This document shows, one piece after another, positions 1 through 64,000 of a DNA stretch of 64,000 nt. How positions within the stretch are numbered: position 1 is the stretch's first letter; each line of letters begins with the position of its first letter. Origin of the DNA: Octopus sinensis (Eukaryota); the NCBI RefSeq assembly GCF_006345805.1, contig NC_043008.1, positions 73,036,001 to 73,100,000 of the forward strand, written 5' to 3'. The notes beneath the pieces are model-generated. The model had not been told where the DNA came from, searched no databases, and saw only the letters and a program-made list of their open reading frames with translations. The position numbers and the translations under genes are program-made.

Positions 1-542
1 ATGTGCTTTCATGGTTTACTTTTGTACTTGATAACAAGCCCATTGCTTTTTTTCCAAAAATGAAACGCATAAAAACAAGAAGTCAAACACACACACACAC
101 AACAGGCTTCTTCAGTTTCTCTCTATCTATTTCATACAAAGAGTCAGGACAAATATTGTTAAGCATTTTATTTAAGATTTTAATGTTTCTACCATTTCAT
201 TGCCTTAAAGTAGTATAAGTTACATAAGGTGAAAAGCCTCTAGATCATTTGACATGCTAGCCAAATATCCTTCATAATACACCTAATCTATATAAATAAA
301 ACTGAGAAAGTGTGTCTATCTGTCTGTATGTGTGCATCACTAATCAATAAAACACAAAAAACTACCCAACCGATTTCATTCTAATTTTACACATGCCTTG
401 CTTAGGTTCCATGCAGTGTCATGAGCCAAAAATATTTTCAATTTCTTGTCTAATGCAGGCCCAAAAAGTGAAACAATAACATCTCTATTGTAATGTGAGA
501 TATTACTTTCAGTTTTAATAGTGAAACTATTAATACTTTCAC

Positions 543-589
<47 letters not shown>

Positions 590-685
590 GTATATATGTG
601 TGTGCATATATATATATGTATATATATCTACATATATTTGTATATATATGTATATACATATGCAAATTTATGTATATGTATATAT

Positions 686-1551
686 CATCATCATCATCAT
701 CATCATTTAACGTCCGCTTTCCATGCTAGCATGGGTTGGACGGTTCAACTGGGGTCTGGGGAGCCCGAAGGCCGCACCAGGCCAGTCAGATCTGGCAGTG
801 TTTCTACAGCTGGATGCCCTTCCTAACGCCAACCACTCCGAGAGTGTAGTGGGTGATTTTATGTGCCACCGACACAGGTGCCAGACGAGGCTGGCGAACG
901 GCCACGCTCGGATGGTGTTTTTATGTGCCACCGACACAGGTGCCAGACGAAGCTGGCAAACGGCCACGCTCGGATGGTGTTTTTATGTGCCACCGACACA
1001 GGTGCCAGACAAGGCTAGCAGACGACCACGCTCAGATGGTGTTTTTATGTGCCACCGACACAGGTGCCAGACGAGGCTGGCGAACGGCCACGCTCGGATG
1101 GTGTTTTTATGTGCCACCGACACAGGTGCCAGACAAGGCTAGCAGACGACCACGCTCGGATGGTGTTTTTTTTTTTGTGCCACCGACACAGGAGCCAGAT
1201 TAGGCTGGCGATCGGCCACGATTGGATGGTGATTGTTACGTGCCCACAGCATGGAGGCCAGTCGGTGCGGTACTGGCTACGGCCACGTTCGGATGGTTTT
1301 CTTGTGTGCCACCGGCACTGGTACCACAAAGATACAAATTCCATTGATGTTCATCTATTTTGATTTTGTTTGATTTTCACTTGCCTCAACAGGTCTTCAC
1401 AAGTGTCACAAGAAGGAAGGTATGCACAGGTGGACTGACTACGTCCCAGGTAGGGGTCATGGGTTATGGCCTGACTAGTCTTGCCAGGTCTTCTCACGCA
1501 CAGCATACTTCCATAGGTCTCGGTCTCTAGTCATTTCCTTGGTGAGACCAA

Positions 1552-1552
<1 letters not shown>
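686..1552 (-). mobile_element. 5'-truncated RTE-clade LINE (ORF C-terminus, 3'UTR, (GAT)n tail)
   Basis: Minus strand encodes LGLTKEMTRDRDLWKYAVREKTWQD*, followed by a UTR ending GGAAGGGCATCCAGCTGTAGAAAC...AACCCATGCTAGCATGGAAAGCGGACGTTAAA(TGA)n. The same tail recurs at 6773, 13010, 38414, 41421 and 42313. Confidence 0.75.
857..1325. repeat. 62-bp GC-rich tandem repeat (about 7.5 units) inside the RTE 3'UTR
   Basis: ATGTGCCACCGACAC recurs at 861, 923, 985, 1047 and 1109, with diverged units near 1176, 1237 and 1303. Confidence 0.95.
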
Positions 1553-1586
<34 letters not shown>

Positions 1587-1608
1587 CATACATATGCATA
1601 TATATATA

Positions 1609-1742
1609 GGTGCAGACATGGCTGTGTGCTAAGAAGCTTGCTTTCCAACCACATGGTTCCGGGTTCAGTCCCACTGCATGGCACCTTTGGCCAACCAAAG
1701 CCATGTCAGTGGATTTGGTTGATGGAACTGAAAGAAGTCTGT

Positions 1743-1781
<39 letters not shown>

Positions 1782-1999
1782 CTGTATTTGTGTCTGTATT
1801 TGTTCTCCCCCAACATTGCTTAGAAACCGATGTAGATGTGTTTACGTCACCATAACTTAGCAGTTTGGCAGAAGATATCGGTAGAATAAGCACAAGGCTT
1901 ACAAAGAATAAGTTCAGGAGTCAATTTCTTCAATTAAAAGGCAGTGTTCCAGCATGGCCACACTCAAATGAATGAAACAAATAATAGAGTAAAAGAGTA
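1609..1999 (+). mobile_element. tRNA-derived CORE-like SINE, family A
   Basis: A box TGGCTGTGTGC, B box GGTTCAGTCCC, internal (TA)/(TG) tract and 3' GCTCCAGCATGGCC..GAAACAA..TAAAAGAG-type end. Many copies in the window. Confidence 0.8.
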
Positions 2000-2044
2000 T
2001 TATATGTATATGCTTCATACCCATAACTGTTCAAATATGGATAT

Positions 2045-2270
2045 GTGTGTGTGTGCGTGTGTGTGTGTTTATTTGTGTTTCTACTCTCACCATTGCTTGA
2101 CAACCGATGTTGTTGTGTTTACATTCTCTTAACTTAGCAGTTTGGTAAAAGATACTGATAGAATAAGTATTAGGCTTACAAAGAATAAATCCTGATGTCA
2201 ATTTCTGTGACCAACGGTGGTGCTCCAGCATGGCCGCTGTCACATGACTCAAACAAGTAAAACAATAAAA
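2045..2270 (+). mobile_element. SINE family A, 3' half
   Basis: Matches 1765-1999 (CATTGCTTGACAACCGATG...GGTGCTCCAGCATGGCCGC...AAACAAGTAAAA). Confidence 0.75.
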
Positions 2271-3618
2271 AAAATAATGTCATTTTAATCCCAAGCAAGG
2301 TGGGGATATCTCTGCTAGTTATTTATAAAACGGAAAATCATTTTGGACAATGGAGCCCCAGATATAGTCTCTGAAGGGAGAGGGATGGCCACAGTAAAAA
2401 CCTTTTAATCTTTAGTCTGCTCAATGAGGACTGACCTAGGGGTAAACTACAACACCATAAAGTCTGCAATATTGTTTTGAATCATATGAATTCTTTGAAA
2501 TAAAAAGTTCTGTATGATAAAGGAAGACATTATATTGTTACTAAATTGATTAACAGTTTGGTCTTTAGCTCAATTCATAGCATGAAGTGGATGAGTGATA
2601 AATCTTATCACAACAGTGTATCCCAGGTAAACATCCCTAAATGCCTTGATGATCTGGGAAGTCTTTCTGAAATCTTGGTTAAGTGAAGGAATATAAAATA
2701 ATCAAATTTTATTCTCAGAATCTTGTTGTTGCTCATGTAATGCGTGCAAACTCCTTCCTTATGAGTATAACCACACAACTACAAAAACCTGGGAGTTGAT
2801 TAAATTGCTTCAAACAGCTGTTATCTTCCCTTTAAAACGGTGATATGAGCTTTTTGTCCAATACATACATTTAAATATAAAAATGAACAGCTAAGACAAG
2901 TGAAATGTGAACTTCTGAAACCACTTTAGCACCTCACCAATTCCAGACATTAATTCCAGCCAGTCATTATCGTCTCTTGACAAAATCTTGCGAAAAAAGT
3001 ATTTACATGGAAATGAAGGGTTTAAATAACTGTTTTGACTGGAAAAGACAGTAATTTTTACATTCAATTTGATGAAGGCCATAATTGACACGATACAATT
3101 CCACAGTAAAATCATTACCTTATAGCTTCCAGATGAGGTGGAGAATATGAAGATGAAGGAGTTGTTGTTGTTGGTGGTGGTGGTGGTGGTGGTGGCAGTA
3201 GTGCCAACACGAATGTTGGATCTTGTGATGCCAGTGTCATTTGGAGTTGTGTGGGTAGTAATGGTATTCATATAGGTATTAGTAACAGTCGTGAAGTTGG
3301 TATGGGAAGGTGCAGTTGTTGATGGTAAGAGTGGTGTTGATGTTAATAGCATGTTGGTGTACTGATAGTGTTGGTGAAAGTTGCTATGGTGTGAAATTGT
3401 AGGTGGTATTAGTGACATTTTTGTTGTATGTGCTTAAGGATGTTTCATGGTACATGATGAAATTACAGTTATTTAATCGTACACAATACACACATAAAAT
3501 ATATGTGCATGCACATATACATATTCATATATACAAGTAATAAGTTAGCAAGAATTTGATATACCATCATCATTTAACATCCCTTTTTCCAGGCTGGCAT
3601 GGGTCAGACATGAGTGTG

Positions 3619-3652
<34 letters not shown>

Positions 3653-3954
3653 GCAATTAAGGGTAAAACTAATTAATTACGAAGTAATCAATAAATTTCA
3701 CCAAGTAGAATTCGGTATGAAAACAGGACCGTTATACGGTAAATTCTAGTAATACTAATATTGAGGGGTCAGCAAAAGAAATACATCACCACATACCGAA
3801 GTTCAGAAATAACAGCCAAAATCTAAGCCATTTCTTCTACTTAAAAAAAGGGTCTACCAGAGAAACCATAATACTTGAATCTTATTCATCCAGGCAGAGG
3901 GTAACGTAACGAAAATCAATCAATATCCGATTATCCATAGACGTGCGTTTCGGA

Positions 3955-3957
<3 letters not shown>
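3653..3957 (-). mobile_element. Truncated PLE-type terminal-repeat fragment in (TA)n carrying the 3' half of a hammerhead
   Basis: Bounded by (TA)n on both sides. Minus strand begins GATTCC-GAAA-CGCACG-TC (3951-3940). The CUGANGA half is absent. Confidence 0.45.
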
Positions 3958-3994
<37 letters not shown>

Positions 3995-5098
3995 TACACA
4001 CACATGCACATGCACGAGTTAAGGCTACCCAAATCCATCACATTCCTAAAGGAAGTTGATAAGGTTCTTAAGGCAAAAGAAGCTGTGAGAGGTCTGTTTT
4101 TCATTTTGTGCCAAGTCTGTCATTGGGAGATGCAAGTGGAAATGAAACTTGGTCTAATTTTTCCATTAGAAGTGGTAGTAATACACTTTTACACTTTGCC
4201 TGAGTGAGCTGATGAGGACCAAATTAACCTCTGCCAGCAGAAGGGTTCTATCTGCAGTCTCTTGTCAACCTCAACCATTGACCTGGTCTTAGTGCCATGG
4301 CTATCTTCTTGGTAACTGTCTTTAATTCTTTGAGGTCTTAAGCAGTCCTTCGCAAAAAATAATGCACTGATTTTGTTGAGAAACCATAGTAACCAGCTTC
4401 ACTAGAAATCACAATGATCTGCCACTTCTTAAAGAAAATTGTGTTTAACCAACAGATTCACTTGTCTCTTCCAGTGAAAGATTTAACATGAAATGAAAAA
4501 GCAGGTCTCCTACAGCTTCTTTTTCTCCGAGGAACCTCATCACCTTCATTTAGGAAACTGATATCGTTGGATGGTGATGTCTATTGTTTATTTGCCTTAA
4601 TTCTCTTCAGGTCTGTCTGCTTGATGATTTCTGTAAATCATGCTTCCATTTATATCCGCTTTCTCCCAGTGCCCTGAGGCATCCAGTCAAAATGTTAAGT
4701 GTTATCCCAGTTGAAATATGAATACATGCATACACTCATGGATGCATGTGCATGCCAAGTGTATGTGTGTAGATGCAGTATGTTCAAAGAGTTAATTTCA
4801 TTTCGCAACCATGTCACACACTGTGTCATACTAATTCAGACTAAAAATTATGTCAATGGTACATGTGTCACTGGAATACTCAGCCACATACACACTAGTT
4901 TAATGTGCAGTTAATTAAACTGACTGAACAACTGAATATAAGGAAATCAATAAGATAAGAAACAACTGAAATGAGAAAGAACTGGGGTCAATATGATGGA
5001 CTAAAAATTCTTGAAGTCTAGAATCAAAAAAAGACATAAGGATGACTTGAGAAATAGTCATAGGGTCACCCATTTTTGGAGAGGAGAACAATCAGTTG

Positions 5099-5174
5099 AC
5101 TCTTTACTCTTTTATTTGTTTCAGTCATGTGGTTGGTAAGCAAGCAACTTACCACACAGCCACTCCTGTGCCTA
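5099..5174 (-). mobile_element. Internally deleted SINE family A (head fused to tail)
   Basis: Minus strand reads GGCACAGGAGTGGCTGTGTGGTAAG..CCAACCACATG joined directly to ACTGAAACAAATAAAAGAGTAAAGAG. Confidence 0.7.
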
Positions 5175-6409
5175 TGCTCCTGACCTTAATACTTGACACA
5201 TACTTTCTTAAGTAGCTTATTTACATATGAAATGCAAGGTCAACTTCAGAGGTATTTCACCTCAGAATATAAAATGGCAGAGTAAAGACATATGATATTT
5301 TAAAAACTCTAATAATGCAATGTGCAGGTGAATGTGCTTAGACAAATCTCTTGGTTTAAAAAGACTCAAAAAAATAAAAACAATCTAACAGACTAACCTA
5401 CGTAAGATTGATGGAATAAATAATGTTATGTTGTAAGATAGCTCTAAAATATGGCCTAAATTTGATTTAATGGTGGTTAATATCTGATGTGTAAGATGAT
5501 CTCTGATAAGCTAGTGTAGATTAGAATATATATAAGCAGGTGAGTCTGTACAGGAAGAATTTAACATAATTTCTAACCAAAATAGGTTGACGAACTAATA
5601 AATAATATAGCTTACATGTAGACTTGGCTGCTAAAATATGGCTAAATTGTTTAAGCAGAGGGTGATAGTAATATATTGAACACTGTATGATGATGTTTAT
5701 GACGAAACATCAGCTGATGTGGAAATATTGCCACTACCATTAATATACATGTCTTTGTCCTTACAGGGCTGTTTCACTTCTCAATCTGTCGGCATGAAAT
5801 ATTCTGTTCAATCATGCCACTGCAATGAAAAGTGTCATAAACAAACCACTTCAATTCCCTGTTATCAATGAAAGTATCTGGTCATAAAACTTTTCTATGG
5901 TTCTCAGAAAATCTAAAGAAAATAGGGGCGGGGGAGGAACGAGGATGGTTTATGTGGTTAAATATGAAGATGGAGCAGAAGAAAGAGTTTAGCATTAACA
6001 ACATTTTATTTTATGCATTGGTGATCTTTCTGGGTGTGTGTATTTGAATTTGCAAGTGTGAATATGTGCATCTGTGTTTATATGCTTATTTGTGTATGTG
6101 TGTGTATCTGTCTGTATTTGCATGTGTGAATGTTTGTGTGAGCTTAAAATGTAATAATATTTGTATATTTGCCTGTGCATGTGTGAGAGAGTGTCTGTGT
6201 ATATGTAAAAGCATAAAATGCACATATATGTGTTTGTATGTAAAATCTAACAATATGAGAGTATGTATGTGAATGTCAGATGCAAAATACAATGATCTAC
6301 CGTGGTTGCCTTGGTTTATTTTGTGTGATTGAATTATGATCTGTGATTGGTCAATTTGTGACATTTACAATAAATTTTATTTCAGCAGTGTATTCTTTTA
6401 TTATTGATA

Positions 6410-6730
6410 AAGTTAAGGAGTATCACTGCTGTCATGTGCCATCATCACAGTAGTGAGTGACTATAGCAGGAGTATGCTATCATATCAAAAATTAGGAGCT
6501 GTGTCAGGAGTATACTATATTAGCTGATGTACTGTTTTACATGAAGAGTACAATGTCAGAGTAGGAGTACACTACATTAGTTGGTCAGTGTCATATCAGT
6601 TTACTATATAGATGGTGTACAGTGTCATATTAGAAGTATGCTATCTTAGATCATGCTCACTGTTGTGGCAGGATTAAGCAGACATATGAAGAATATAATT
6701 TTTTTGTTACTGTGCCGTCATGCCATAAGT
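6410..6730. repeat. Degenerate ~20-bp minisatellite (GTCATATCAGGAGTATACT-like)
   Basis: Recurrent AGGAGTAT and TGTCATAT words, resuming at 7430-7490 and 7815-7950 around SINE insertions. Confidence 0.5.
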
Positions 6731-6772
6731 GTTTTAATTAACTGCTGTTGGAAGAACATATTAGCAGCAAGC

Positions 6773-7005
6773 ATTGATGTGACTTCTGGTGCCACATGAA
6801 AAAAGCACTGGTGATGGTGCCATATAAAAAGCACCCAGTACATGCTGTAAAGTGATTGACTCTAAGAAACTAAGCTGTAGACAGTAAGCCAAACCAAACT
6901 ATGGAACTTAGTGTGGCCCTCTGGCCTGGCCAGTTCCTTTTCAGCCATCCAACCCATGCCAGTATGGAAAAAGGACGTTAAATATTGAGGATGATGATGA
7001 TGATG
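6773..7005 (+). mobile_element. RTE 3'-tail element
   Basis: GGTGCCACATGAAAAAAGCAC...CCATCCAACCCATGCCAGTATGGAAAAAGGACGTTAAA followed by (GAT)n. Confidence 0.7.
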
Positions 7006-7028
7006 AATCCACTTAGTTGACAATTAGT

Positions 7029-7158
7029 GATGTGGTTCCGGGTTCAGTCTCACTGCGTGGCACCTTGGGCAAGTGTCTTCTACTATAGCCTCGGGCCGAC
7101 CAAAACCTTGTGAGTGGATTTGGTTGACAGAAACTAAAAGAAGCCCATTGTATATATG

Positions 7159-7189
<31 letters not shown>

Positions 7190-7417
7190 GTATGTGTGTG
7201 TGTGCATGTTTGTGTGTCTGTGTTTGTCCCCCCAACATCGCTTGGCAACCAATGCTGGTGTGTTTATGACCCTGTAACTTAGAAGTTCGGCAAAAGAGAC
7301 CGATAGAATAAGTACAAGGCTTACAAAGAATAAGTCCTGGGTCGATTTGCTCGACTAAAGGCAGTGCTCCAGCATGGCCACAGTCAAATGACTGAAACAA
7401 GTAAAAGAGTAAAAGAG
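7029..7417 (+). mobile_element. SINE family A, well preserved, 5' clipped
   Basis: B box GGGTTCAGTCTC, CORE-like GTGGCACCTTGGGCAAGTGTCTTCTACTATAGCCTCGG and tail GTAAAAGAGTAAAAGAG. Confidence 0.85.
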
Positions 7418-7488
7418 GTGTCAAGGCAAGACCATAATGCTATGTCAGACCAATACTTGATGACAGCTTGTATTATATCAGGAGAATA

Positions 7489-7813
7489 GGAGCACTCCAT
7501 CGGGTACGATGATGAGGGTCCCAGCTGATACGGCCAATGGAACAGCCTGCTCATGAAATTAACATGCAAGTGACTGAGCAATCCACAGACACACGTACCC
7601 CTAACGTAGTTCTCAGGGAGATTCAGCGTGACACAGAGTGTGACAAGGCAGGCGCTTTGAAATACAGGTACAACTCATTTTTGCCAGCTGAGTGGACTGG
7701 AGCAATGTGAAATAAATTCTCTTGTTCAAGGACACAACACGTTGCCAGGAATTGAAGTCACGACCTTACGATCTTGAGTCGAATGCCCTAACCACTAAGC
7801 CTCGTGCCTTCAC
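7489..7813 (-). mobile_element. tRNA-derived SINE family C with 12-bp TSD
   Basis: Reverse complement of 57947-58268. TSD ATCAGGAGAATA at 7477-7488 and 7814-7825. Confidence 0.85.
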
Positions 7814-7981
7814 ATCAGGAGAATAATGCAAGAATATACGATCCAAGCTGTATCAAAAGTATAATTGCTATAGCATGAAGCCTTAAATATGTGTATCGGG
7901 TCATGATAAGAGTGTCATTTTGTTGTAGGAGTATTGTACAGTGACAGAACTACACGTTTCTCTTTTCTGAATATTGTCAGG

Positions 7982-8017
<36 letters not shown>

Positions 8018-8504
8018 ACACACACACACATGCATTTAAATTGAATTCACAATCTTTGTACTGGCAGCTCTCTTCTCTTATGTTATCCATTTTCCTGTAA
8101 CATTCTCAAAGCTTCACTAATTCTCTGCAAGATGTTTGCTTGTTGTGGTAGTTGACAGTTGACTCTCATCTGCTGTGTCATTTTCATATTTTGAGATAAA
8201 ATTAAACAGTTGTTAATGAAGTTGGAAAAAAAATCAGAAATAATGAAGCTTGTTTTATTGGCACAAATGTATCCTCAAAATCAGTTTCTAGTGAAGTAAC
8301 ACTATCTAGTTAATATAAATGCATCCCAAAGGTCAGACTTCAGTGAACTAACACAGTCCTATATAGTTTTCTCAATTAATTCCTAGTATTGTATTATTGC
8401 TCTGAGAGTGATAAAACTTAAGGCACACCCTAGCAAACTTTGAATTCAGCATGTTAGCCAACATAAGTAACTACAAGGTATTTCATCTGGTACTTCACTA
8501 TTCC

Positions 8505-8660
8505 TGATGTTTAGGTCCAACTCAGCTCAGATCAAGCAGACCACTGATCAAACAAATTCCAGCCCTGTTCATCCTACCTTTTCACTATATCCAAAGTCGA
8601 TCAAGTGTGATATATAGGGGAAATTTGGTTGTTATTTCTAGCAGAGTGGACAACCATATT
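8505..8660 (-). mobile_element. Short interspersed repeat (SINE-like 3' part), family E
   Basis: GGTCTGCTTGATCTGAGCTGAGTTGGACCTAAACA-type end shared with 2330-2460 (+), 16975-17165 (+) and 40075-40270 (-). Confidence 0.5.
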
Positions 8661-9422
8661 ATTGTTTTTGCTGTGCAACAGCTTACCCTCATTTTTAGCC
8701 ACTTCTCACCCTTCTGTTATTCTCTCCACCCCCATATGCATTCTCAATTTTATCATCATCCATGTCACATCACTAAACATTGAATTTTGGGATTCATTTC
8801 TGCCAAGTATCTGGAATAAATGCAAGAATTATTAACTTGTTTTGTTTGTAGTTTTTTCCTTCAAATCCAAGAATATAAAAAACACCCTACAAATGAGAGG
8901 TGTCAAATCCCATTCCTCTACAATTTAATTAACAATTCTATTTTAGTTCCAGAGAACCAATCTCCCTTAATATCATTCTCTTGTTGCCTTAATTCTTGTA
9001 CACTAAGGATTTAAAGGTTTTCAAGGAATTCTCATGTTTTCTATTCACTGATGCACACACACACACACAACTTCTGTTTATGTACACTCACAAGATCCTG
9101 TGAACAGATACATACATGTATACACACAGACATATATATACTGCCACATGCATATACACTCACACACATCTACACAAACTTACATACATACTTACACAAA
9201 GGTATGTAGACAGGCATGTAGAAAATTATGTAGACAAATAAACAGACACATACATTTACATATGTACCGCTACATAAATACACATAAGCATTGAAAGTCA
9301 CATATGCGCATACACACACAGGCACACACTTGTTCACAGATACACATATATATACATACATATATATATATAAGGAAAATAAGACAAAGTAGAAAATGCT
9401 AAAATAATTTTATCATGAAGAA

Positions 9423-9470
9423 CATTTTAGTACCGGTTTCAGCCTTTGCAACTTTTTCAACTTAGAGTAA
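9423..9470 (-). ncRNA. Minimal type I hammerhead-like motif, U3-A8 core variant
   Basis: Minus strand AG-TTGAAAA-AGTT gcaaa GGCT-GAAA-CCGG-TA-CT. Helix III is palindromic and helix I is weak. A second copy at about 12880-12922 (+) has stem II AGTC/GACT. Confidence 0.6.
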
Positions 9471-9705
9471 AGCATGAAAAACAATTAAATTGAGAAAAAA
9501 GTAAATGAAATGTTTTTTAAATATTTCCATAAGTTTTCAAATGCAAGGGACATTTTCCTTTTTTTTCTGTCTGTCTCTGTCTCTTTTTTCTATTCATGTG
9601 AGTTCTTGGTAGTAGGTAGCAGTTAGTAGTAGTCCTAATATTTGATATGAATTCTTAGTTTTGATTGTTTAAACAGCAGTAGTAGTTGGGAAAGGAGGTG
9701 GTGGT

Positions 9706-9872
9706 GAAGAAGAAGAAGAAGAAGGAGAAGAAGAAGAAGAAAAAGAAGAAGAAGAGAAGAAGAAGAAGAGAAGAAGAAGAAGAAGAAGAAGAAGAAGAAG
9801 AAGAAGAAGAAGAAGAAAAAGAAGAAGAAGAAAAAGAAGGAGGAGGAGGAGGAGGAGGAGATGAAGAAGAAA
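9706..9872. repeat. (GAA)n/(GGA)n microsatellite
   Basis: Direct reading. Confidence 0.98.
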
Positions 9873-10041
9873 AATGTGGGAGTGGTATGACAGTTGCAGG
9901 ATGTTGGTGAAATCCTCTTAAATGCGCAAGTGATCAAAAAGTGACCCGTTGTGGTTGTAGTAGTAGTGATTGGAATTGTTCTGAATAAATTCATGGGTAG
10001 TGACTGTTCTGAATATATTATCTTTAATATTTGCGTGGGTA

Positions 10042-12334
10042 TCATTCTAAGGCCCCTGTAATAGTATCATTTGTGGTGGATGCATTCAAAAGGGGTTTAT
10101 ATTTTGTGATAAAATATGACACTTTACTAATGCACTGACTACAGGTTGCATCGTCCACGAATTTATAGAGGGTAAAATTTCTGAAGTTGGGTTGTTTGTT
10201 ATTGGCACAAATGTCGATGTGTTCGCTGAATACTATTTTTTGGTATTCTTGAATTTTGATTTGGGATCTATGTAGAGCCATCCTTTGATGTAGACTGTTT
10301 TTGCTTTGGCCTATGTATTGCTCTTGACACCCAGAAAAAGTTAATACATACATTAGGTTCTCCAAAGAACATGTGAAGTTGCTGTTCACTGTAAAACGTT
10401 GACTCTGTTTGAAAGAGAACTTCTATCCCTCAATTAAGTTGATGCATATACCACAGTTAGGTCTTCCACATTTTTTTACTGATGGCTTCAGTGTTGTTGA
10501 CGAGCATTTTGGGCTTGTGTTAGGAGACTTTTCATAGATTTGGGTTATCTTTTGCTCTTTATGATGGTGTGCATTTGGAGGATTAAATTCATTGTGGTCC
10601 CTTTTTAGTATGGGAATGTTCTGAAGGATGGTGTCGAAGGTTTCATTGTTAAGAGAGTTGTGTGTAAAGATATATGGTAGAGCTTTTGGTTGTAAATCCT
10701 TCTTTAATTTCAGATGTCTGAGTTCGTGGATGTTGAGTTGTAGGGCATGTTGAAAGCATATATGAATTAGTGGTGGTGGGTAGTTCCTGATAATGAGTGT
10801 ATTTTTTAGTTCATATAGTCGTGTGTCTCTGGTGCTTGTATTAGAAACTATAGTACAAATTCTTTTTGCTAGGTTGAAAGGGATATTTATTCTAGTGTGT
10901 CTGGGGTGGCATGAGTTGAACGGTAGATAGTGCTTGTAGTCAATGGGCTTATAGTATATATCTGTTTCTATTTCATTGTTAGATTTCTTAATGAAGATGT
11001 TGAGGAATGGAAGTTGTTGATGGCTATATTCCATCGTAAATTTAATACTTACATCAAGTCCATTTATACATGCTTCAAATTCTTCAAGTCTATCATTACT
11101 CTCATGCCAAAGAATGACACAGTCATCCAGATACCTCTTCCAGTTATTTTTTATGTAGAGGAAGAATGGGTTGCCGTATTTTTTTAGTACCTTATGATAA
11201 AGACTGTTTTCTAGATAAGCCATGACTAGGTTTGCAAAGGAAGGGGCCATTCTCATATCAATCATAGTCCCCGATTTTTGTAGATAGAAGTTGTCTTTGA
11301 AGACAAAATAGTTATTCTCCAAGATGAATTTTAGCTCTTCTATTACGAATTCTTTTTTTATGTGATGTGGCCGTTTATTGGAGTAATTCTCTTGCCAGAA
11401 TTGAACTGCCTCTATTCCTAGGTTGGTGGAGGAGGGTGTGGATATTAGAATAGAGGTTGACTATATCGAAGGATACTAGAAAGGGTATTTTTGTTTATTG
11501 TTTTAGGGAGGTGATTGAGCATATTTAGGTCGTCCCTTATGTAGCTTTTGACATGCTTGAGGAATGGTTTTAAGAGGGTGTCTGAAAAGTTACTGAGGCG
11601 CTGGGCTTCGTATGCAGGACCTGCTGTTATAGGTCTTAATTTGAGATCATTAGGAGTAAGGACCTTGATTATTATGTCTGTGGCTATCCTGTATGCATTA
11701 CTTATTTTCTCACTTTTGTGTATCTTAGGGATACTCTAGAACTGATTGGATTTACTGTTGAAGTTGGTCATATAATCGTGTTCCTTGTTGGGGAGCCCTT
11801 CTCTGTATAGATTTAACATGGATTTTAGGTTTCGCATTATTTTCTGCTGACTGTAGTGTTGAACCTTTTCATAATATGCTGTGTCTTCTAATATGGATAG
11901 TACTAGAGTTATATAGAATACCGTGTCCATTAAGACAACTGCACTCCCTGTATCAGCCTCCTTGATTGTTATTGTTTATCATCTTTTAATTTGTTCAGTT
12001 CAGCCCATACTTTTTTGCTGAAGTTTTGTTTGTGATTTTGTTTGTGTATATGTTGATATGGGTAATTCGTGACCTATTCACAGAAATGATCAAAACTTTT
12101 GTTCTTACCTTTTGAAGGGGTGTAGTTACTTCTACTTTGGACTAATGATTAGTCCTTGTTGTATTTGTTGTATAGTTCCTCAGTAAGTTGTAATTTTCTA
12201 TAGAATTCCATGATGTCTTCTTTCATTTCATTGTAGTTGGGGTGTTGGATGAGGGTAAACTTGAGCCCTTTGGAGAGTATGTTGATTTGGTTTGCTGTTA
12301 GTTCTTCGTGAGTTAGGTTGATGATTTTTATCAC
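10042..12334 (-). pseudogene. PLE reverse transcriptase-GIY-YIG endonuclease polyprotein, frameshifted
   Basis: Motifs in order: LSKGLKF, EADTGSAVVLMD, RPITAG, FDIVNLYSNI, LQKSGT..MAPSFANL, WKRYLDD, LPFLNI, DIYYKP, Cys linker CGRPNCGIC/FTC, and MYVL..CQEQYIGQS..QRMALH. Confidence 0.92.
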
Positions 12335-13009
12335 TTTTGGTTCCTCCTGTCTGTCTGGTGCTATCTTGTATCTCTGTGTTTGTGTATTGGGTCTAAAAAT
12401 AATTAAGGTGAGTGGGACAGTAGCTGTTTTGTAGTTGTTCCTTGTTGTTGTGGAGTGCCCTGTTGTGATTTATAGTGTGGGTTCTTGGAAGGGTATTAAA
12501 AGGCGTGTCTCTATATCCCATGTTTAGATGTGGTGTTTCAGGGGGCTGTCATTGGTAATTATTATGTGTGGTACAGGTTTGTTGTGGTGTGGTTGTTTAG
12601 TAGGTTGTTGGAACGAAAATTTCGTTGGTAACTCCTTATAGACGGGGGTTGAAATGTCTATCTACTACTGCTGCTTAAACAATCAAAACCAAGAATTCAT
12701 ATCAAATATTAGGACTACTATTAACTGCTACCTACTACCAAGAACTCACATGAGTAGAAAAAAGAGACAGAGACAGACAGAAAAAAGGAAAACGTCTCTT
12801 GCATTTGAAACCTATGGAAATATTAAAACAAAACTTTCATTTAATTTTTCCACAATTTAATTGTTTTTCATGCATTACTCTAATTTGAAAAAGTCACAAA
12901 GACTGAAAACAGTACTAAAATGTTCTTCATGATAAAATTATTTTAGAATTTTCTACCTTGTCTTATTTTCCTTATACATATCAACTCGTGTGTTCCTTTT
13001 CAACCTTCT

Positions 13010-13188
13010 GCACTCGCTACACTCTCGGAGTGGTTGGTGTTAGGAAGGGCATCCAGCTGTAGAAACATTGCCAGATGAGACTGGAACCTGGTGCAGCCAC
13101 TGCCTTCCCAGACCTCAGTCAAACTGTCCAATCCATGCCAGAATGGAAAACAGACATTAAACGATGATGATGATGATGATGATGATGA
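13010..13188 (+). mobile_element. RTE 3'-tail element
   Basis: CTACACTCTCGGAGTGGTTGGTGTTAGGAAGGGCATCCAGCTGTAGAAAC...CATTAAAC(GAT)n. Confidence 0.8.
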
Positions 13189-13230
13189 TAAAGATTTATA
13201 TATATGCAGATATGTTAACATGTATACATA

Positions 13231-14104
13231 CGTGGTCTGATCAACAAGTATTTGGACTGTTGCCATAGTAATGAAGCTAAAGCATGCAGAGTAAAGCCAC
13301 TTGGTACAGACTGACCCTGAACACTGCTGTGCATGCACATTAAGTTTTAACATTCTAGCTCACTTCTGCTCTTTACAGCAGTGCTGGGAATGGAGGCGTG
13401 TAATGTGTGATCGTTACATAGATTATGACAGAGGAAGTTCAGCAGAGAATCTTCGTTAAATTTCACCAAAATCTTGGCGATACCTGCTCAGAGGCCTATG
13501 CAAAGTTTTTAAAATTTTCATCATTCTAAACACAATCAATGAAGATCTTTCACAACTGAAACCTGAGTGTCTTTTGGGTCAGCTGAAAGCAGTTTTGGCA
13601 CAAACTTGGCAGACATACGTCTCATACCCAAATCTTCAGTGATAATGGACTGAACTGAACTGTAACTAATCTGCACATCCTCTGATAGCACACTGATGGT
13701 GGTTCAATGATTTCCCCGCACAGCTGTATGCACATCAGCGATGCTATTTCTGTTCTACTGATTGCAGGTCACACAGGACATTCGTCAATATCAGCGTTTT
13801 TCAGTTATTTTGGAAATGTATGAACCACTTGTAAACGTGTGTGGCTCATACACTTTCCATACACTTTATGCAATTTTGCATGGGCCTCTGAGCAGATATC
13901 ACCAAGACAACTTTCCCTGTCATGGTCAATGCAGCGATCACACACTACACACCTTCCTTTCAAGCACTGCTGTAAACAGCAGAAGTAAGCTAGAATGTTA
14001 AAACACAGCAGAGTTGAAGGTCAACTTTTGCCAAGTGGCTTCACTCTGCATCCTTTAGCTTCGTTACTATGGCACCAGTCCGGATACTTATTGATCATAC
14101 CTCG
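13231..14104. mobile_element. Fold-back mariner derivative made of two 5' ends
   Basis: TA TSDs at 13229-13230 and 14105-14106. TIR CGTGGTCTGATCAACAAGTAT with inverted similarity extending about 280 bp. Plus strand encodes MTEEVQQRIFVKFHQNLGDTCSEAYAK from 13424. Minus strand encodes VQSIITEDLGMRRMSAKFVPKLLSAD (WVPHEL-type motif). Confidence 0.88.
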
Positions 14105-14937
14105 TATATATATATTAACAAGTACAGCTACACATATTTGAGTGTGCTTCTATAGATTCTTTTTAACTTGTTACTCAGTATATCAGTTTTGAACATTTTA
14201 TTTGTACTGACACACCACCCTCATAACTACTGCCCATTTCTTCCTCATCATCATCACCACTGTCATCATCATCACAACTGCTATCACCACCATCATCACC
14301 AACATCATCATCTCTCTAATAGAAATATTTCTCTTATATGTCATAAAACTGACAGATGAAGCAGACATTGCAAGGACAATCTAAATAAAAGGGAGGTGCT
14401 GTGTCGTGTGATGTTACATGGACAATAGTATAAGAAAACACTAAAAGACAATGGTATTAAGTCGATGAAATGTAATGTCTGAAAAGAAAGACAGTCCTTT
14501 GAGACAATTAGGCAACTCCACACTCATCAGGGATAACCCTTACTGTCAACAGCATGTACTGTCTGCCAGTTGTGAACTCCATTCTACAGTCCAATGCAGG
14601 AGTAACATCTTCCACTCCAGGCTTTACTCACTACTCTTGGCTACTGGCCTATACAGCTACTGGAGTGTGGCAGCAGCTCTCTTACCTTCTAAGTGGAACT
14701 TGAAAAAAGTGATGTGGCTTGGTCAAAGGTACAGAGCTTTGCTATTCCCCATTTCAAACACACACACCATACATCTTTCACCTTAACTGCCAGACAGATG
14801 AGAAATACTTGCCCTTCCCAGCCAATGGTAAATGGTAAGGAACTCCTAACAATAAACTTATTCAATTGCCAAATCCATCTACACATTAAAATAATTGTTA
14901 TATTTCCTTAAGTCCTCGATGCTTGAACACCAAATAA

Positions 14938-15129
14938 GATGCAGGAGTGGCTGTGTGATAAGAAGCTTGCTTCCCAACCACATAGTTTGGGGTTCAGTCC
15001 CATTGCATGGCACCTTGGGCAAATGCCTTTTATGATAGCCTTGGGCTGATCAAACCTTGTGAGTGGATTTAGTAGATGGAAACTGAAAGAAACCCCTCAT
15101 GTGAGTGTGTGTGTATGTGTGTGTGTGTG

Positions 15130-15187
<58 letters not shown>

Positions 15188-15391
15188 GTATGCGTGTCTG
15201 TGTTTGTACCCCACTATCACTTGGCAATTGATCTTGGTCCCCATAACTTAGTGGTTCAGAAACAAAGCCTAATAGAATAAGTACCAGGCTTAACAAAAAA
15301 TAAATACTGAGGGTTGATTCACTTGCCAAAATATTCTTCAAGGTATTTCCCCTGCATGGTCACAGTCTAATGACTGAAACAAGTAAAAGAT
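14938..15391 (+). mobile_element. SINE family A
   Basis: GCAGGAGTGGCTGTGTGATAAG..GGTTCAGTCCC..GCACCTTGGGCAAAT, internal (TG)n and tail GAAACAAGTAAAAGA. Confidence 0.85.
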
Positions 15392-16509
15392 TAAATGTCA
15401 ATACATGGAGAGCTGTTTTGGTGCTTTGCATGCATTTCAGACAGGCTCTGGCTGACAGCTCTTCTGTGCTGGTGGAATTTATCCTGTACTAAAATTCCCT
15501 CTACTCTGGTATCATTACAAATCCACAGATTTCAAAAAAAAGCCATAGTCCTCAGTTATACACAGTTCAGTTGATCTTCAGCATGTTTTGTCTCCTTGAG
15601 AATATTCCTTTCCATCCACCATCAATCTATTGAATGCAAGGGATAAATTTCCACCTACTGTATTACCTGACTGATTGAGAATGGTAAACATTTGACAGCG
15701 TTTCAGATTCTAGGCACCTTATCTTAATTTTTGCTTGATCCAAAACTGTATTTTTATCTGAAAGACAATTTCAAAAAGTATGTCTAACTAATGGTGATTA
15801 TAACCATTCACCACTAAAGAATTTCTGTAGAAGCTGCTGCCTTAGTCTATGTCTGAGTGTATCAATCATAGAATACTGAGCCCTCCACGCAGAGTTGTGA
15901 GTAGGATATATATTGTCTGATTTGTGGAAGGTGCCCTTTTCACAAGAAGTGGGCAACAAGAGAGCCAATCCTCCAGTTTGCTGTTAGGAAAATTGTAGGA
16001 AGGTGAGGTATGCAATGTATGTGTTCTCCACATCTGCCCCAACTTTCAAGGATTGCATTCTCTTAATAACTGCTGAGTGAGACCAACACTGCAATTACCA
16101 TACTCTAAATGCATATCCACCTGGAGGTCTGGTCATAATCAAACCTAAAGCATCTTATTAGGTTTGAAGGTCCAGCAGACCATGATGATAGCTAGTGTGA
16201 ACAGGTTACTGAGTTGCAAGGTTACCAATTGTTCATGGTTGATAAATGCTCTTGTTAAAGCCTCATACTCCTGATTTTATCACAGTGATATCACCCACAT
16301 GTGCTTTCCAGTATCTAAGTTTGATCAGGATGCCCTTAGCATCTCTTGTTTGAATAATGGATCAAGGACCAGAACATACAACAATGATGGGAGCAGACAC
16401 TTTGACAAAGAGAGCATGAGATTTGAAATGGTTCAAATAGCTGTCCATTTGGTTTGACTACCAAACAGATACCACTGTTTGTGGAAGCAATGTAGTGGAA
16501 ACAGGACTA

Positions 16510-16815
16510 AAATCAGCTGTAGTGAGGTCACCCATCATGTACTGATACTGAATCTAGTCACTATGTAGTGAACTGAATTCAGGTGTCATAGAACAATACT
16601 GAGACTAGCTGCCATGTGGTGACACTGAGACTGAGTACCCCCTTCACTGTGAATCCACTCACCATGTAGCAATACAAGTCCACTTACCATGTAGCAGTAC
16701 TGTGTTCAGCCATCATGCTGTAACACAGAAGCCAGCCTCCATGTTGTAGTACAGAGGTCAGCTACCAAGTAGCAACACTGAGGTCAGCTGCCGTGTAGTG
16801 ATTCTGAGGCCAAGC
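16510..16815. repeat. Degenerate ~28-bp minisatellite (CCATGTAGCAGTACTGAGGTCAGCT-like)
   Basis: About 10 diverged units containing CATGT[AG]G and ACTGAG words. Confidence 0.7.
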
Positions 16816-17882
16816 ACCTATGGGAACTTTAACTTTTACAGATGCAGGCCATTACTACTTTCCTAGGACATGGGTTTCTTTTTTCCCTTCAGTGTACCTG
16901 AGTCATTGAAGGGGTAGGAATTACATGGAGCAGTGACTTCAGTGCATTAGAACCAAGAAGGGAGCCTGTATGTGACAGGCTTGATTTGTTAAAAACAGAA
17001 GTAAATTCTCTCAAATCTTAATTTACTGTCCTCATAGAAGATGGCACAATAAGCAATGTTGCCATAGGTATATAAAATATAATGGATGGTCAAGGATGGA
17101 AAGCATTTTATCATAAGTCTGCTTGATCAGAGTTAATCTATGACTAAACATAATCAACAAAAAAAGCTAAAGATATTCTATTCTCTTCTAATCCATTCTA
17201 TTGCGTTCTTCAATGAAATAAAATGAAGAGTTTTTGCAATGGTACATGATTGATGTATTTGTTGTTGCTGTTGTTGTTCTTGTTGACTTCTCAATGTGAT
17301 CTGAACAGAACCAACCATAATATATCGGAAATCTTTTATTGATAACCTCAATCACAGTCAACCTATCACACAGATTTCAAGTTTATGAAATGTATTTATA
17401 AACTTTTCAAATATTCTTCTTCATAAAAGACAGATATTTTATAGAGCCAAACATTTCTATTTTAAGTGGCATTGACCAGAAATTAAATCTTCTTTTTAAA
17501 ATGTCCCTTTACGTAATTTATTCTAAACACTGGTCAACACTACCCAAAGTTCTTAGTTATGCACCCATTCTACCCTTTTCTGAGCTGAGTTATTTTTAAG
17601 CATTTGATGTTCTCTGAATGTGTTCTAGTTCAACAAAATATCATCTGTCAATACAAACCAATATTAGATTCCATTCAAAACTATATTCTTCACAATGATT
17701 TAAGAAAACTAAATCTCACTGACTTGCTCGCATGTAATGCCTGATTCATCATAAATAAAGATTATAAAAATCAATTTGAATGCCGCCCATTTTAGTGTTC
17801 GACTATAATTACAGTTGAAGAATAATATTAGCTGGAATTGAATTCCCAATATATTTAACTATATTGAAATAATGAAAATGAA

Positions 17883-17918
<36 letters not shown>

Positions 17919-18352
17919 GTTGTTGTTACTGATGATGATGATGGCAATGATGATCATGATGTATTCTTTAGTTGCCACAAGAGTGCAATCATATGTTTAT
18001 ACAGGGTTACAAAAATGAGTGGTAGGATAAAATGTTATATAAAAATAGGAGGTACAGTAAAGCCATTTCATACACACACACACACACACACACACACAAG
18101 CACATACATATATACATGATAGATAGATAAACGGACAGACAGACAGATGGATAGATAGCTGACAGATAGATAGATAAACAGACAGAGAGACAGATAGATA
18201 GATACACAGACAGATAGGTAGAGACGTTTATCATATGAAAGATTGACAGTCCACTCATCTCCAGGCCTGACTCTGGCTCTCCATGAAGGTGATGGAGAGC
18301 CAAGCTTAGAGTGAAAATTTGCAAAGATTTCCAACCTTTGATATAATAAACA

Positions 18353-18523
18353 TGTATGTACGTATGTATGTATGTATGTATGTATGTATGTATGTATGTA
18401 TGTATGTATGTATGTATGTATGTATGTATGTATGTATGTACGTATGTATGTATGTATGTATGTATGTATGTATGTATGTATGTATGTATGTATGTATGTA
18501 TGTATCTGTGTGTGTGTGTGTGT
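18353..18523. repeat. (TATG)n plus (TG)n microsatellite
   Basis: Direct reading. Confidence 0.98.
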
Positions 18524-19134
18524 ATTTGTGTATCAAGATAAAACTTCTTAAAGAATGTTAAGTAGATATAGAGAAATAAATACTTCAAATTTGCTGTTGG
18601 TATGCATGAACCTTAATGTGAAATTGGAATTGAAGCAAATCTTTTATATTGGGAGGATCATTACACCAAGAATAATTAACACCAGTGTGCATATTTATCC
18701 TTATTGGCATAACGACCCTGCCTCACACAATCACACACCTTTAAGACACAACAAGAGATAGGGACTGTAGAAAAACCGATATTATTTTAAAATAAGATAT
18801 GTCTAAACTGCGATCATCTTCACTGTCCCTCTCCGCTTAGTCTAGGTACTGAAATTTTTCCTTCCTGAAATGTATCATAAGTAGTTTGGATATTAGACTA
18901 AGCAAAAAGATATCCATACCTTCGCTGTTGTTTTAAAATAGCTCTCGTTAATCTTAAAACTATCAGTGTAATGAGTAGCCTGACTATGGTATACTTCACA
19001 TAGTTGAATACCATCTCTTCATATGTGAGCCCATTGTTCGTTACCTAATTATTCTTGTCATCATTTAACTCATCAATTAGTGGTTACTTTTGTACAGAAA
19101 ATACTTTGGAAACCTTGTTAATGTTTCTGTGTAG

Positions 19135-19350
19135 AAAGGTGGTAAACTGGCAGAATTGTTAACATGCAGATCAAAATACTTAGTTGCATTTTGACCATCT
19201 TTAAGTTCTGAGCTCAAATACTACTGAGGTCGACTGCTTTCCAACCTTTCAGGATCAATAAAACGAGTTTCAGTTAAGTACTGGGCTTGTTGTAATTCAC
19301 TAGCTCCTTCTGCGAAAATTTTGGGGCTTGTGCCTAAAGTGGAAAGGATG
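19135..19350 (+). mobile_element. tRNA-derived SINE family M (Meta-domain-like)
   Basis: AAGGTGGTAAACTGGCAGAA..GTTCTGAGCTCAAAT..GAGGTCGACT..CCTTTCAGGATCAATAAAA. The centre resembles the MetaSINE domain as I recall it. Confidence 0.7.
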
Positions 19351-19461
19351 TTTACATGTAGTAATCTGAATTTTTGATTGCATTCCTCTTAGCCTTATTT
19401 TTCTTAATTGGGCTCTTTTTTGAATTTCTGATGCTCTTTTCCTGGCTGTTTGCCCTTCTTG

Positions 19462-19658
19462 GTTTCAAATTTTGGCACAAAACCAGCAAGCTCGGGGGAG
19501 AGGATAAGAGATATTCATCTGGTACTTATTTTATCAACTCTGAGAGATGAAAGATAAAGTCAATCTCAGGGGAATTTGAACTCAGAACATAAAGATGGAC
19601 GGAGTACCACAAAGTATCTTGCCTGGCATGGTAATGATTCTGCCAGCTCACTGCCTTA
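19462..19658 (-). mobile_element. SINE family M
   Basis: Reverse complement of the family M head AAGGCAGTGAGCTGGCAGAATC..GTTCTGAGTTCAAATTCC..GATAAAATAAGTACCAG. Confidence 0.75.
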
Positions 19659-19703
19659 ATAATAACAATAATAATAATAATAACAATAATAATTATAATA
19701 ATA

Positions 19704-20643
19704 AAATGAAGAAACAACAAAAGCTATAAAACAAATGAAATCCAAACTAAAAACAGAACAGCAACGAACCATGATAAAACGATGGCAAGAAAAGCCCCTT
19801 CATGGTAAATACTGGACTAAACTAAACACAAAGGAAATAGACAAAGAAAAATCCCAGCAATGGTTGAGAAGCTCAGGACTCAAAGCAGAGACAGAGAGAT
19901 TTTTAATTGCAGCACAAGACCAAAGCCTCCCCACCAGAAATTACCAAAAACATGTAATGAAAAGAAATATAACAAGTAACTGCAGAATATGTGGAGATGG
20001 ACAAGAAACAATAAATCATATTATCTCTGGCTGCCCAGTCCTAGCTAAGAAGGAATATATTCACAGACATGACAAAGTTGGAACCTACATACACTGGAAG
20101 CTATGCCAACATTATGGAATAACAACAGAAAAAAGATGGTATAGGCACATACCAGAAAAGGTCACAGAAAACGAGAAAGCAACCATACTCTGGGATATGC
20201 CGATACACACAGATAGAGAAATTAAGGCCAACAGACCAGATATAGTTGTCAGAGATCATGAAGAAAAAAATGCTTTCTAATTGATGTATCAATACCGGCA
20301 GATGACAACGTGTCTCTAAAAGAAATGGAGAAACTTTCAAAACACAAAGACCTGGAAATAGAGGTAACCAGAATGTGGAATCTAAAAACAGAAACAATTC
20401 CTATCATAGTAGGTGCATTAGGCATGATAAAAAAATATTCAGACAAATACATAACAAAAACACCAGGACTTACAAACACATATAACATACAGAAAATTGC
20501 ACTACTAGGCACTGCACACATCCTACGCAGAACACTTTCCATACAATAAACATCCGAGCATCACAACAAATCACAGCACATACCTAAGGCACACAGAGCT
20601 GTGCTCGGTAGTGAAGTGAAAGCACGCTATAAAAATAAAACTA

Positions 20644-20714
<71 letters not shown>

Positions 20715-20718
20715 TAAT
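19704..20718 (+). mobile_element. Dong/R4-clade RLE LINE, 5'-truncated and apparently young, with (TAA)n tail
   Basis: Flanked by (AAT)n on both sides. Short 3'UTR 20550-20647. Confidence 0.9.
19735..20549 (+). pseudogene. R4/Dong C-terminus: CCHC knuckle and restriction-like endonuclease, one frameshift near 20270
   Basis: KPLHGKY, LKAETE.FLIAAQDQ.L.TRNY, CRICG..ETINHIISGC, RHD, ILWD, NRPDIVV, (L)IDVSIP, EKLSKHKDL, IPIIVGALG and IQKIALLGTAHILR. Confidence 0.92.
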
Positions 20719-21878
20719 AACATGGAAGTGCTACACTGGTCTCTCCATTCAAAAACAAATCTAGTCTTATAACATCGGTGGAATGGGATAAAGGTACCTG
20801 TGGAAGAATGGAAGAAAGTGGCTTTTTAATGAAAATAATCACAAATACGAAATTTTTACAAAAACTTAACCCTAAAAAGATTGATCTATCCCCTAATGTC
20901 ACCGTCCAAGCTTGTCATGGCTCAATCACTGATAACAAACAAAATATAAACTGGATCGGCAATCACCCGGATCACCAAGGACAGTATACTCGAATGATGA
21001 ACCAGATTCCAAACGAAAAATCAGCTACTGGCTGAAATCTTCCTGAAACACATGAGCTAGAAGTACACCACAACCAGAATATTCTAACAGATGGCCATCC
21101 ATGTTTGTCATCAAATAACCCCCCAAAATAAAATGAAAAATGGTCTAGAGATTGACCAAATTAAACAATCAGTAAGGGATAAAAGGAACGAAGTTGCAGC
21201 TAAAGAATATAGTATAGAGGAAATAATTATAGACCAGCCCAGATCTGATGGAAATGCAATAATGATTGAAAGAGATAATGTAACTGATAAGCTAAGTGAA
21301 ACCAGTATGAATGAATGTGACACTCTCCCAAAGATCCACAATTTTAAACAAAACCTGAAAGTAATTGATAAAATCCACCTTGCACTTAAGGATATAATTT
21401 CAGCTAATGATGTTGATATTACAGATCTCAACCACCTGTACTATGCATCCACGAATATCTCAATGATTCTATGTGGTGAAAAGATTAGAAAATAACAACA
21501 TTCCCACAAAAAGCCTGCTTGGCAAGAGCGTATTCAGCAACAAATTCAGCTACTTAGGTCTGACATAGAATGCTTAAAAACCTTAAGTTAGATAAAACTA
21601 TCTAACCAACAAAAATCTGAAAATTAAAGGAAAATTATAACATGAAACCATACCACCAAAGAAACTATCAAGCAAAAGTACATTATTTACATTATTTACA
21701 TTATTTACAATTGACAGATATTTGCCCTCATCTTGTTTGTTGCTAGCACAACGTTTTGGTTCATATACCCTCCAGCCTTCATCAGTTGTCTTGGGGAAAT
21801 TTTGAACCTGGGTTCTCATTCCTAAGGTATTTTTGGATGTTGTGGTTATCATTATTATTATTATTATTATTATTATTT

Positions 21879-21952
21879 AGGTCATCACTGCCTGGAATCG
21901 AATTCGGATTCTTGGGGTTAGTAGCCCATGCTCTTAACCTCTACACCATGTG
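21879..21952 (-). promoter_or_regulatory. tRNA-derived Pol III internal promoter (SINE head)
   Basis: Minus strand has A box TGGTGTAGAGG, anticodon-like arm TGGG-CTACTAA-CCC and B box GAATTCGATTCC. No paired acceptor stem. Confidence 0.7.
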
Positions 21953-22029
21953 AATAATAATAACAACAACAACAACAACAACATCCAAAAATACCTTAGG
22001 AATGAGAACCCAAGTTCGAAATTTCCCCC

Positions 22030-22076
22030 AAGACACCTGATGAAGGCTGGAGGTATATAAGCCAAAACGTTGTATT
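22030..22076 (+). ncRNA. Minimal type I hammerhead (GAAA mutated to AAAA)
   Basis: GACAC-CTGATGA-aGGCT..AGCC-AAAA-CG-TT-GTATT. Mirror copy at about 21744-21792 (-). Confidence 0.7.
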
Positions 22077-24199
22077 AACAACAAACAAGATGAAGGCATA
22101 TATCCATCAAATGTAAATAATGTACATAATTTCTCATCTCTTAAATATAGAACTGTATTATCAAGCCAAAGTTATATGCTAAAGCTGCCCACATAGCAAG
22201 GTATGAAATTTGTATTAGATTCTTCAAGGACAAAAGCATGTTCAAAAATAACCCAAAAATTTTTACAGGAAGATAGGGAAAATACCAGTTACAGTAAAGT
22301 TTGTCCCATCAAAAGAAGAAGTGCAGGAATTTTGGAATAAAATTTGGGCAGAAGAAAAAACACACAACGAAAAGGCCTCTTGGATTGATAAAATATCTAC
22401 AGACGTAGATTCCTTAGAAGAGCAAAAGTGGGAGGGTATCAAGGTAGAGGATGTAAGATCTACTCTCAGGAGGTCAAGCAAATGGAAGGCTCCAGGAAAG
22501 GATAAAATTCCTAACTTCTGGCAGAATGCCTTCACAGAGAGCCATGAACTGCTAACAAAACTTTACAACAATGTTTTGCAACAACCTAGTATGGTTCCAT
22601 CTTGGTTAGTTAATGGTGTAACATTTCTACTTCCAAAAAAATTAAGAAACAAATGAACCAAAAAATGATAGACCCATAACTAGCTTAACAACAATGTATA
22701 AAATACTAACATCTGTCTTGACTGAATATACCTATAGTTTTTAATAGAAAGTAGCATATTCCCTAATGAGCAAAAAGGGTGTAAACGTGGGTCTTGTGGT
22801 TGTAAAGATCAGCTATTCATCAATAAGGTGATCTTAGAAGATTGTCACAAGTGACGCAAAAACTTGACAATAACCTGGACAGACTATAAAAACGCTTGTG
22901 ATAATCTACCACATAGCTGGATTAAGAAATGTCAGGAAATGTATAAAATATCACCTACTCTGCAAAACTTGTTTGTAAGTATGAGATCATGGAGACCCAC
23001 ACTGACTTTGAACAGTGACAATGAATCTCTTAATGCTGGAGATATAAGAATTTCATGTGGCATTTTCCAGGGTGACTGTCTATCATCACTCCTCTTTTGT
23101 CTAGCCTTAATACCTCTCTCGAAATTGGTCGATGGTGTACAATATGGCTATAAAATGTTTGATAAAAATATATATTATCTCATTTACATGGATGATTTAA
23201 AGCTCTTTGCAAAAAATAGCCAACAACTACTGGGCTTACTAACGATTGTTAAGCAATTCAGTGATGAGGGAAAGGAATAGAAGAGAATGTTAATGCAGGG
23301 TAAGGGCAATAATCAAGATAGAGCTGAATGCAAGAGACAGGATTGAAGTGATCAATACTTTAGCCATACAAGTCATGACTTACAGTTTCAATATCATAAA
23401 CTGGTCAATTACTGAAATATGTAATCTTGACAGAAAAATACGAAAATTATTGCCAATGTATAGAATGCACCAACCTAAAGCAGATATAGAACAAGTTTAC
23501 TTGGCAAGAAAAGAGGGTGGCCATGGACTTTTACAAACAGAATTAACAATGAAGATTGCCACAATTGGCCTAGACACCTACCTGAAAAACTTTGATGATG
23601 GGATGTTAAAACTTATCTTAAAGCATGAAAAGAAGAAAACAGGTAAAGGAATACCTAAGTGAATTCCAAACACAACAAATTCCAGAATTAGACGTACTGG
23701 AAACACGCACAGCAAAAGCTAAGCATATGAAAATCCGTGCTAAAATTGCTGCCTTATTCTTACTGATAAATGGCAAGAAAAACCTCTCAAAGGCAAATAC
23801 CCAAAGAGAGCTAATAGTGCCGATGTTGACAAAGCCCTTACCCATCAATGGTTAGTGTCTTCTGGCTCAAAATTAGAAACAGAAGTGCTTATCATAGCAG
23901 CCTAAGATCAATGCAGCCTACCTACAAGGGACTACCAGGCCAACATATGAAATAATTGATGCTTTTAGGACTGTGAGTATTCATATACACAAATGGTTGA
24001 AGGAAGCTGGAATGGAATGTCTTATGGAGCTTCCACAGAAAGTTTGCCTCTAAGAAACAGGAAAGATTATCAGGAGGGTTTTGAGCATTTGAAAGATTAT
24101 TGAAAGCTTGTGGATATCTAAAGTTACAGGTAGTAACTCACAACTCACATGAATTCTACCAAGAAAAAGACCAATCATGAGTCAAGTCAAATAATAATC

Positions 24200-24411
24200 T
24201 TTTCTACTAAAGGTGCAAGGCCTGAAATCTGGGGGAGGAGTAAGTCAATTATATCAACCTCGGAATTCAAATGGTACTTAATTTATCGACCCCAAAAGGA
24301 TGAAAAGCAAAGTCGACATTGGCAGAATTGGAAATCAGAATATAAAGACGAACGAAATGCCACTAAGCATTTTGCCCAGCATACTAACAATTCTGCTAGC
24401 TCATTGTCTTA

Positions 24412-24412
<1 letters not shown>
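24200..24412 (-). mobile_element. SINE family M
   Basis: Plus strand reads GGTACTTAATTTATCGACCCCAAAAGGATGAAAAGCAAAGTCGAC. Flanked by (AAT)n, with degenerate plus-strand copies following at 24455-24700. Confidence 0.78.
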
Positions 24413-24442
<30 letters not shown>

Positions 24443-27400
24443 TCAACAATAATATTTGGTGACCTGGCAGAGTTGTTTAAGCATTGGATAGAATGTCTTG
24501 TGATATTTGTTCTAATATTCAGTGCTCTGAGTTGAAATCATACTGATGTCAACCTTGCTCATTATCTTTTGAAGTAATACTTATTCTCACTTAAATGTAG
24601 GGTGAATAAGCAGCAGAGTAAGAATATCAGACCAGATGCCTGGCAATATTTGTTGCGATTCTTTGCATTCTGAATTCAAATTCTGCTGTGACTTACATAG
24701 ATAGTAGAACCCAATACTTTTGGTATTTTTAGTGGAGTCTACTCTATTGCAATCCTTTGTGTTTGGTCTCTGGCTTGAAGAAAACTTTCTCTCTGCACTC
24801 TACTAGTCACAAAGGCTCTGGAAAAGTAGAGGGTAAATGGATGTGACCTTTCCCTCCCTTATTTATAAATAACAGAGAAACAACTCTCTTCAGTTCTCAA
24901 AATTGTGCTGTACTCATAGTACAGATATTCTCCAAATGATAATTCTCTCCAAGAGTAAATACAAGTAGACTGCCAGATGATGTGTCCATGGCTCCCAGAG
25001 TCAGATTGTAGATTACATCATGGCCTTTACAAGAATATACAACCCTGAGAAAATGTATAATGTGATTAAGAAAGCATTTGGTGCAAATGTGAATATTCTT
25101 ATATCCATAACCAGAAATATGATGACCAAAAGATGATGGAATAAACTGACAGAAAACAATGAGAAGAAAACACTTCAATATCTTTTCCAACAAAAATTAT
25201 GAATCTTCAGATTTTGGCTCCGAGGATGTGTGTGACTTCTGATAGCTATAGGTTTGGCCCATGAAGAAAGAGAAAGGATGAAATAGTGATGGTGTCACAG
25301 TGACACCTTCAATGTAATTGTTTTAGTTCCAATTTGATTTCAGATCAAATCACATGTCAAACAAGTGCAATTCAGAAATGTGTGTGTGAGGAGAGAGAGA
25401 GAGAGAAGGAGAAGGAGAGATAAAAAGATATTATATTTTATGTCATGATTTCCCGTAAGTCTTTCAAAAACTGAAGTAGTCTTAAATATGAATATGAATT
25501 CTCTTTCTTCACTATAGACACTTATGACAGAAGCTGGATCTGCTGGCTTGGCTTTCATTTTCATCTCTCAAATCTTCTCTCAGGAATGCAAAAACATTTT
25601 TTTTCTCATTTCCATTTGATGTTATTATTGTTATTATTGTTATTTTTGATGCCACTTTTTACCTTTTCTGATGTTTATGAACATGAATAATCCTCCAAAC
25701 ACTATTGACCATATATTCTGATCACACTTGTAAAACTTCTTTTGAATTTATAAACTCATTATGGCCACTTGTTATTTGGCTTATTAGGTAAGATAGTCGG
25801 TTGAAACCTTAGCAAAAATAGTGGTTACATTTGTTAGCTTGTGTCACTGACCCAACTTTATATTAAAGCCATTAACTGTACAAAAATCTTTCATGAATAC
25901 TGAAGCAAACGAAACGAAACAGAAGGAATAAAATCAATTACGTATCGGTAACAGACTTCTGACCAAACTAATATCTAACATCCTTTTGTGATATGACCTG
26001 CTTCACTGGAACAAAATGACAATGTTTCAGCTTGCATATTAAAAGCCATTAATGGAATCTATTATAGTTGGGCATTTTCATTAGCTTTTTACTTTTATCT
26101 GTGTCAAAAGTAAGGAACATTATAGAAATGTTGTCATCTCATCAGTGTGTAGTTGACATCGGCCAATATTAAATGAGAAATGAAAAATATATTTGCCGTG
26201 TAAAAGAACATTATCACACGGGATGTTTCAGAGTTAATTACATTCAATATTAGGGAGAGGGGAGGGGCATTTATCATCATCATCATCATCATGAAATTCA
26301 ACAACCCAATGATGATGATGATTTCTTTATTACTGCTATAAGAGCCCTTTTTGATATAAGCAATGGAACATATTGCAAAAGGATTTACAGTCCATGACAG
26401 TGCATCCAAATACAGTTATATATGAAAAAAATGAAAGCAGGGCAAAGACATTTTATAACATATGGGAATAGATTAAAAGTTTGATATAAATATGCAATAA
26501 ACATATTTCCCAAACACACACAGTAATTATATAAAAACTCACACACACACACACAAACGTACATACACATATACCATAAATTCAAACAACCCATCCACCC
26601 TTCAAAGGCCTACCACCTTGGGTTAACCAGTACCTCTCACACCTTCAAATTTTTTTGCTTGAATCTTCTACCATCAAAAGAGAACCTAAACATTCTTTTG
26701 GCAAACCGATCCATGAAGGGATAAACATACTCTTGGCAAGGATCTCTGACATGCTCGTTGACCACCAATGTGGTTTTTGGCAATGTATGTCTTCTAACGG
26801 CTCCTGGTATTGCTACCACACATCATGGCCCATCAAAATATTCATTGGATCATTTTCCCTCCACCACCAGTATTAAATTGAGAGATCCTGTTCCCTTTAG
26901 GATCTCTGTGAATTTGAGTCACTCTTCTGATAGAAAGCTCCTCTTGCAATGCATTATATTCCGTCTGCTTTGGCTCACCTCTCTTCTGTCTTCCCTTTTC
27001 CTCTATGATTGTCTATTACTCTTCTTCAGCTACCACTTGCTCTCCATTGTTTCAAGGAGCTAAGTGGGTAAATCTTGAACAGGAGCCTTGGTTTTGTCAC
27101 CTTCTAAGACTAATGACAAGGTAACTTTTCTGAAAATTCTCAGAATGGCAGCTGTTGACATGACTGGCCATGGTGTTGCTATACTAGTCCACTGGACCAA
27201 CTGTTGTTGCTGATTTTGTTCTTCATCAATATCTTTTCCATCTTCTGCCTTTCTAGCTCCTCAAGTGACAATGTTCTTAAGTAACCTTTACTTCCACATG
27301 TTTTGCAGTTATACTTTCTGTCTTGTGCTATCATCCTTAAGGTTTACGTTCTCTGCACCTGCCACAGGATATAACTTTGGAATAAATTTGTGGTTTTCAC

Positions 27401-28529
27401 TGGTAGGGCTGTGGTTATTAAGAATTGCATGCCTAATGATTCCCCACCCTGACTGCCTATCATTAAAAAATCACATCAGCCATCATCAAATACCAATATT
27501 TTACCTTAACTGTAAGATTGCACAGTATTAATATCATTTCCAATAACTTTCATGGCAATCCTCTTCTTTTTGTATCTCATGTAAGCAGAAATTCACATTA
27601 GGTCTGGCATGTTACACACAAGCTGAGCTTCTTCTTTGCTCTGTTTTTAATTTCAAACATAACACATACAGTTGCATATGGACTGCCTCACTTGATATAG
27701 ATCTTAGTACATGTATCAATCATGACTATTGTTAGCATTTCTCTTGAGGGCTTAGAGAAAGTCCCTGTAGGATTAGAAGTGCACAAATAGATCACTTTTT
27801 CTTGTGTTTGTAGAAAGATGCACCTCATAGAAACATGCACATGTTTTCATTACATAGAATTGCCAAGCTTTTCAATTCCTGCTAAATGGGTCTATGCATA
27901 AAATTCCTCTATAGCATTTGAGAGACAAACAAGAGAGAACTTGCAACCCAGTTGCTGAAATCAACAATCCAGAAACATTTTTGTTTGGTAAAACAGTATT
28001 GCTGTTGCAATACATGTTGCAACAACTACTTCCTTTGCTGCTACTATATTTAGAGATGTCATATTTTTAAAGGTGCAATTTATGGTAAAACATTTTTTTT
28101 TTCTTTATTCCGAAAGTTTAAGCTCTGAGGAATTGCAAAACTGAAGTTATCTTTGCTTAGGTGTGTGGTTCACACTAGAATTTTGTACATGTATCTATAG
28201 AAAGTATTGAAAATAAATGAATAAAACAGATCTTTCTTGAGTAGAATTCCAAGTGTTTTTAAAGATCACCATCATCTCAATAGTAATCAACACCATAGTT
28301 TTATGTCTGCTCCTCTATGCTTAGATTAAATTAGACTGATTTGCTGAGGCAGTCTTTTTTGACCACATGTCCTCATTGTTACATACCCACTTATTCATCT
28401 TACAACATGAACAAATATGGTATACCTATTCCAAAACCAAGATACACACAATGACATTTCCTCCATGAAGATAAATGTAGTTTTACTTGATAAATAAAAT
28501 AATCAATTCTTATAATATGATGTTTGAAA

Positions 28530-29168
28530 CATCCCTACAGAATATAAGAGACGTGACGACAATATAGCAAAGCTTGTCCATTGGACACTTTGCAACAAGT
28601 ATGGACTTGACAGAGCAAAGAATTGGTATGACCACAAACCTGAAGGCATCATTGAAAATGATAATGCAAAGATCCTGTGGGATTTTATGATTCAGTGCGG
28701 CCATGAGATAGAGAATAGGAAGCCAGGCATAGTCTTAATTGAGAAAGAAAGCAAACCTATGCTGGATCATAGATATAGCATGCCCAGCTGACAAGGTATG
28801 TGAGAAGGAAGAAAGAAAAGTCAATAGATATGACAGGTTAACTCAGGAGGTTAAGTAGTTGTGGTCGACGAAAAAGGTGGTAGACGTACCAATAATTTTG
28901 GAGCACTGGGAACAGAGAGTAAAAGTCTTGAGAAGTATATGGAACAAATAGGGGCTGCAATAAGGGTGGAGCACTTGCAAAAAACAGCACTGCTTGGAAC
29001 AGCTCGAATACTCTGGAAGGTGCTCGAAAAATAAGGGGTGTTACTTTACTTCACTGATAGTGAACAGCTGGCACAGTAGAACATATCCAGCGTTAAAAGC
29101 TGTGCAAAGGCAATAATAATGATGATAATAATAATAATAATAAAATAATAATAATAATAATAATAATA
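28530..29168 (+). mobile_element. Dong/R4 LINE 3' fragment (RLE domain) with (AAT)n tail
   Basis: LVHWTLCNKYGL..NWYDHKPEGIIENDNAKILWDF, NRKPGIVLI, IIDIACP, GALG and LQKTALLGTARILWKVLEK*. Confidence 0.85.
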
Positions 29169-29577
29169 TTTGACTTTAACCAGTTGAGCACGTCCCTTAG
29201 TGGCTGACTATATGTGCATCTCTGATCGCGAGCAGAAGTAGTGGGGGAGCATCATAGCCATGTGTTGAGAGGGATTCTTTGGGGTTTGAATAATTCACCT
29301 CTGGAAACATGGGTGGTTCTTTCAACATCCTTAAACAACCCTTATTCAGGGACCTTTTAAGCGGGATGGGCTACTCAACCTGAAGAAAATTCTAACTGGG
29401 CCCCACCTGCAAGGTCATGTGCTGTTTATCTTGATATGAGATCACCATGTCGCGCACATATGGTTGTGATGCATGTGCCTGGTGTACCCTTATCAGACGG
29501 GTAGTCATGATGGGTATACTGGGCTTCGTATATTTTACCCCAGTGTCACTTTGATGGCATGAACTGCTCTCTCACTC

Positions 29578-29611
<34 letters not shown>

Positions 29612-30193
29612 GCCCTGATACAGTACCAAGCAGTGGTTCTCATGGCTTCTGATCTTAACTGATTGGAAGTGTTATCATGTACATTGTTTTGTCTTGGTAT
29701 AAAAGATGGGCTACAGCAAATATTCTGCTCAATATCACAGATTTGCTTGTCAGTTGTTTGACCTTAACCAGTTGAGTATGTCCCTTAGTGGCTGACGATA
29801 TGTGCATCTCTGATCACGAGCAGAAGTAGTGGGGGTGCATCATAGCTATGTGTTGAGAGGGATTCTATGGAGTTTGAATAATTCACCTCTGGAAACATAG
29901 GTGTTTCGATCAACATCCTTAAACAACCCTTATTCAAGGACCATTTGAGTAGATGGGCTACTCGACATGAAGAAAATTCTAACTGGGCCCCCACCTACAA
30001 GGTCATGCACTGTTTATCTTGATATGAGATCACCATGTTGCGCACATATGGTTGTGATGCATGTGCCTAGTGTATCTTTATCCAACGGGTAGTCATGATG
30101 GGTATACTGGGCTTCGTATATTTTACCCCAGTGTCACTTTGATGGCATGCACTGCTCTCTCACTCAATAATAATAATAATAATAATAATAATA
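29169..30193 (+). mobile_element. Two tandem copies of a non-coding (AAT)n-tailed retroposon (29169-29609 shorter at 5' end, 29610-30193 longer)
   Basis: 29169-29578 closely matches 29757-30166. Both end CTGCTCTCTCACTC(AAT)n. Confidence 0.8.
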
Positions 30194-30195
30194 AT

Positions 30196-30888
30196 CCTTT
30201 ATGCTAAAGATGCAAGGCCTGAAATTTGGATGGTGGGGACTAGTCAATTACATCAACCTCAGTGTTTCACTGGTACTTAATATATCAACCCTGAAAGGAT
30301 GAAAGGCAAAGTCAACCTCAGCGAAATTTGAACTCAGAATATAACAACAGATGAAATGCCGCTAAGCATTTTGCCTGGCATGCTAATGACTCTGTCAGCT
30401 TATTGTCTTAACAACAATAACAACAACAACAATAGCAATGATTTTTTCTAAAATGGGCTCAAGGCCAGCAATTTTGGGGTGGGGAATAAGTTAATTATAT
30501 CAACCCCAATGTTGAACTGGCATGTATTTTATTGACCCCGCAAAGGATGAAATGTAAACTCAGCTTCATAGAAATTAAACTCAGAATGCAATGATTTGGA
30601 AGAAACATCATAAAACATTTTGCCAATAATCTAATGATTCTACCAGCTTAACACATAACTTATGATGATAATTCTTCCTAATTTTTTGCCACAAGGCCAG
30701 TAATATCTGGAGTAAGAGCAAGTTGATTACATGGACCTTAGTTTTTGACTATTACTTTATTCTATCAACACTAAAATGATTGATAGGTGAAGTTGACAAC
30801 AGCAGAATTTGAACTCGGAATGTAACGAGCCAGGAGCAATGCTGCTAAGCATACTCAGTGTTGTGCTAATGATTCTGCCAGATCATTA
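30196..30888 (-). mobile_element. Three consecutive family M SINEs (30196-30410, 30445-30650, 30680-30888)
   Basis: Each contains AAGGCC..ATTT, GATGAAA..AAAGT, GAACTC[A/G]GAAT and AATGA[C/T]TCT[G/A] landmarks. Separated by AAT/AAC tracts. Confidence 0.75.
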
Positions 30889-30889
30889 C

Positions 30890-30948
<59 letters not shown>

Positions 30949-30965
30949 CAGCAGCAGCAGCAGCT
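30890..30965. repeat. (TAG)n/(CAG)n microsatellite
   Basis: Direct reading. Confidence 0.97.
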
Positions 30966-31087
30966 GAAGGACCACTGCATTAAGTGTGTGAATCTGAGAG
31001 GGGAATATGTTGAATAAAATCATAATTAACTGGTCCTCCTGTATTTTCTTTTGTCCAAAGCCAGGAACTTCTCAGCACCTTTTGTAT

Positions 31088-31236
31088 ATCCAGGGGTCCT
31101 CTTTCCGTTTATGCCTACCTGATCTAACCATGAGGCTTTGGTTGACCCACAGTGATAGAGGGCACTTACCAAAGGTGCCATAGTGTAAGACTGAACCTGA
31201 AATCACATGGCTGCAAGGCAAGCAACTCAGCCACAT
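31088..31236 (-). mobile_element. SINE family A/B 5' half
   Basis: Minus strand ATGTGGCTGAGTTG..CAGGTTCAGTCTTAC..GGCACCTTTGGTAAGTG. Confidence 0.65.
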
Positions 31237-31257
31237 GTACATTATCTGTACAAGAAC

Positions 31258-31560
31258 TGGTATTCTATTCCCAAATGACAGACACTGCATAGAACATGAA
31301 CAAGAAAAGATTGACAAGCACCAAGATCTGAAAAGCAATATAGGAAAGGTGTTGAGCATGAAAAAAAGCTGAAACTGTGCCAATGACATTGGCATTCTTG
31401 GTGCATTTGGCTTTGTTAGTAAATATTAAACTGACAGTCTGGAAAGACTATGACTTTCAGGCAAAGGCAGAGATCAATTAATAGGTACTTTAACAATAAT
31501 GTCTAGAAGTGGAACAGTACAAATACTCAATATTTTTGAAGTTCAACACGTAACAATTGT
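31258..31560 (+). pseudogene. Highly decayed Dong/R4 RLE C-terminal fragment
   Basis: EHEQEKIDKHQDLK..IGILGAFG resembles EKLSKHKDL..IVGALG of the 19.7-kb element. Confidence 0.45.
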
Positions 31561-32940
31561 TGTTATCTAAATTCCTGCGATGAAGATTTGTGCCTTTGTT
31601 AGAAACCAACTTCAGCCTCGCAGGAAAAATAAAATTAATTAAAAGAAAGATATGTATATACATACAAATATGCCATTTATATATGTGTGTGTGTGTGTGT
31701 GCAAATCACACATAATTATATATGTGCACACATACATTCTATAGAAAGTCACTCAAATATATATTTTCAAAAATTATGGAGTGCCAAATTGGCATTTACT
31801 AAATTGGCTTGCCATTGTGCACAAATCTTCCAGCCAGGAATGAAAACACTGACTTGGCAGTAAACTATAGGCCTACTGCTTGCTTAAACATTATGTATAA
31901 AACTTTACACATTGTTTAGATCATTTTTCTCTAAGATTGTGGCAAGACCAACATGATAATAACTGATGACAGGCAGGGAGGCAGAAATAAGGGAGAATGT
32001 GATGTGCCAAACAAATTCTAATGAATATAGATATACTGCTTGAAATAAAAATTTTAAAAAATAAAAAAAAAAGAAAGAAATAATTAAAAACCTGCAGAAA
32101 CCTTCTGATGATATTCTCAATAATGGTCTCTGGAATCATTGCATTCAGTTGAATTACCTGCTACCTTAGATTCTGCCACAAGAAGACTCACAAAAATCTA
32201 CTCAACAATTCTCACACATAACTAAACACACAACAATTGTCTCCAATGTTAAATATTTTTCAAAAAGATTAATTCCAAGGTGACAATTTGTCTGAAGTCT
32301 CTGTATATTTTGGTACTAAATCTCCTGTCATTTCTTTTATAAATCTCTAATGGTTATTAACAAAACAGTAAAAATATGCAAGACTTTTCTAAATATTTCC
32401 AGTGATAGAATTTTGTTTCTTTATTAAAAATCAAATCCTTCTTTAAAAGAAAAATTCAAATTATTAAAACGAGGGTGTTGGGGAGATAAACTCTATATAC
32501 ACACATACTTAAATGCATATACACAAACATACATAGAACTGTATATAAGGAAATAAGGCCTGGACACACAAAATTCAGATAAAAAATAATTTCTCAGCTT
32601 GAGATTTCTACACTAGGATTTTTTGAATACTTTTTTTTTACTATTTCCCATATTTTATACAGTTAAATATATTTGAGAAGTGGATATACTGGCTTTCAAT
32701 TTTATTGTTTCCTCTTAAAGATTTTATCCCTGTGAGGGATGGAAGAAAAAAATATATATATTAATCAATTATTATTCTTTATGTCTGTTTAGTTATCTTG
32801 TGTTCTCTCTGGGGAATGATATTCTGATTTCATCGTCATCACATGTGTGTGTATGTATGTACGTACGTATGTATGTAAGTATGTATGCATGTATGTATGT
32901 ATATACACACACACACATGTGCATATATTTATATATATAT

Positions 32941-32972
<32 letters not shown>

Positions 32973-33579
32973 TTGGGTGGGTATATACGTGTGTTTGTGA
33001 ATATGTGTTGCATACATGCATACATCAGAATACACACACATACACATGCACACACACACATACACATGCACACACATACATCAGATTACACACACATCTA
33101 CACACACGTATGTGTGTGAGTGTGCATGTGTGTTTGTGCGCACGTGCATGCGTGTGTGTGTGTGTGATTTAAAAAACAAATATTTCAAAGCAATGATGAG
33201 AAAAATGTAATAAAAATGGTATTATCTTACGATACTGAGAGCAGATGTTTGTGGAAATATGATACAGACAGTGAGTTAGGATATACTGAAGGTTTTATGA
33301 AATGTATATAGAATGGTATAGATGCATAGAAAGATGTATATAATGTATCAAAATCAGCATTTTATGCCTGTTTCTCCTTCTTGGCATAGACTGAATGGAT
33401 TTATCATAGTGCTTGGCAAATTTTATTCCAAGTTACTGTCTTCATGGATAACTAAAGGACTGTTGAAAAAAACATAAATGAAGGAATAATCTGAGTAACA
33501 ACTTGGTGTAAGTGAGTGAGAGTTTACGGTTAGAAGCAAAGTAAAGGATGTGAGTGGGTGATAGTAAAAAGAAAACTGT

Positions 33580-33870
33580 GGAGGCACATGGCTTAGGGGT
33601 TAGAGCAGCGGTCTCGCAGTCGAGGGATCATGGGTTCGAATCTCAGACTGGGCGATGTGTGTGTTTATGAATGAAACACCTAAGCTCCACGTGACTCCGG
33701 CAGAAGGTAATGGCGAACTTCTGCTGACTCTTTCGCCACAACTTTCTCTCACTCTTTCCTCCTGCATCTTGCAGCTCACCTTCGACATACCAGGTGGGGA
33801 ACCTATATGCCAAGGAAACCGGAAAACTGGCCCTTATGAGCCAGGCATGGCTTAAGAAGGAACAAAAAGA
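33580..33870 (+). mobile_element. tRNA-derived SINE family D
   Basis: A box TGGCTTAGGGG and B box GGTTCGAATCT, followed by about 200 bp of non-tRNA body and an A-rich end. Confidence 0.75.
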
Positions 33871-34041
33871 AGACTGGACTACAAAGATTGATAAACAGCT
33901 AAATTCTGGTTGTTGATAATGAGATTGAATAGTAATCATGAGTGGTACATTAGGGAGGGTAGGAGAGACATGATGAAGGAAGATGAAGTAATGAAAGTAA
34001 GAGAGAGTGATGTATGTCAGCAATGAATGGTAGAGTGAGTA

Positions 34042-34092
<51 letters not shown>

Positions 34093-35734
34093 TGCTAGCA
34101 AAACAAATAAAATATGATGAAGGGATCTAATACTCATTACACAGATATGGCAATGTATAAGATATTGATAGATAGTTGGAAGACATAGTAATGAGGTATG
34201 GATAAGACAGAGAGTATGTGATTGATGAAAACATAATGAAGAGATGGGGAGAGCAGTAGATGGAGGTTTAATAGACCTATCTTTGGAGTTATTGTGCACT
34301 TCCTGTTATTAAATGAACAAAAAATTGTATTGCCTAAGTTCATGTATGTCTAACAATCAATCAATCAATCAATCAATCTATGTATCGATCTATCGATCTG
34401 TCTGTGTATGGTTGGATGCATATTTTTTAAAAAAACCAAATGCAGCAGCAATTTTTTTTAATGCCTCCTTGTCTAAATGCACGTCAGTGAATATGTCATC
34501 ACTGCAGCCACAATGATGATGATGATGACCATGAGGAATGTCATCATCATTGTCATCATAATCATTGCCGTCATCACCACCACCACCACCACCACCATCC
34601 ACTTTCCATACTGACATGGGTTGGACGAGTATCATAGGCTAAACGAGTTCTTATTCAAGGTTATTGCCCTTACTGACTGTTTAGAGAACCACTTCTTACT
34701 TCTTTCCTTCATGGCTTGTTTCTGTGACAAGGTTGCCTTTCTAATATAACCTCTATAATCCCTTTACAATGTGTTCTAGGTGTATATCATTGTGACTCCA
34801 TGCTTAGTGATATAGTCAAGTTCTAAACATACCTGAAGAATTCCTTTGGTCCTTTGCAGTCGCAGCTCATTTGCCAGTCACTTGTCTCATGGCTCTTGCA
34901 CTGCTCAAATTTCTTTGTATCTCATCTCACTAACAAATTCTCAATACTTTACATTGCCTTCTTTTGTTCATAGTAATGTGACTAATTGCATGAATAAAAA
35001 GGGAGGGTGGTGACAGATGAACTAGGGTGAGAACATGAAGGAAGAGAGAGTACTATGGGGAAAACAAAGAGATTGGTTCAAATGGGTGATAGGGTAGTGG
35101 AGGAAAGAAAAGAGCGGAGTAGTGGAGGAAAGAGAAACAGTAATAACAGAGAGTAATGGGGGAGAGGGGGTAATGGCAACTATATCTGCTGAGAGCAAAT
35201 GATGGATATTCATAGATACTTTCAATGGATGATGGATGTTAATAACGAATGAGGTGAAGAGAAAAGGAGTGTTAGGTAGAAGTCTGGAAAGGTGATAAGG
35301 ATGATATTTGGGTGTATGATATCAACAGATTTTATGCAATCCTTTCCTCTCAGGCATCATAATGGAAGGTTGCAGGAGAAAGAGAGGGGCATTGTATAAA
35401 TGGAGGTACCAGGTAGGCAAATTGTATGTGGATACATTCAATTCTATCCCTTGTTACACACGTTGCATGATGCAGTGGATCAGAGAGGATATCTGTGATA
35501 GAGACAGCATCACAGATGTTATGTGGGTAAGCCGATAGACTCACTGGTTGAGTTATACATCCTAACCACCATCACTACAACCGTTTCACCCCATGTCTCA
35601 CCTCAGCATGCATGCTTGGGTGGGTGGGTCTTCTCCAGCACTGTTTGTCATCAATTGCTGCAGCCTTTTGTCTTCTCCTTCCTGTCTTGAATATATTTCA
35701 CACCTGTGTTTATACACTTCCATCATATGTACGT

Positions 35735-35756
35735 GTGTGTGTGTGTGTAAATATAC

Positions 35757-35836
<80 letters not shown>

Positions 35837-35975
35837 TATGTATATATATATGATATATATATATATATAATATATTAATATATATATGTAATATATTAAT
35901 ATATAATATATATAATATATTATATATAATATATATATATTATATATTAATACATTATATATATTATGTGTATGT
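35735..35975. repeat. (TA)n-rich microsatellite
   Basis: Direct reading. Confidence 0.95.
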
Positions 35976-36117
35976 GTGCATGCGCACATGCATGTTTGTG
36001 CTTATTTAACTCTACGTGTGTTGATGTGCTTGCATATGTATCTCTTCCCCCATCTATCTCTTGCTTTGCAACCACATTTTTTTAGTTTAGTCCCACCGTG
36101 TAACAAATATTTTCTAC

Positions 36118-36475
36118 TAAAGCTCCAGTAGATTGACAGTAGGTTTCATAAACAGAAACTGATAGAAGTCCATTATATGTGCATATACATACATATTTAT
36201 ATGAGTGCATAAGTGTTTGAGTGTGAGTGTACATATGCCTCTGTCTTGATACTGAGTGAGAGGTGTAAGTTAGCGTCACTGTTATACAAGCAGTGTCAGT
36301 CATTTTCAATATTCTGAAAAATCATGTCTGGCCATAGGGAAATAATACCTAGTTTGGAAACAGATGAAGGTTGGTGACAGCAAGGGCATCCACTATAGAC
36401 AATCTGCCTCAATAAACTCCATTTGGACATGCAAGCATGGAAAATTCAATGTTAAAGTGATAATGTTGATGATGA
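36118..36475 (+). mobile_element. SINE family B (family A-type 5' body with RTE-type tail)
   Basis: CAGAAACTGATAGAAGTCC, internal microsatellite, then AAGGGCATCCA..CATGCAAGCATGGAAAA..GTTAAA(GAT)n. A related copy lies at 47085-47512 (-). Confidence 0.6.
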
Positions 36476-36773
36476 TGGCTGTGTGATAAAATTCTGTTTC
36501 TCAATGACGAGGTTTGGAGTTCAGTCCCACTGCATGGCATCTGAGGAAGTGTCTTCTACTTGATCCACAGGCTGACAATATTTTTGTGTCTATCTTTGTA
36601 TTTTTAAAACCATTTGTCAACCAGAGTTGGCTTGTTTCCTCTCAGCTTAGCAGCTCAACAAAAGAGAATGATAGAATAGGTACCAGACTTAAGAAAATAA
36701 TAACTGTGGTTTATTTGTTCAATTAAGCCCTTCAAGTCAGTGCCCCAGCATTGCCACAGTCAAATGACTGAAC
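36476..36773 (+). mobile_element. SINE family A, diverged
   Basis: GGCTGTGTGATAA..GAGTTCAGTCCCACTGCATGGCA..CCCCAGCATTGCCACAGTCAAATGACTGAA. Confidence 0.7.
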
Positions 36774-38413
36774 ATTGATGTTTCATTCTCTTTTGTATAC
36801 ATTCAGTTGTTAAATGAAAACTACACATGCCACTTATTTACAGATAAAAAAAAACTGAACCATCAAAATTTAATTGTCTATGAATTCAATGCTGCACTAT
36901 TATAAAAACATATATGATGCCTATATACAGCTAAACAGACTGAGCCACAAAGGCAGAATTACATGGTCTTTAAACTAAGTAATGAACTATCCCTACAGTT
37001 GCTTCCTATTTACATCCAAACAGAATGAACCTGTAATACTAAAGTGTCTTGCCTGCAGATTACAGATTAAATAATGGATTGAACTAGTAAATGTAACTTA
37101 CGTACAGCTTATTGGATTCTAGCAGCAAGAGGTAAGTGTGTTGTGCAGCCTCAGTAGCATAACATAAATCATTGATATATCATTCCTACAAAAGTTTGAT
37201 ACTGCTGTCATCTCAACCAACTGAAATGCTTGCTTTTGTTTTACATCTGCCAATGAGAGCTCATAGCAAAAACACCATCTCAAAGACTACACCTCCTCTT
37301 CAAGGCCAGGAATTAATTTATGACAAGCCATTGAAGGCATTATATCGAGCACAAGTACTACATACAATACTACTCATGTATCTGTGACAGTATAGCTGCT
37401 ACTTAGTCAAACATTTTTGACACTATCTATAAGAGATAATTATTCACTCATCAACACATTACAAGACTACTACATCCATACATGGTATACTTCCCTTCCT
37501 TACTTTTATTTTCTTTTTTAATGGCTGTCAGAAGAAAAATTGTGCCTTCCATTACCTTTTTCTGAGCCTCTCGCAGGGATAGGGAGATATTAAACTCTGA
37601 TTAGAGACTTGAGCTTAATGCATGCAATAGGGTGGACTCTATTAAATGCATCTAAAGAACAGCTGATGGTAGCTATAGTAGTGATTGGTGTCTGTAGTGT
37701 AAGACTGGGAGTTGATTAAGTCTACAAGAACAGTACTCTGAAAGTTTTGTCGGTTTACCAAATTTCACTCATAAAGTATGAAAGTGTGGTTTTACCCAAT
37801 TACCACAATAGTTTTGAAGCAAAATTCTTAACCACATGGTTATTCTTTCTGCTGCTACTTGACCAGATCTGCATCAGCCATGGGAAAAGCTACATTGACC
37901 AACCTGAGAAGACCTACACTGACTGATTTGAAATAATCAGTGTTGACCAGAGTCTAAGAAAATCCATATTGAAAAATGTAGAACAATCATTATCAACCAG
38001 TGCGAGAAAGCTTACATGACTAATGTGGGAAGATTTACATCAATAAGTCTGGAGAGATTCATGTGTCTCTTCTCTTTAGACAAAGTGTGTTACAACAGAT
38101 TATAGTTAACTTGAAAAAGCATCAGTTTAGCAGCTGAGAATCTGGTAGTTCAAATCCAGTTTACATCATTGATCTCTGTCTATCTCTAAGACATTTCTCA
38201 TGTCTCAAAGTATTGAGTGGTAAGAATGGCATAGAATAGTAAGAAAAGTTCCCTGCTGTTACACAATAGCAACATTTTACAAGTGATTTGTTTGTTTGGA
38301 GTGTTGACTCCAAGCTTTTCTGTGGATCTTAATGACACTCCAGTATGCAATCACTGATCAGAGAATCTTCAATTATCTAGACACTGGACATAGATTCTAG
38401 TTTGATGCTCCTA

Positions 38414-38845
38414 TCATCGTCGTCATCGTCATTTTCCATCCTATTTTCCATTCTGGCATGGGTTGGACGGTTTAACAGGAACTAGCCAACTGAAGAGCTG
38501 CCCAGGTTCCATGTCTGTTTTGGCATGGTTTCCACAGCTGGATGCCCTTCCTAATGCTAACCACTTTACAAATTGTACTGGGTGCCTTTCTGCAGCACTG
38601 GATTGGGTGCATTTATGCAGCACTGGTATGGGTGCTTTTTACATGGCACCAACACCTATGAGCCCACAAGATTAGGGATGCTCAGCTGGAAAGGGATGCA
38701 GGGGACATGGCTGTAAGCAATGACAACCTCACCTTTACCTAGCTTGACATGTCTTCTCAAGCACAGCAAACCACCAGGAGTCTCAATTCCCTATCATCCC
38801 CTCTGTGTGGATCAGCATCTGAAGAGCCTTTCTCACCACTTTGTT
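38414..38845 (-). mobile_element. RTE LINE 3' end with ORF C-terminal remnant
   Basis: Minus strand VVRKALQMLIHTEGMIGN*DSWWFAVLEKTCQA is homologous to the 1475-1552 peptide and carries the same tail. Confidence 0.7.
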
Positions 38846-40356
38846 CTTTTCATATAAAAAAACTCTACGCATTACCAGGTGAACAAATTCCTCAATCGCA
38901 TTGAAGTTGCATATGGTCTATAGATACACATGTTTGCAGGCAGAGTGACTACATATGAAATTATGACTGTTTCAGAGCAATCTTAAGATCCTCGGTTTTA
39001 GCTGAGACACTTTAAAATCCTTGAAGCAGCAAGTCACATAATGTGTTGACAGAATGCAACATGAAAACATAATATGATGCAAGAAAGAATGCACAAGAGC
39101 TGCTATTGACTTTATTTTGTTCATTTCACTTTATTTTTCTGTTATATTCCACTTTAAGAGAGAAAATGTTCTCCATTAAACTGCAATGTGAAATATATAT
39201 ATATCCATACACTTCATTTTTTATTTACTGAAAGGATTTCTCAGATATTTTTGCCAATCCTTAACTAACTTGCAGCTGATGTAGTAAGGAATGATAGAAA
39301 AGAAAGCTTTTCTTGTTTACTTTAAAAAGAAAGAAAAAGCACAACTCTACAATTTAAATGTCCTTATCCTGGGTAGAGAAATTGTTTTCACTTATGAGAA
39401 ATTTCTCAACTGTTTATGTTTCATAATTGTATTCCCAAAGAATTGGTTTCCATACACCTAGACAATCTATTTGCCAATCTCATCATCATTTTGGTTAACA
39501 CTTGAGGGAGTTTGGTAATGAAAATACAAAAGCAAAACAAAAAGAAAGAAGAAGTAACAAACTAATCTGGTGCCTGGCATCCTATTACATGAGATAATTT
39601 TCTGAGAGAAATATAGACTTATTTCATACATAGTTGTGAAGGAAAAGATTTTCACTGGAAAAAAAAATTCTTCACTATAAAAGAAAATTAACAAAACTGT
39701 ATAAAAGAAAATATTGCTTGATAGATATGAATGGAAATTCTTAAACAGAATCTGTCTTGGGTTATTTTATTTCAACCATGATTTGATAACCAAATGAGTT
39801 ACCAAAGAAATACGTACATTGTCAGAGTTACAAGAAATTATACACTTACACAATCATGAGGATTCCCATAAGCCATTAGATGTTAGAAGCACCAAAGGTG
39901 GTTTCTGTCTCTATCAAGTATATCTATTGCAAATCAACTTTGGGGAGACCAACTCCTCAACATATTATACCCACAGGGGAAGTACAAGTGAGTACTAAAG
40001 TAGACATCAATTTTACAGTACTGATATTGGTTATAGTACTTAGTCATATAGCATATTGTGCATTACTGTTTACAGCTAGATGGACCGAGCCATTTCTAAG
40101 TTAAGTATATTTGCTAGAGACAAGCTTATGATCAAAGGTTTCCTTAACCTTAACCAATTCATCTATTCTTCAGCAATAGTGTAGCTGCAATTAGTTTCCC
40201 AAAGTTCTTTAAGAAAGTAAAATATGATTTGGAGGAAATTTGGCTGTTATTTCTAGTTACATGAAGTCATCTTGGAGACAATGATGACACAGGATGTCAG
40301 TTTATTCAGTACTGTGTCAAATCAATCATTTCTAAATTTTAAGTATAACACTAATT

Positions 40357-40554
40357 CAGTTCTATATTTAAGAGACGAGGAATTATGTACAATATTTACA
40401 TTTGACGGATATTTGTCCTCATCTTGTTTGTCCACACAACGTTACAGCTGTTATACCCTCCAGCCTTCATCAGGTGTCTTGGGGAAATTTTGAACCTGGG
40501 TTCTCATTTCCAAGGTATTTTTCGATGTTGTTGTTGCTATTATTATTATTATTA

Positions 40555-40606
<52 letters not shown>

Positions 40607-40781
40607 CAGGTCACTGCCTGGAATAATAATAATAACATTGAAAACTACCTTAGGAATAAGAACCCAAGTTCAAAATTTCCCCAAGACACCTGATGAGGCT
40701 GGAGATATATCAGCCGTAACATTGTGTTGACAACAAACAAGATGAGGACAAATATCAGTAAAATGTAAATAATATAAATAA
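40357..40781. mobile_element. tRNA-headed, hammerhead-bearing inverted-repeat element, copy 2
   Basis: Same family as 21680-22158. Perfect 13-bp TSD TATAACACTAATT at 40344-40356 and 40782-40794. Only the 3' stub of the head (CAGGTCACTGCCTGGAAT) remains. Confidence 0.88.
40683..40728 (+). ncRNA. Minimal type I hammerhead (GAAA mutated to GTAA)
   Basis: GACAC-CTGATGA-GGCTG..CAGCC-GTAA-CA-TT-GTGTT. Mirror copy at about 40432-40480 (-). Confidence 0.7.
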
Positions 40782-41420
40782 TATAACACTAATTATTAGT
40801 CAAAATTATTGTAAATAATTAATTAATTTTCTCTTGTCCAGTTTAATTGTTAATTATGTAAATATGATGGATGTATGAAAAATATATGCACATATAATAA
40901 ATGAATATAAATATCTGGTGATATGATCTTCAGAAGACCTGTCTACCTCAGTGAAACTGAGTTCTGGAAGCACTGTGTGTTCCACCCATGTGTAACATTT
41001 CTTTTACATATCCTACCCCAATAACCCAAACTACACCTTCTCTTCTTCATTCACTCTGCTTATCTTTCCCTCCCCACCCTTGCAGCCAGATCCTATCCTC
41101 CCCACTGCCAACTGTATTATTGTTATTACATTAACCCTCCCTATATACCTGGCTATCACCAGTCACTGCATTTCTCCTTCCTCTTTGCATTCTTGTGAAC
41201 TCCCTACTCATACATCCTGGGAAATCTTCTGCTTTTTTATTTATATTCACATCCTTGTAACTTAAAAGAATGCCTTGACACATTATCTTCATCTCCCCAC
41301 TTTCTCTTGCTCACTCATGCTCTCCTTCCAACTGGGGTAACAATATATTTTCTCTGTCACACTGTCATAATCTAACCTCCCATCACCTGACACAAAATCA
41401 TCTCTTTTAAAAGGATCTTT

Positions 41421-41830
41421 GTCTTACAAGTTCCTTGATGATTTCACCGGTGCTGGTGCCATGTCTAAGCATCCAATCCACTCTGTAAAGTGGTTGGTAT
41501 TTGAATAGGAATCCAGCTGTAAAGACCATGCCAAGCAGACTTGGCCAGTGCTATGTAAAAACCAGTCAATCCAGTCTGTAATGTGGTTGACACTTGGAAG
41601 GGCATCCAGCTTCAGAACTATGTCAAAGGAGACCTCTCTCATGTTGATGCCATGTAAAAAATACTTGCTCCATTCTATAGAGTGGTTGCTGTTAGGAAGA
41701 GCAACCAGCTGTAAAAAACCCTGCCTAAGAAGACAGTGGAGTTTGGCACTGTCCTCTGGCTTAGCAGCTTCTGCCAAACCATCCAACCCATGCCAGCATG
41801 GACGATGGTTGTTAAATGATGATGATGGTG
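41421..41830 (+). mobile_element. RTE 3'-tail element with triplicated ~85-100-bp subunit
   Basis: GTGGTTG..GGAAG[G/A]GCA[T/A]CCAGCT-like block occurs near 41490, 41583 and 41681, followed by AACCCATGCCAGCATGGA..GTTAAAT(GAT)n. Confidence 0.7.
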
Positions 41831-42312
41831 ATATACATACATACATATATATCTATATCTATATACACACACACACGCATATTTATATATATATATATAT
41901 ACACACACATATTTATATATATTTATATATACATATGAGTTCTGTATGTCTGTTTTTCTTCAACATCTTGTTTACCATGCTAGTAACATCCTGCTTACTT
42001 TGAACAGGGACTCATTTGAAGCAGATTTTTACCTATCACCAGGCCTTACTTATTTTCAAGAAAGGGAATTATGTATGCATGTGTGCTCGTGTCTCTGCAT
42101 TATCTATATGTATGTACACATAGGCACAAACTTGTATAACAAATGAATATATGAAGAAATGTTTACTGAACATATGTATAGTATGTGTGCAACAAGTGTC
42201 GGTAATAATTGTCTAACAAGTGAAATTATAATTAGCATATACACTTATGTGGTTTGTTATTTTGTTTAACAAGTTTACATACATTTACTCATATAAAATA
42301 TATATATATATC

Positions 42313-42504
42313 GTTGCCGGTGGCACGTAAAAAGCACCCACTACACTCACGGAGTGGTTGGCGTTAGGAAGGGCATCCAGCTGTAGAAACACTGCCAGAT
42401 CAGACTGGGCCTGGTGCAGCCTTCTGGCTTCCCAGACCCCAGTTGAACCGTCCAACCCATGCTAGCATGGAAAGCAGACGTTAAACGATGATGATGATGA
42501 TGAT
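42313..42504 (+). mobile_element. RTE 3'-tail element, young
   Basis: Near reverse complement of 686-875. Confidence 0.85.
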
Positions 42505-42942
42505 GTTGTTATTATGCAAAAGTGTCATATGTTCAAAATGTTGTTTTTTCAGAAAATGAAATAGTTGCACCATTTCATTTCTTCTTACATTAGCAACAAT
42601 TTCAGCTTAATAATACTTTGCTGGGTGCATAAAATCGTAACTCCAGGCATGTATGATATTTTCAGTCAGAAATATTTTTGCAAAACTGTCGTATGTGGAA
42701 CTTACTACACTTTTGAAAAATGCTAAACTGTTGTACTATACTTTGACAATTTTCCTATCTTGGCATCTGAAGCAGCTGGGGATATGATAGCTTGACTAAA
42801 AGAACCAGCTATTGCAAGCAAAATTGAATATTGAAAAAAAAAACGCATTTGACCAAATTTGGACATGCTACAGTTTAACATAATAGTCATGATATATATA
42901 CATGTATATATATGTGTGTGTATATATATATATATGTGTGTG

Positions 42943-43283
42943 CGTACTTTATTTAAAAGCATCAAAAATATAACAAAAGATGTTACTCAGAGTTTCTCGT
43001 TCCCATTCGGCGGACAGTTTTGTTAAAATAGAACACAAATAACGATATGATCAAAACTAGTTAAAGGATGCACCTTAAAAAATGGATTTGTTTCATTGGT
43101 CCTTTCAAATAACAGTCTTAAGTTTGCGATAAACAAAATAAGCAATATGCATGAATTCAATATAAATTCATCCTATTATAAAAAATCAAGGAAAAACCTT
43201 AAATCGAAGAGCGGATTCAAAATACATATCGTTATTAATACTCTTTTTTCCACCTTGTTTCACATTTATGTGCTTACTCCGGT
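42943..43283 (-). mobile_element. PLE-type short element in (TA)/(TG) tract with degenerate hammerhead
   Basis: Bounded by microsatellites. HHR-like fold at 42971-43024 near its 3' end. Confidence 0.55.
42971..43024 (-). ncRNA. Degenerate type I hammerhead (core CCGCCGA)
   Basis: Minus strand TAACAAAAcTGT-CCGCCGA-atgggaacga-GAAA-CTCtGAG-TA-ACAtcTTTTGTTA. Helix I has 11 bp with an internal loop. Confidence 0.55.
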
Positions 43284-43295
43284 GTGTGTATATAT

Positions 43296-43341
<46 letters not shown>

Positions 43342-43361
43342 ATACAGACACTCACACACAC

Positions 43362-43570
43362 AAGGCAGTGATCATGGAATTGTTAGCATGCTAGTCAAAA
43401 TGCTTGTGGTATGCCATCCGTCTTTACATTCTGAGTTCAGATTCCACTGAGGTTAACTTTGCTTAGCATCCTTTCTGAGTCACTAAAATAATTATCAGTT
43501 GAACATTGGAGTCAATGTAACTGACTTAACTCCTCCCCAAAACTGCTGGCTTTGCACCAAAATTTGAATC
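43362..43570 (+). mobile_element. SINE family M
   Basis: AAGGCAGTGA..GAATTGTTAGCATG..CATTCTGAGTTCAGATTCC..GAGGTTAACTTTGC..CATCCTTTC. Confidence 0.7.
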
Positions 43571-43621
43571 CTATATATATATATATAATTCTACAACACA
43601 GAAATACTCCCTTTAATGTAA

Positions 43622-44626
43622 AGCTATTCTAAGTCCAAAAAGAACTATATCTGGTTTGTCATTCCTTTCGGGAAACAAATCAGGTCTAACTTCCCTTTAC
43701 AATTCCGTGAAGCCGTAGCTAGGAACTTTCCCAGGAATTCTAGGTATTACTCTACTATCAATTCGCATAAGGTGAGGATTGCATTTTCCAACACTAGAAA
43801 CCTATCACAGATAATTGCCTCCCATAATAATAAGCTGCTAAATAAGGACTCATCATCCAGGAGTAGCGACACTGCCCTTACCAATTCCAACCTAACATAT
43901 AATAATAATAATAATAATATAAATAGTATTGATATTAGCAACATTCATAGCAACATTGGCATTAACAATAGTAATAATGATAATAATATTAGCCGGATTA
44001 TTAACAGTGGTGGTGTTAGTGGTAATAGTAACAGCATTTCTAATAACAGTTGTATTATTGATGATAACAATCCCAGCATTCCTATAGTCAGAGAAATTGC
44101 CGACGATATTACAATTAATAGTAATGATAATAAGATGAATAGTATCGTGGCCAATGCTAGCAACAATATTTATACCTATCATAACAATAAAAACTCTGTC
44201 TTAGTATCGGATGTTAACCCCAACAGATTAAAGTTCCTATCCAAAAATTCCAAAATTAGAACCACCATTTACCAGTGCAAAATTTCTTCGGGAACCGATG
44301 TCTTCTTCTACATTGGAGCAACTTATTCTAAATTAGCCCAAAGGATCTCTAGCCATTATTCAACTTTCCGAGATAAGAGAAAACAACAAAGCACGGGACT
44401 AAGTAAATTAGTTTGGCATCTGAAGGACAGCAATACAACTTTCAAACTGGAATGGTCCATATTGTCGGTGTCCTTCCCGTTTGATAAGGGCAGAAGACAT
44501 TGTGGCGTCTGTAATTCCGAACTTTTTCATATTTTGTTCGCCAAAGTCCCTTTAATAAATACAATCATCGAGAGGTCCTACAGATGCATGCACTGGCAAA
44601 AACACACCTTTCATTCATTTGAATAA
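43622..44626 (+). CDS. PLE C-terminal region with GIY-YIG endonuclease (open frame, 5'-truncated, no RT)
   Basis: Open from 43622: KKNYIWFVIPF..NFP..KVRIAFSNTRNLSQIIASHNNKLL, an Asn-rich insert, TIYQCKI..YIGAT..QRISSH..TGLSKLVWHLK..WSIL..CGVC..E..CMH. Confidence 0.8.
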   Translation, partial: SYSKSKKNYIWFVIPFGKQIRSNFPLQFREAVARNFPRNSRYYSTINSHKVRIAFSNTRNLSQIIASHNNKLLNKDSSSRSSDTALTNSNLTYNNNNNNINSIDISNIHSNIGINNSNNDNNISRIINSGGVSGNSNSISNNSCIIDDNNPSIPIVREIADDITINSNDNKMNSIVANASNNIYTYHNNKNSVLVSDVNPNRLKFLSKNSKIRTTIYQCKISSGTDVFFYIGATYSKLAQRISSHYSTFRDKRKQQSTGLSKLVWHLKDSNTTFKLEWSILSVSFPFDKGRRHCGVCNSELFHILFAKVPLINTIIERSYRCMHWQKHTFHSFE

Positions 44627-44905
44627 TGATTAATATAGATAGCCCCTTGAATTTTAATTAATATAACTCTTTTTTTATATATTTCACCCCCATAGTCAAT
44701 AAATTCTTTTTATACTTTCAAAGAACTACTACCCAATCCAGGTATGTGTTACCTTTGTCCCTATACCTCGCCCTCCTCTTTCTCTCTCTTTCTCTCTCTC
44801 TTTCCCTCTATCTATAGTAAGCACAATCAAACACACAGACACAAACCGTTCACCTTACCACTGTCTGTTTTCTGACATCCACCCATCCACAAACACAATC
44901 CCGCA

Positions 44906-44937
<32 letters not shown>

Positions 44938-45181
44938 TTAATGCAACTCATTCACAAAAGAAAATTCACCATTCATTTGAACTGCACCCTTTCACCTTCC
45001 TATTCTTATGCTTCTCTTCTCCTACTTCGTTTGAACCCTTGAACCTTTAGAACCTTCTAGAATCTTACAGCCAACCATTTTGACATCACTCCTTATAAAG
45101 GAATATTTTAAAGAGACACTCACTATCACTATGGGCTCCGTGTGAGCAGTCATCTAAAAGTCTTTTGTGCATCTTGATGTT

Positions 45182-45293
45182 GACATAAGTTCCTTGCTTT
45201 TCCTGATGAGAAAGCGGCATAATATACTCCTTATTCCTTCGCAATTAGGAATATGCAGCCCTTGAAACATGTCGAAAATAAAGGAATTTTGTT
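45182..45293 (+). ncRNA. Type I hammerhead ribozyme with canonical core
   Basis: TTCCTTgcTTTTC-CTGATGA (45203-45209)-long imperfect stem II-GAAA (45264-45267)-CATG-TC-GAAAAtaAAGGAA. Predicted GUC cleavage after 45273. Confidence 0.82.
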
Positions 45294-45322
45294 AATTCGT
45301 CGTTCAACTCCATTCTTTCATA

Positions 45323-45362
<40 letters not shown>

Positions 45363-45365
<3 letters not shown>

Positions 45366-45575
45366 CGGAGATGTACTTGCATAGCGAGTGACTTGATCTG
45401 AGATCGTGTGCTGGAACGAAAACAATTGCAGCATGGAAGGTGTTTATAAGCCATTTAAGAAACACACAAAACCGTTAGATTCACTTCAACATTTAAATTT
45501 AATTTGTCAAAATATTTTCGTCGCTTTGAGACCGCGACCTGTTCACTGACAAAACTTTGTGCTGCATCACTTGTT
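45363..45575 (-). mobile_element. Short PLE-type element in (TA)n with G3-C8 hammerhead
   Basis: About 210 bp bounded by (TA)n, with an HHR fold at 45503-45553. Confidence 0.65.
45503..45553 (-). ncRNA. Minimal type I hammerhead, G3-C8 core variant
   Basis: Minus strand TTTGTCA-GTGAACA-gGTCGC ggtctcaaa GCGAC-GAAA-ATAT-TT-TGACAAA. Helix I is a perfect 7 bp, helix II 5 bp, and helix III palindromic. Confidence 0.72.
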
Positions 45576-45583
45576 ATATATAT

Positions 45584-45892
45584 ATAACAAATTACAACAG
45601 ATGGATAGTGGTTCACTCACTACAGCTGTTTCAGTTGTGTTTTTTATTGATGAATAGTTATTACATCATGCAAAAAATAACACCATTTTCGTCAGGTTAA
45701 TGTATGCATGAATTACTTACTTGGTTTCATGGAATGTCTTTTGTAAAATATTTAATTTGCACATATATTCACCTGATGAAAATGGCTTCTTTTTTTTTCC
45801 ACATGATGTGATAATTTTATTCATCAATAAAAGACATGCCTGAAACAGCTGCAGTGAGTGAATCACTATCCATCTATTGTTATTTATTTATG
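45584..45892. mobile_element. Palindromic element with a hammerhead in each arm
   Basis: Inverted arms at about 45584-45715 and 45750-45892. Minus arm reads ATTAAC-CTGACGA..GAAA-CAGCTG-TA-GTGAGT (45701-45615). Plus arm reads ATTCAC-CTGATGA..GAAA-CAGCTG-CA-GTGAGT (45767-45859). Confidence 0.75.
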
Positions 45893-47084
45893 ATTCACCT
45901 TACTTGGAACCTACAATTAGTGTTGGACTGAAGTCTGTTGAATGCAGTACAACTCGTGCAGTGTTTCTACATTGGTGCAACCTTCAGACTAGTGGCATTC
46001 AATCAGACACTTGGGATCATACATGCAACTGGAATTTAAATCCGTCTTTACTTCGGTAGGTGTATATATATGTTCCTTTAATTTTGTTTTGTATATGATA
46101 GCAATTTCATTGATCCGCCCTTGATGCTTTACTATTTAAAGACCTGATTCACTTTGATCCTGAACTTTTATATATATAAAAATTTATTTATATATATATA
46201 TATATGTATGTATGTATATACATACATAATTTGTTTTTTATTGGTTGTATTTGAACTAGATAAAGCTATAATATAAAACATATAGATTTTGGGGTATAAA
46301 AAACTCACTGGATAGGAAAAGTCAAAATCTACCCATGGTATTTGAACCCACATCTTCCATAAGCATTATAAACATTTGACCAAAGGAATCCTTTAAATAT
46401 CTCCAACCATTTTAGAAATTTTGTTCTTCACCAGTGAGACTTGTATGTTGTTTACATCATAAGAATTATTTCACATCCTCTTTAAGCTTCTAAAATCTTA
46501 TGACATAAACAATACATACATGCATATATATATACATGTATATACATATATACATGTATGTATGTCTGTATATATAATATATAAATTTATATAGGTATAT
46601 GTATATAGGCAACGCTGTTTATTTATGTTATCACAATGGTGACAATGTCACTGCAAAAATTTATAATTATAAGAAAACTTTATATTCACTTTAGTTTAAG
46701 TGCCATTACATGCTGAAGTTAAAAATTAAAAAAAGAAACAACAAATTTTATGTAAAAGCCACTTAACTGGATGAGTTGCATGTGAAGATAAAATTCTTGG
46801 TGTCAAAGAATCTTTAGAAATGCTACAAAATGAAAATCCAACAGAAGCTACTGTACGTCAATGACTTTCCTTGATACAGAGCTTCCACAATAACGTGCTG
46901 CCTGACTTAAAGCTGAAGATTTATAACTGAGAATCAAAAGATGGGGGATCTGGGATATTTGAAGGAACAAATGGATTTTACGGAATCTTAACTCAACAAT
47001 ACTGTTCATAACTTAGAACAAGCTATAGAATTTTGAACACTCACAAAGCTATTTAAAAAAACTGTATTTTTATATATCTTTCAT

Positions 47085-47512
47085 TACCATTATCTTTTAA
47101 TGTCCTCTTTTCCCATACTTACAGGTGTCAGGCATGCAGTTGACAGACATGCAGGTGTCAAACAGAATTTAGTGAGGAAGATTTTTTACAAATGGATGCC
47201 ATTCTTGCTTCCAGCTTACATCTATTTCCAAACAAGGTAAGATTTCACCATCATTAGACAGATTTCATAGAAAACAAGAAACAAAAAAGATAGCATGCCC
47301 ATTTAAAACCAGTACATACCATCACAAATGTATACATATATATGTCTATATACAATGGACTTCATACAGTTTCTGTCAATCAAATTCACTCACAGGACTT
47401 TGGCTGACCCTGGTCTGACCAAAGCCATCTCAAAGGCGCTATGCAGTAGGACTGAACCTAAGACCAAATAGCTTGGAAGCAAGCATTTTAACCCCAAAGC
47501 CACATTTGTACC
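47085..47512 (-). mobile_element. SINE family B, diverged
   Basis: Minus strand GTGGCTTTGGGG..GGTTCAGTCCTACTGCAT..GACAGAAACTG..AATGGCATCCA..TAAGTATGGGAAAAGAGGACATTAAA. Confidence 0.6.
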
Positions 47513-47954
47513 TGTTTATGCAGATCTTTGGGTTAAGGTTTTGCAATTAAATGTTTCCTGAGTTTGAAAATAAAATAAGAAATAAAATTTTGTGTTGGTT
47601 AATCTGAAATCTGAGCAAAAATATCATCAAGCACATGAGACCTGTGCAAAGCTTGCTTAGAAAAACTGAAACAGCTAAATGAATAAAAAGAACTAAATAG
47701 CAATTGATAGATCATGTGTTGAAAATTATACTAGGAATGATACTGTCTTTATGTGTGTAAGACCAGTTTTCAAAACATAACAGACTAGTACTCAGTCATT
47801 TACATATTCTCTGGTCTGGAGCTCCTAACCAAACATGGTACCCCTCTATGATCATTTGACCTGCAAGACTGGCAATCAAATCTCATTTGTTGGAGTGTTT
47901 ATTTGCCAGGATTATGGGCTGGATTAAGGGAGGGACAGTCAGTCAGTCAGTTCT

Positions 47955-48137
47955 ACCTACCTGCCTGCCTGCCTACCTACCTACCTACCTACCTACCTAC
48001 CTACTTACCTACCTACCTACCTACATTCATAAATACATACATGCATACATGCATACATACATACGTACATACATACATACATACATACATACATACATAC
48101 ATACATACATACATACATACATACATACATACATACA
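47955..48137. repeat. (CTAC)n/(CATA)n compound microsatellite
   Basis: Direct reading. Confidence 0.97.
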
Positions 48138-49379
48138 TTACTTTACATTACATTATATTGCATACGTACACTGGACTGGACAGTTGACAAGATCTGCAGC
48201 CTGGACATCAAATCTAGAAATGTACTGACCACCTCTGGCAACTTTCACATTAACAGTAACACCAATAGGATTTATGTGAGATGAAGTGATAGTAGTTGTG
48301 GCATAAAGTCAGTCCAAATAGCCTTTGAATGTTGCATTATATTACTCAGACAACACCAGCCAAACAGTAAAGAAAGAAATGAGTTCATTCCTTGCATACT
48401 CAAAAGTGAGAGCTTACAGCATCCTCAGAGTTGAAGAACTGAGCAGGTACTCTGAGAATGCAACTGTTTCATGTGACCCAGAGGAGGTGGGACTAGCCTT
48501 GGCAGGGAAGCTGGCAGCCTACCAGCAAAAGCAATGCATGGGTACATATTCCATAAGGTAGAGTATAACAACAGTTCTGAGAGGAAGAATCATCTCTCTT
48601 CGACCTGTGAGAGATACACTGCATCATACATTGAAGGATATATCTTCACTACCCCACTATCCAGGAAAAAGAAATAGCTACTAAATACTTGACAAACAAG
48701 CACCAAACTTCCACATTGTGATAGAAAATGTTGACTCTGCTATGTCAGTGTGGAAAACATCACCCATATCATCATCAGCTACTTGGTTTTATATTCCTTC
48801 TCCAACTAAGAGGCAAATTTCAATTGATTTTGAATATTTTGCACTCATCATTCAATAAATCCCCACATTTCAAAATTATACGCATACACATGTGTGTGTA
48901 AGTGTATATATACATATATACACAGATACACACATTTAACCTCCTTACTGGGTTGGGTGGGCTATGAACTATCCACCTTGACCCCATCCTAACTTGCCAG
49001 ATACTAATACTATGAGCCTTGGGAATACTATCCACTTCAACAATAGCAACACTAGTACCATAGCCCCTAGTACTAATAACCACAGTATGTGACAGTGGTG
49101 ACACCCTCTCTCAAAAACATACTAGTAATAATAACAACTTCAGTTCTACTGCAAGGATAATGGATCATAGGAATGAAATCAGAATAGGGATTGCTCCTAA
49201 GCTAACCACTAGTGAGAAAACCTGTAATTGTTGGATCTCTCAACTAGGTGATTTTTGTGTACGCTAGATGTTTTTTGTTTACAATATAATGTTGTATATA
49301 GATGCATGGTAGTAACCCCATGTTCCCACCAGGTTAGGGTCTACATTGGTGGCACTGTTAATTTCAAGCGTTGCTATTG

Positions 49380-49735
49380 GAGAAGGAAAAATTCTTAGGG
49401 TAGAAGTCAGAAACATTACAAACGTAAGGTATGCTGATGATACAGTCTTACTTACAGAATTGAAAAAGGAACTTCAGAGACTTTTGGGTATAGTGGTCAG
49501 AGAAAGCAAGAAGAAGGTCCTGTTCATGAATTGCAAGAAGATAGAGTGCTTGGTGGTGACAAAGAAGGGAAGCCCCACATATCATCCTTCAAATACCTCA
49601 GAAGTTTGATCACAGAAGGCACAAGATGTGTGAAAGAGATCAAAAGAGGAAATGTGCTGGCAAAATTTCCATTCTCAAAATTGTGTAACATCTTGAAAAA
49701 TCATACTCTGAGCATCAAGACCAAGATAAATTTGG
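49380..49735 (+). pseudogene. RTE-clade LINE reverse transcriptase fragment
   Basis: ITNVRYADDTVLL..KELQRLL..MNCKKIECLV, then a frameshift, then SFKYLRSLITE..KEIKR..LAK..FSKL.NIL..LSIKTKI. Confidence 0.85.
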
Positions 49736-50990
49736 GCATGTATTATACTTGCTTGTCCTGTTCCTTATCACATGGTATTTTCTCCAAAATGAAACTGGAA
49801 TGAAGCCACCTTGAAATACTAGATGAAATTCAAATTGGAAATAATATTGGAAAGCCTTCAGGAAGAGAAATTCCACAATGCTTTTAAGACCTCCAAATGT
49901 AAATAATATATGGATTAAATTATTTACTGAATAGAATCACTTTAGATCTTGTCCTGAAACTTTCTGATACTTCTTTGTATACACAAGTGTGGACACACTA
50001 ACTTAAAAGGTAGTGTATTTAGCATTGAAAGTGGGATTGCTACATGGAAATTAATTACATGTCCTTATACATATGATATATTAGTCTCATGACAGGTAAT
50101 TTATGTTGTTACCAAATGGTTTAATAGTGAAAATGGAGATGTAACTCCAGCAGTCGTCTGACATGGCTCAATGGAAAAGTATGGCCTTCGTGTGTTATCA
50201 TTATAGACTTGAAAATACCATGTACGAAAATGCATGCTAACACAAGAACATGCACTAATTAATCACCATATAAAAACACAACTCAATAAGCCACCTTTAA
50301 AATAGCAAGCATGGGATTCTGTATACAATGAGGTATTAGAAAGAAAGTTCCCTGACTTGGCATACAGTGTGTGTGTGTGTGTGTGTGTATGTGTGTGTGT
50401 GTATGTGTGTGTGTGTGTGTGTGTGTGTACAAAGTATTAAGATATTTACAATAATTCCTTACTTCAAAAGAATTTCTTTGTCAGCTCTCAGATCTGCTAT
50501 GTATCAAATAGGTAAGGCCAACTATATGGGACTTTTTATTATGGAAATTTCTAACAGTATTCTATAAATTTCATGCATCATTACGAATTCCTTTATCAAG
50601 GAATTTCCTCACAGAACTCATATAAATATATGTTTCATGGACAAATGGAGGCGATAATAAATCATTTTTGCAGAAGTAAATTTGTCAGCACTTAAATTTC
50701 CCAGTCGTTAAATTCATCTTTTCTCATCAGTGCCTTATGTGTGTGTGGGGGGAGGGGGGTGTATACATGTCTATAATTATTATTAATATTTATTAGTATG
50801 TATCTATATAGCATGTGCATACATACAGATATATAGCACTTAAGATAGATACTGCATATCCTGGCAATGTCATAAGGGGCATCTAAAGGCTTAGTATCAG
50901 GCAAGGCATCCACCTGTGTAATGCTGCCACAAAAATGATGTATAATCATTACCCCAATTTAATAGGGAAAATGGCCCTAAAATGTTACTT

Positions 50991-51032
<42 letters not shown>

Positions 51033-51103
51033 CACACACACATAGTCACACAACACACACATGCATAAATGTAACAGACACAGCTATACATCTATTAAAG
51101 ATG

Positions 51104-51134
<31 letters not shown>

Positions 51135-51639
51135 ATGAATGTATGTGTATTTGTGTGTGTGTTCAGACATGTGTGCCCGTCTGTATGAATATTTATATCT
51201 ATCTATCTATTTAAATATGCAGGTTAACATATTTATATGCGTTTGCATTTAACAGATATAGTCATGTATGTATAAGTGTGTATATGTCTGGACACATATC
51301 TGTGAATACAGTATTAATGCTTACACACATACACACGCACATATACATAGATAAATTTATATAAACATAAACTCACATACATATATATACATTGCAAACC
51401 GCATAAGTGGTCTGGCAGTAAAATGTGGTGTAACTCTGATAAAAACATTAAACATTTCTTTTCATTCTATAGAAAACAGAAGATAAGACAGTTTCCATTT
51501 TCTTTTAGACAATTTCAAAGAAATAATTTCTACAACTACAGAGAAATAATTTTGCAGAAGATTTCACTGTTTTTCTTCACTGTAGAGCAATATTTCTATT
51601 CAGATATATATTTATAACCATTCTTCTTGTTTATCACCC

Positions 51640-51640
<1 letters not shown>

Positions 51641-51710
<70 letters not shown>
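51641..51710. repeat. (CA)n microsatellite
   Basis: Direct reading. Confidence 0.98.
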
Positions 51711-51713
<3 letters not shown>

Positions 51714-53045
51714 CATATGAGGTACATGATTGCACATCATATATGTATATACAGTTAGAAATATTCCAGAGGTACATAATAAATTATGCACACACACACA
51801 CACACACACATCATAATCATCATTATTTTCCATTCCCTTCTCCAGATCTATATTAGCAGGATGGTTTGCAGTGCCCTTCTTCAGATACTGTTTTGAGTTA
51901 CTGCTATCATCTGCAGGTTTGGGATTGTATCTCATTTCCTCTCAAGTTTGGTTTCTATGCCATTCCTAGCACCAATCAATTTGGGAACCTATAGCCTCAG
52001 CAACTATAGAATATATTGTGTCTCCAAAAGTCTAAAGAAGTCTCTCAACCATATGTTGTCTGCTTGCCAACTTTTTATGAGTACTGCATGCATTTATGAG
52101 CCCAAGCATTAGAAGGTTGCTGTTTTCCTAGAAAGACTAACGATTCCTCCTTAACTTATGTTTTCTCTGTTTAAGGCAACCTGATTAAGAGCCTGATAGA
52201 AAATCCTGTAATGACAGTGAGAGAAGTAAGTTTAGGGATAAATTGTAGAGAGAATGTGATGCGAAAACCAGAGTACAACAGAAAAAAGTGTTACAGGAGA
52301 AAGTGTGTGTATGTGTGTGTGTGTTTTGTTGAAATATCACTATAGATTTGTTATTGGTAATGTAACTGGATAGAAAAGCACGAGTGGTGTTATGGGAGAA
52401 GTGACATGGAGACAATCTAATAGAAAATGTAGTATCTGGAATGAGGGAAAATGTGCGATGGTTGTACACTATGAATGGTAGAGGAGGGGAAAAGTGGAGA
52501 GTGACTGAGGGATAGTAATAAAGATAGTAGCTGGAAAGAGAGAGATAGATAGTGAAAGAAGAAGAGAGAGTGGATAATGGATAACATACAAGACTGATGT
52601 TGAATACGGACAGAATTAACATCATCCTATGTTACACAAGTGGCATAATGGAGAGTTGAGTTTAAATGAAGGTAGTGAAGTACAGGGATAGATGAGGTTG
52701 AATAATAGATGAAATAGTAGTGAAAAGAAAGGAAGAGTAGTAATGAGCAAGAGAGGCATACTCCAACTCTTTCAAATACTATCTTGTTTTATTTCCATTT
52801 CTCATGCTTGTGTGGTCTAGACTGTCCTTCTCTAGCGAGGCATATTCTTTTAAGTTGTCTTCCTTTATAATTTTATTTATGAGATCAGCTTCTTGAAATC
52901 TATCTCCTTCATCTTCTCCTAGATCTATTGACTTGGAGAGTTTGACAAGTCTTTACTCAACAGATGTACTCCTAACAAACCACTTGCTCATCTAGGTGTA
53001 CTCTCACATAATCCTGTGTTCTATTACTTATTCACATACCATGTA

Positions 53046-53443
53046 GGCATATGTGTAGTTGTGGGGTAAGAAGCCTGTTTCTCAACTACATGGTTTCGGG
53101 TTCAGTCCCACTGCATGGCACCTTGGGCAAGTGTCTTCTACTATAGCCTCAGGCTGACTAAAGCCTTGTGAGTAGATTTGGTAGATAGAAACTGAAAGAA
53201 GCCCATCGTGTGTGTGTGTGTGTGTGTATTTATGTGTGTCCTTGTCCTCCCACCATTGCTTGAAAACAGACAATTGATGTTGATGACATTATGTTTCCAT
53301 AACTTAGTGGTTCGGCAAAGTGGCCAAAGAGTAAGTACCAGGCTTACAAAGAATAAGCCCTGGGGTTGATTTCTTCAACTAAAACACTTTAAGGCAGTGC
53401 TCCAGCATGGCTGCAGTCAAATGACTGCAACATGTAAAAGAAT
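53046..53443 (+). mobile_element. SINE family A
   Basis: GGGTTCAGTCCCACTGCATGGCACCTTGGGCAAGTGTCTTCTACTATAGCC..GCTCCAGCATGGCTGCAGTCAAATGACT. Confidence 0.85.
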
Positions 53444-54574
53444 ACCTGATCACTGCCAGATAATCAGATTCCTATATCCTTTCTAGACTGGGCATATCCT
53501 ATACATTCAAGGCCCATGTATCATTACTGTGCAATATTGCACTTCATACACAAGCATCATACAATATGTCCTCCACTTTGTGAGAGAGAGATTTTGTTCT
53601 AATCAGTGGTAAAAACTTCCTGAACATTTTCTACGCCTTCTACACTCTCATTTATGTTTATATAATATCCACTTCCTCTATTAATTTGGTCACCAAGGCT
53701 CACCTCTGTCTGCCTGCCAGTGATCCCACTAAACTTTTTATGTATTCATAGTTTATTCGCACACATTATGTAGAATTTCTGTCAACTCTGTTTTTGTAAA
53801 TCAAGCACATCCATTGCTTTGATCCAGTAGTGTCTTGTCTATTTTCTTGCTAACTGAAACTTTCGTACTTGTTAATTTTACATTGAAATCTCTTAAATCT
53901 AGATTAAACTTTCATCTCTATTATTTTCTAAATCTTTTCCAGATTCAACCATGTTCCTGGATAACTGGAAAATATATGTTCTGAAAGAAAACTAGTCTAA
54001 AATTTCTCTGTTATATACCTTAGTGTCAATAAACAGAAACAGGCTGAGGCTTGAGCCTGATAGACTCAAACCTGCATGCTATATCCCTCACTGAACTCAC
54101 ATTTGTAACGCTATCCTTGTTGACATCATCTTTGTAGCTGAACCATCATCTAACATTAATTTTCTTAACAAACACAAGATTATAACATGAGAACCATTTG
54201 CACTAGATTCTCACTTACTCATGAAATCTCTTCATGCATCAAACTCTCACAGTTGCATATCCAGACATTTTTCTTTCCAGCATCAGTGATAGCAAGTTTT
54301 CCAAAGTCATTATCTACACACATGACTTCAGCAACACCTTGATTATTTCAGATACACTATTTTGCAATGCAACTTATCTTACAATTGAGATCCTCACCTT
54401 CTCTTTTGTTTAGTAGACTTGATGTTTGTTTCTCTTCTAGCTACTTGATACTGTTTTAAATATATAAAGGTGCACAAGCATACCTTTACGTATACACACA
54501 CATGCACACAAACATATAAACTTGCTGGGTCAAAGAACAGAGTATATGCATATGTGAGTATCTGTGTGTGTTTG

Positions 54575-54590
54575 AGAGAGAGTGAGAGAG

Positions 54591-54652
<62 letters not shown>

Positions 54653-54666
54653 GTGTGTGTGTGTGT
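54575..54666. repeat. (GA)n/(GT)n microsatellite
   Basis: Direct reading. Confidence 0.97.
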
Positions 54667-57600
54667 TAGAATATATCACTTTATCATCAGAAATAAAAAC
54701 TTCACTGTCATGAAGTCATAAGTATCTTCAAGCTGAAGAACATGTGACCATCACCATAGTGAACAACAATTTATAGTCTCAAATGTCCCAAAACTCATGA
54801 CCCGATACAGCAAGCTTTTAAAAATCCACTGCATTTCAGTAATTAGCCAAAGAATTGGAGATATTTCTATGAGTGCAGATGTAATTCAAGAAACAGCTGG
54901 ATAAGGGATAATCTTCAGTTTGAGATCTCAGATGAACCAATGTCATAGTTAGAAATGCAACATGTTTCCTTATTCATCGAACACCAACTGCAGAAGGAGT
55001 TCTTTGGAAACACAAAATCAGTGGTAATATCATAGGCAATGCCTCAGGGTGGCTTCAGCTCTCAAGCTTGTGCTAGTAAAGAGAGCAAGAGTAAAATAAT
55101 ATATATATTATATATATATATAATATATATAGTAAAATATATATATATATATATTATATACATGTATGTATATAAACATACTTACATATACAGAGAGATA
55201 GAGAGAGAAATGTATACACTCATGCATATGTATAAATGCACACATACATATATGCATCCCCTCACAGACATCACATGTAAGTAGAGACAAATCTCTTGGA
55301 AAGCTTTTATGCTAACAGTGTAATATACATTGTCTTAAACATCCAATGAGAGTTAACAATACTGTGTATGTGTGTGTACATGCACATGTATAGCTGTAGA
55401 AGAAATGAATTATTTGACCTGAAGAAGTCATTAACACACCATTTCCTACTTAAATGAGTGAAGAGTTAATAACAAATCCTTCTTCCTGAATGGTAGCTCT
55501 CATCTATATACCAAACCTTTCACCACTACCATTTCCAAGAATCCTACTAACAATTATGTTCTGCTCAATACAAACAGTGACAGTCCTCTTAAATACGAAA
55601 TTTCTGTCATAAAATCATTCCTGTGAAAAGTACTCTTAATATGTACCAGCCTGCAGCTACTTACTTCATGATGAAACTACTGGAATAAAGTATATATTTG
55701 TCAGTAATGGCTACAGCAATAGGTTTATGATTGGCTGTTTAGCACAATTTAAGCAAATCAGAACCGTACAAAGTGTAACACCTATGATTTATATCATTCT
55801 CTAAAATTTTATGCATTACCTGCAAAAAATATATCAGAAAACTAAATGAACTGTAAGCGCAATCTAGACAAAAGAACTCTTAGAAATAATATAAAATGAA
55901 ATACGCTTTGTGTTAAAAGCAATGACAGCATCAAAAATATTAAATACTGGAATAGATACATGCATACAACATTTTGTATTGGTAAAAATAAGCTCTGAAA
56001 TATTTCTGATAATGTTCTACCCTCCTCCTCCTTCTTCTTCTCCTCCTCCTTCTTCTCCTCCTCCTTCTTCTCCTCCTCCTTCTCCTCATCATCATCATTA
56101 TACCATCCTCCTCTTGATCATCACCACTTCCATCTGCTCTTCCTTGCCATCAACAGCAACATCACCATCATCCCTTTCTCCTCTTTCCTCTTCACCATCT
56201 TCACCTCCAACAAAAGCTGCCTTACCACCATTATTCTCATCAACATTCCCTTTTCCACTTTATCATAACCACCACCACCATCATCATCATTTTCATGATC
56301 ATCATCATTAACATGGACATCATTGCTTCCCAACCTGCTCAGTTGGGATGTACCTAAAGTTAGTCCTGAAATGCTAATTATTCATCATTGTATTATCTGA
56401 TGTGACTGACTGGTTATAACCAGATCAGTTTAATTAATAAGGTAACTAAAGGAAATTAATCTCTGTTGAGTTTAGTAATTAGTTTTTTAATGAATGTAAC
56501 TACTCATTCATTTAATTAGGATTTAAGTGGCTGAATATTCCCAAGACAGAATGTAATATTTGGGCAGAAACAATGTAATAGAATGAGTAACAATGGTGGT
56601 TATTCATACCATAGGTATCGTTGCAGACTTCCATATAATTTCTACCTGCTTCTATTATTTATACTGCAATGGTGATCTGAAAAGCTTGTAAAAGAGATTT
56701 GCCTAAAATGTCACACATTGGTATTAAATCTGGGACATCAGGACTGCAAAATGAGCTTCTGAGCCACTCAGCTGTACCTGTATTGGTTGTACTCATATAA
56801 TTGCACATATTCATACATACACACATATACAGACATATACCAATGCAATAACTATCTCTCATTTGTACTGGAAATAGAATTAGAAAAAAAAACTGATTAA
56901 TAGCAGGATCTCTCTAGAATATTTCATGAATAACCAAATTATATTCATCTGTAGATATTAGAATACATATGCACTTATGTGCATTTATAAACAGCCATAT
57001 ACATACTATATAAGTCTATGAATAATATTACATATATGTATATTCAAATGAGTCTGTAAATAAGTGTCTGCATGTATGTATTAAATGTACATGTACACAT
57101 ACATGCACATGCACACATGCTCATACACATATTGGTATATATCATCATCTAATGTCCATGTTACATACTGGTATGGTCTGCATGGTTTCACAAAGTCCAA
57201 GGTCTGTATCATATCCTCTTGTTCCTCATGTCTCTTTTGTCACTGTATCTATTGCTGGATACCCTTCCTACTGCCAGTCACTATACTATATGTTTTGAGT
57301 ACATTCTTTGTGCCATCTACTCTATTGGCCTATGAACCCCTAGAAAGCAGCTTTATGCTAAGAGATGAAGAGTACAAGTAAAAAGACCAGAGCAGAGCAG
57401 GTTTCTTATTATAAATGAGCTAGATGACCACTCACATATGTGACTATTACTGAAGGAGAGATCAGCAGCTGGAAAGAGATAAAATTAGTGATGATAGTGC
57501 CAGGGTGGATCTTCATGGTATAGGGTAGACAGAAATGATTGGATGCATAAAGACCATGAGTGAGAGGGTGGGTGGATATTGCAAAAGAGTATGAAGGATG

Positions 57601-57946
57601 TGAAATTGGGAACAGGTGAGGGAGGATGTTGTAAGTGACCACCAGCAATGCAAAAAGAGGGAAAGGAAGAGTAGGAGATGATGTCCAGCATAGAGCAGCA
57701 GAATCATGATGTCAATAAGGTTAACAGAAAGACATGGAAGATGACATGCCGGTGAGTAGATTAGAGGAGTGAGTGGGAAGAGATAGGAATGCAGGAGAGA
57801 ATGAGGAGAAGGAAAGATTTATGGTGGTGTAGGGGGAATAATCAATGAAAGAGAGGGTGGAGAGAAGAGTATTACTGGATGAAGGCAGGACAGAAACCTA
57901 GGGAATGTGTGTGTATGTGTGTGTGTGTGTGCATATATATGTACAT

Positions 57947-58268
57947 GTGAGGGCACGTGGCTTAGTGGTTAGGGCATTCGGCTCATGATCGTAAGGTTGT
58001 GAGTACGATTCCCGGCGACGCGTTGTGTCCTTGAGCAAGACACTTTATTTCACGTTGCTCCAGTCCACTCAGCTGGCAAAAATGAGTTGTACTTGTATTT
58101 CAAAGGGTCAGCCTTGTCACTCTCTGTGTCACGCTGATTATCCCCGAGAACTACGTTAAGGGTACACATGTCTGTGGAATGCTCAGCCATTTGCACGTTA
58201 ATTTCACGAGCAAGCTGTTCCGTTGATCGTATCAGCTGGGACCCTCGTCGTCGTAACCGGCGGAGTCT
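57947..58268 (+). mobile_element. tRNA-derived SINE family C, full length
   Basis: A box TGGCTTAGTGG, B box GAGTACGATTCC and CORE-like TTGTGTCCTTGAGCAAGACACTT. Matches 7489-7813. Confidence 0.87.
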
Positions 58269-58434
58269 TTGAATATACATATTACTCTCTTCACCCTTTT
58301 ACTCATTTAATTGTTTCAGTAAGATATTTGAGGACAAATTTAGGTTAATAAAAAAACAGATGTATAACAACAGATAATAACTTGATAAAAAAATGCTATG
58401 AGGATAAAAATAAACATTCTTTTCTATAATGTTA

Positions 58435-59416
58435 TTCAATAAAGCCACTTTCAGTTTCAACTACTGCTTCTATATGAGATCTAAATCATCTACATGCTTG
58501 AATCAAGTGGTCTGCTTCATTTTGGACACTACTCTGCCTGTGGCAGTTTTCAAAGGAACTTTGGTGTTAAGGGCGTGTTTATGACCTCTCTCTCAACAAC
58601 GCTCTACATGTAACAGTCCAATGGATTGAGATCTAGGGAGTTAGGAAGCCAAATGTTAGGGGTTATGTGATCATGAAAATTTTCAGCCATCCACTCTTGT
58701 GTTACTAGAGCCATGTTTGATAGTGCAGAGTGTTACTGAAATGCATATGGCCTTCAATTGCATACAATGTCTATCCAGGGCTTAACAGTTGTTTCCAGGA
58801 CCTCAATGTAGGCAGCAGAGTTAACACTAAGGCCTTGTGGAAAGAAGTAAGGAGGCATCACATGTCCTTTATTGCTGACAACCCTTAAAACCATGACAGT
58901 TGCAGGAAACTTTGTATGCATAACACTTAGAACTTCAGAAGGGTCTGAACATAATCATCTGTCAAGTTTTTCTTGTTTGAGAAAAACCAAATCAAATCTT
59001 CTGCTGGATTTTTAGGTTTGTTTAAGAGCCTTTTAGATCTGATGTAGTGATTTTCTTTTAATTTTTCTGACTAATTGACCTTTCCTCATCATGGACAACA
59101 TTTCTGACTGTTCCTTCTGATACATGAAGATCTTTTGCAATTAACCTCATGGACTTTCTGGGATTGTAATCAATGGTCTGTTGAACTTGCTGGATAGATT
59201 CAAGCGTTCTGATGATTTCAGAGTGCTTAGAATGCTTTTTATGCTTTGATACTGGTGATATGTTTCAATGTTCAGTCTCTAACTCCTTGAAAACTTTGTA
59301 GACAAAAGATCTGAGAACTTTTAAAAATTGAGATATTTCTAAATCACTATGTTCAGCCTTTATAAACACAATAACAGCATGCCTCTTCATTTCTTGAGTA
59401 AGCTGAGGGTCTGCCA
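58435..59416 (-). pseudogene. Decayed Tc1/mariner-superfamily transposase (maT/DD37D-like)
   Basis: MADPQLTQEMKRHAVIV..LEISQFLKV, IWFFS, TKFPATVMVL.VVS..G.VMPP.FF.QGL.VN.AAY.EVL and TQEWM.ENF..PNIWLPNSLDLNPLD (WPPNSPDLNPLD-type). Confidence 0.85.
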
Positions 59417-59581
59417 TTATTATTTTCTGAAACAAAGATTAGACAGAGTTTGCAAAAAATGCAACAATGACCCCCACCCTACAAAAGACAAATATATATG
59501 TGTATTGAGTGTCCAATAATACTATATTTGTTCCACGTCCTCACATTGTTGTGTTTTTTGTGCTTTCTTGTTTGGATTAAC

Positions 59582-59646
<65 letters not shown>

Positions 59647-59695
59647 GTGTGTGTGTGTGTGTGTGCATGTGTATCTCTCTCTCTCTCTCTCTCTT

Positions 59696-59736
<41 letters not shown>

Positions 59737-59909
59737 TTATATATTAATTTTGCAAGATTCTTGATGTGAAATCGTGTGTTGAAACAGATATTGTTCTATT
59801 TAGGAATGATCATTTTGCTAGTTTAGCGAAAAAAAACACATGCACTATATATTTGGTGTTACTTTGCTTCAGCGCTATTTGTTTTTTACATTAATCATAA
59901 TCTCATTTT

Positions 59910-59954
59910 GGCCAGAGTTCTTTCACCACAATCTTGTGACCTCATCAGTGGTCC
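59910..59954 (-). ncRNA. Minimal type I hammerhead with intact core
   Basis: Minus strand GGACCA-CTGATGA-gGTCACA agat TGTGGT-GAAA-GAAC-TC-TGGCC. The mirror copy at 61347-61391 (+) has stem II GTCATA/TGTGAC but AAAA in place of GAAA. Confidence 0.72.
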
Positions 59955-60305
59955 TTTGCTTTCTTCTTTCTTATTTGTGTGTCTCTCCTTACTAACGATC
60001 AGCCATTTTATATTTTGTATTCCTATTGTATGTGTCTTTATTTGCACATGCGTATACCTCTATGTGCGTCTATGTTTAGTAAATGCGTGTGTGTGTGTGT
60101 CGGGAGGGGGAGTCTGTATTATCTGTATCCCCGGTTTATACATGTTCGTTTAATTTGTTTTTATTTATTTTGTTCATGTGCTTATACCTACTTATTTTTT
60201 TCTATTCTTTCTCTTTTTGTATTTAATTTTGTTAACTTAAATAGTTATTTAATTCCATTTGTTTATCTGTGTGTTGTATTATATTTTGTTCATATTGTTA
60301 TCAGT

Positions 60306-61217
60306 TTATGGGGATCTTATTCTGTCATATGTTGTGGTGTGTTGGGTGTGTGTGCTAGTGTTTCATTCCAGTTTCCTATTCATGCCAGGTTTATCTTCTA
60401 TTATGCGTGTAGCTTCTGTAATTTGTCTAAGCGTTGCATCTGTTCTATGTCTGGACAAGATTTTAACTTCTATGTTGTTGAGCAAGCCCCTGTGTTCCTG
60501 CTCGGCATGCTTGTACAGAACCAATGAGCTCTTCTCTTCCTTAAGTTCCCTTCAATGCTCATTTACATGCTCTCCTATGCTCTGTGCTGATTCCACTATG
60601 TACGTCGTTGTCTTGTTACTGCACCGTCCTTCTGTACATCTTATACTATAGACTACATTTCTGGCTTTACAATTTGTTTGTGGGCTAAATTTCCATACAG
60701 TACAGGGGATTCTACTAAAAGAGTAGGTTCTACCGATTAGGAATTTGATAGGGTTGCCAGGCATTTCAACAACCTTAATTCTTAGCCTAAGTTTGTCTAA
60801 GGCCCTTCTAAAGCAGTACGCAAGTTTGTCTCTAGGGGTGGTGTTGACAAACATGACACTCTGGTATTTGTGGCTATCAAACCTTGAGTTGGTCTTCCCT
60901 ATTTTCTTCTTAGTCCTTTCAATGGTGTCCCATGACTTGTTCCTATAGAGTGGGCAAATCCCATTCCTATCATTACGTATGATAGTTTCGAATTTCCTCA
61001 TGGCTCCTTTGTATACTCTGATCCTTTCTTTATGGCTGTAACCTGAGAACTGCATGCAGTGAACAAAATGTTGTATGTGTCTCTTTAACTCTGTAGGGTC
61101 ACACATGCAGAACACATTTCACATTATTCTGACGATGTCTGCCATCAATATATTGAATTTGGCATTTTCCGTGATAGCTGAGTTCTGGTGGATCAGGTAT
61201 TTGGAGGTCATAGGTTT
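60306..61217 (-). pseudogene. PLE thumb and GIY-YIG endonuclease remnant, one frame with three internal TGA codons
   Basis: KPMTSKYLIHQNSA..KFNIL, SGY, PLYR..W..ER, SVMFV.TTP, IKVVE, CKARNVVYSIRC..C..YIVES..EH, LYKH...EH, RQITEA and MNRKLE*N. Confidence 0.85.
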
Positions 61218-61799
61218 GGCAAACCTATGGGATAGCCATAGGGGTATATGCATGCACAAATAGAGACACATAAAATAGGAATATAAAGTATAAAATGGCT
61301 GATTGTTAGTAAGGAAAGACACACAAATAAGAAAGAAGAAAGCAAAGAACCACTGATGAGGTCATAGAAATGTGACAAAAGAACTCTGGCCGAAATACGA
61401 TTAACGTAAAAATAAATAAAACTGAAGCAAATTAACACCAAATATAGAGTGCGTGTGTTTTATTGGCTAAACTGGCAACATGACCATCCCCAAATACAAC
61501 AATATATATATATATATATGTGTGTGTGTGTATATATACATATATAGTGTGAGTGTGTGTGTATGGAGTATGAGGACATATAATTATCAGTATATTGCTC
61601 TCTTCAAACGAACTAAAATACTTTTATTTCTTTTAGATCTTACTTGATAGATAAAATGCTAACACAAGAAAAGATATGCATGTATTGTTGCCATATAGGC
61701 AGAACACAGCAATTTAAAAACTGTCAGCTTTCTAAATATTACAAAATTTTTTGTACACAAGTTTTAGACGGAATATGATATCTCTAGTGGGAATGATTA

Positions 61800-62510
61800 A
61801 ACTTTTTCAAAGAGAACAAAAAAAAAAGAGAAAATATTGTGAAAGTCTGGACACTATAAGGACACTGCAATTCTTCCAGCAGTTTCGAAACATTATCTGC
61901 GATTATTCTAGAAAATCAATGAGGCCCATCAGCAAAGGACATCAGATGTCAAATTGGACTATCAGAACTGCAGTGCATGAGAATATTTAACACAAGTCAT
62001 ATGAGAAGAAGCCAGTTTATTTCTGCAAATTCACAGGGAAACCATTTGATGTATGCCAAGTGATTATCAATGAATGGGAAAAATCTTTAACTAAGACCAA
62101 AAATCTAACTGGAGAAATCACAGATGGTTATTTGCTGATTCTTCTGATGTTCCCATCCTCAAGTGATGAGCAGCTGAGATAGTTTTAGGTGTGGTGTGTA
62201 ATGATGGTCATTTCAATTCACATCTTTCTACAGTGTCTTAGAAATTAATGCTGCTGGATACATTGAGGTACTGGAGACCATTGTTAAGCCCTGAATGAGT
62301 GAAGTATTCAGTAGAAGATCATATATGATTCAACAAGAACAGCACCTCACAAAGCTCACATAACCCAAGGATGGATGACAGGCAATTTTAACAATTACGT
62401 AACACCAAACTTGTGGAATCCGAATGAGCCAGACTGAAATAACATGGACTACTAGGTTTGGAGCATTGTTGAAAAGAAGACTAACTGACATATTCATATC
62501 ATAGTTCCAT
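61800..62510 (+). pseudogene. Second, more decayed maT/DD37D-like transposase
   Basis: KSMRPISK..TIRTAVHENI, INAAGYIEVLETIVKP and APHKAHITQGWM.GNF..TPNLWNPNEPD*NNMDY*VWSIVE. Confidence 0.75.
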
Positions 62511-62524
62511 TAAAAGTTACCACA

Positions 62525-62682
62525 GGTCCACTGTGGTTTGCAAAGGTAGAACTGGGGGGGTCCGTGAACTAAATTCAAATTTCATATATATATACATAAG
62601 GATAATCATATTAACAGGGGTCCATGGGAAAACTCATTTCAAAACAAGGGATCCTTGATAGTGAAAAGGTTGGAAACCGCTG
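62525..62682. mobile_element. Probable hAT-type MITE end
   Basis: Ends AAAAGGTTGGAAACCGCTG (reverse CAGCGGTTTCCAACCT) with subterminal GGGGTCC repeats. The partner end was not seen. Confidence 0.45.
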
Positions 62683-63589
62683 GTCAAGAGGATGTCCAAA
62701 ATGAATAAGGACCATTTATTGAAAGTATTTAAATTATTCTTGTTCATTAATGAAACCATCATCAAAACTGATGCAAAATTTACAGAATACCCCATCTTAT
62801 AAGGATATTTATCAATAATGGGCACAAACTTTTATTAAAATGCATATTATTTTTGATAGAATTGGTTTGTTTTATTAAATCATCAAATATGTCCTCAAAT
62901 ACCTCTTGCAACCTCGGATTGTTTGTGTAATAGAGAGGAAGAGAGACAGAGTCAGAGACAGACAGACAAAGAGAGAGGGAAACAGACAGACAAAATCATA
63001 GATTGAAATGCATTGACAGTTATAAAGGAAGCCATGTGACAGTGATGTGTTTAAGAATGATATCAATGATGGTGATGTCAATGATCACAATAATAATGAT
63101 GTTGATGTAATGAAGATGGAGGTTGGAACTGGTGTTGGAGATGATGATGTTCTAGATAACATGTCGGAAACAGATTCCCAATCGTCTGAGACACAAACGA
63201 CATTAAAAATATCAACAACAACATCAAAAACAAACAATCAAACAACAAAGCAACAACAACAAACAAATCCAGCCAAAGCACAAAAGAACTTAGAGAATAT
63301 TAACTGCAAAAAATTCTTCTTCTGTTCTGTTGCAGTTCAAAGTGTCACAATAATAGACATTTAAAGAATGGTTAAAATAATTAAAAAATTTTCTAACTTT
63401 GTCAGTTATTCTAAAACAGAACAATGCCAGCTTCTATTTCTTACAATATATCGCCATTTATAGAATCTTCCAGATTTATTCTTGAAAATACAAGTGTTTT
63501 AAGATAAATGTTTCTGAAAGAATTCTTTGCATGGTCTTTGACTATTAACACCCTCCTCCTTCTTCTTTATTATTATAAGTATTATTATT

Positions 63590-63796
63590 AAGACAGCAAG
63601 TTGGCAGAATTGTTACTGTGCCAGGCAAAATGCTTAGTGGCATTTCGTCTCTCTTTATGTTCTGATTTCATTTCTGTCAAGGTCAGCTTAGCCCTTTACC
63701 CTTTTGGGGTTTATAAAATAAGTACCAGTTGATCACTGGGGTCGATGTAATGGACTTACCCTTCCTCAAAAATTGCAGACCTTGTGCCAAATTTAA

Positions 63797-63797
<1 letters not shown>
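63590..63797 (+). mobile_element. SINE family M
   Basis: TTGGCAGAATTGTTA..AAATGCTTAGTGGCATTTCG..CCCTTTTGGGGTTTATAAAATAAGTACCAGTTG, lying between ATT and AAT tracts. Confidence 0.78.
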
Positions 63798-63844
<47 letters not shown>

Positions 63845-63880
63845 TCTTCTTCTTCTTCTTCTTATTATTATTATTATTAG

Positions 63881-64000
63881 AAAGGTGGTGAGCCGGTGGA
63901 ATCATACCACATAAGACAAAACACTTAGTGGCATTTTGTCTGGCTCTTTACATTCTGAGTTGAAATGTGGCTGGGATCTACTTTGCCTTGCATCCCTCCA
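63881..64000 (+). mobile_element. SINE family M, runs off the window end
   Basis: AAGGTGGTGAGCCGG..CTTAGTGGCATTTTG..CATTCTGAGTTGAAAT. Confidence 0.7.

What the first reader, a model, noticed from the sequence alone, without database searches (positions are those of the whole stretch)
3653..61505. About eight unrelated repeat families each carry a minimal hammerhead with a palindromic helix III
Seen: motifs near 3945 (half), 9440/12900 (UUGAAAA, ACCGGT), 21770/22050 and 40455/40700 (AACGTT), 43000 (ACTCTGAGT), 45240 (ACATGT), 45530 (GUGAACA, AAATATTT), 45650/45810 (ACAGCTGT) and 59930/61370 (GAAC, not palindromic). The 3-8 pair appears as C-G, U-A and G-C, and flanks are non-homologous between families. 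Known: PLE minimal HHRs with palindromic helix III are thought to cleave as dimers. Inference: family-specific palindromes could act as a dimerisation code that restricts processing to same-family RNAs. At this density the genome would hold a very large ribozyme repertoire.
Basis: partly seen in the sequence, partly recalled or inferred. Interest (0 to 1): 0.72.

Follow-up and report, generated by a model that had tools for sequence, protein, structure and literature searches.

The report
Dimer-type hammerheads of Penelope-like retroelements
This stretch of animal DNA carries fourteen mostly broken copies of a small, predicted self-cutting RNA motif from eight repeat families, four tied to Penelope-like jumping genes and the other four likely so; their short palindromes are real and already described, but other families in the same genome reuse them, so they are not by themselves a family code.

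Summary
The motifs are real. All 14 sites belong to eight repeat families whose majority sequences form type I hammerheads; 9 of 14 window copies have a broken core or palindrome. In 1.2 Mb of evenly spaced genome samples, palindromic motifs number 19 against 1.8 in shuffles. Four families sit behind Penelope-like RT/GIY-YIG ORFs; all eight show the Penelope head-to-head insertion footprint. This is the system of Cervera and de la Peña 2014, which already reports many families per genome, U3-A8 cores and palindromes.

The 'code' reading fails for the palindrome alone. Four of the eight palindromes recur in other families, and sharing is no rarer than chance. Folding predicts that dimers also swap helix I, so most cross-family dimers would be inactive, but passively: no sign of selection. 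The repertoire is large (about 1.8e5 remnants, extrapolated), with precedent in axolotl.

Side findings: one family's end repeat has a tRNA-like head; a 205-nt ORF-less family shares its tail with a protein-coding family. The scan reached the same verdict before in two other genomes (e1-8664523, e1-9829413).

The parts
3932..3957 (-). F1 hammerhead, 3' half only (5'-truncated copy; palindrome mutated; family helix III ACGCGCGT). Element about 3653-3957
9423..9468 (-). F2 hammerhead, U3-A8 core, ACCGGT, core whole, helix I only 2 bp; in the downstream terminal repeat of the Penelope-like element
10042..12469 (-). Broken Penelope-like ORF in pieces: RT (10423-11735) and GIY-YIG-like endonuclease (10042-10422)
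   Evidence: Pfam RVT_1 E 0.0071 and GIY-YIG E 0.014, both below cut-off; 30% identity to the RT in L362, E 9e-18
12662..12981 (+). Inverted 5' arm of the F2 element, with a second hammerhead at 12877-12922 (palindrome mutated)
21682..22140 (.). Head-to-head pair of F3 end repeats; hammerheads 21742-21793 (-) and 22029-22079 (+), both with G12 changed to A; remnant of the tRNA-like head between them; inserted in a LINE
40347..40788 (.). Second head-to-head F3 pair; hammerheads 40430-40481 (-) and 40682-40731 (+), both with A13 changed
42976..43021 (-). F4 hammerhead, family core with C at position 4, odd palindrome ACTCTGAGT; window copy has A6 changed
43622..44626 (+). GIY-YIG-like end of a Penelope-like ORF, upstream of the F5 hammerhead
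   Evidence: motif read by eye; no Pfam hit; same-strand upstream in 13 of 30 F5 loci
45195..45281 (+). F5 hammerhead, long helix II, core whole, palindrome shortened by 2 nt, base of helix II damaged
45363..45567 (-). F6: 205-nt ORF-less unit with fixed ends; intact hammerhead 45502-45554 with G3-C8 core and AATATT
45613..45861 (.). Head-to-head F7 pair; hammerheads 45613-45703 (-; core whole, helices damaged) and 45765-45861 (+; U16.1 changed)
59907..59956 (-). F8 hammerhead, core whole, helix III AGAACT
60552..61118 (-). GIY-YIG-like end of a Penelope-like ORF, upstream of the F8 hammerhead
   Evidence: motif read by eye; no Pfam hit; same-strand upstream in 9 of 30 F8 loci
61237..61505 (+). 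Inverted 5' arm of the F8 element, with a hammerhead at 61345-61394 (G12 changed to A)

Best explanation
The fourteen motifs are mostly decayed copies of type I hammerhead motifs in the end repeats of eight repeat families, four directly tied to Penelope-like retroelement ORFs and four likely Penelope-like or Penelope-mobilised, and the palindromic helix III likely lets two copies pair into one cutting-competent dimer. Reverse transcription likely starts near the element's 3' end and usually stops early, which would leave short hammerhead-bearing stubs, often with a head-to-head second arm, in AT-rich microsatellites. In the predicted dimer helix I is swapped between partners as well as helix III, so same-family preference would come from both helices as a passive result of sequence divergence. 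The palindrome alone is reused by other families and shows no sign of being a selected code.
For: Shown here: 8 of 8 family majorities form the core with helices. Enrichment 19 vs 1.8. ORF link for F2, F5, F8 (5, 13, 9 of 30 loci, own locus included) and F3 (3 of 30 loci; RT, endonuclease, head and hammerhead copy in L362). An inverted copy lies upstream in 69 of 240 loci, and all five window pairs are head-to-head. Recurrent fixed 3' ends, with a shorter and a longer class in most families, match the PLE 'tail' (PMC11167929, PMC8557442). Exact palindrome twins for F2, F3, F5, F7 with cross helix I of 0-1 bp. Predicted: the MFE homodimers of F1, F4 and F7 have an intermolecular palindrome duplex and swapped helix I. 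Literature: PMC4209133 reports the same architecture, U3-A8 cores, opposite-strand pairs, several families per genome and weak dimer cleavage.
Against: No cleavage was tested here. Only 3 of 8 MFE homodimers show the swapped form (2 of 8 with helix II intact as well). F1, F4, F6 and F7 could not be tied to an ORF within 1.5 kb. F2 has a 2-bp helix I, and the F6 and F8 palindrome duplexes are very weak (-0.2 and +1.4 kcal/mol), so these may need protein help or not cut. Pfam hits on the window ORFs are below cut-off. F1, F6 and F8 had no twin palindrome in the sample, and F6 and F8, which share a tail, do differ in palindrome. The family census is small (25) and biased to abundant families.
Confidence: 0.8

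Rival explanations
1. Helix III palindromes are a selected, family-specific dimerisation code that keeps processing within a family.
For: The eight window families have eight different palindromes; 19 different helix III sequences occur among 25 families; F6 and F8 share a tail but not a palindrome.
Against: 4 of 8 window palindromes have exact twins in other families; ACCGGT is used by at least five sequence types; sharing exceeds a uniform null (P 0.019) and equals a C15.2-biased null; F4 and s621 differ only at the central base; same-genome sharing is already in the published alignment.
Confidence: 0.06
2. Helix I and helix III together form a two-part address under selection for mutual exclusion, most strongly between an ORF-less rider and the element whose enzyme it borrows.
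For: Only 4 of 300 family pairs are predicted compatible in both helices, 2 of them between clear relatives; F6 and F8 share a tail but differ in core pair, helix I and palindrome.
Against: About 2.9 such pairs are expected if the helices vary independently (26 x 33 / 300), so there is no depletion; a permutation test under a looser rule also showed none (28 observed, 25.5 expected); F7 and s46 are predicted cross-compatible; F6/F8 is a single case.
Confidence: 0.1
3. The motif is kept as a protein-binding or folding signal, or cuts only with help from the element's protein, and RNA dimerisation matters little in vivo.
For: In PMC11167929 the Poseidon hammerhead cut only when the element's protein was added, and cutting was not needed for insertion in vitro. 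Here copies do not start at the cleavage site (3 of 41 in F1, 0 in the other seven families). Several families carry core variants (C4, G3-C8) described as weakening activity.
Against: The palindrome is kept through changes on both sides across families: 16 of 25 perfect even, 3 odd, 4 with an unpaired centre, 2 one change away. That points to base pairing with a second copy. This rival is compatible with the best explanation as an added requirement.
Confidence: 0.25
4. The motifs are chance matches in AT-rich repetitive DNA.
For: The window alone gives 4 hits against 2.55 in shuffles; no hammerhead family among the 150 of 166 Rfam rows shown.
Against: 19 vs 1.8 in 1.2 Mb; 378 vs 50 and 6134 vs 0 genome-wide; all eight family majorities restore the full core.
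Confidence: 0.01

Closest known systems
Minimal and palindromic-helix-III hammerheads in pLTRs of metazoan Penelope-like elements (Cervera and de la Peña 2014, PMC4209133; parts 1-2 of 4 of the main text and parts 1-2 of 3 of the supplement read)
   Same: Type I topology, extra nucleotide after A9 in most families, palindromic 15.2-16.2 and loop 3, U3-A8 variant, several heterogeneous families per genome (6 in coelacanth, 8 in Xenopus), mostly solo truncated copies, opposite-strand pairs 100-700 bp apart, proposed dimer activity.
   Different: Here more families have 8-12 nt palindromes and very long helix II arms (about 55-75 nt); G3-C8 and C4 cores occur as family majorities; estimated copy numbers are about ten times those the paper gives, with a different descriptor.
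Lünse, Weinberg, Breaker, RNA Biol 14:1499, small PLE hammerheads cleave as dimers (not held; seen only as a citation and summary in PMC6765202 passages)
   Same: Short palindromic stem III, dimer cleavage, link to PLEs.
   Different: Could not compare; the paper and its supplements may already list such palindromes or test heterodimers.
Poseidon_Ac of the green anole (PMC11167929; parts 1-2 of 4 read)
   Same: Hammerhead in the pLTR, two fixed 3' ends (tail), AT-rich targets, no copies starting at the cleavage site; the G3-C8 swap partly restores cutting.
   Different: There the hammerhead overlaps the ORF start; here no protein or RNA was tested. F3 has a tRNA-like head in its repeat.
EN+ PLE insertion structure (Craig et al. 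2021, PMC8557442; passages read)
   Same: 5' truncation, inverted 5'-truncated copy at the 5' end, 30-40 bp tail, microsatellite bias.
   Different: Tails here are longer in several families (about 25-120 nt); clades of the window elements were not placed on a tree.
Animal non-LTR retrozymes (PMC7229834 and bioRxiv 10.64898/2026.07.22.740005; passages read)
   Same: ORF-less hammerhead repeats linked to PLEs; very large repertoires (126,247 motifs in axolotl); palindromic loop and dimer activity in amphibians.
   Different: F6, the ORF-less unit here, is monomeric with fixed ends, not a tandem array (direct neighbour in 1 of 30 loci).

Membership tests
Type I minimal/short-helix-III hammerhead (PMC4209133) | Core N3-U-G-A-N-N8-A with 3-8 pair, GAAA, UH | tested here: met
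   7 of 8 family majorities canonical; F4 has C at position 4. Whole in 5 of 14 window copies.
Type I minimal/short-helix-III hammerhead (PMC4209133) | Helix II closing on G12 and open helix I flanking the core | tested here: met
   Helix II 3 bp or more in all 8; helix I 3-7 bp in 7, only 2 bp in F2.
Type I minimal/short-helix-III hammerhead (PMC4209133) | Palindromic helix III/loop 3 | tested here: met
   6 even palindromes, 1 odd, 1 with unpaired centre; class enriched 19 vs 1.8.
Type I minimal/short-helix-III hammerhead (PMC4209133) | Self-cleavage as a dimer | not testable with these tools
   Only folding: swapped dimer is the MFE for 3 of 8.
Rfam hammerhead families | Covariance-model match | tested here: not met
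   No hammerhead family among the 150 of 166 rows shown at E <= 10; lowers only the claim of Rfam membership.
EN+ Penelope-like element | RT plus C-terminal GIY-YIG ORF upstream of the hammerhead-bearing repeat, same strand | tested here: met
   Met for F2, F3, F5, F8; endonuclease identity of the F3, F5 and F8 pieces rests on recalled motifs, without a Pfam hit.
EN+ Penelope-like element | Same ORF link for F1, F4, F6, F7 | tested here: inconclusive
   No recurrent link within 1.5 kb in 30 loci each; longer copies not fetched.
EN+ Penelope-like element | 5' truncation, inverted 5' arm, fixed 3' ends with tail, microsatellite targets | tested here: met
   Inverted upstream copy in 4-18 of 30 loci in every family; 3' end classes; TA or AAT repeats at ends. 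F6 differs in having a fixed 5' end.
EN+ Penelope-like element | Clade placement by RT phylogeny | not tested
   No tree built; 'Poseidon-like' for F3 is recalled from motifs.
Family-specific palindrome code (proposed) | Each family has its own palindrome; sharing rarer than chance | tested here: not met
Non-LTR retrozyme (for F6) | Tandem head-to-tail ORF-less units | tested here: not met
   0 direct upstream and 1 direct downstream copy in 30 loci; unit 205-206 nt with fixed ends in the 26 of 30 loci where both ends were found.

The most novel reading that the evidence does not exclude
Because the double hammerhead swaps helix I as well as helix III, the two helices form a two-part address that makes dozens of co-resident Penelope families mutually orthogonal, and selection drives ORF-less riders such as F6 to change their address away from the master element (F8) whose tail and enzyme they share, so that rider RNAs neither trigger nor suffer the master's cleavage.
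Probability: 0.08. Interest if true: 0.6.

Novelty: new member of a known kind. Interest (0 to 1): 0.2.

Why it matters
As it stands it is an ordinary but rich example: one genome offers at least 25 natural variants of a dimer-type hammerhead, including G3-C8, U3-A8 and C4 cores. It supplies ready natural pairs for an open question, whether these ribozymes cut in trans and with whom: same palindrome with different helix I (F3/s200, F7/s827, F2/s243), predicted cross-compatible families (F7/s46), and a shared tail with different ribozymes (F6/F8). If a selected two-helix address were shown, it would be a self/non-self mechanism among retroelement RNAs; the present data do not show that.

Tried and rejected
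Rfam scan: no hammerhead family in the rows shown, only microsatellite-driven miRNA matches. Window-only shuffle test: too few intact copies to decide. ARAGORN on 29 F3 loci: the tRNA-like head is not called as a tRNA (1 unrelated tRNA-Leu). PDB sequence search with the window RT: 0 hits. F3 as a separate SINE: rejected, because the head lies between the endonuclease stop codon and the hammerhead in ORF-bearing copies. F3 as part of the LINE at 19.7-23.7 kb: rejected, it interrupts that ORF and occurs elsewhere without it. In vivo cleavage footprint as 5' ends at the cut site: none. Genome pattern for the F1 palindrome with short helix II: 9 matches against 1, no clear family. Non-palindromic descriptor hits are also above shuffles (77 vs 38.5; 15 in reversed sequence): of 74 such sites 58 were unique, 5 were decayed members of known families, 11 lay in other repeats; the excess is not fully explained. 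Four of 28 clusters (s1013, s244, s228, s1110) were dropped as not hammerhead-like before the counts, and F7 was added from its own alignment; s1428 and s939 were merged with relatives in the sharing test. Lünse et al. could not be read. Searches for a printed heterodimer or code claim listed none; subscription papers are not covered.
Full report
Setting. The window is G000:C12:73036001-73100000 of a 2.72-Gb genome, AT-rich and full of microsatellites. An earlier scan note calls this genome an octopus; I did not test that.

Observation. All 14 sites are in the sequence and map to eight families. I fetched the 30 best genome copies of each and aligned them. Every majority sequence gives a full type I hammerhead. 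Helix III, from A15.1 to U16.1: F1 ACGCGCGT, F2 ACCGGT, F3 ACGT, F4 ACTCTGAGT, F5 ACATATGT, F6 AATATT, F7 ACAGCTGT, F8 AGAACT. The 3-8 pair is C-G in six families, U-A in F2 and G-C in F6; F4 has C at position 4 in most raw copies. The window copies are mostly decayed: core and palindrome are whole in 5 of 14, and 2 of 14 pass my descriptor. Among the 30 copies per family, 8, 12, 9, 13, 20, 21, 3 and 16 (F1-F8) pass with the family palindrome; these sets are biased towards the window copy.

Chance. The window alone cannot decide: 4 hits against 2.55; 1 palindromic against 0.04 in 100 shuffles. In 120 evenly spaced 10-kb samples even palindromes are 19 against 1.8 +/- 1.2, odd 8 against 2.1, unpaired-centre 8 against 3.8, C4-core palindromes 10 against 1.9 (20 shuffles). 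Non-palindromic hits are also raised (77 against 38.5) and are mostly unique sequence. Exact genome patterns give 378 against 50 and 6134 against 0.

What the repeats are. F2 flanks a broken RT plus GIY-YIG-like ORF at 10042-12469. F5 and F8 lie downstream of GIY-YIG-like ORF ends in the window and in 13 and 9 of 30 loci. F3 follows an endonuclease C-terminus in 3 of 30 loci; L362 shows RT, endonuclease, tRNA-like head and a hammerhead-bearing repeat in order. F1, F4, F6 and F7 had no recurrent ORF link within 1.5 kb. All eight share the Penelope footprint: an inverted copy upstream in 69 of 240 loci against a direct copy upstream in 4 (the 1.5-kb flanks would miss the far repeat of a full-length element), recurrent fixed 3' ends, and TA or AAT repeats at the ends. 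The five window pairs are head-to-head on opposite strands, so they cannot partner each other on one transcript. PMC8557442 (passages) and PMC11167929 describe this structure.

Is the palindrome a code? Seeding on relaxed motifs in about 2 Mb gave 28 clusters. I dropped 4 as not hammerhead-like and added F7, leaving 25: 16 even palindromes, 3 odd, 4 with unpaired centre, 2 one change away. Identical helix III occurs in F3/s200, F2/s243, F7/s827, F5/s950 and s460/s1428/s619. Apart from s460/s1428, these pairs align only over 9-21 nt around the core. F4 and s621 differ only at the central base. The genome pattern for ACCGGT with a C3-G8 core shows at least three more recurrent sequence types in the 100 rows listed. 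After merging two pairs of relatives, 5 identical pairs remain among 15 even-palindrome families; a uniform null gives 1.58 (P of 5 or more 0.019), and a null with C favoured at 15.2 gives 4.55. A code predicts fewer collisions than chance; there are as many or more. The alignment in the supplement of PMC4209133 shows the same: two families each in Schistosoma mansoni, Clonorchis, Ixodes, Lottia, sea urchin and Xenopus share the CG form.

How specificity could still arise. By topology (inference), when the palindrome of molecule A pairs with that of B, the cut site of B joins the core of A, so helix I must also form between molecules. The MFE homodimers of F1, F4 and F7 show this; the other five fold otherwise. 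Of 300 family pairs, 26 are compatible in helix III, and 4 of these also form 3 bp or more of cross helix I on at least one side: F5/s939 and s460/s1428 (relatives), F7/s46, s319/s243. About 2.9 are expected if the helices vary independently (33 of 300 pairs have cross helix I). So most heterodimers are predicted inactive, as a by-product of divergence, without a selection signal.

Function. Shown: sequence, copy structure, enrichment, sharing. Inferred: dimer cleavage, from PMC4209133 (weak activity of dimers and trimers, none for the monomer) and from a review's summary of Lünse et al.. Against a central role: copies do not begin at the cut site (3 of 41 in F1, none in the other seven), and in PMC11167929 cutting needed the element's protein and was dispensable for insertion in vitro.

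Repertoire. The 25 families have 81 copies in 1.2 Mb, about 1.8e5 remnants genome-wide by extrapolation, 5.7e4 for the eight window families. The window is about three times denser than that average. Axolotl has 126,247 type I motifs (PMC7229834), so the scale has precedent.

Side findings. The F3 repeat carries a tRNA-like head followed by AAT repeats in 20 of 30 loci; I found no paper on this in one search, but the scan noted the same in another genome (e1-8669850). F6 is a young 205-nt ORF-less unit with fixed ends that shares a 19-nt tail motif with F8; it likely borrows an F8-type enzyme (untested).

Verdict. Observation largely right, system known, code not supported for the palindrome alone. 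Two earlier scan reports on other genomes reached the same verdict; I saw them after my census and do not count them as evidence. Lünse et al. and bioRxiv supplements were not visible and may bear on whether heterodimers were already tested.

Noticed in passing
window 21877-21950 and 40604-40622; L062-L090; L361, L362: The F3 end repeat begins with a tRNA-like head (A- and B-box-like) and an AAT run, right after the endonuclease stop codon; present in 20 of 30 loci. Possible Pol III promoter in a protein-coding Penelope-like element.
   Followed up: partly
window 45363-45567 (-); L151-L180: F6 is a young 205-nt ORF-less unit with fixed 5' and 3' ends, a G3-C8 hammerhead and over 6000 core-intact copies; it shares a tail motif with F8, which suggests trans-mobilisation.
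   Followed up: partly
window 42976-43021; L271, L340, L014: C instead of U at core position 4 is the family majority in F4 and appears in raw copies of s200, s621 and s827; PMC3088659 mentions U4C as weakening activity in vitro. In other clusters it may come from my CpG adjustment.
   Followed up: partly
window 19705-23662 (+): Fragments of a LINE with RT (Pfam RVT_1 E 4.5e-11) and zf-RVT, flanked by AAT runs and interrupted by the F3 pair; looks R4/Dong-like by recalled motifs, untested.
   Followed up: no
window 45060-45960: Four hammerheads of three families (F5, F6, F7) stacked end to end around TA runs, suggesting repeated insertion at the same microsatellite sites.
   Followed up: partly
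window 43622-44626 (+): The GIY-YIG-like ORF of F5 contains a long asparagine-rich stretch from an AAT-type repeat, in frame; similar in other copies (L133, L134).
   Followed up: no
window 852-1244: Tandem array of 6.3 units of 62 bp inside a common dispersed repeat.
   Followed up: no
window 49316-49803 (+): RT fragment of another LINE (Pfam RVT_1 E 1e-5).
   Followed up: no
G000:C3:35767344-35767562: Four hammerhead-like ACCGGT motifs about 59 bp apart in tandem: a very short hammerhead array.
   Followed up: no
G000:C2:188530504-188531247, C1:182078659-182079400, C3:138197537-138198053: A family with ACCGGT in about 360-bp direct tandems plus an inverted arm, probably one of the retrozyme-like families noted earlier in this genome.
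   Followed up: no

Follow-up and report, generated by a model that had tools for sequence, protein, structure and literature searches.

A tRNA-headed hammerhead repeat that is almost certainly the pseudo-LTR of an ORF-bearing Penelope-like element

The repeat studied here lies in a 64,000-nucleotide stretch of DNA (the window) and joins a tRNA-derived head to an arm with a predicted minimal hammerhead. Head and arm together are almost certainly the pseudo-LTR of an ORF-bearing Penelope-like element (PLE), because the unit was found after the ORF stop and also before the ORF, and because its body, hammerhead and tail form the ORF N-terminus. Copy 1 of the window is a dead copy of the front end of this abundant, protein-coding element. 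The RNA of the element probably starts at the head, likely by Pol III. A preliminary description had proposed a separate non-coding element mobilised in trans by PLE machinery. The machinery was identified correctly; the separate element was not found, its head and arm being the pseudo-LTR and ORF N-terminus of the ORF-bearing PLE.

Two insertions of the family in the window

The anatomy first given for copy 1 was real: a minus-strand head was followed by (AAT)n, a body, a minimal hammerhead and an (AATGTAAAT)n end at ~21680 (Table 1). The inverted headless arm, described with an extension of ~30 nt on one side only, was also recovered; it ran on the plus strand from ~21950, began with the last 3 nt of the head and carried its tail at 22123-22155. 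The 14-bp target site duplication (TSD) and the split LINE ORF held as well, and the host frame was restored across the junction once the insert and one TSD were removed (..TKETIKQK/LYAKAAHIARYE.., the slash marking the junction). The host LINE, by its motifs of putative R4/Dong type, carries further stops elsewhere. The head of copy 1 has an A box and a mutated B box, and its plus-strand hammerhead has AAAA in place of GAAA. Stops interrupt the frame of the window arm, and the protein match given below rests on the family arm instead.

Table 1. Features of the two insertions and of the host element in the window.
Feature	Position	Strand	Remarks
Left TSD	21666..21679	+	14 bp, 13/14 identical to right TSD
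Right TSD	22159..22172	+	pairs with 21666..21679
Tail-less arm	21680..21846	-	PLE ORF N-terminal codons, in-frame ATG at 21819, minimal hammerhead, (AATGTAAAT)n end
Predicted minimal type I hammerhead	21745..21790	-	GAAA mutated to AAAA; core near 21785-21750
(AAT)n tract	21847..21878	-	between head and ORF start
tRNA-derived head	21879..21952	-	predicted start of PLE pseudo-LTR (positions ~4-77 of family unit)
Inverted second arm	21950..22122	+	last 3 nt of head, (AAT/AAC)n, ORF start (ATG 22002), hammerhead 22032-22073
One-sided tail, ~33 nt	22123..22158	+	ORF codons ~39-49 (HNSSSLKYRT in family)
Second insertion, same family	40344..40794		13-bp TSD, inverted arms
Decayed host non-LTR retrotransposon (RT)	21088..23850	+	interrupted by copy 1

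A second, independent copy had been placed at 40357-40781. It had a perfect 13-bp TSD (40344-56 and 40782-94), but its head was reduced to the last ~18 nt (40606-40623). The tailed arm lies on the minus strand (tail 40357-40384) and the tail-less arm on the plus strand, and both hammerheads have GTAA. The GAAA motif of the hammerhead was a feature of the family (176 of 233 arms, with CTGATGA in 147 of 233) but was broken in all four family hammerheads of the window, so the family copies in the window are dead.

Other repeats were recorded nearby. The 3' end of another LINE, with a zf-RVT match, occupies 19705-20710 and ends in (AAT)n directly before the host LINE; it is of presumed R4/Dong type, with a putative restriction-like endonuclease motif. 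The (AAT)n tract of the pseudo-LTR was a frequent landing site, with LINE 3' ends and SINEs inside it (L027, L088, L035, L065 and L069). A 62-nt tandem repeat of about six copies was present at 790-1232.

Position of the unit in a Penelope-like element

Of 30 ORF-end loci, 27 had the head ~25 nt past the stop codon (24 of 27 with one four-fold duplicate counted once), and in L019, L021 and L030 it stood just after the ORF end. The arm stood behind the head in most of the ORF-end loci; in L075 the head was decayed and had been missed by BLAST. The order of the unit was ORF stop, 25 nt, head, (AAT)n, ATG, hammerhead, tail and the rest of the ORF. The tail was continuous with the ORF at 100 genomic places, and body, hammerhead and tail shared the ORF frame when read from an ATG at unit position +113. 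Translation of the arm gave MRTQ..TP(D/E)EGWRVYQPKRC..SSSLKYRTV, with 39 of 82 residues (48%) identical to the N-terminus of an independent PLE protein, P0003 (E 6e-22). Judged from these alignments, what had been taken for a non-coding SINE body is codons 1 to ~49 of the predicted PLE ORF.

Longer fetches contained nearly complete ORFs, with RT motifs and, at the C-terminus, a region resembling an endonuclease. The family ORF matched RVT_1 (E 9e-9) and had 1,659 relatives at E<=1e-20, with 38-68% identity among the 120 listed. These relatives carried RVT_1 and some of them GIY-YIG, P0064 matching PF01541 at E 1.6e-5. Pfam gave no GIY-YIG match on decayed family copies and no match on the 551-aa decayed ORF of L247, and a PDB search gave no match. 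The C-terminal part of the copies has the motif order CVYSIPC..Y.GET..R..EH, which would fit PLE endonucleases.

A partial tandem of the canonical PLE arrangement (ORF, head, hammerhead, ORF) was present in L169, and pseudo-LTR pieces flanked a full ORF on both sides in L295, L296, L297 and L313. A complete 5' pseudo-LTR with head was seen in no near-full-length copy among 20 long loci examined. The family looks inactive in this genome, because none of the 144 RT matches contained an intact full ORF (longest open frame 551 aa). Contigs from sequencing runs of four other organisms bridged the ORF end and the head, so the arrangement is common to other organisms.

Two further PLE families were found in the window. 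The first is a near full-length element at 9364-12981 with its ORF on the minus strand and inverted pseudo-LTR arms (9364-9685 and 12662-12981); close relatives elsewhere had a continuous frame of ~790 codons, and the group looks younger. The other, at 59882-61419, is a minus-strand 3' ORF fragment flanked by inverted arms; both arms have a hammerhead-like core with CTGATGA, and there is no tRNA head.

Head, hammerhead and ends of the copies

A near-majority natural head carried the TGGCGTAGTGG and GTTCGATTC boxes (A and B boxes). Against tRNA-Cys of the same genome the head had ~64-68% identity over ~75 columns, counted by hand from alignments (z 7.5-8 versus shuffles); the comparison set was Cys, Arg, Thr, Lys, Ala and Phe only, and other sources are possible. 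The acceptor strands of the head did not pair and the predicted fold was not tRNA-like. Neither the tRNA-like head nor the hammerhead of the arms was called by program: ARAGORN and Rfam reported no tRNA and no hammerhead, and Rfam miRNA matches were dismissed as hairpin or microsatellite artefacts.

Exact 20-mers of the hammerhead and the head occurred 7,558 and 4,938 times genome-wide, and their reversed controls zero times, which excludes chance. A head match was present in 24 of the 30 best arm loci, and the arm lay downstream in 25 of the 30 best head loci (five of these being one duplicated insertion). The head is therefore a regular part of the family, as first proposed. A chance SINE insertion into the AAT tract was rejected, since the head recurred in family loci and after the ORF stop. 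The head as part of a SINE with another body was likewise rejected: no alternative body recurred in the 30 best head loci or in 40 position-ordered loci. An ordinary tRNA-headed SINE does occur in the window as two 322-nt copies (7494-7815 and 57945-58266), and its head aligned to the PLE head about as well as tRNA-Cys did.

In the family majority, the predicted hammerhead had a stem I of 5 bp, a stem II of 5-6 bp with a G-C first pair and one unpaired A, a palindromic C-G and the predicted cleavage triplet GUU. Core and stems matched the minimal PLE features of Cervera and de la Pena (2014; PMC4209133): CUGAUGA, one unpaired base, G10.1-C11.1, a 5-6-bp stem II, GAAA, palindromic C-G and a 5-bp stem I, with dual motifs on opposite strands 100-700 bp apart. 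No structural difference from these hammerheads was noted. Short tandem dimers, in which 35-160 nt of ORF were rejoined to a pseudo-LTR piece, were observed in L165, L171, L174, L182, L186, L187, L189 and L192. Such dimers place two hammerheads on one strand, the geometry needed by a dimeric minimal hammerhead. The self-processing that had been attributed to the unit was unsupported, as no copy class ended at the predicted cleavage site.

In 50 of 61 inverted pairs, one arm stopped at ~+260 (~147 nt into the ORF) and its partner at +225-236 (~115 nt into the ORF). Outer ends were asymmetric, inner junctions were variable, and the flanking repeats were mostly 10-16 bp where they abutted the element ends. 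On these features a MITE or other DNA transposon, for which fixed-end TIRs and short TSDs had been named as the signs, was rejected. The anole PLE PAc primes inside its ORF at 111-118 nt in vitro, and its tail is the stretch between two start sites (PMC11167929). Its template has to include 172 nt of ORF, which extends past the RT start sites, and hammerhead cleavage was dispensable in vitro (PMC11167929). By this reading the (AATGTAAAT)n end of the tail-less arm would be the inner RT start site and the tail of the tailed arm the stretch between two such sites. Inverted partners and one-sided tails are general PLE features (PMC8557442), and this 3'-end layer (start sites, tail, inverted partners) is already known for PLEs.

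The 5' ends were sampled by following one contig along its length and taking the first 40 places with a head (41 hits, 38 without three duplicates). In total, 22 of the 38 ends fell within -7..+6 of tRNA-equivalent position 1, versus 1.6 expected from background (~14-fold), this 14-nt interval having been picked after the data were seen, so that its significance is only indicative. No ends lay between -16 and -60 in this sample, and eight copies continued into the ORF. A CpG-tolerant recount of 18 position-ordered hits with a clean A box, which mis-scores two ORF-linked copies with indels, put most ends at -7..-1. Counts of exact 20-mers dropped from 4,938 at the head to 896 at 57 nt upstream, or, after rough correction, from about 16,000 to 2,300 copies. 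Two loci started at the head and continued into the ORF (L172 at -1 and L180 at -7), and the rearranged loci L170, L171, L175, L179 and L192 resumed at -10..+3 after an ORF piece, as would be expected if the RT jumped at the RNA end. A palindrome, TGCCC-AC-GGGCA, spans -6..+5 of the head, and several loci had loop-inverted junctions (GCCC-GT-GGGC).

Proposed transcription from the head, rival readings and known systems

The 5' hotspot is what cDNAs running off the 5' end of an RNA would leave, and its simplest source would be transcription by Pol III from immediately upstream of the A box. A Pol III start at the head is plausible; the hotspot could also come from the 5-bp palindrome or from Pol II starting there. 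In the proposed mechanism the RNA would begin about 1-7 nt before the head, and the element's own RT/GIY-YIG protein would cut AT-rich DNA with a staggered break. The RT would prime inside the ORF at ~nt 115 and ~nt 147, as PAc does in vitro, and each cDNA, like strong-stop DNA, would reach the 5' end of its template and run off after 230-260 nt, unless it stopped earlier. Two cDNAs would be joined head-to-head by microhomology or by the TGCCC-AC-GGGCA palindrome, and thousands of stubs resembling SINEs would arise with no SINE master of their own. Long copies would derive from RNAs in which transcription crossed the entire ORF of one tandem unit and entered the pseudo-LTR of the next, which a TTTT-free coding strand would permit Pol III to do.

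The coding strand had no T run of four or more in 2,386 nt (majority of copies, coverage at least 15), nor did the natural copy L093. The two PLE families of the window at 9364-12981 and 59882-61419, which were the only controls, had seven conserved TTTT runs in 2,400 nt and four in 2,154 nt at equal T content (P about 0.01); the copy average was 0.39 TTTT per kb versus 2.6 and 2.0. The gap had P 0.011 under base shuffling and P 0.13-0.22 under di-/trinucleotide or synonymous-codon nulls. GGGG was likewise absent from the coding strand (0 versus 2.9 expected). Phe codons favoured TTC 13:5, whereas other two-codon families favoured T 95:81 (P 0.047). The TTTT gap is weak and rates as suggestive. 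RNA-seq reads of a related organism showed about equal strands, coverage that tracked copy number, and no piled-up starts or ends. Translation of an uncapped Pol III RNA is a difficulty for a Pol III start. That a tRNA-derived Pol III promoter was swapped in, TTTT was purged from the 2.4-kb ORF, and Pol III makes the full-length template while the same promoter yields tens of thousands of SINE-like run-off copies is a tentative proposal, and we lean against it in this full form.

The short copies might instead be masters themselves. Short copies running from the head to the tail end, or short tandems such as L192, would then be transcribed by Pol III and form a SINE that came from the pseudo-LTR and depends on the PLE to mobilise it in trans. 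Short copies do exceed ORF-linked copies ~6-7 to 1, their 5' end is defined, L192 represents a short tandem dimer, and the arms of one insertion shared 42 of 343 variants versus 3.6% for random pairs. This sharing fits a common template or gene conversion, and some diverged copies could be secondary masters. Several SINEBase features were also present: the unit is <1 kb (~260 nt), interspersed and in at least 100 copies (4,938 exact head 20-mers), and its identity to tRNA-Cys exceeds 60% over at least 60 nt. The ORF-bearing element, however, also contains every part of the short copies. In a small unbiased sample (n=28 and 10), short copies starting at the head had diverged about as far as ORF-linked ones (4.8% and 5.3%, non-CpG), and no diagnostic substitutions split the two; the columns flagged for a separate subfamily reflected more decay in ORF-linked copies or repeat number. 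The short copies hold at most ~147-155 nt of ORF versus the 172 nt needed in PAc (PMC11167929), and by analogy would be dead on arrival. We regard such a SINE as unlikely. SINEBase further describes a separate non-autonomous family with a partner LINE, whereas this unit is the end of an ORF-bearing PLE with no subfamily split; it was therefore not filed as a SINE, although length, copy number and tRNA identity agreed. The unit may work like a SINE.

About as unlikely, in our judgement, is a head that is the inert relic of an old tRNA or SINE capture in the 3' UTR, with Pol II transcription and a hotspot arising from the Pol II start or from RT arrest and fold-back at the palindrome. Promoters typically lie in PLE pLTRs (PMC6765202), the loop-inverted junctions agree with fold-back, and the TTTT gap loses significance under the stricter nulls. 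Against this, the majority sequence of the family matches at both the A and the B box and has lost the acceptor stem, which is the pattern of a promoter and not of a structure; ends cluster 5' of the palindrome even in copies without an inverted partner; and the two other PLE families retain conserved TTTT runs. A processing signal, cut by RNase P at the 5' side of the tRNA-like segment so that tandem transcripts are chopped into units, would account for 5' ends near tRNA position 1, yet the head forms no cloverleaf, was negative in ARAGORN and Rfam, has unpaired acceptor strands, and many ends reach -4 to -7. We consider it highly improbable.

The element resembles EN+ PLEs of the Penelope/Poseidon type (PAc of Anolis, PMC11167929; PMC8557442) in its predicted ORF with RT and a putative C-terminal GIY-YIG-type domain, its hammerhead-bearing pseudo-LTR overlapping the ORF start, its partial tandems and its inverted 5'-truncated partner; placement in that clade is provisional. 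As in PAc, a one-sided tail of 30-40 nt begins ~115 nt into the ORF (111-118 in PAc). Unlike EN+ PLEs, the family has a pseudo-LTR that starts with a tRNA-derived A/B-box head 25 nt past the stop, with a strong 5' hotspot there; its coding strand is TTTT-free, and its ATG lies upstream of the hammerhead core and not at stem II.

Outside PLEs, the unit shares with tRNA-derived SINEs (SINEBase, PMC3531059) short length, more than 100 copies and a tRNA-like head with A/B boxes, and with schistosome Sm-alpha the joining of a Pol III promoter to a hammerhead (per PMC6765202). It differs from both in having a PLE and not a LINE as its partner, in being partly coding and an end of the autonomous element itself, and in forming inverted pairs and not tandem satellites. 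The TRIMp3 elements Cassandra, Helenus and Ajax (Kojima 2024, PMC10886601) also have a small-RNA-derived Pol III promoter inside a retroelement terminal repeat, but are non-coding LTR elements under ~1.3 kb, whereas here the repeat belongs to a 2.4-kb ORF-bearing PLE; the same paper argues that their autonomous partners necessarily depend on Pol II. Animal non-LTR retrozymes (bioRxiv 10.64898/2026.07.22.740005) are hammerhead-bearing and related to PLE pLTRs, but consist of tandem hammerhead arrays, whereas this family is dispersed, single or inverted: no such array was seen in 30 position-ordered hammerhead loci, and occasional dimers occurred among 30 loci selected for the ORF junction. No published description of a tRNA-headed PLE pseudo-LTR was found in a search of the main text of openly available papers, and the structure is not described in the available portions of PMC13282606 and PMC6685494. 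A deposited repeat consensus may already contain this head.

A SINE label for this repeat in annotation would mislead. As a natural test set for PLE mechanism, the family offers thousands of insertions with TSDs, a defined 5' end and two fixed, presumed RT start sites. By the accepted view, Pol II transcribes autonomous non-LTR elements and Pol III transcribes SINEs (PMC10886601, PMC3531059). If true, a PLE that carries an ORF and also, in its pseudo-LTR, an A/B-box promoter would break this split. It would also show one route by which a SINE-like family can arise from its own driver, with the autonomous element and the 'SINE' in one sequence.
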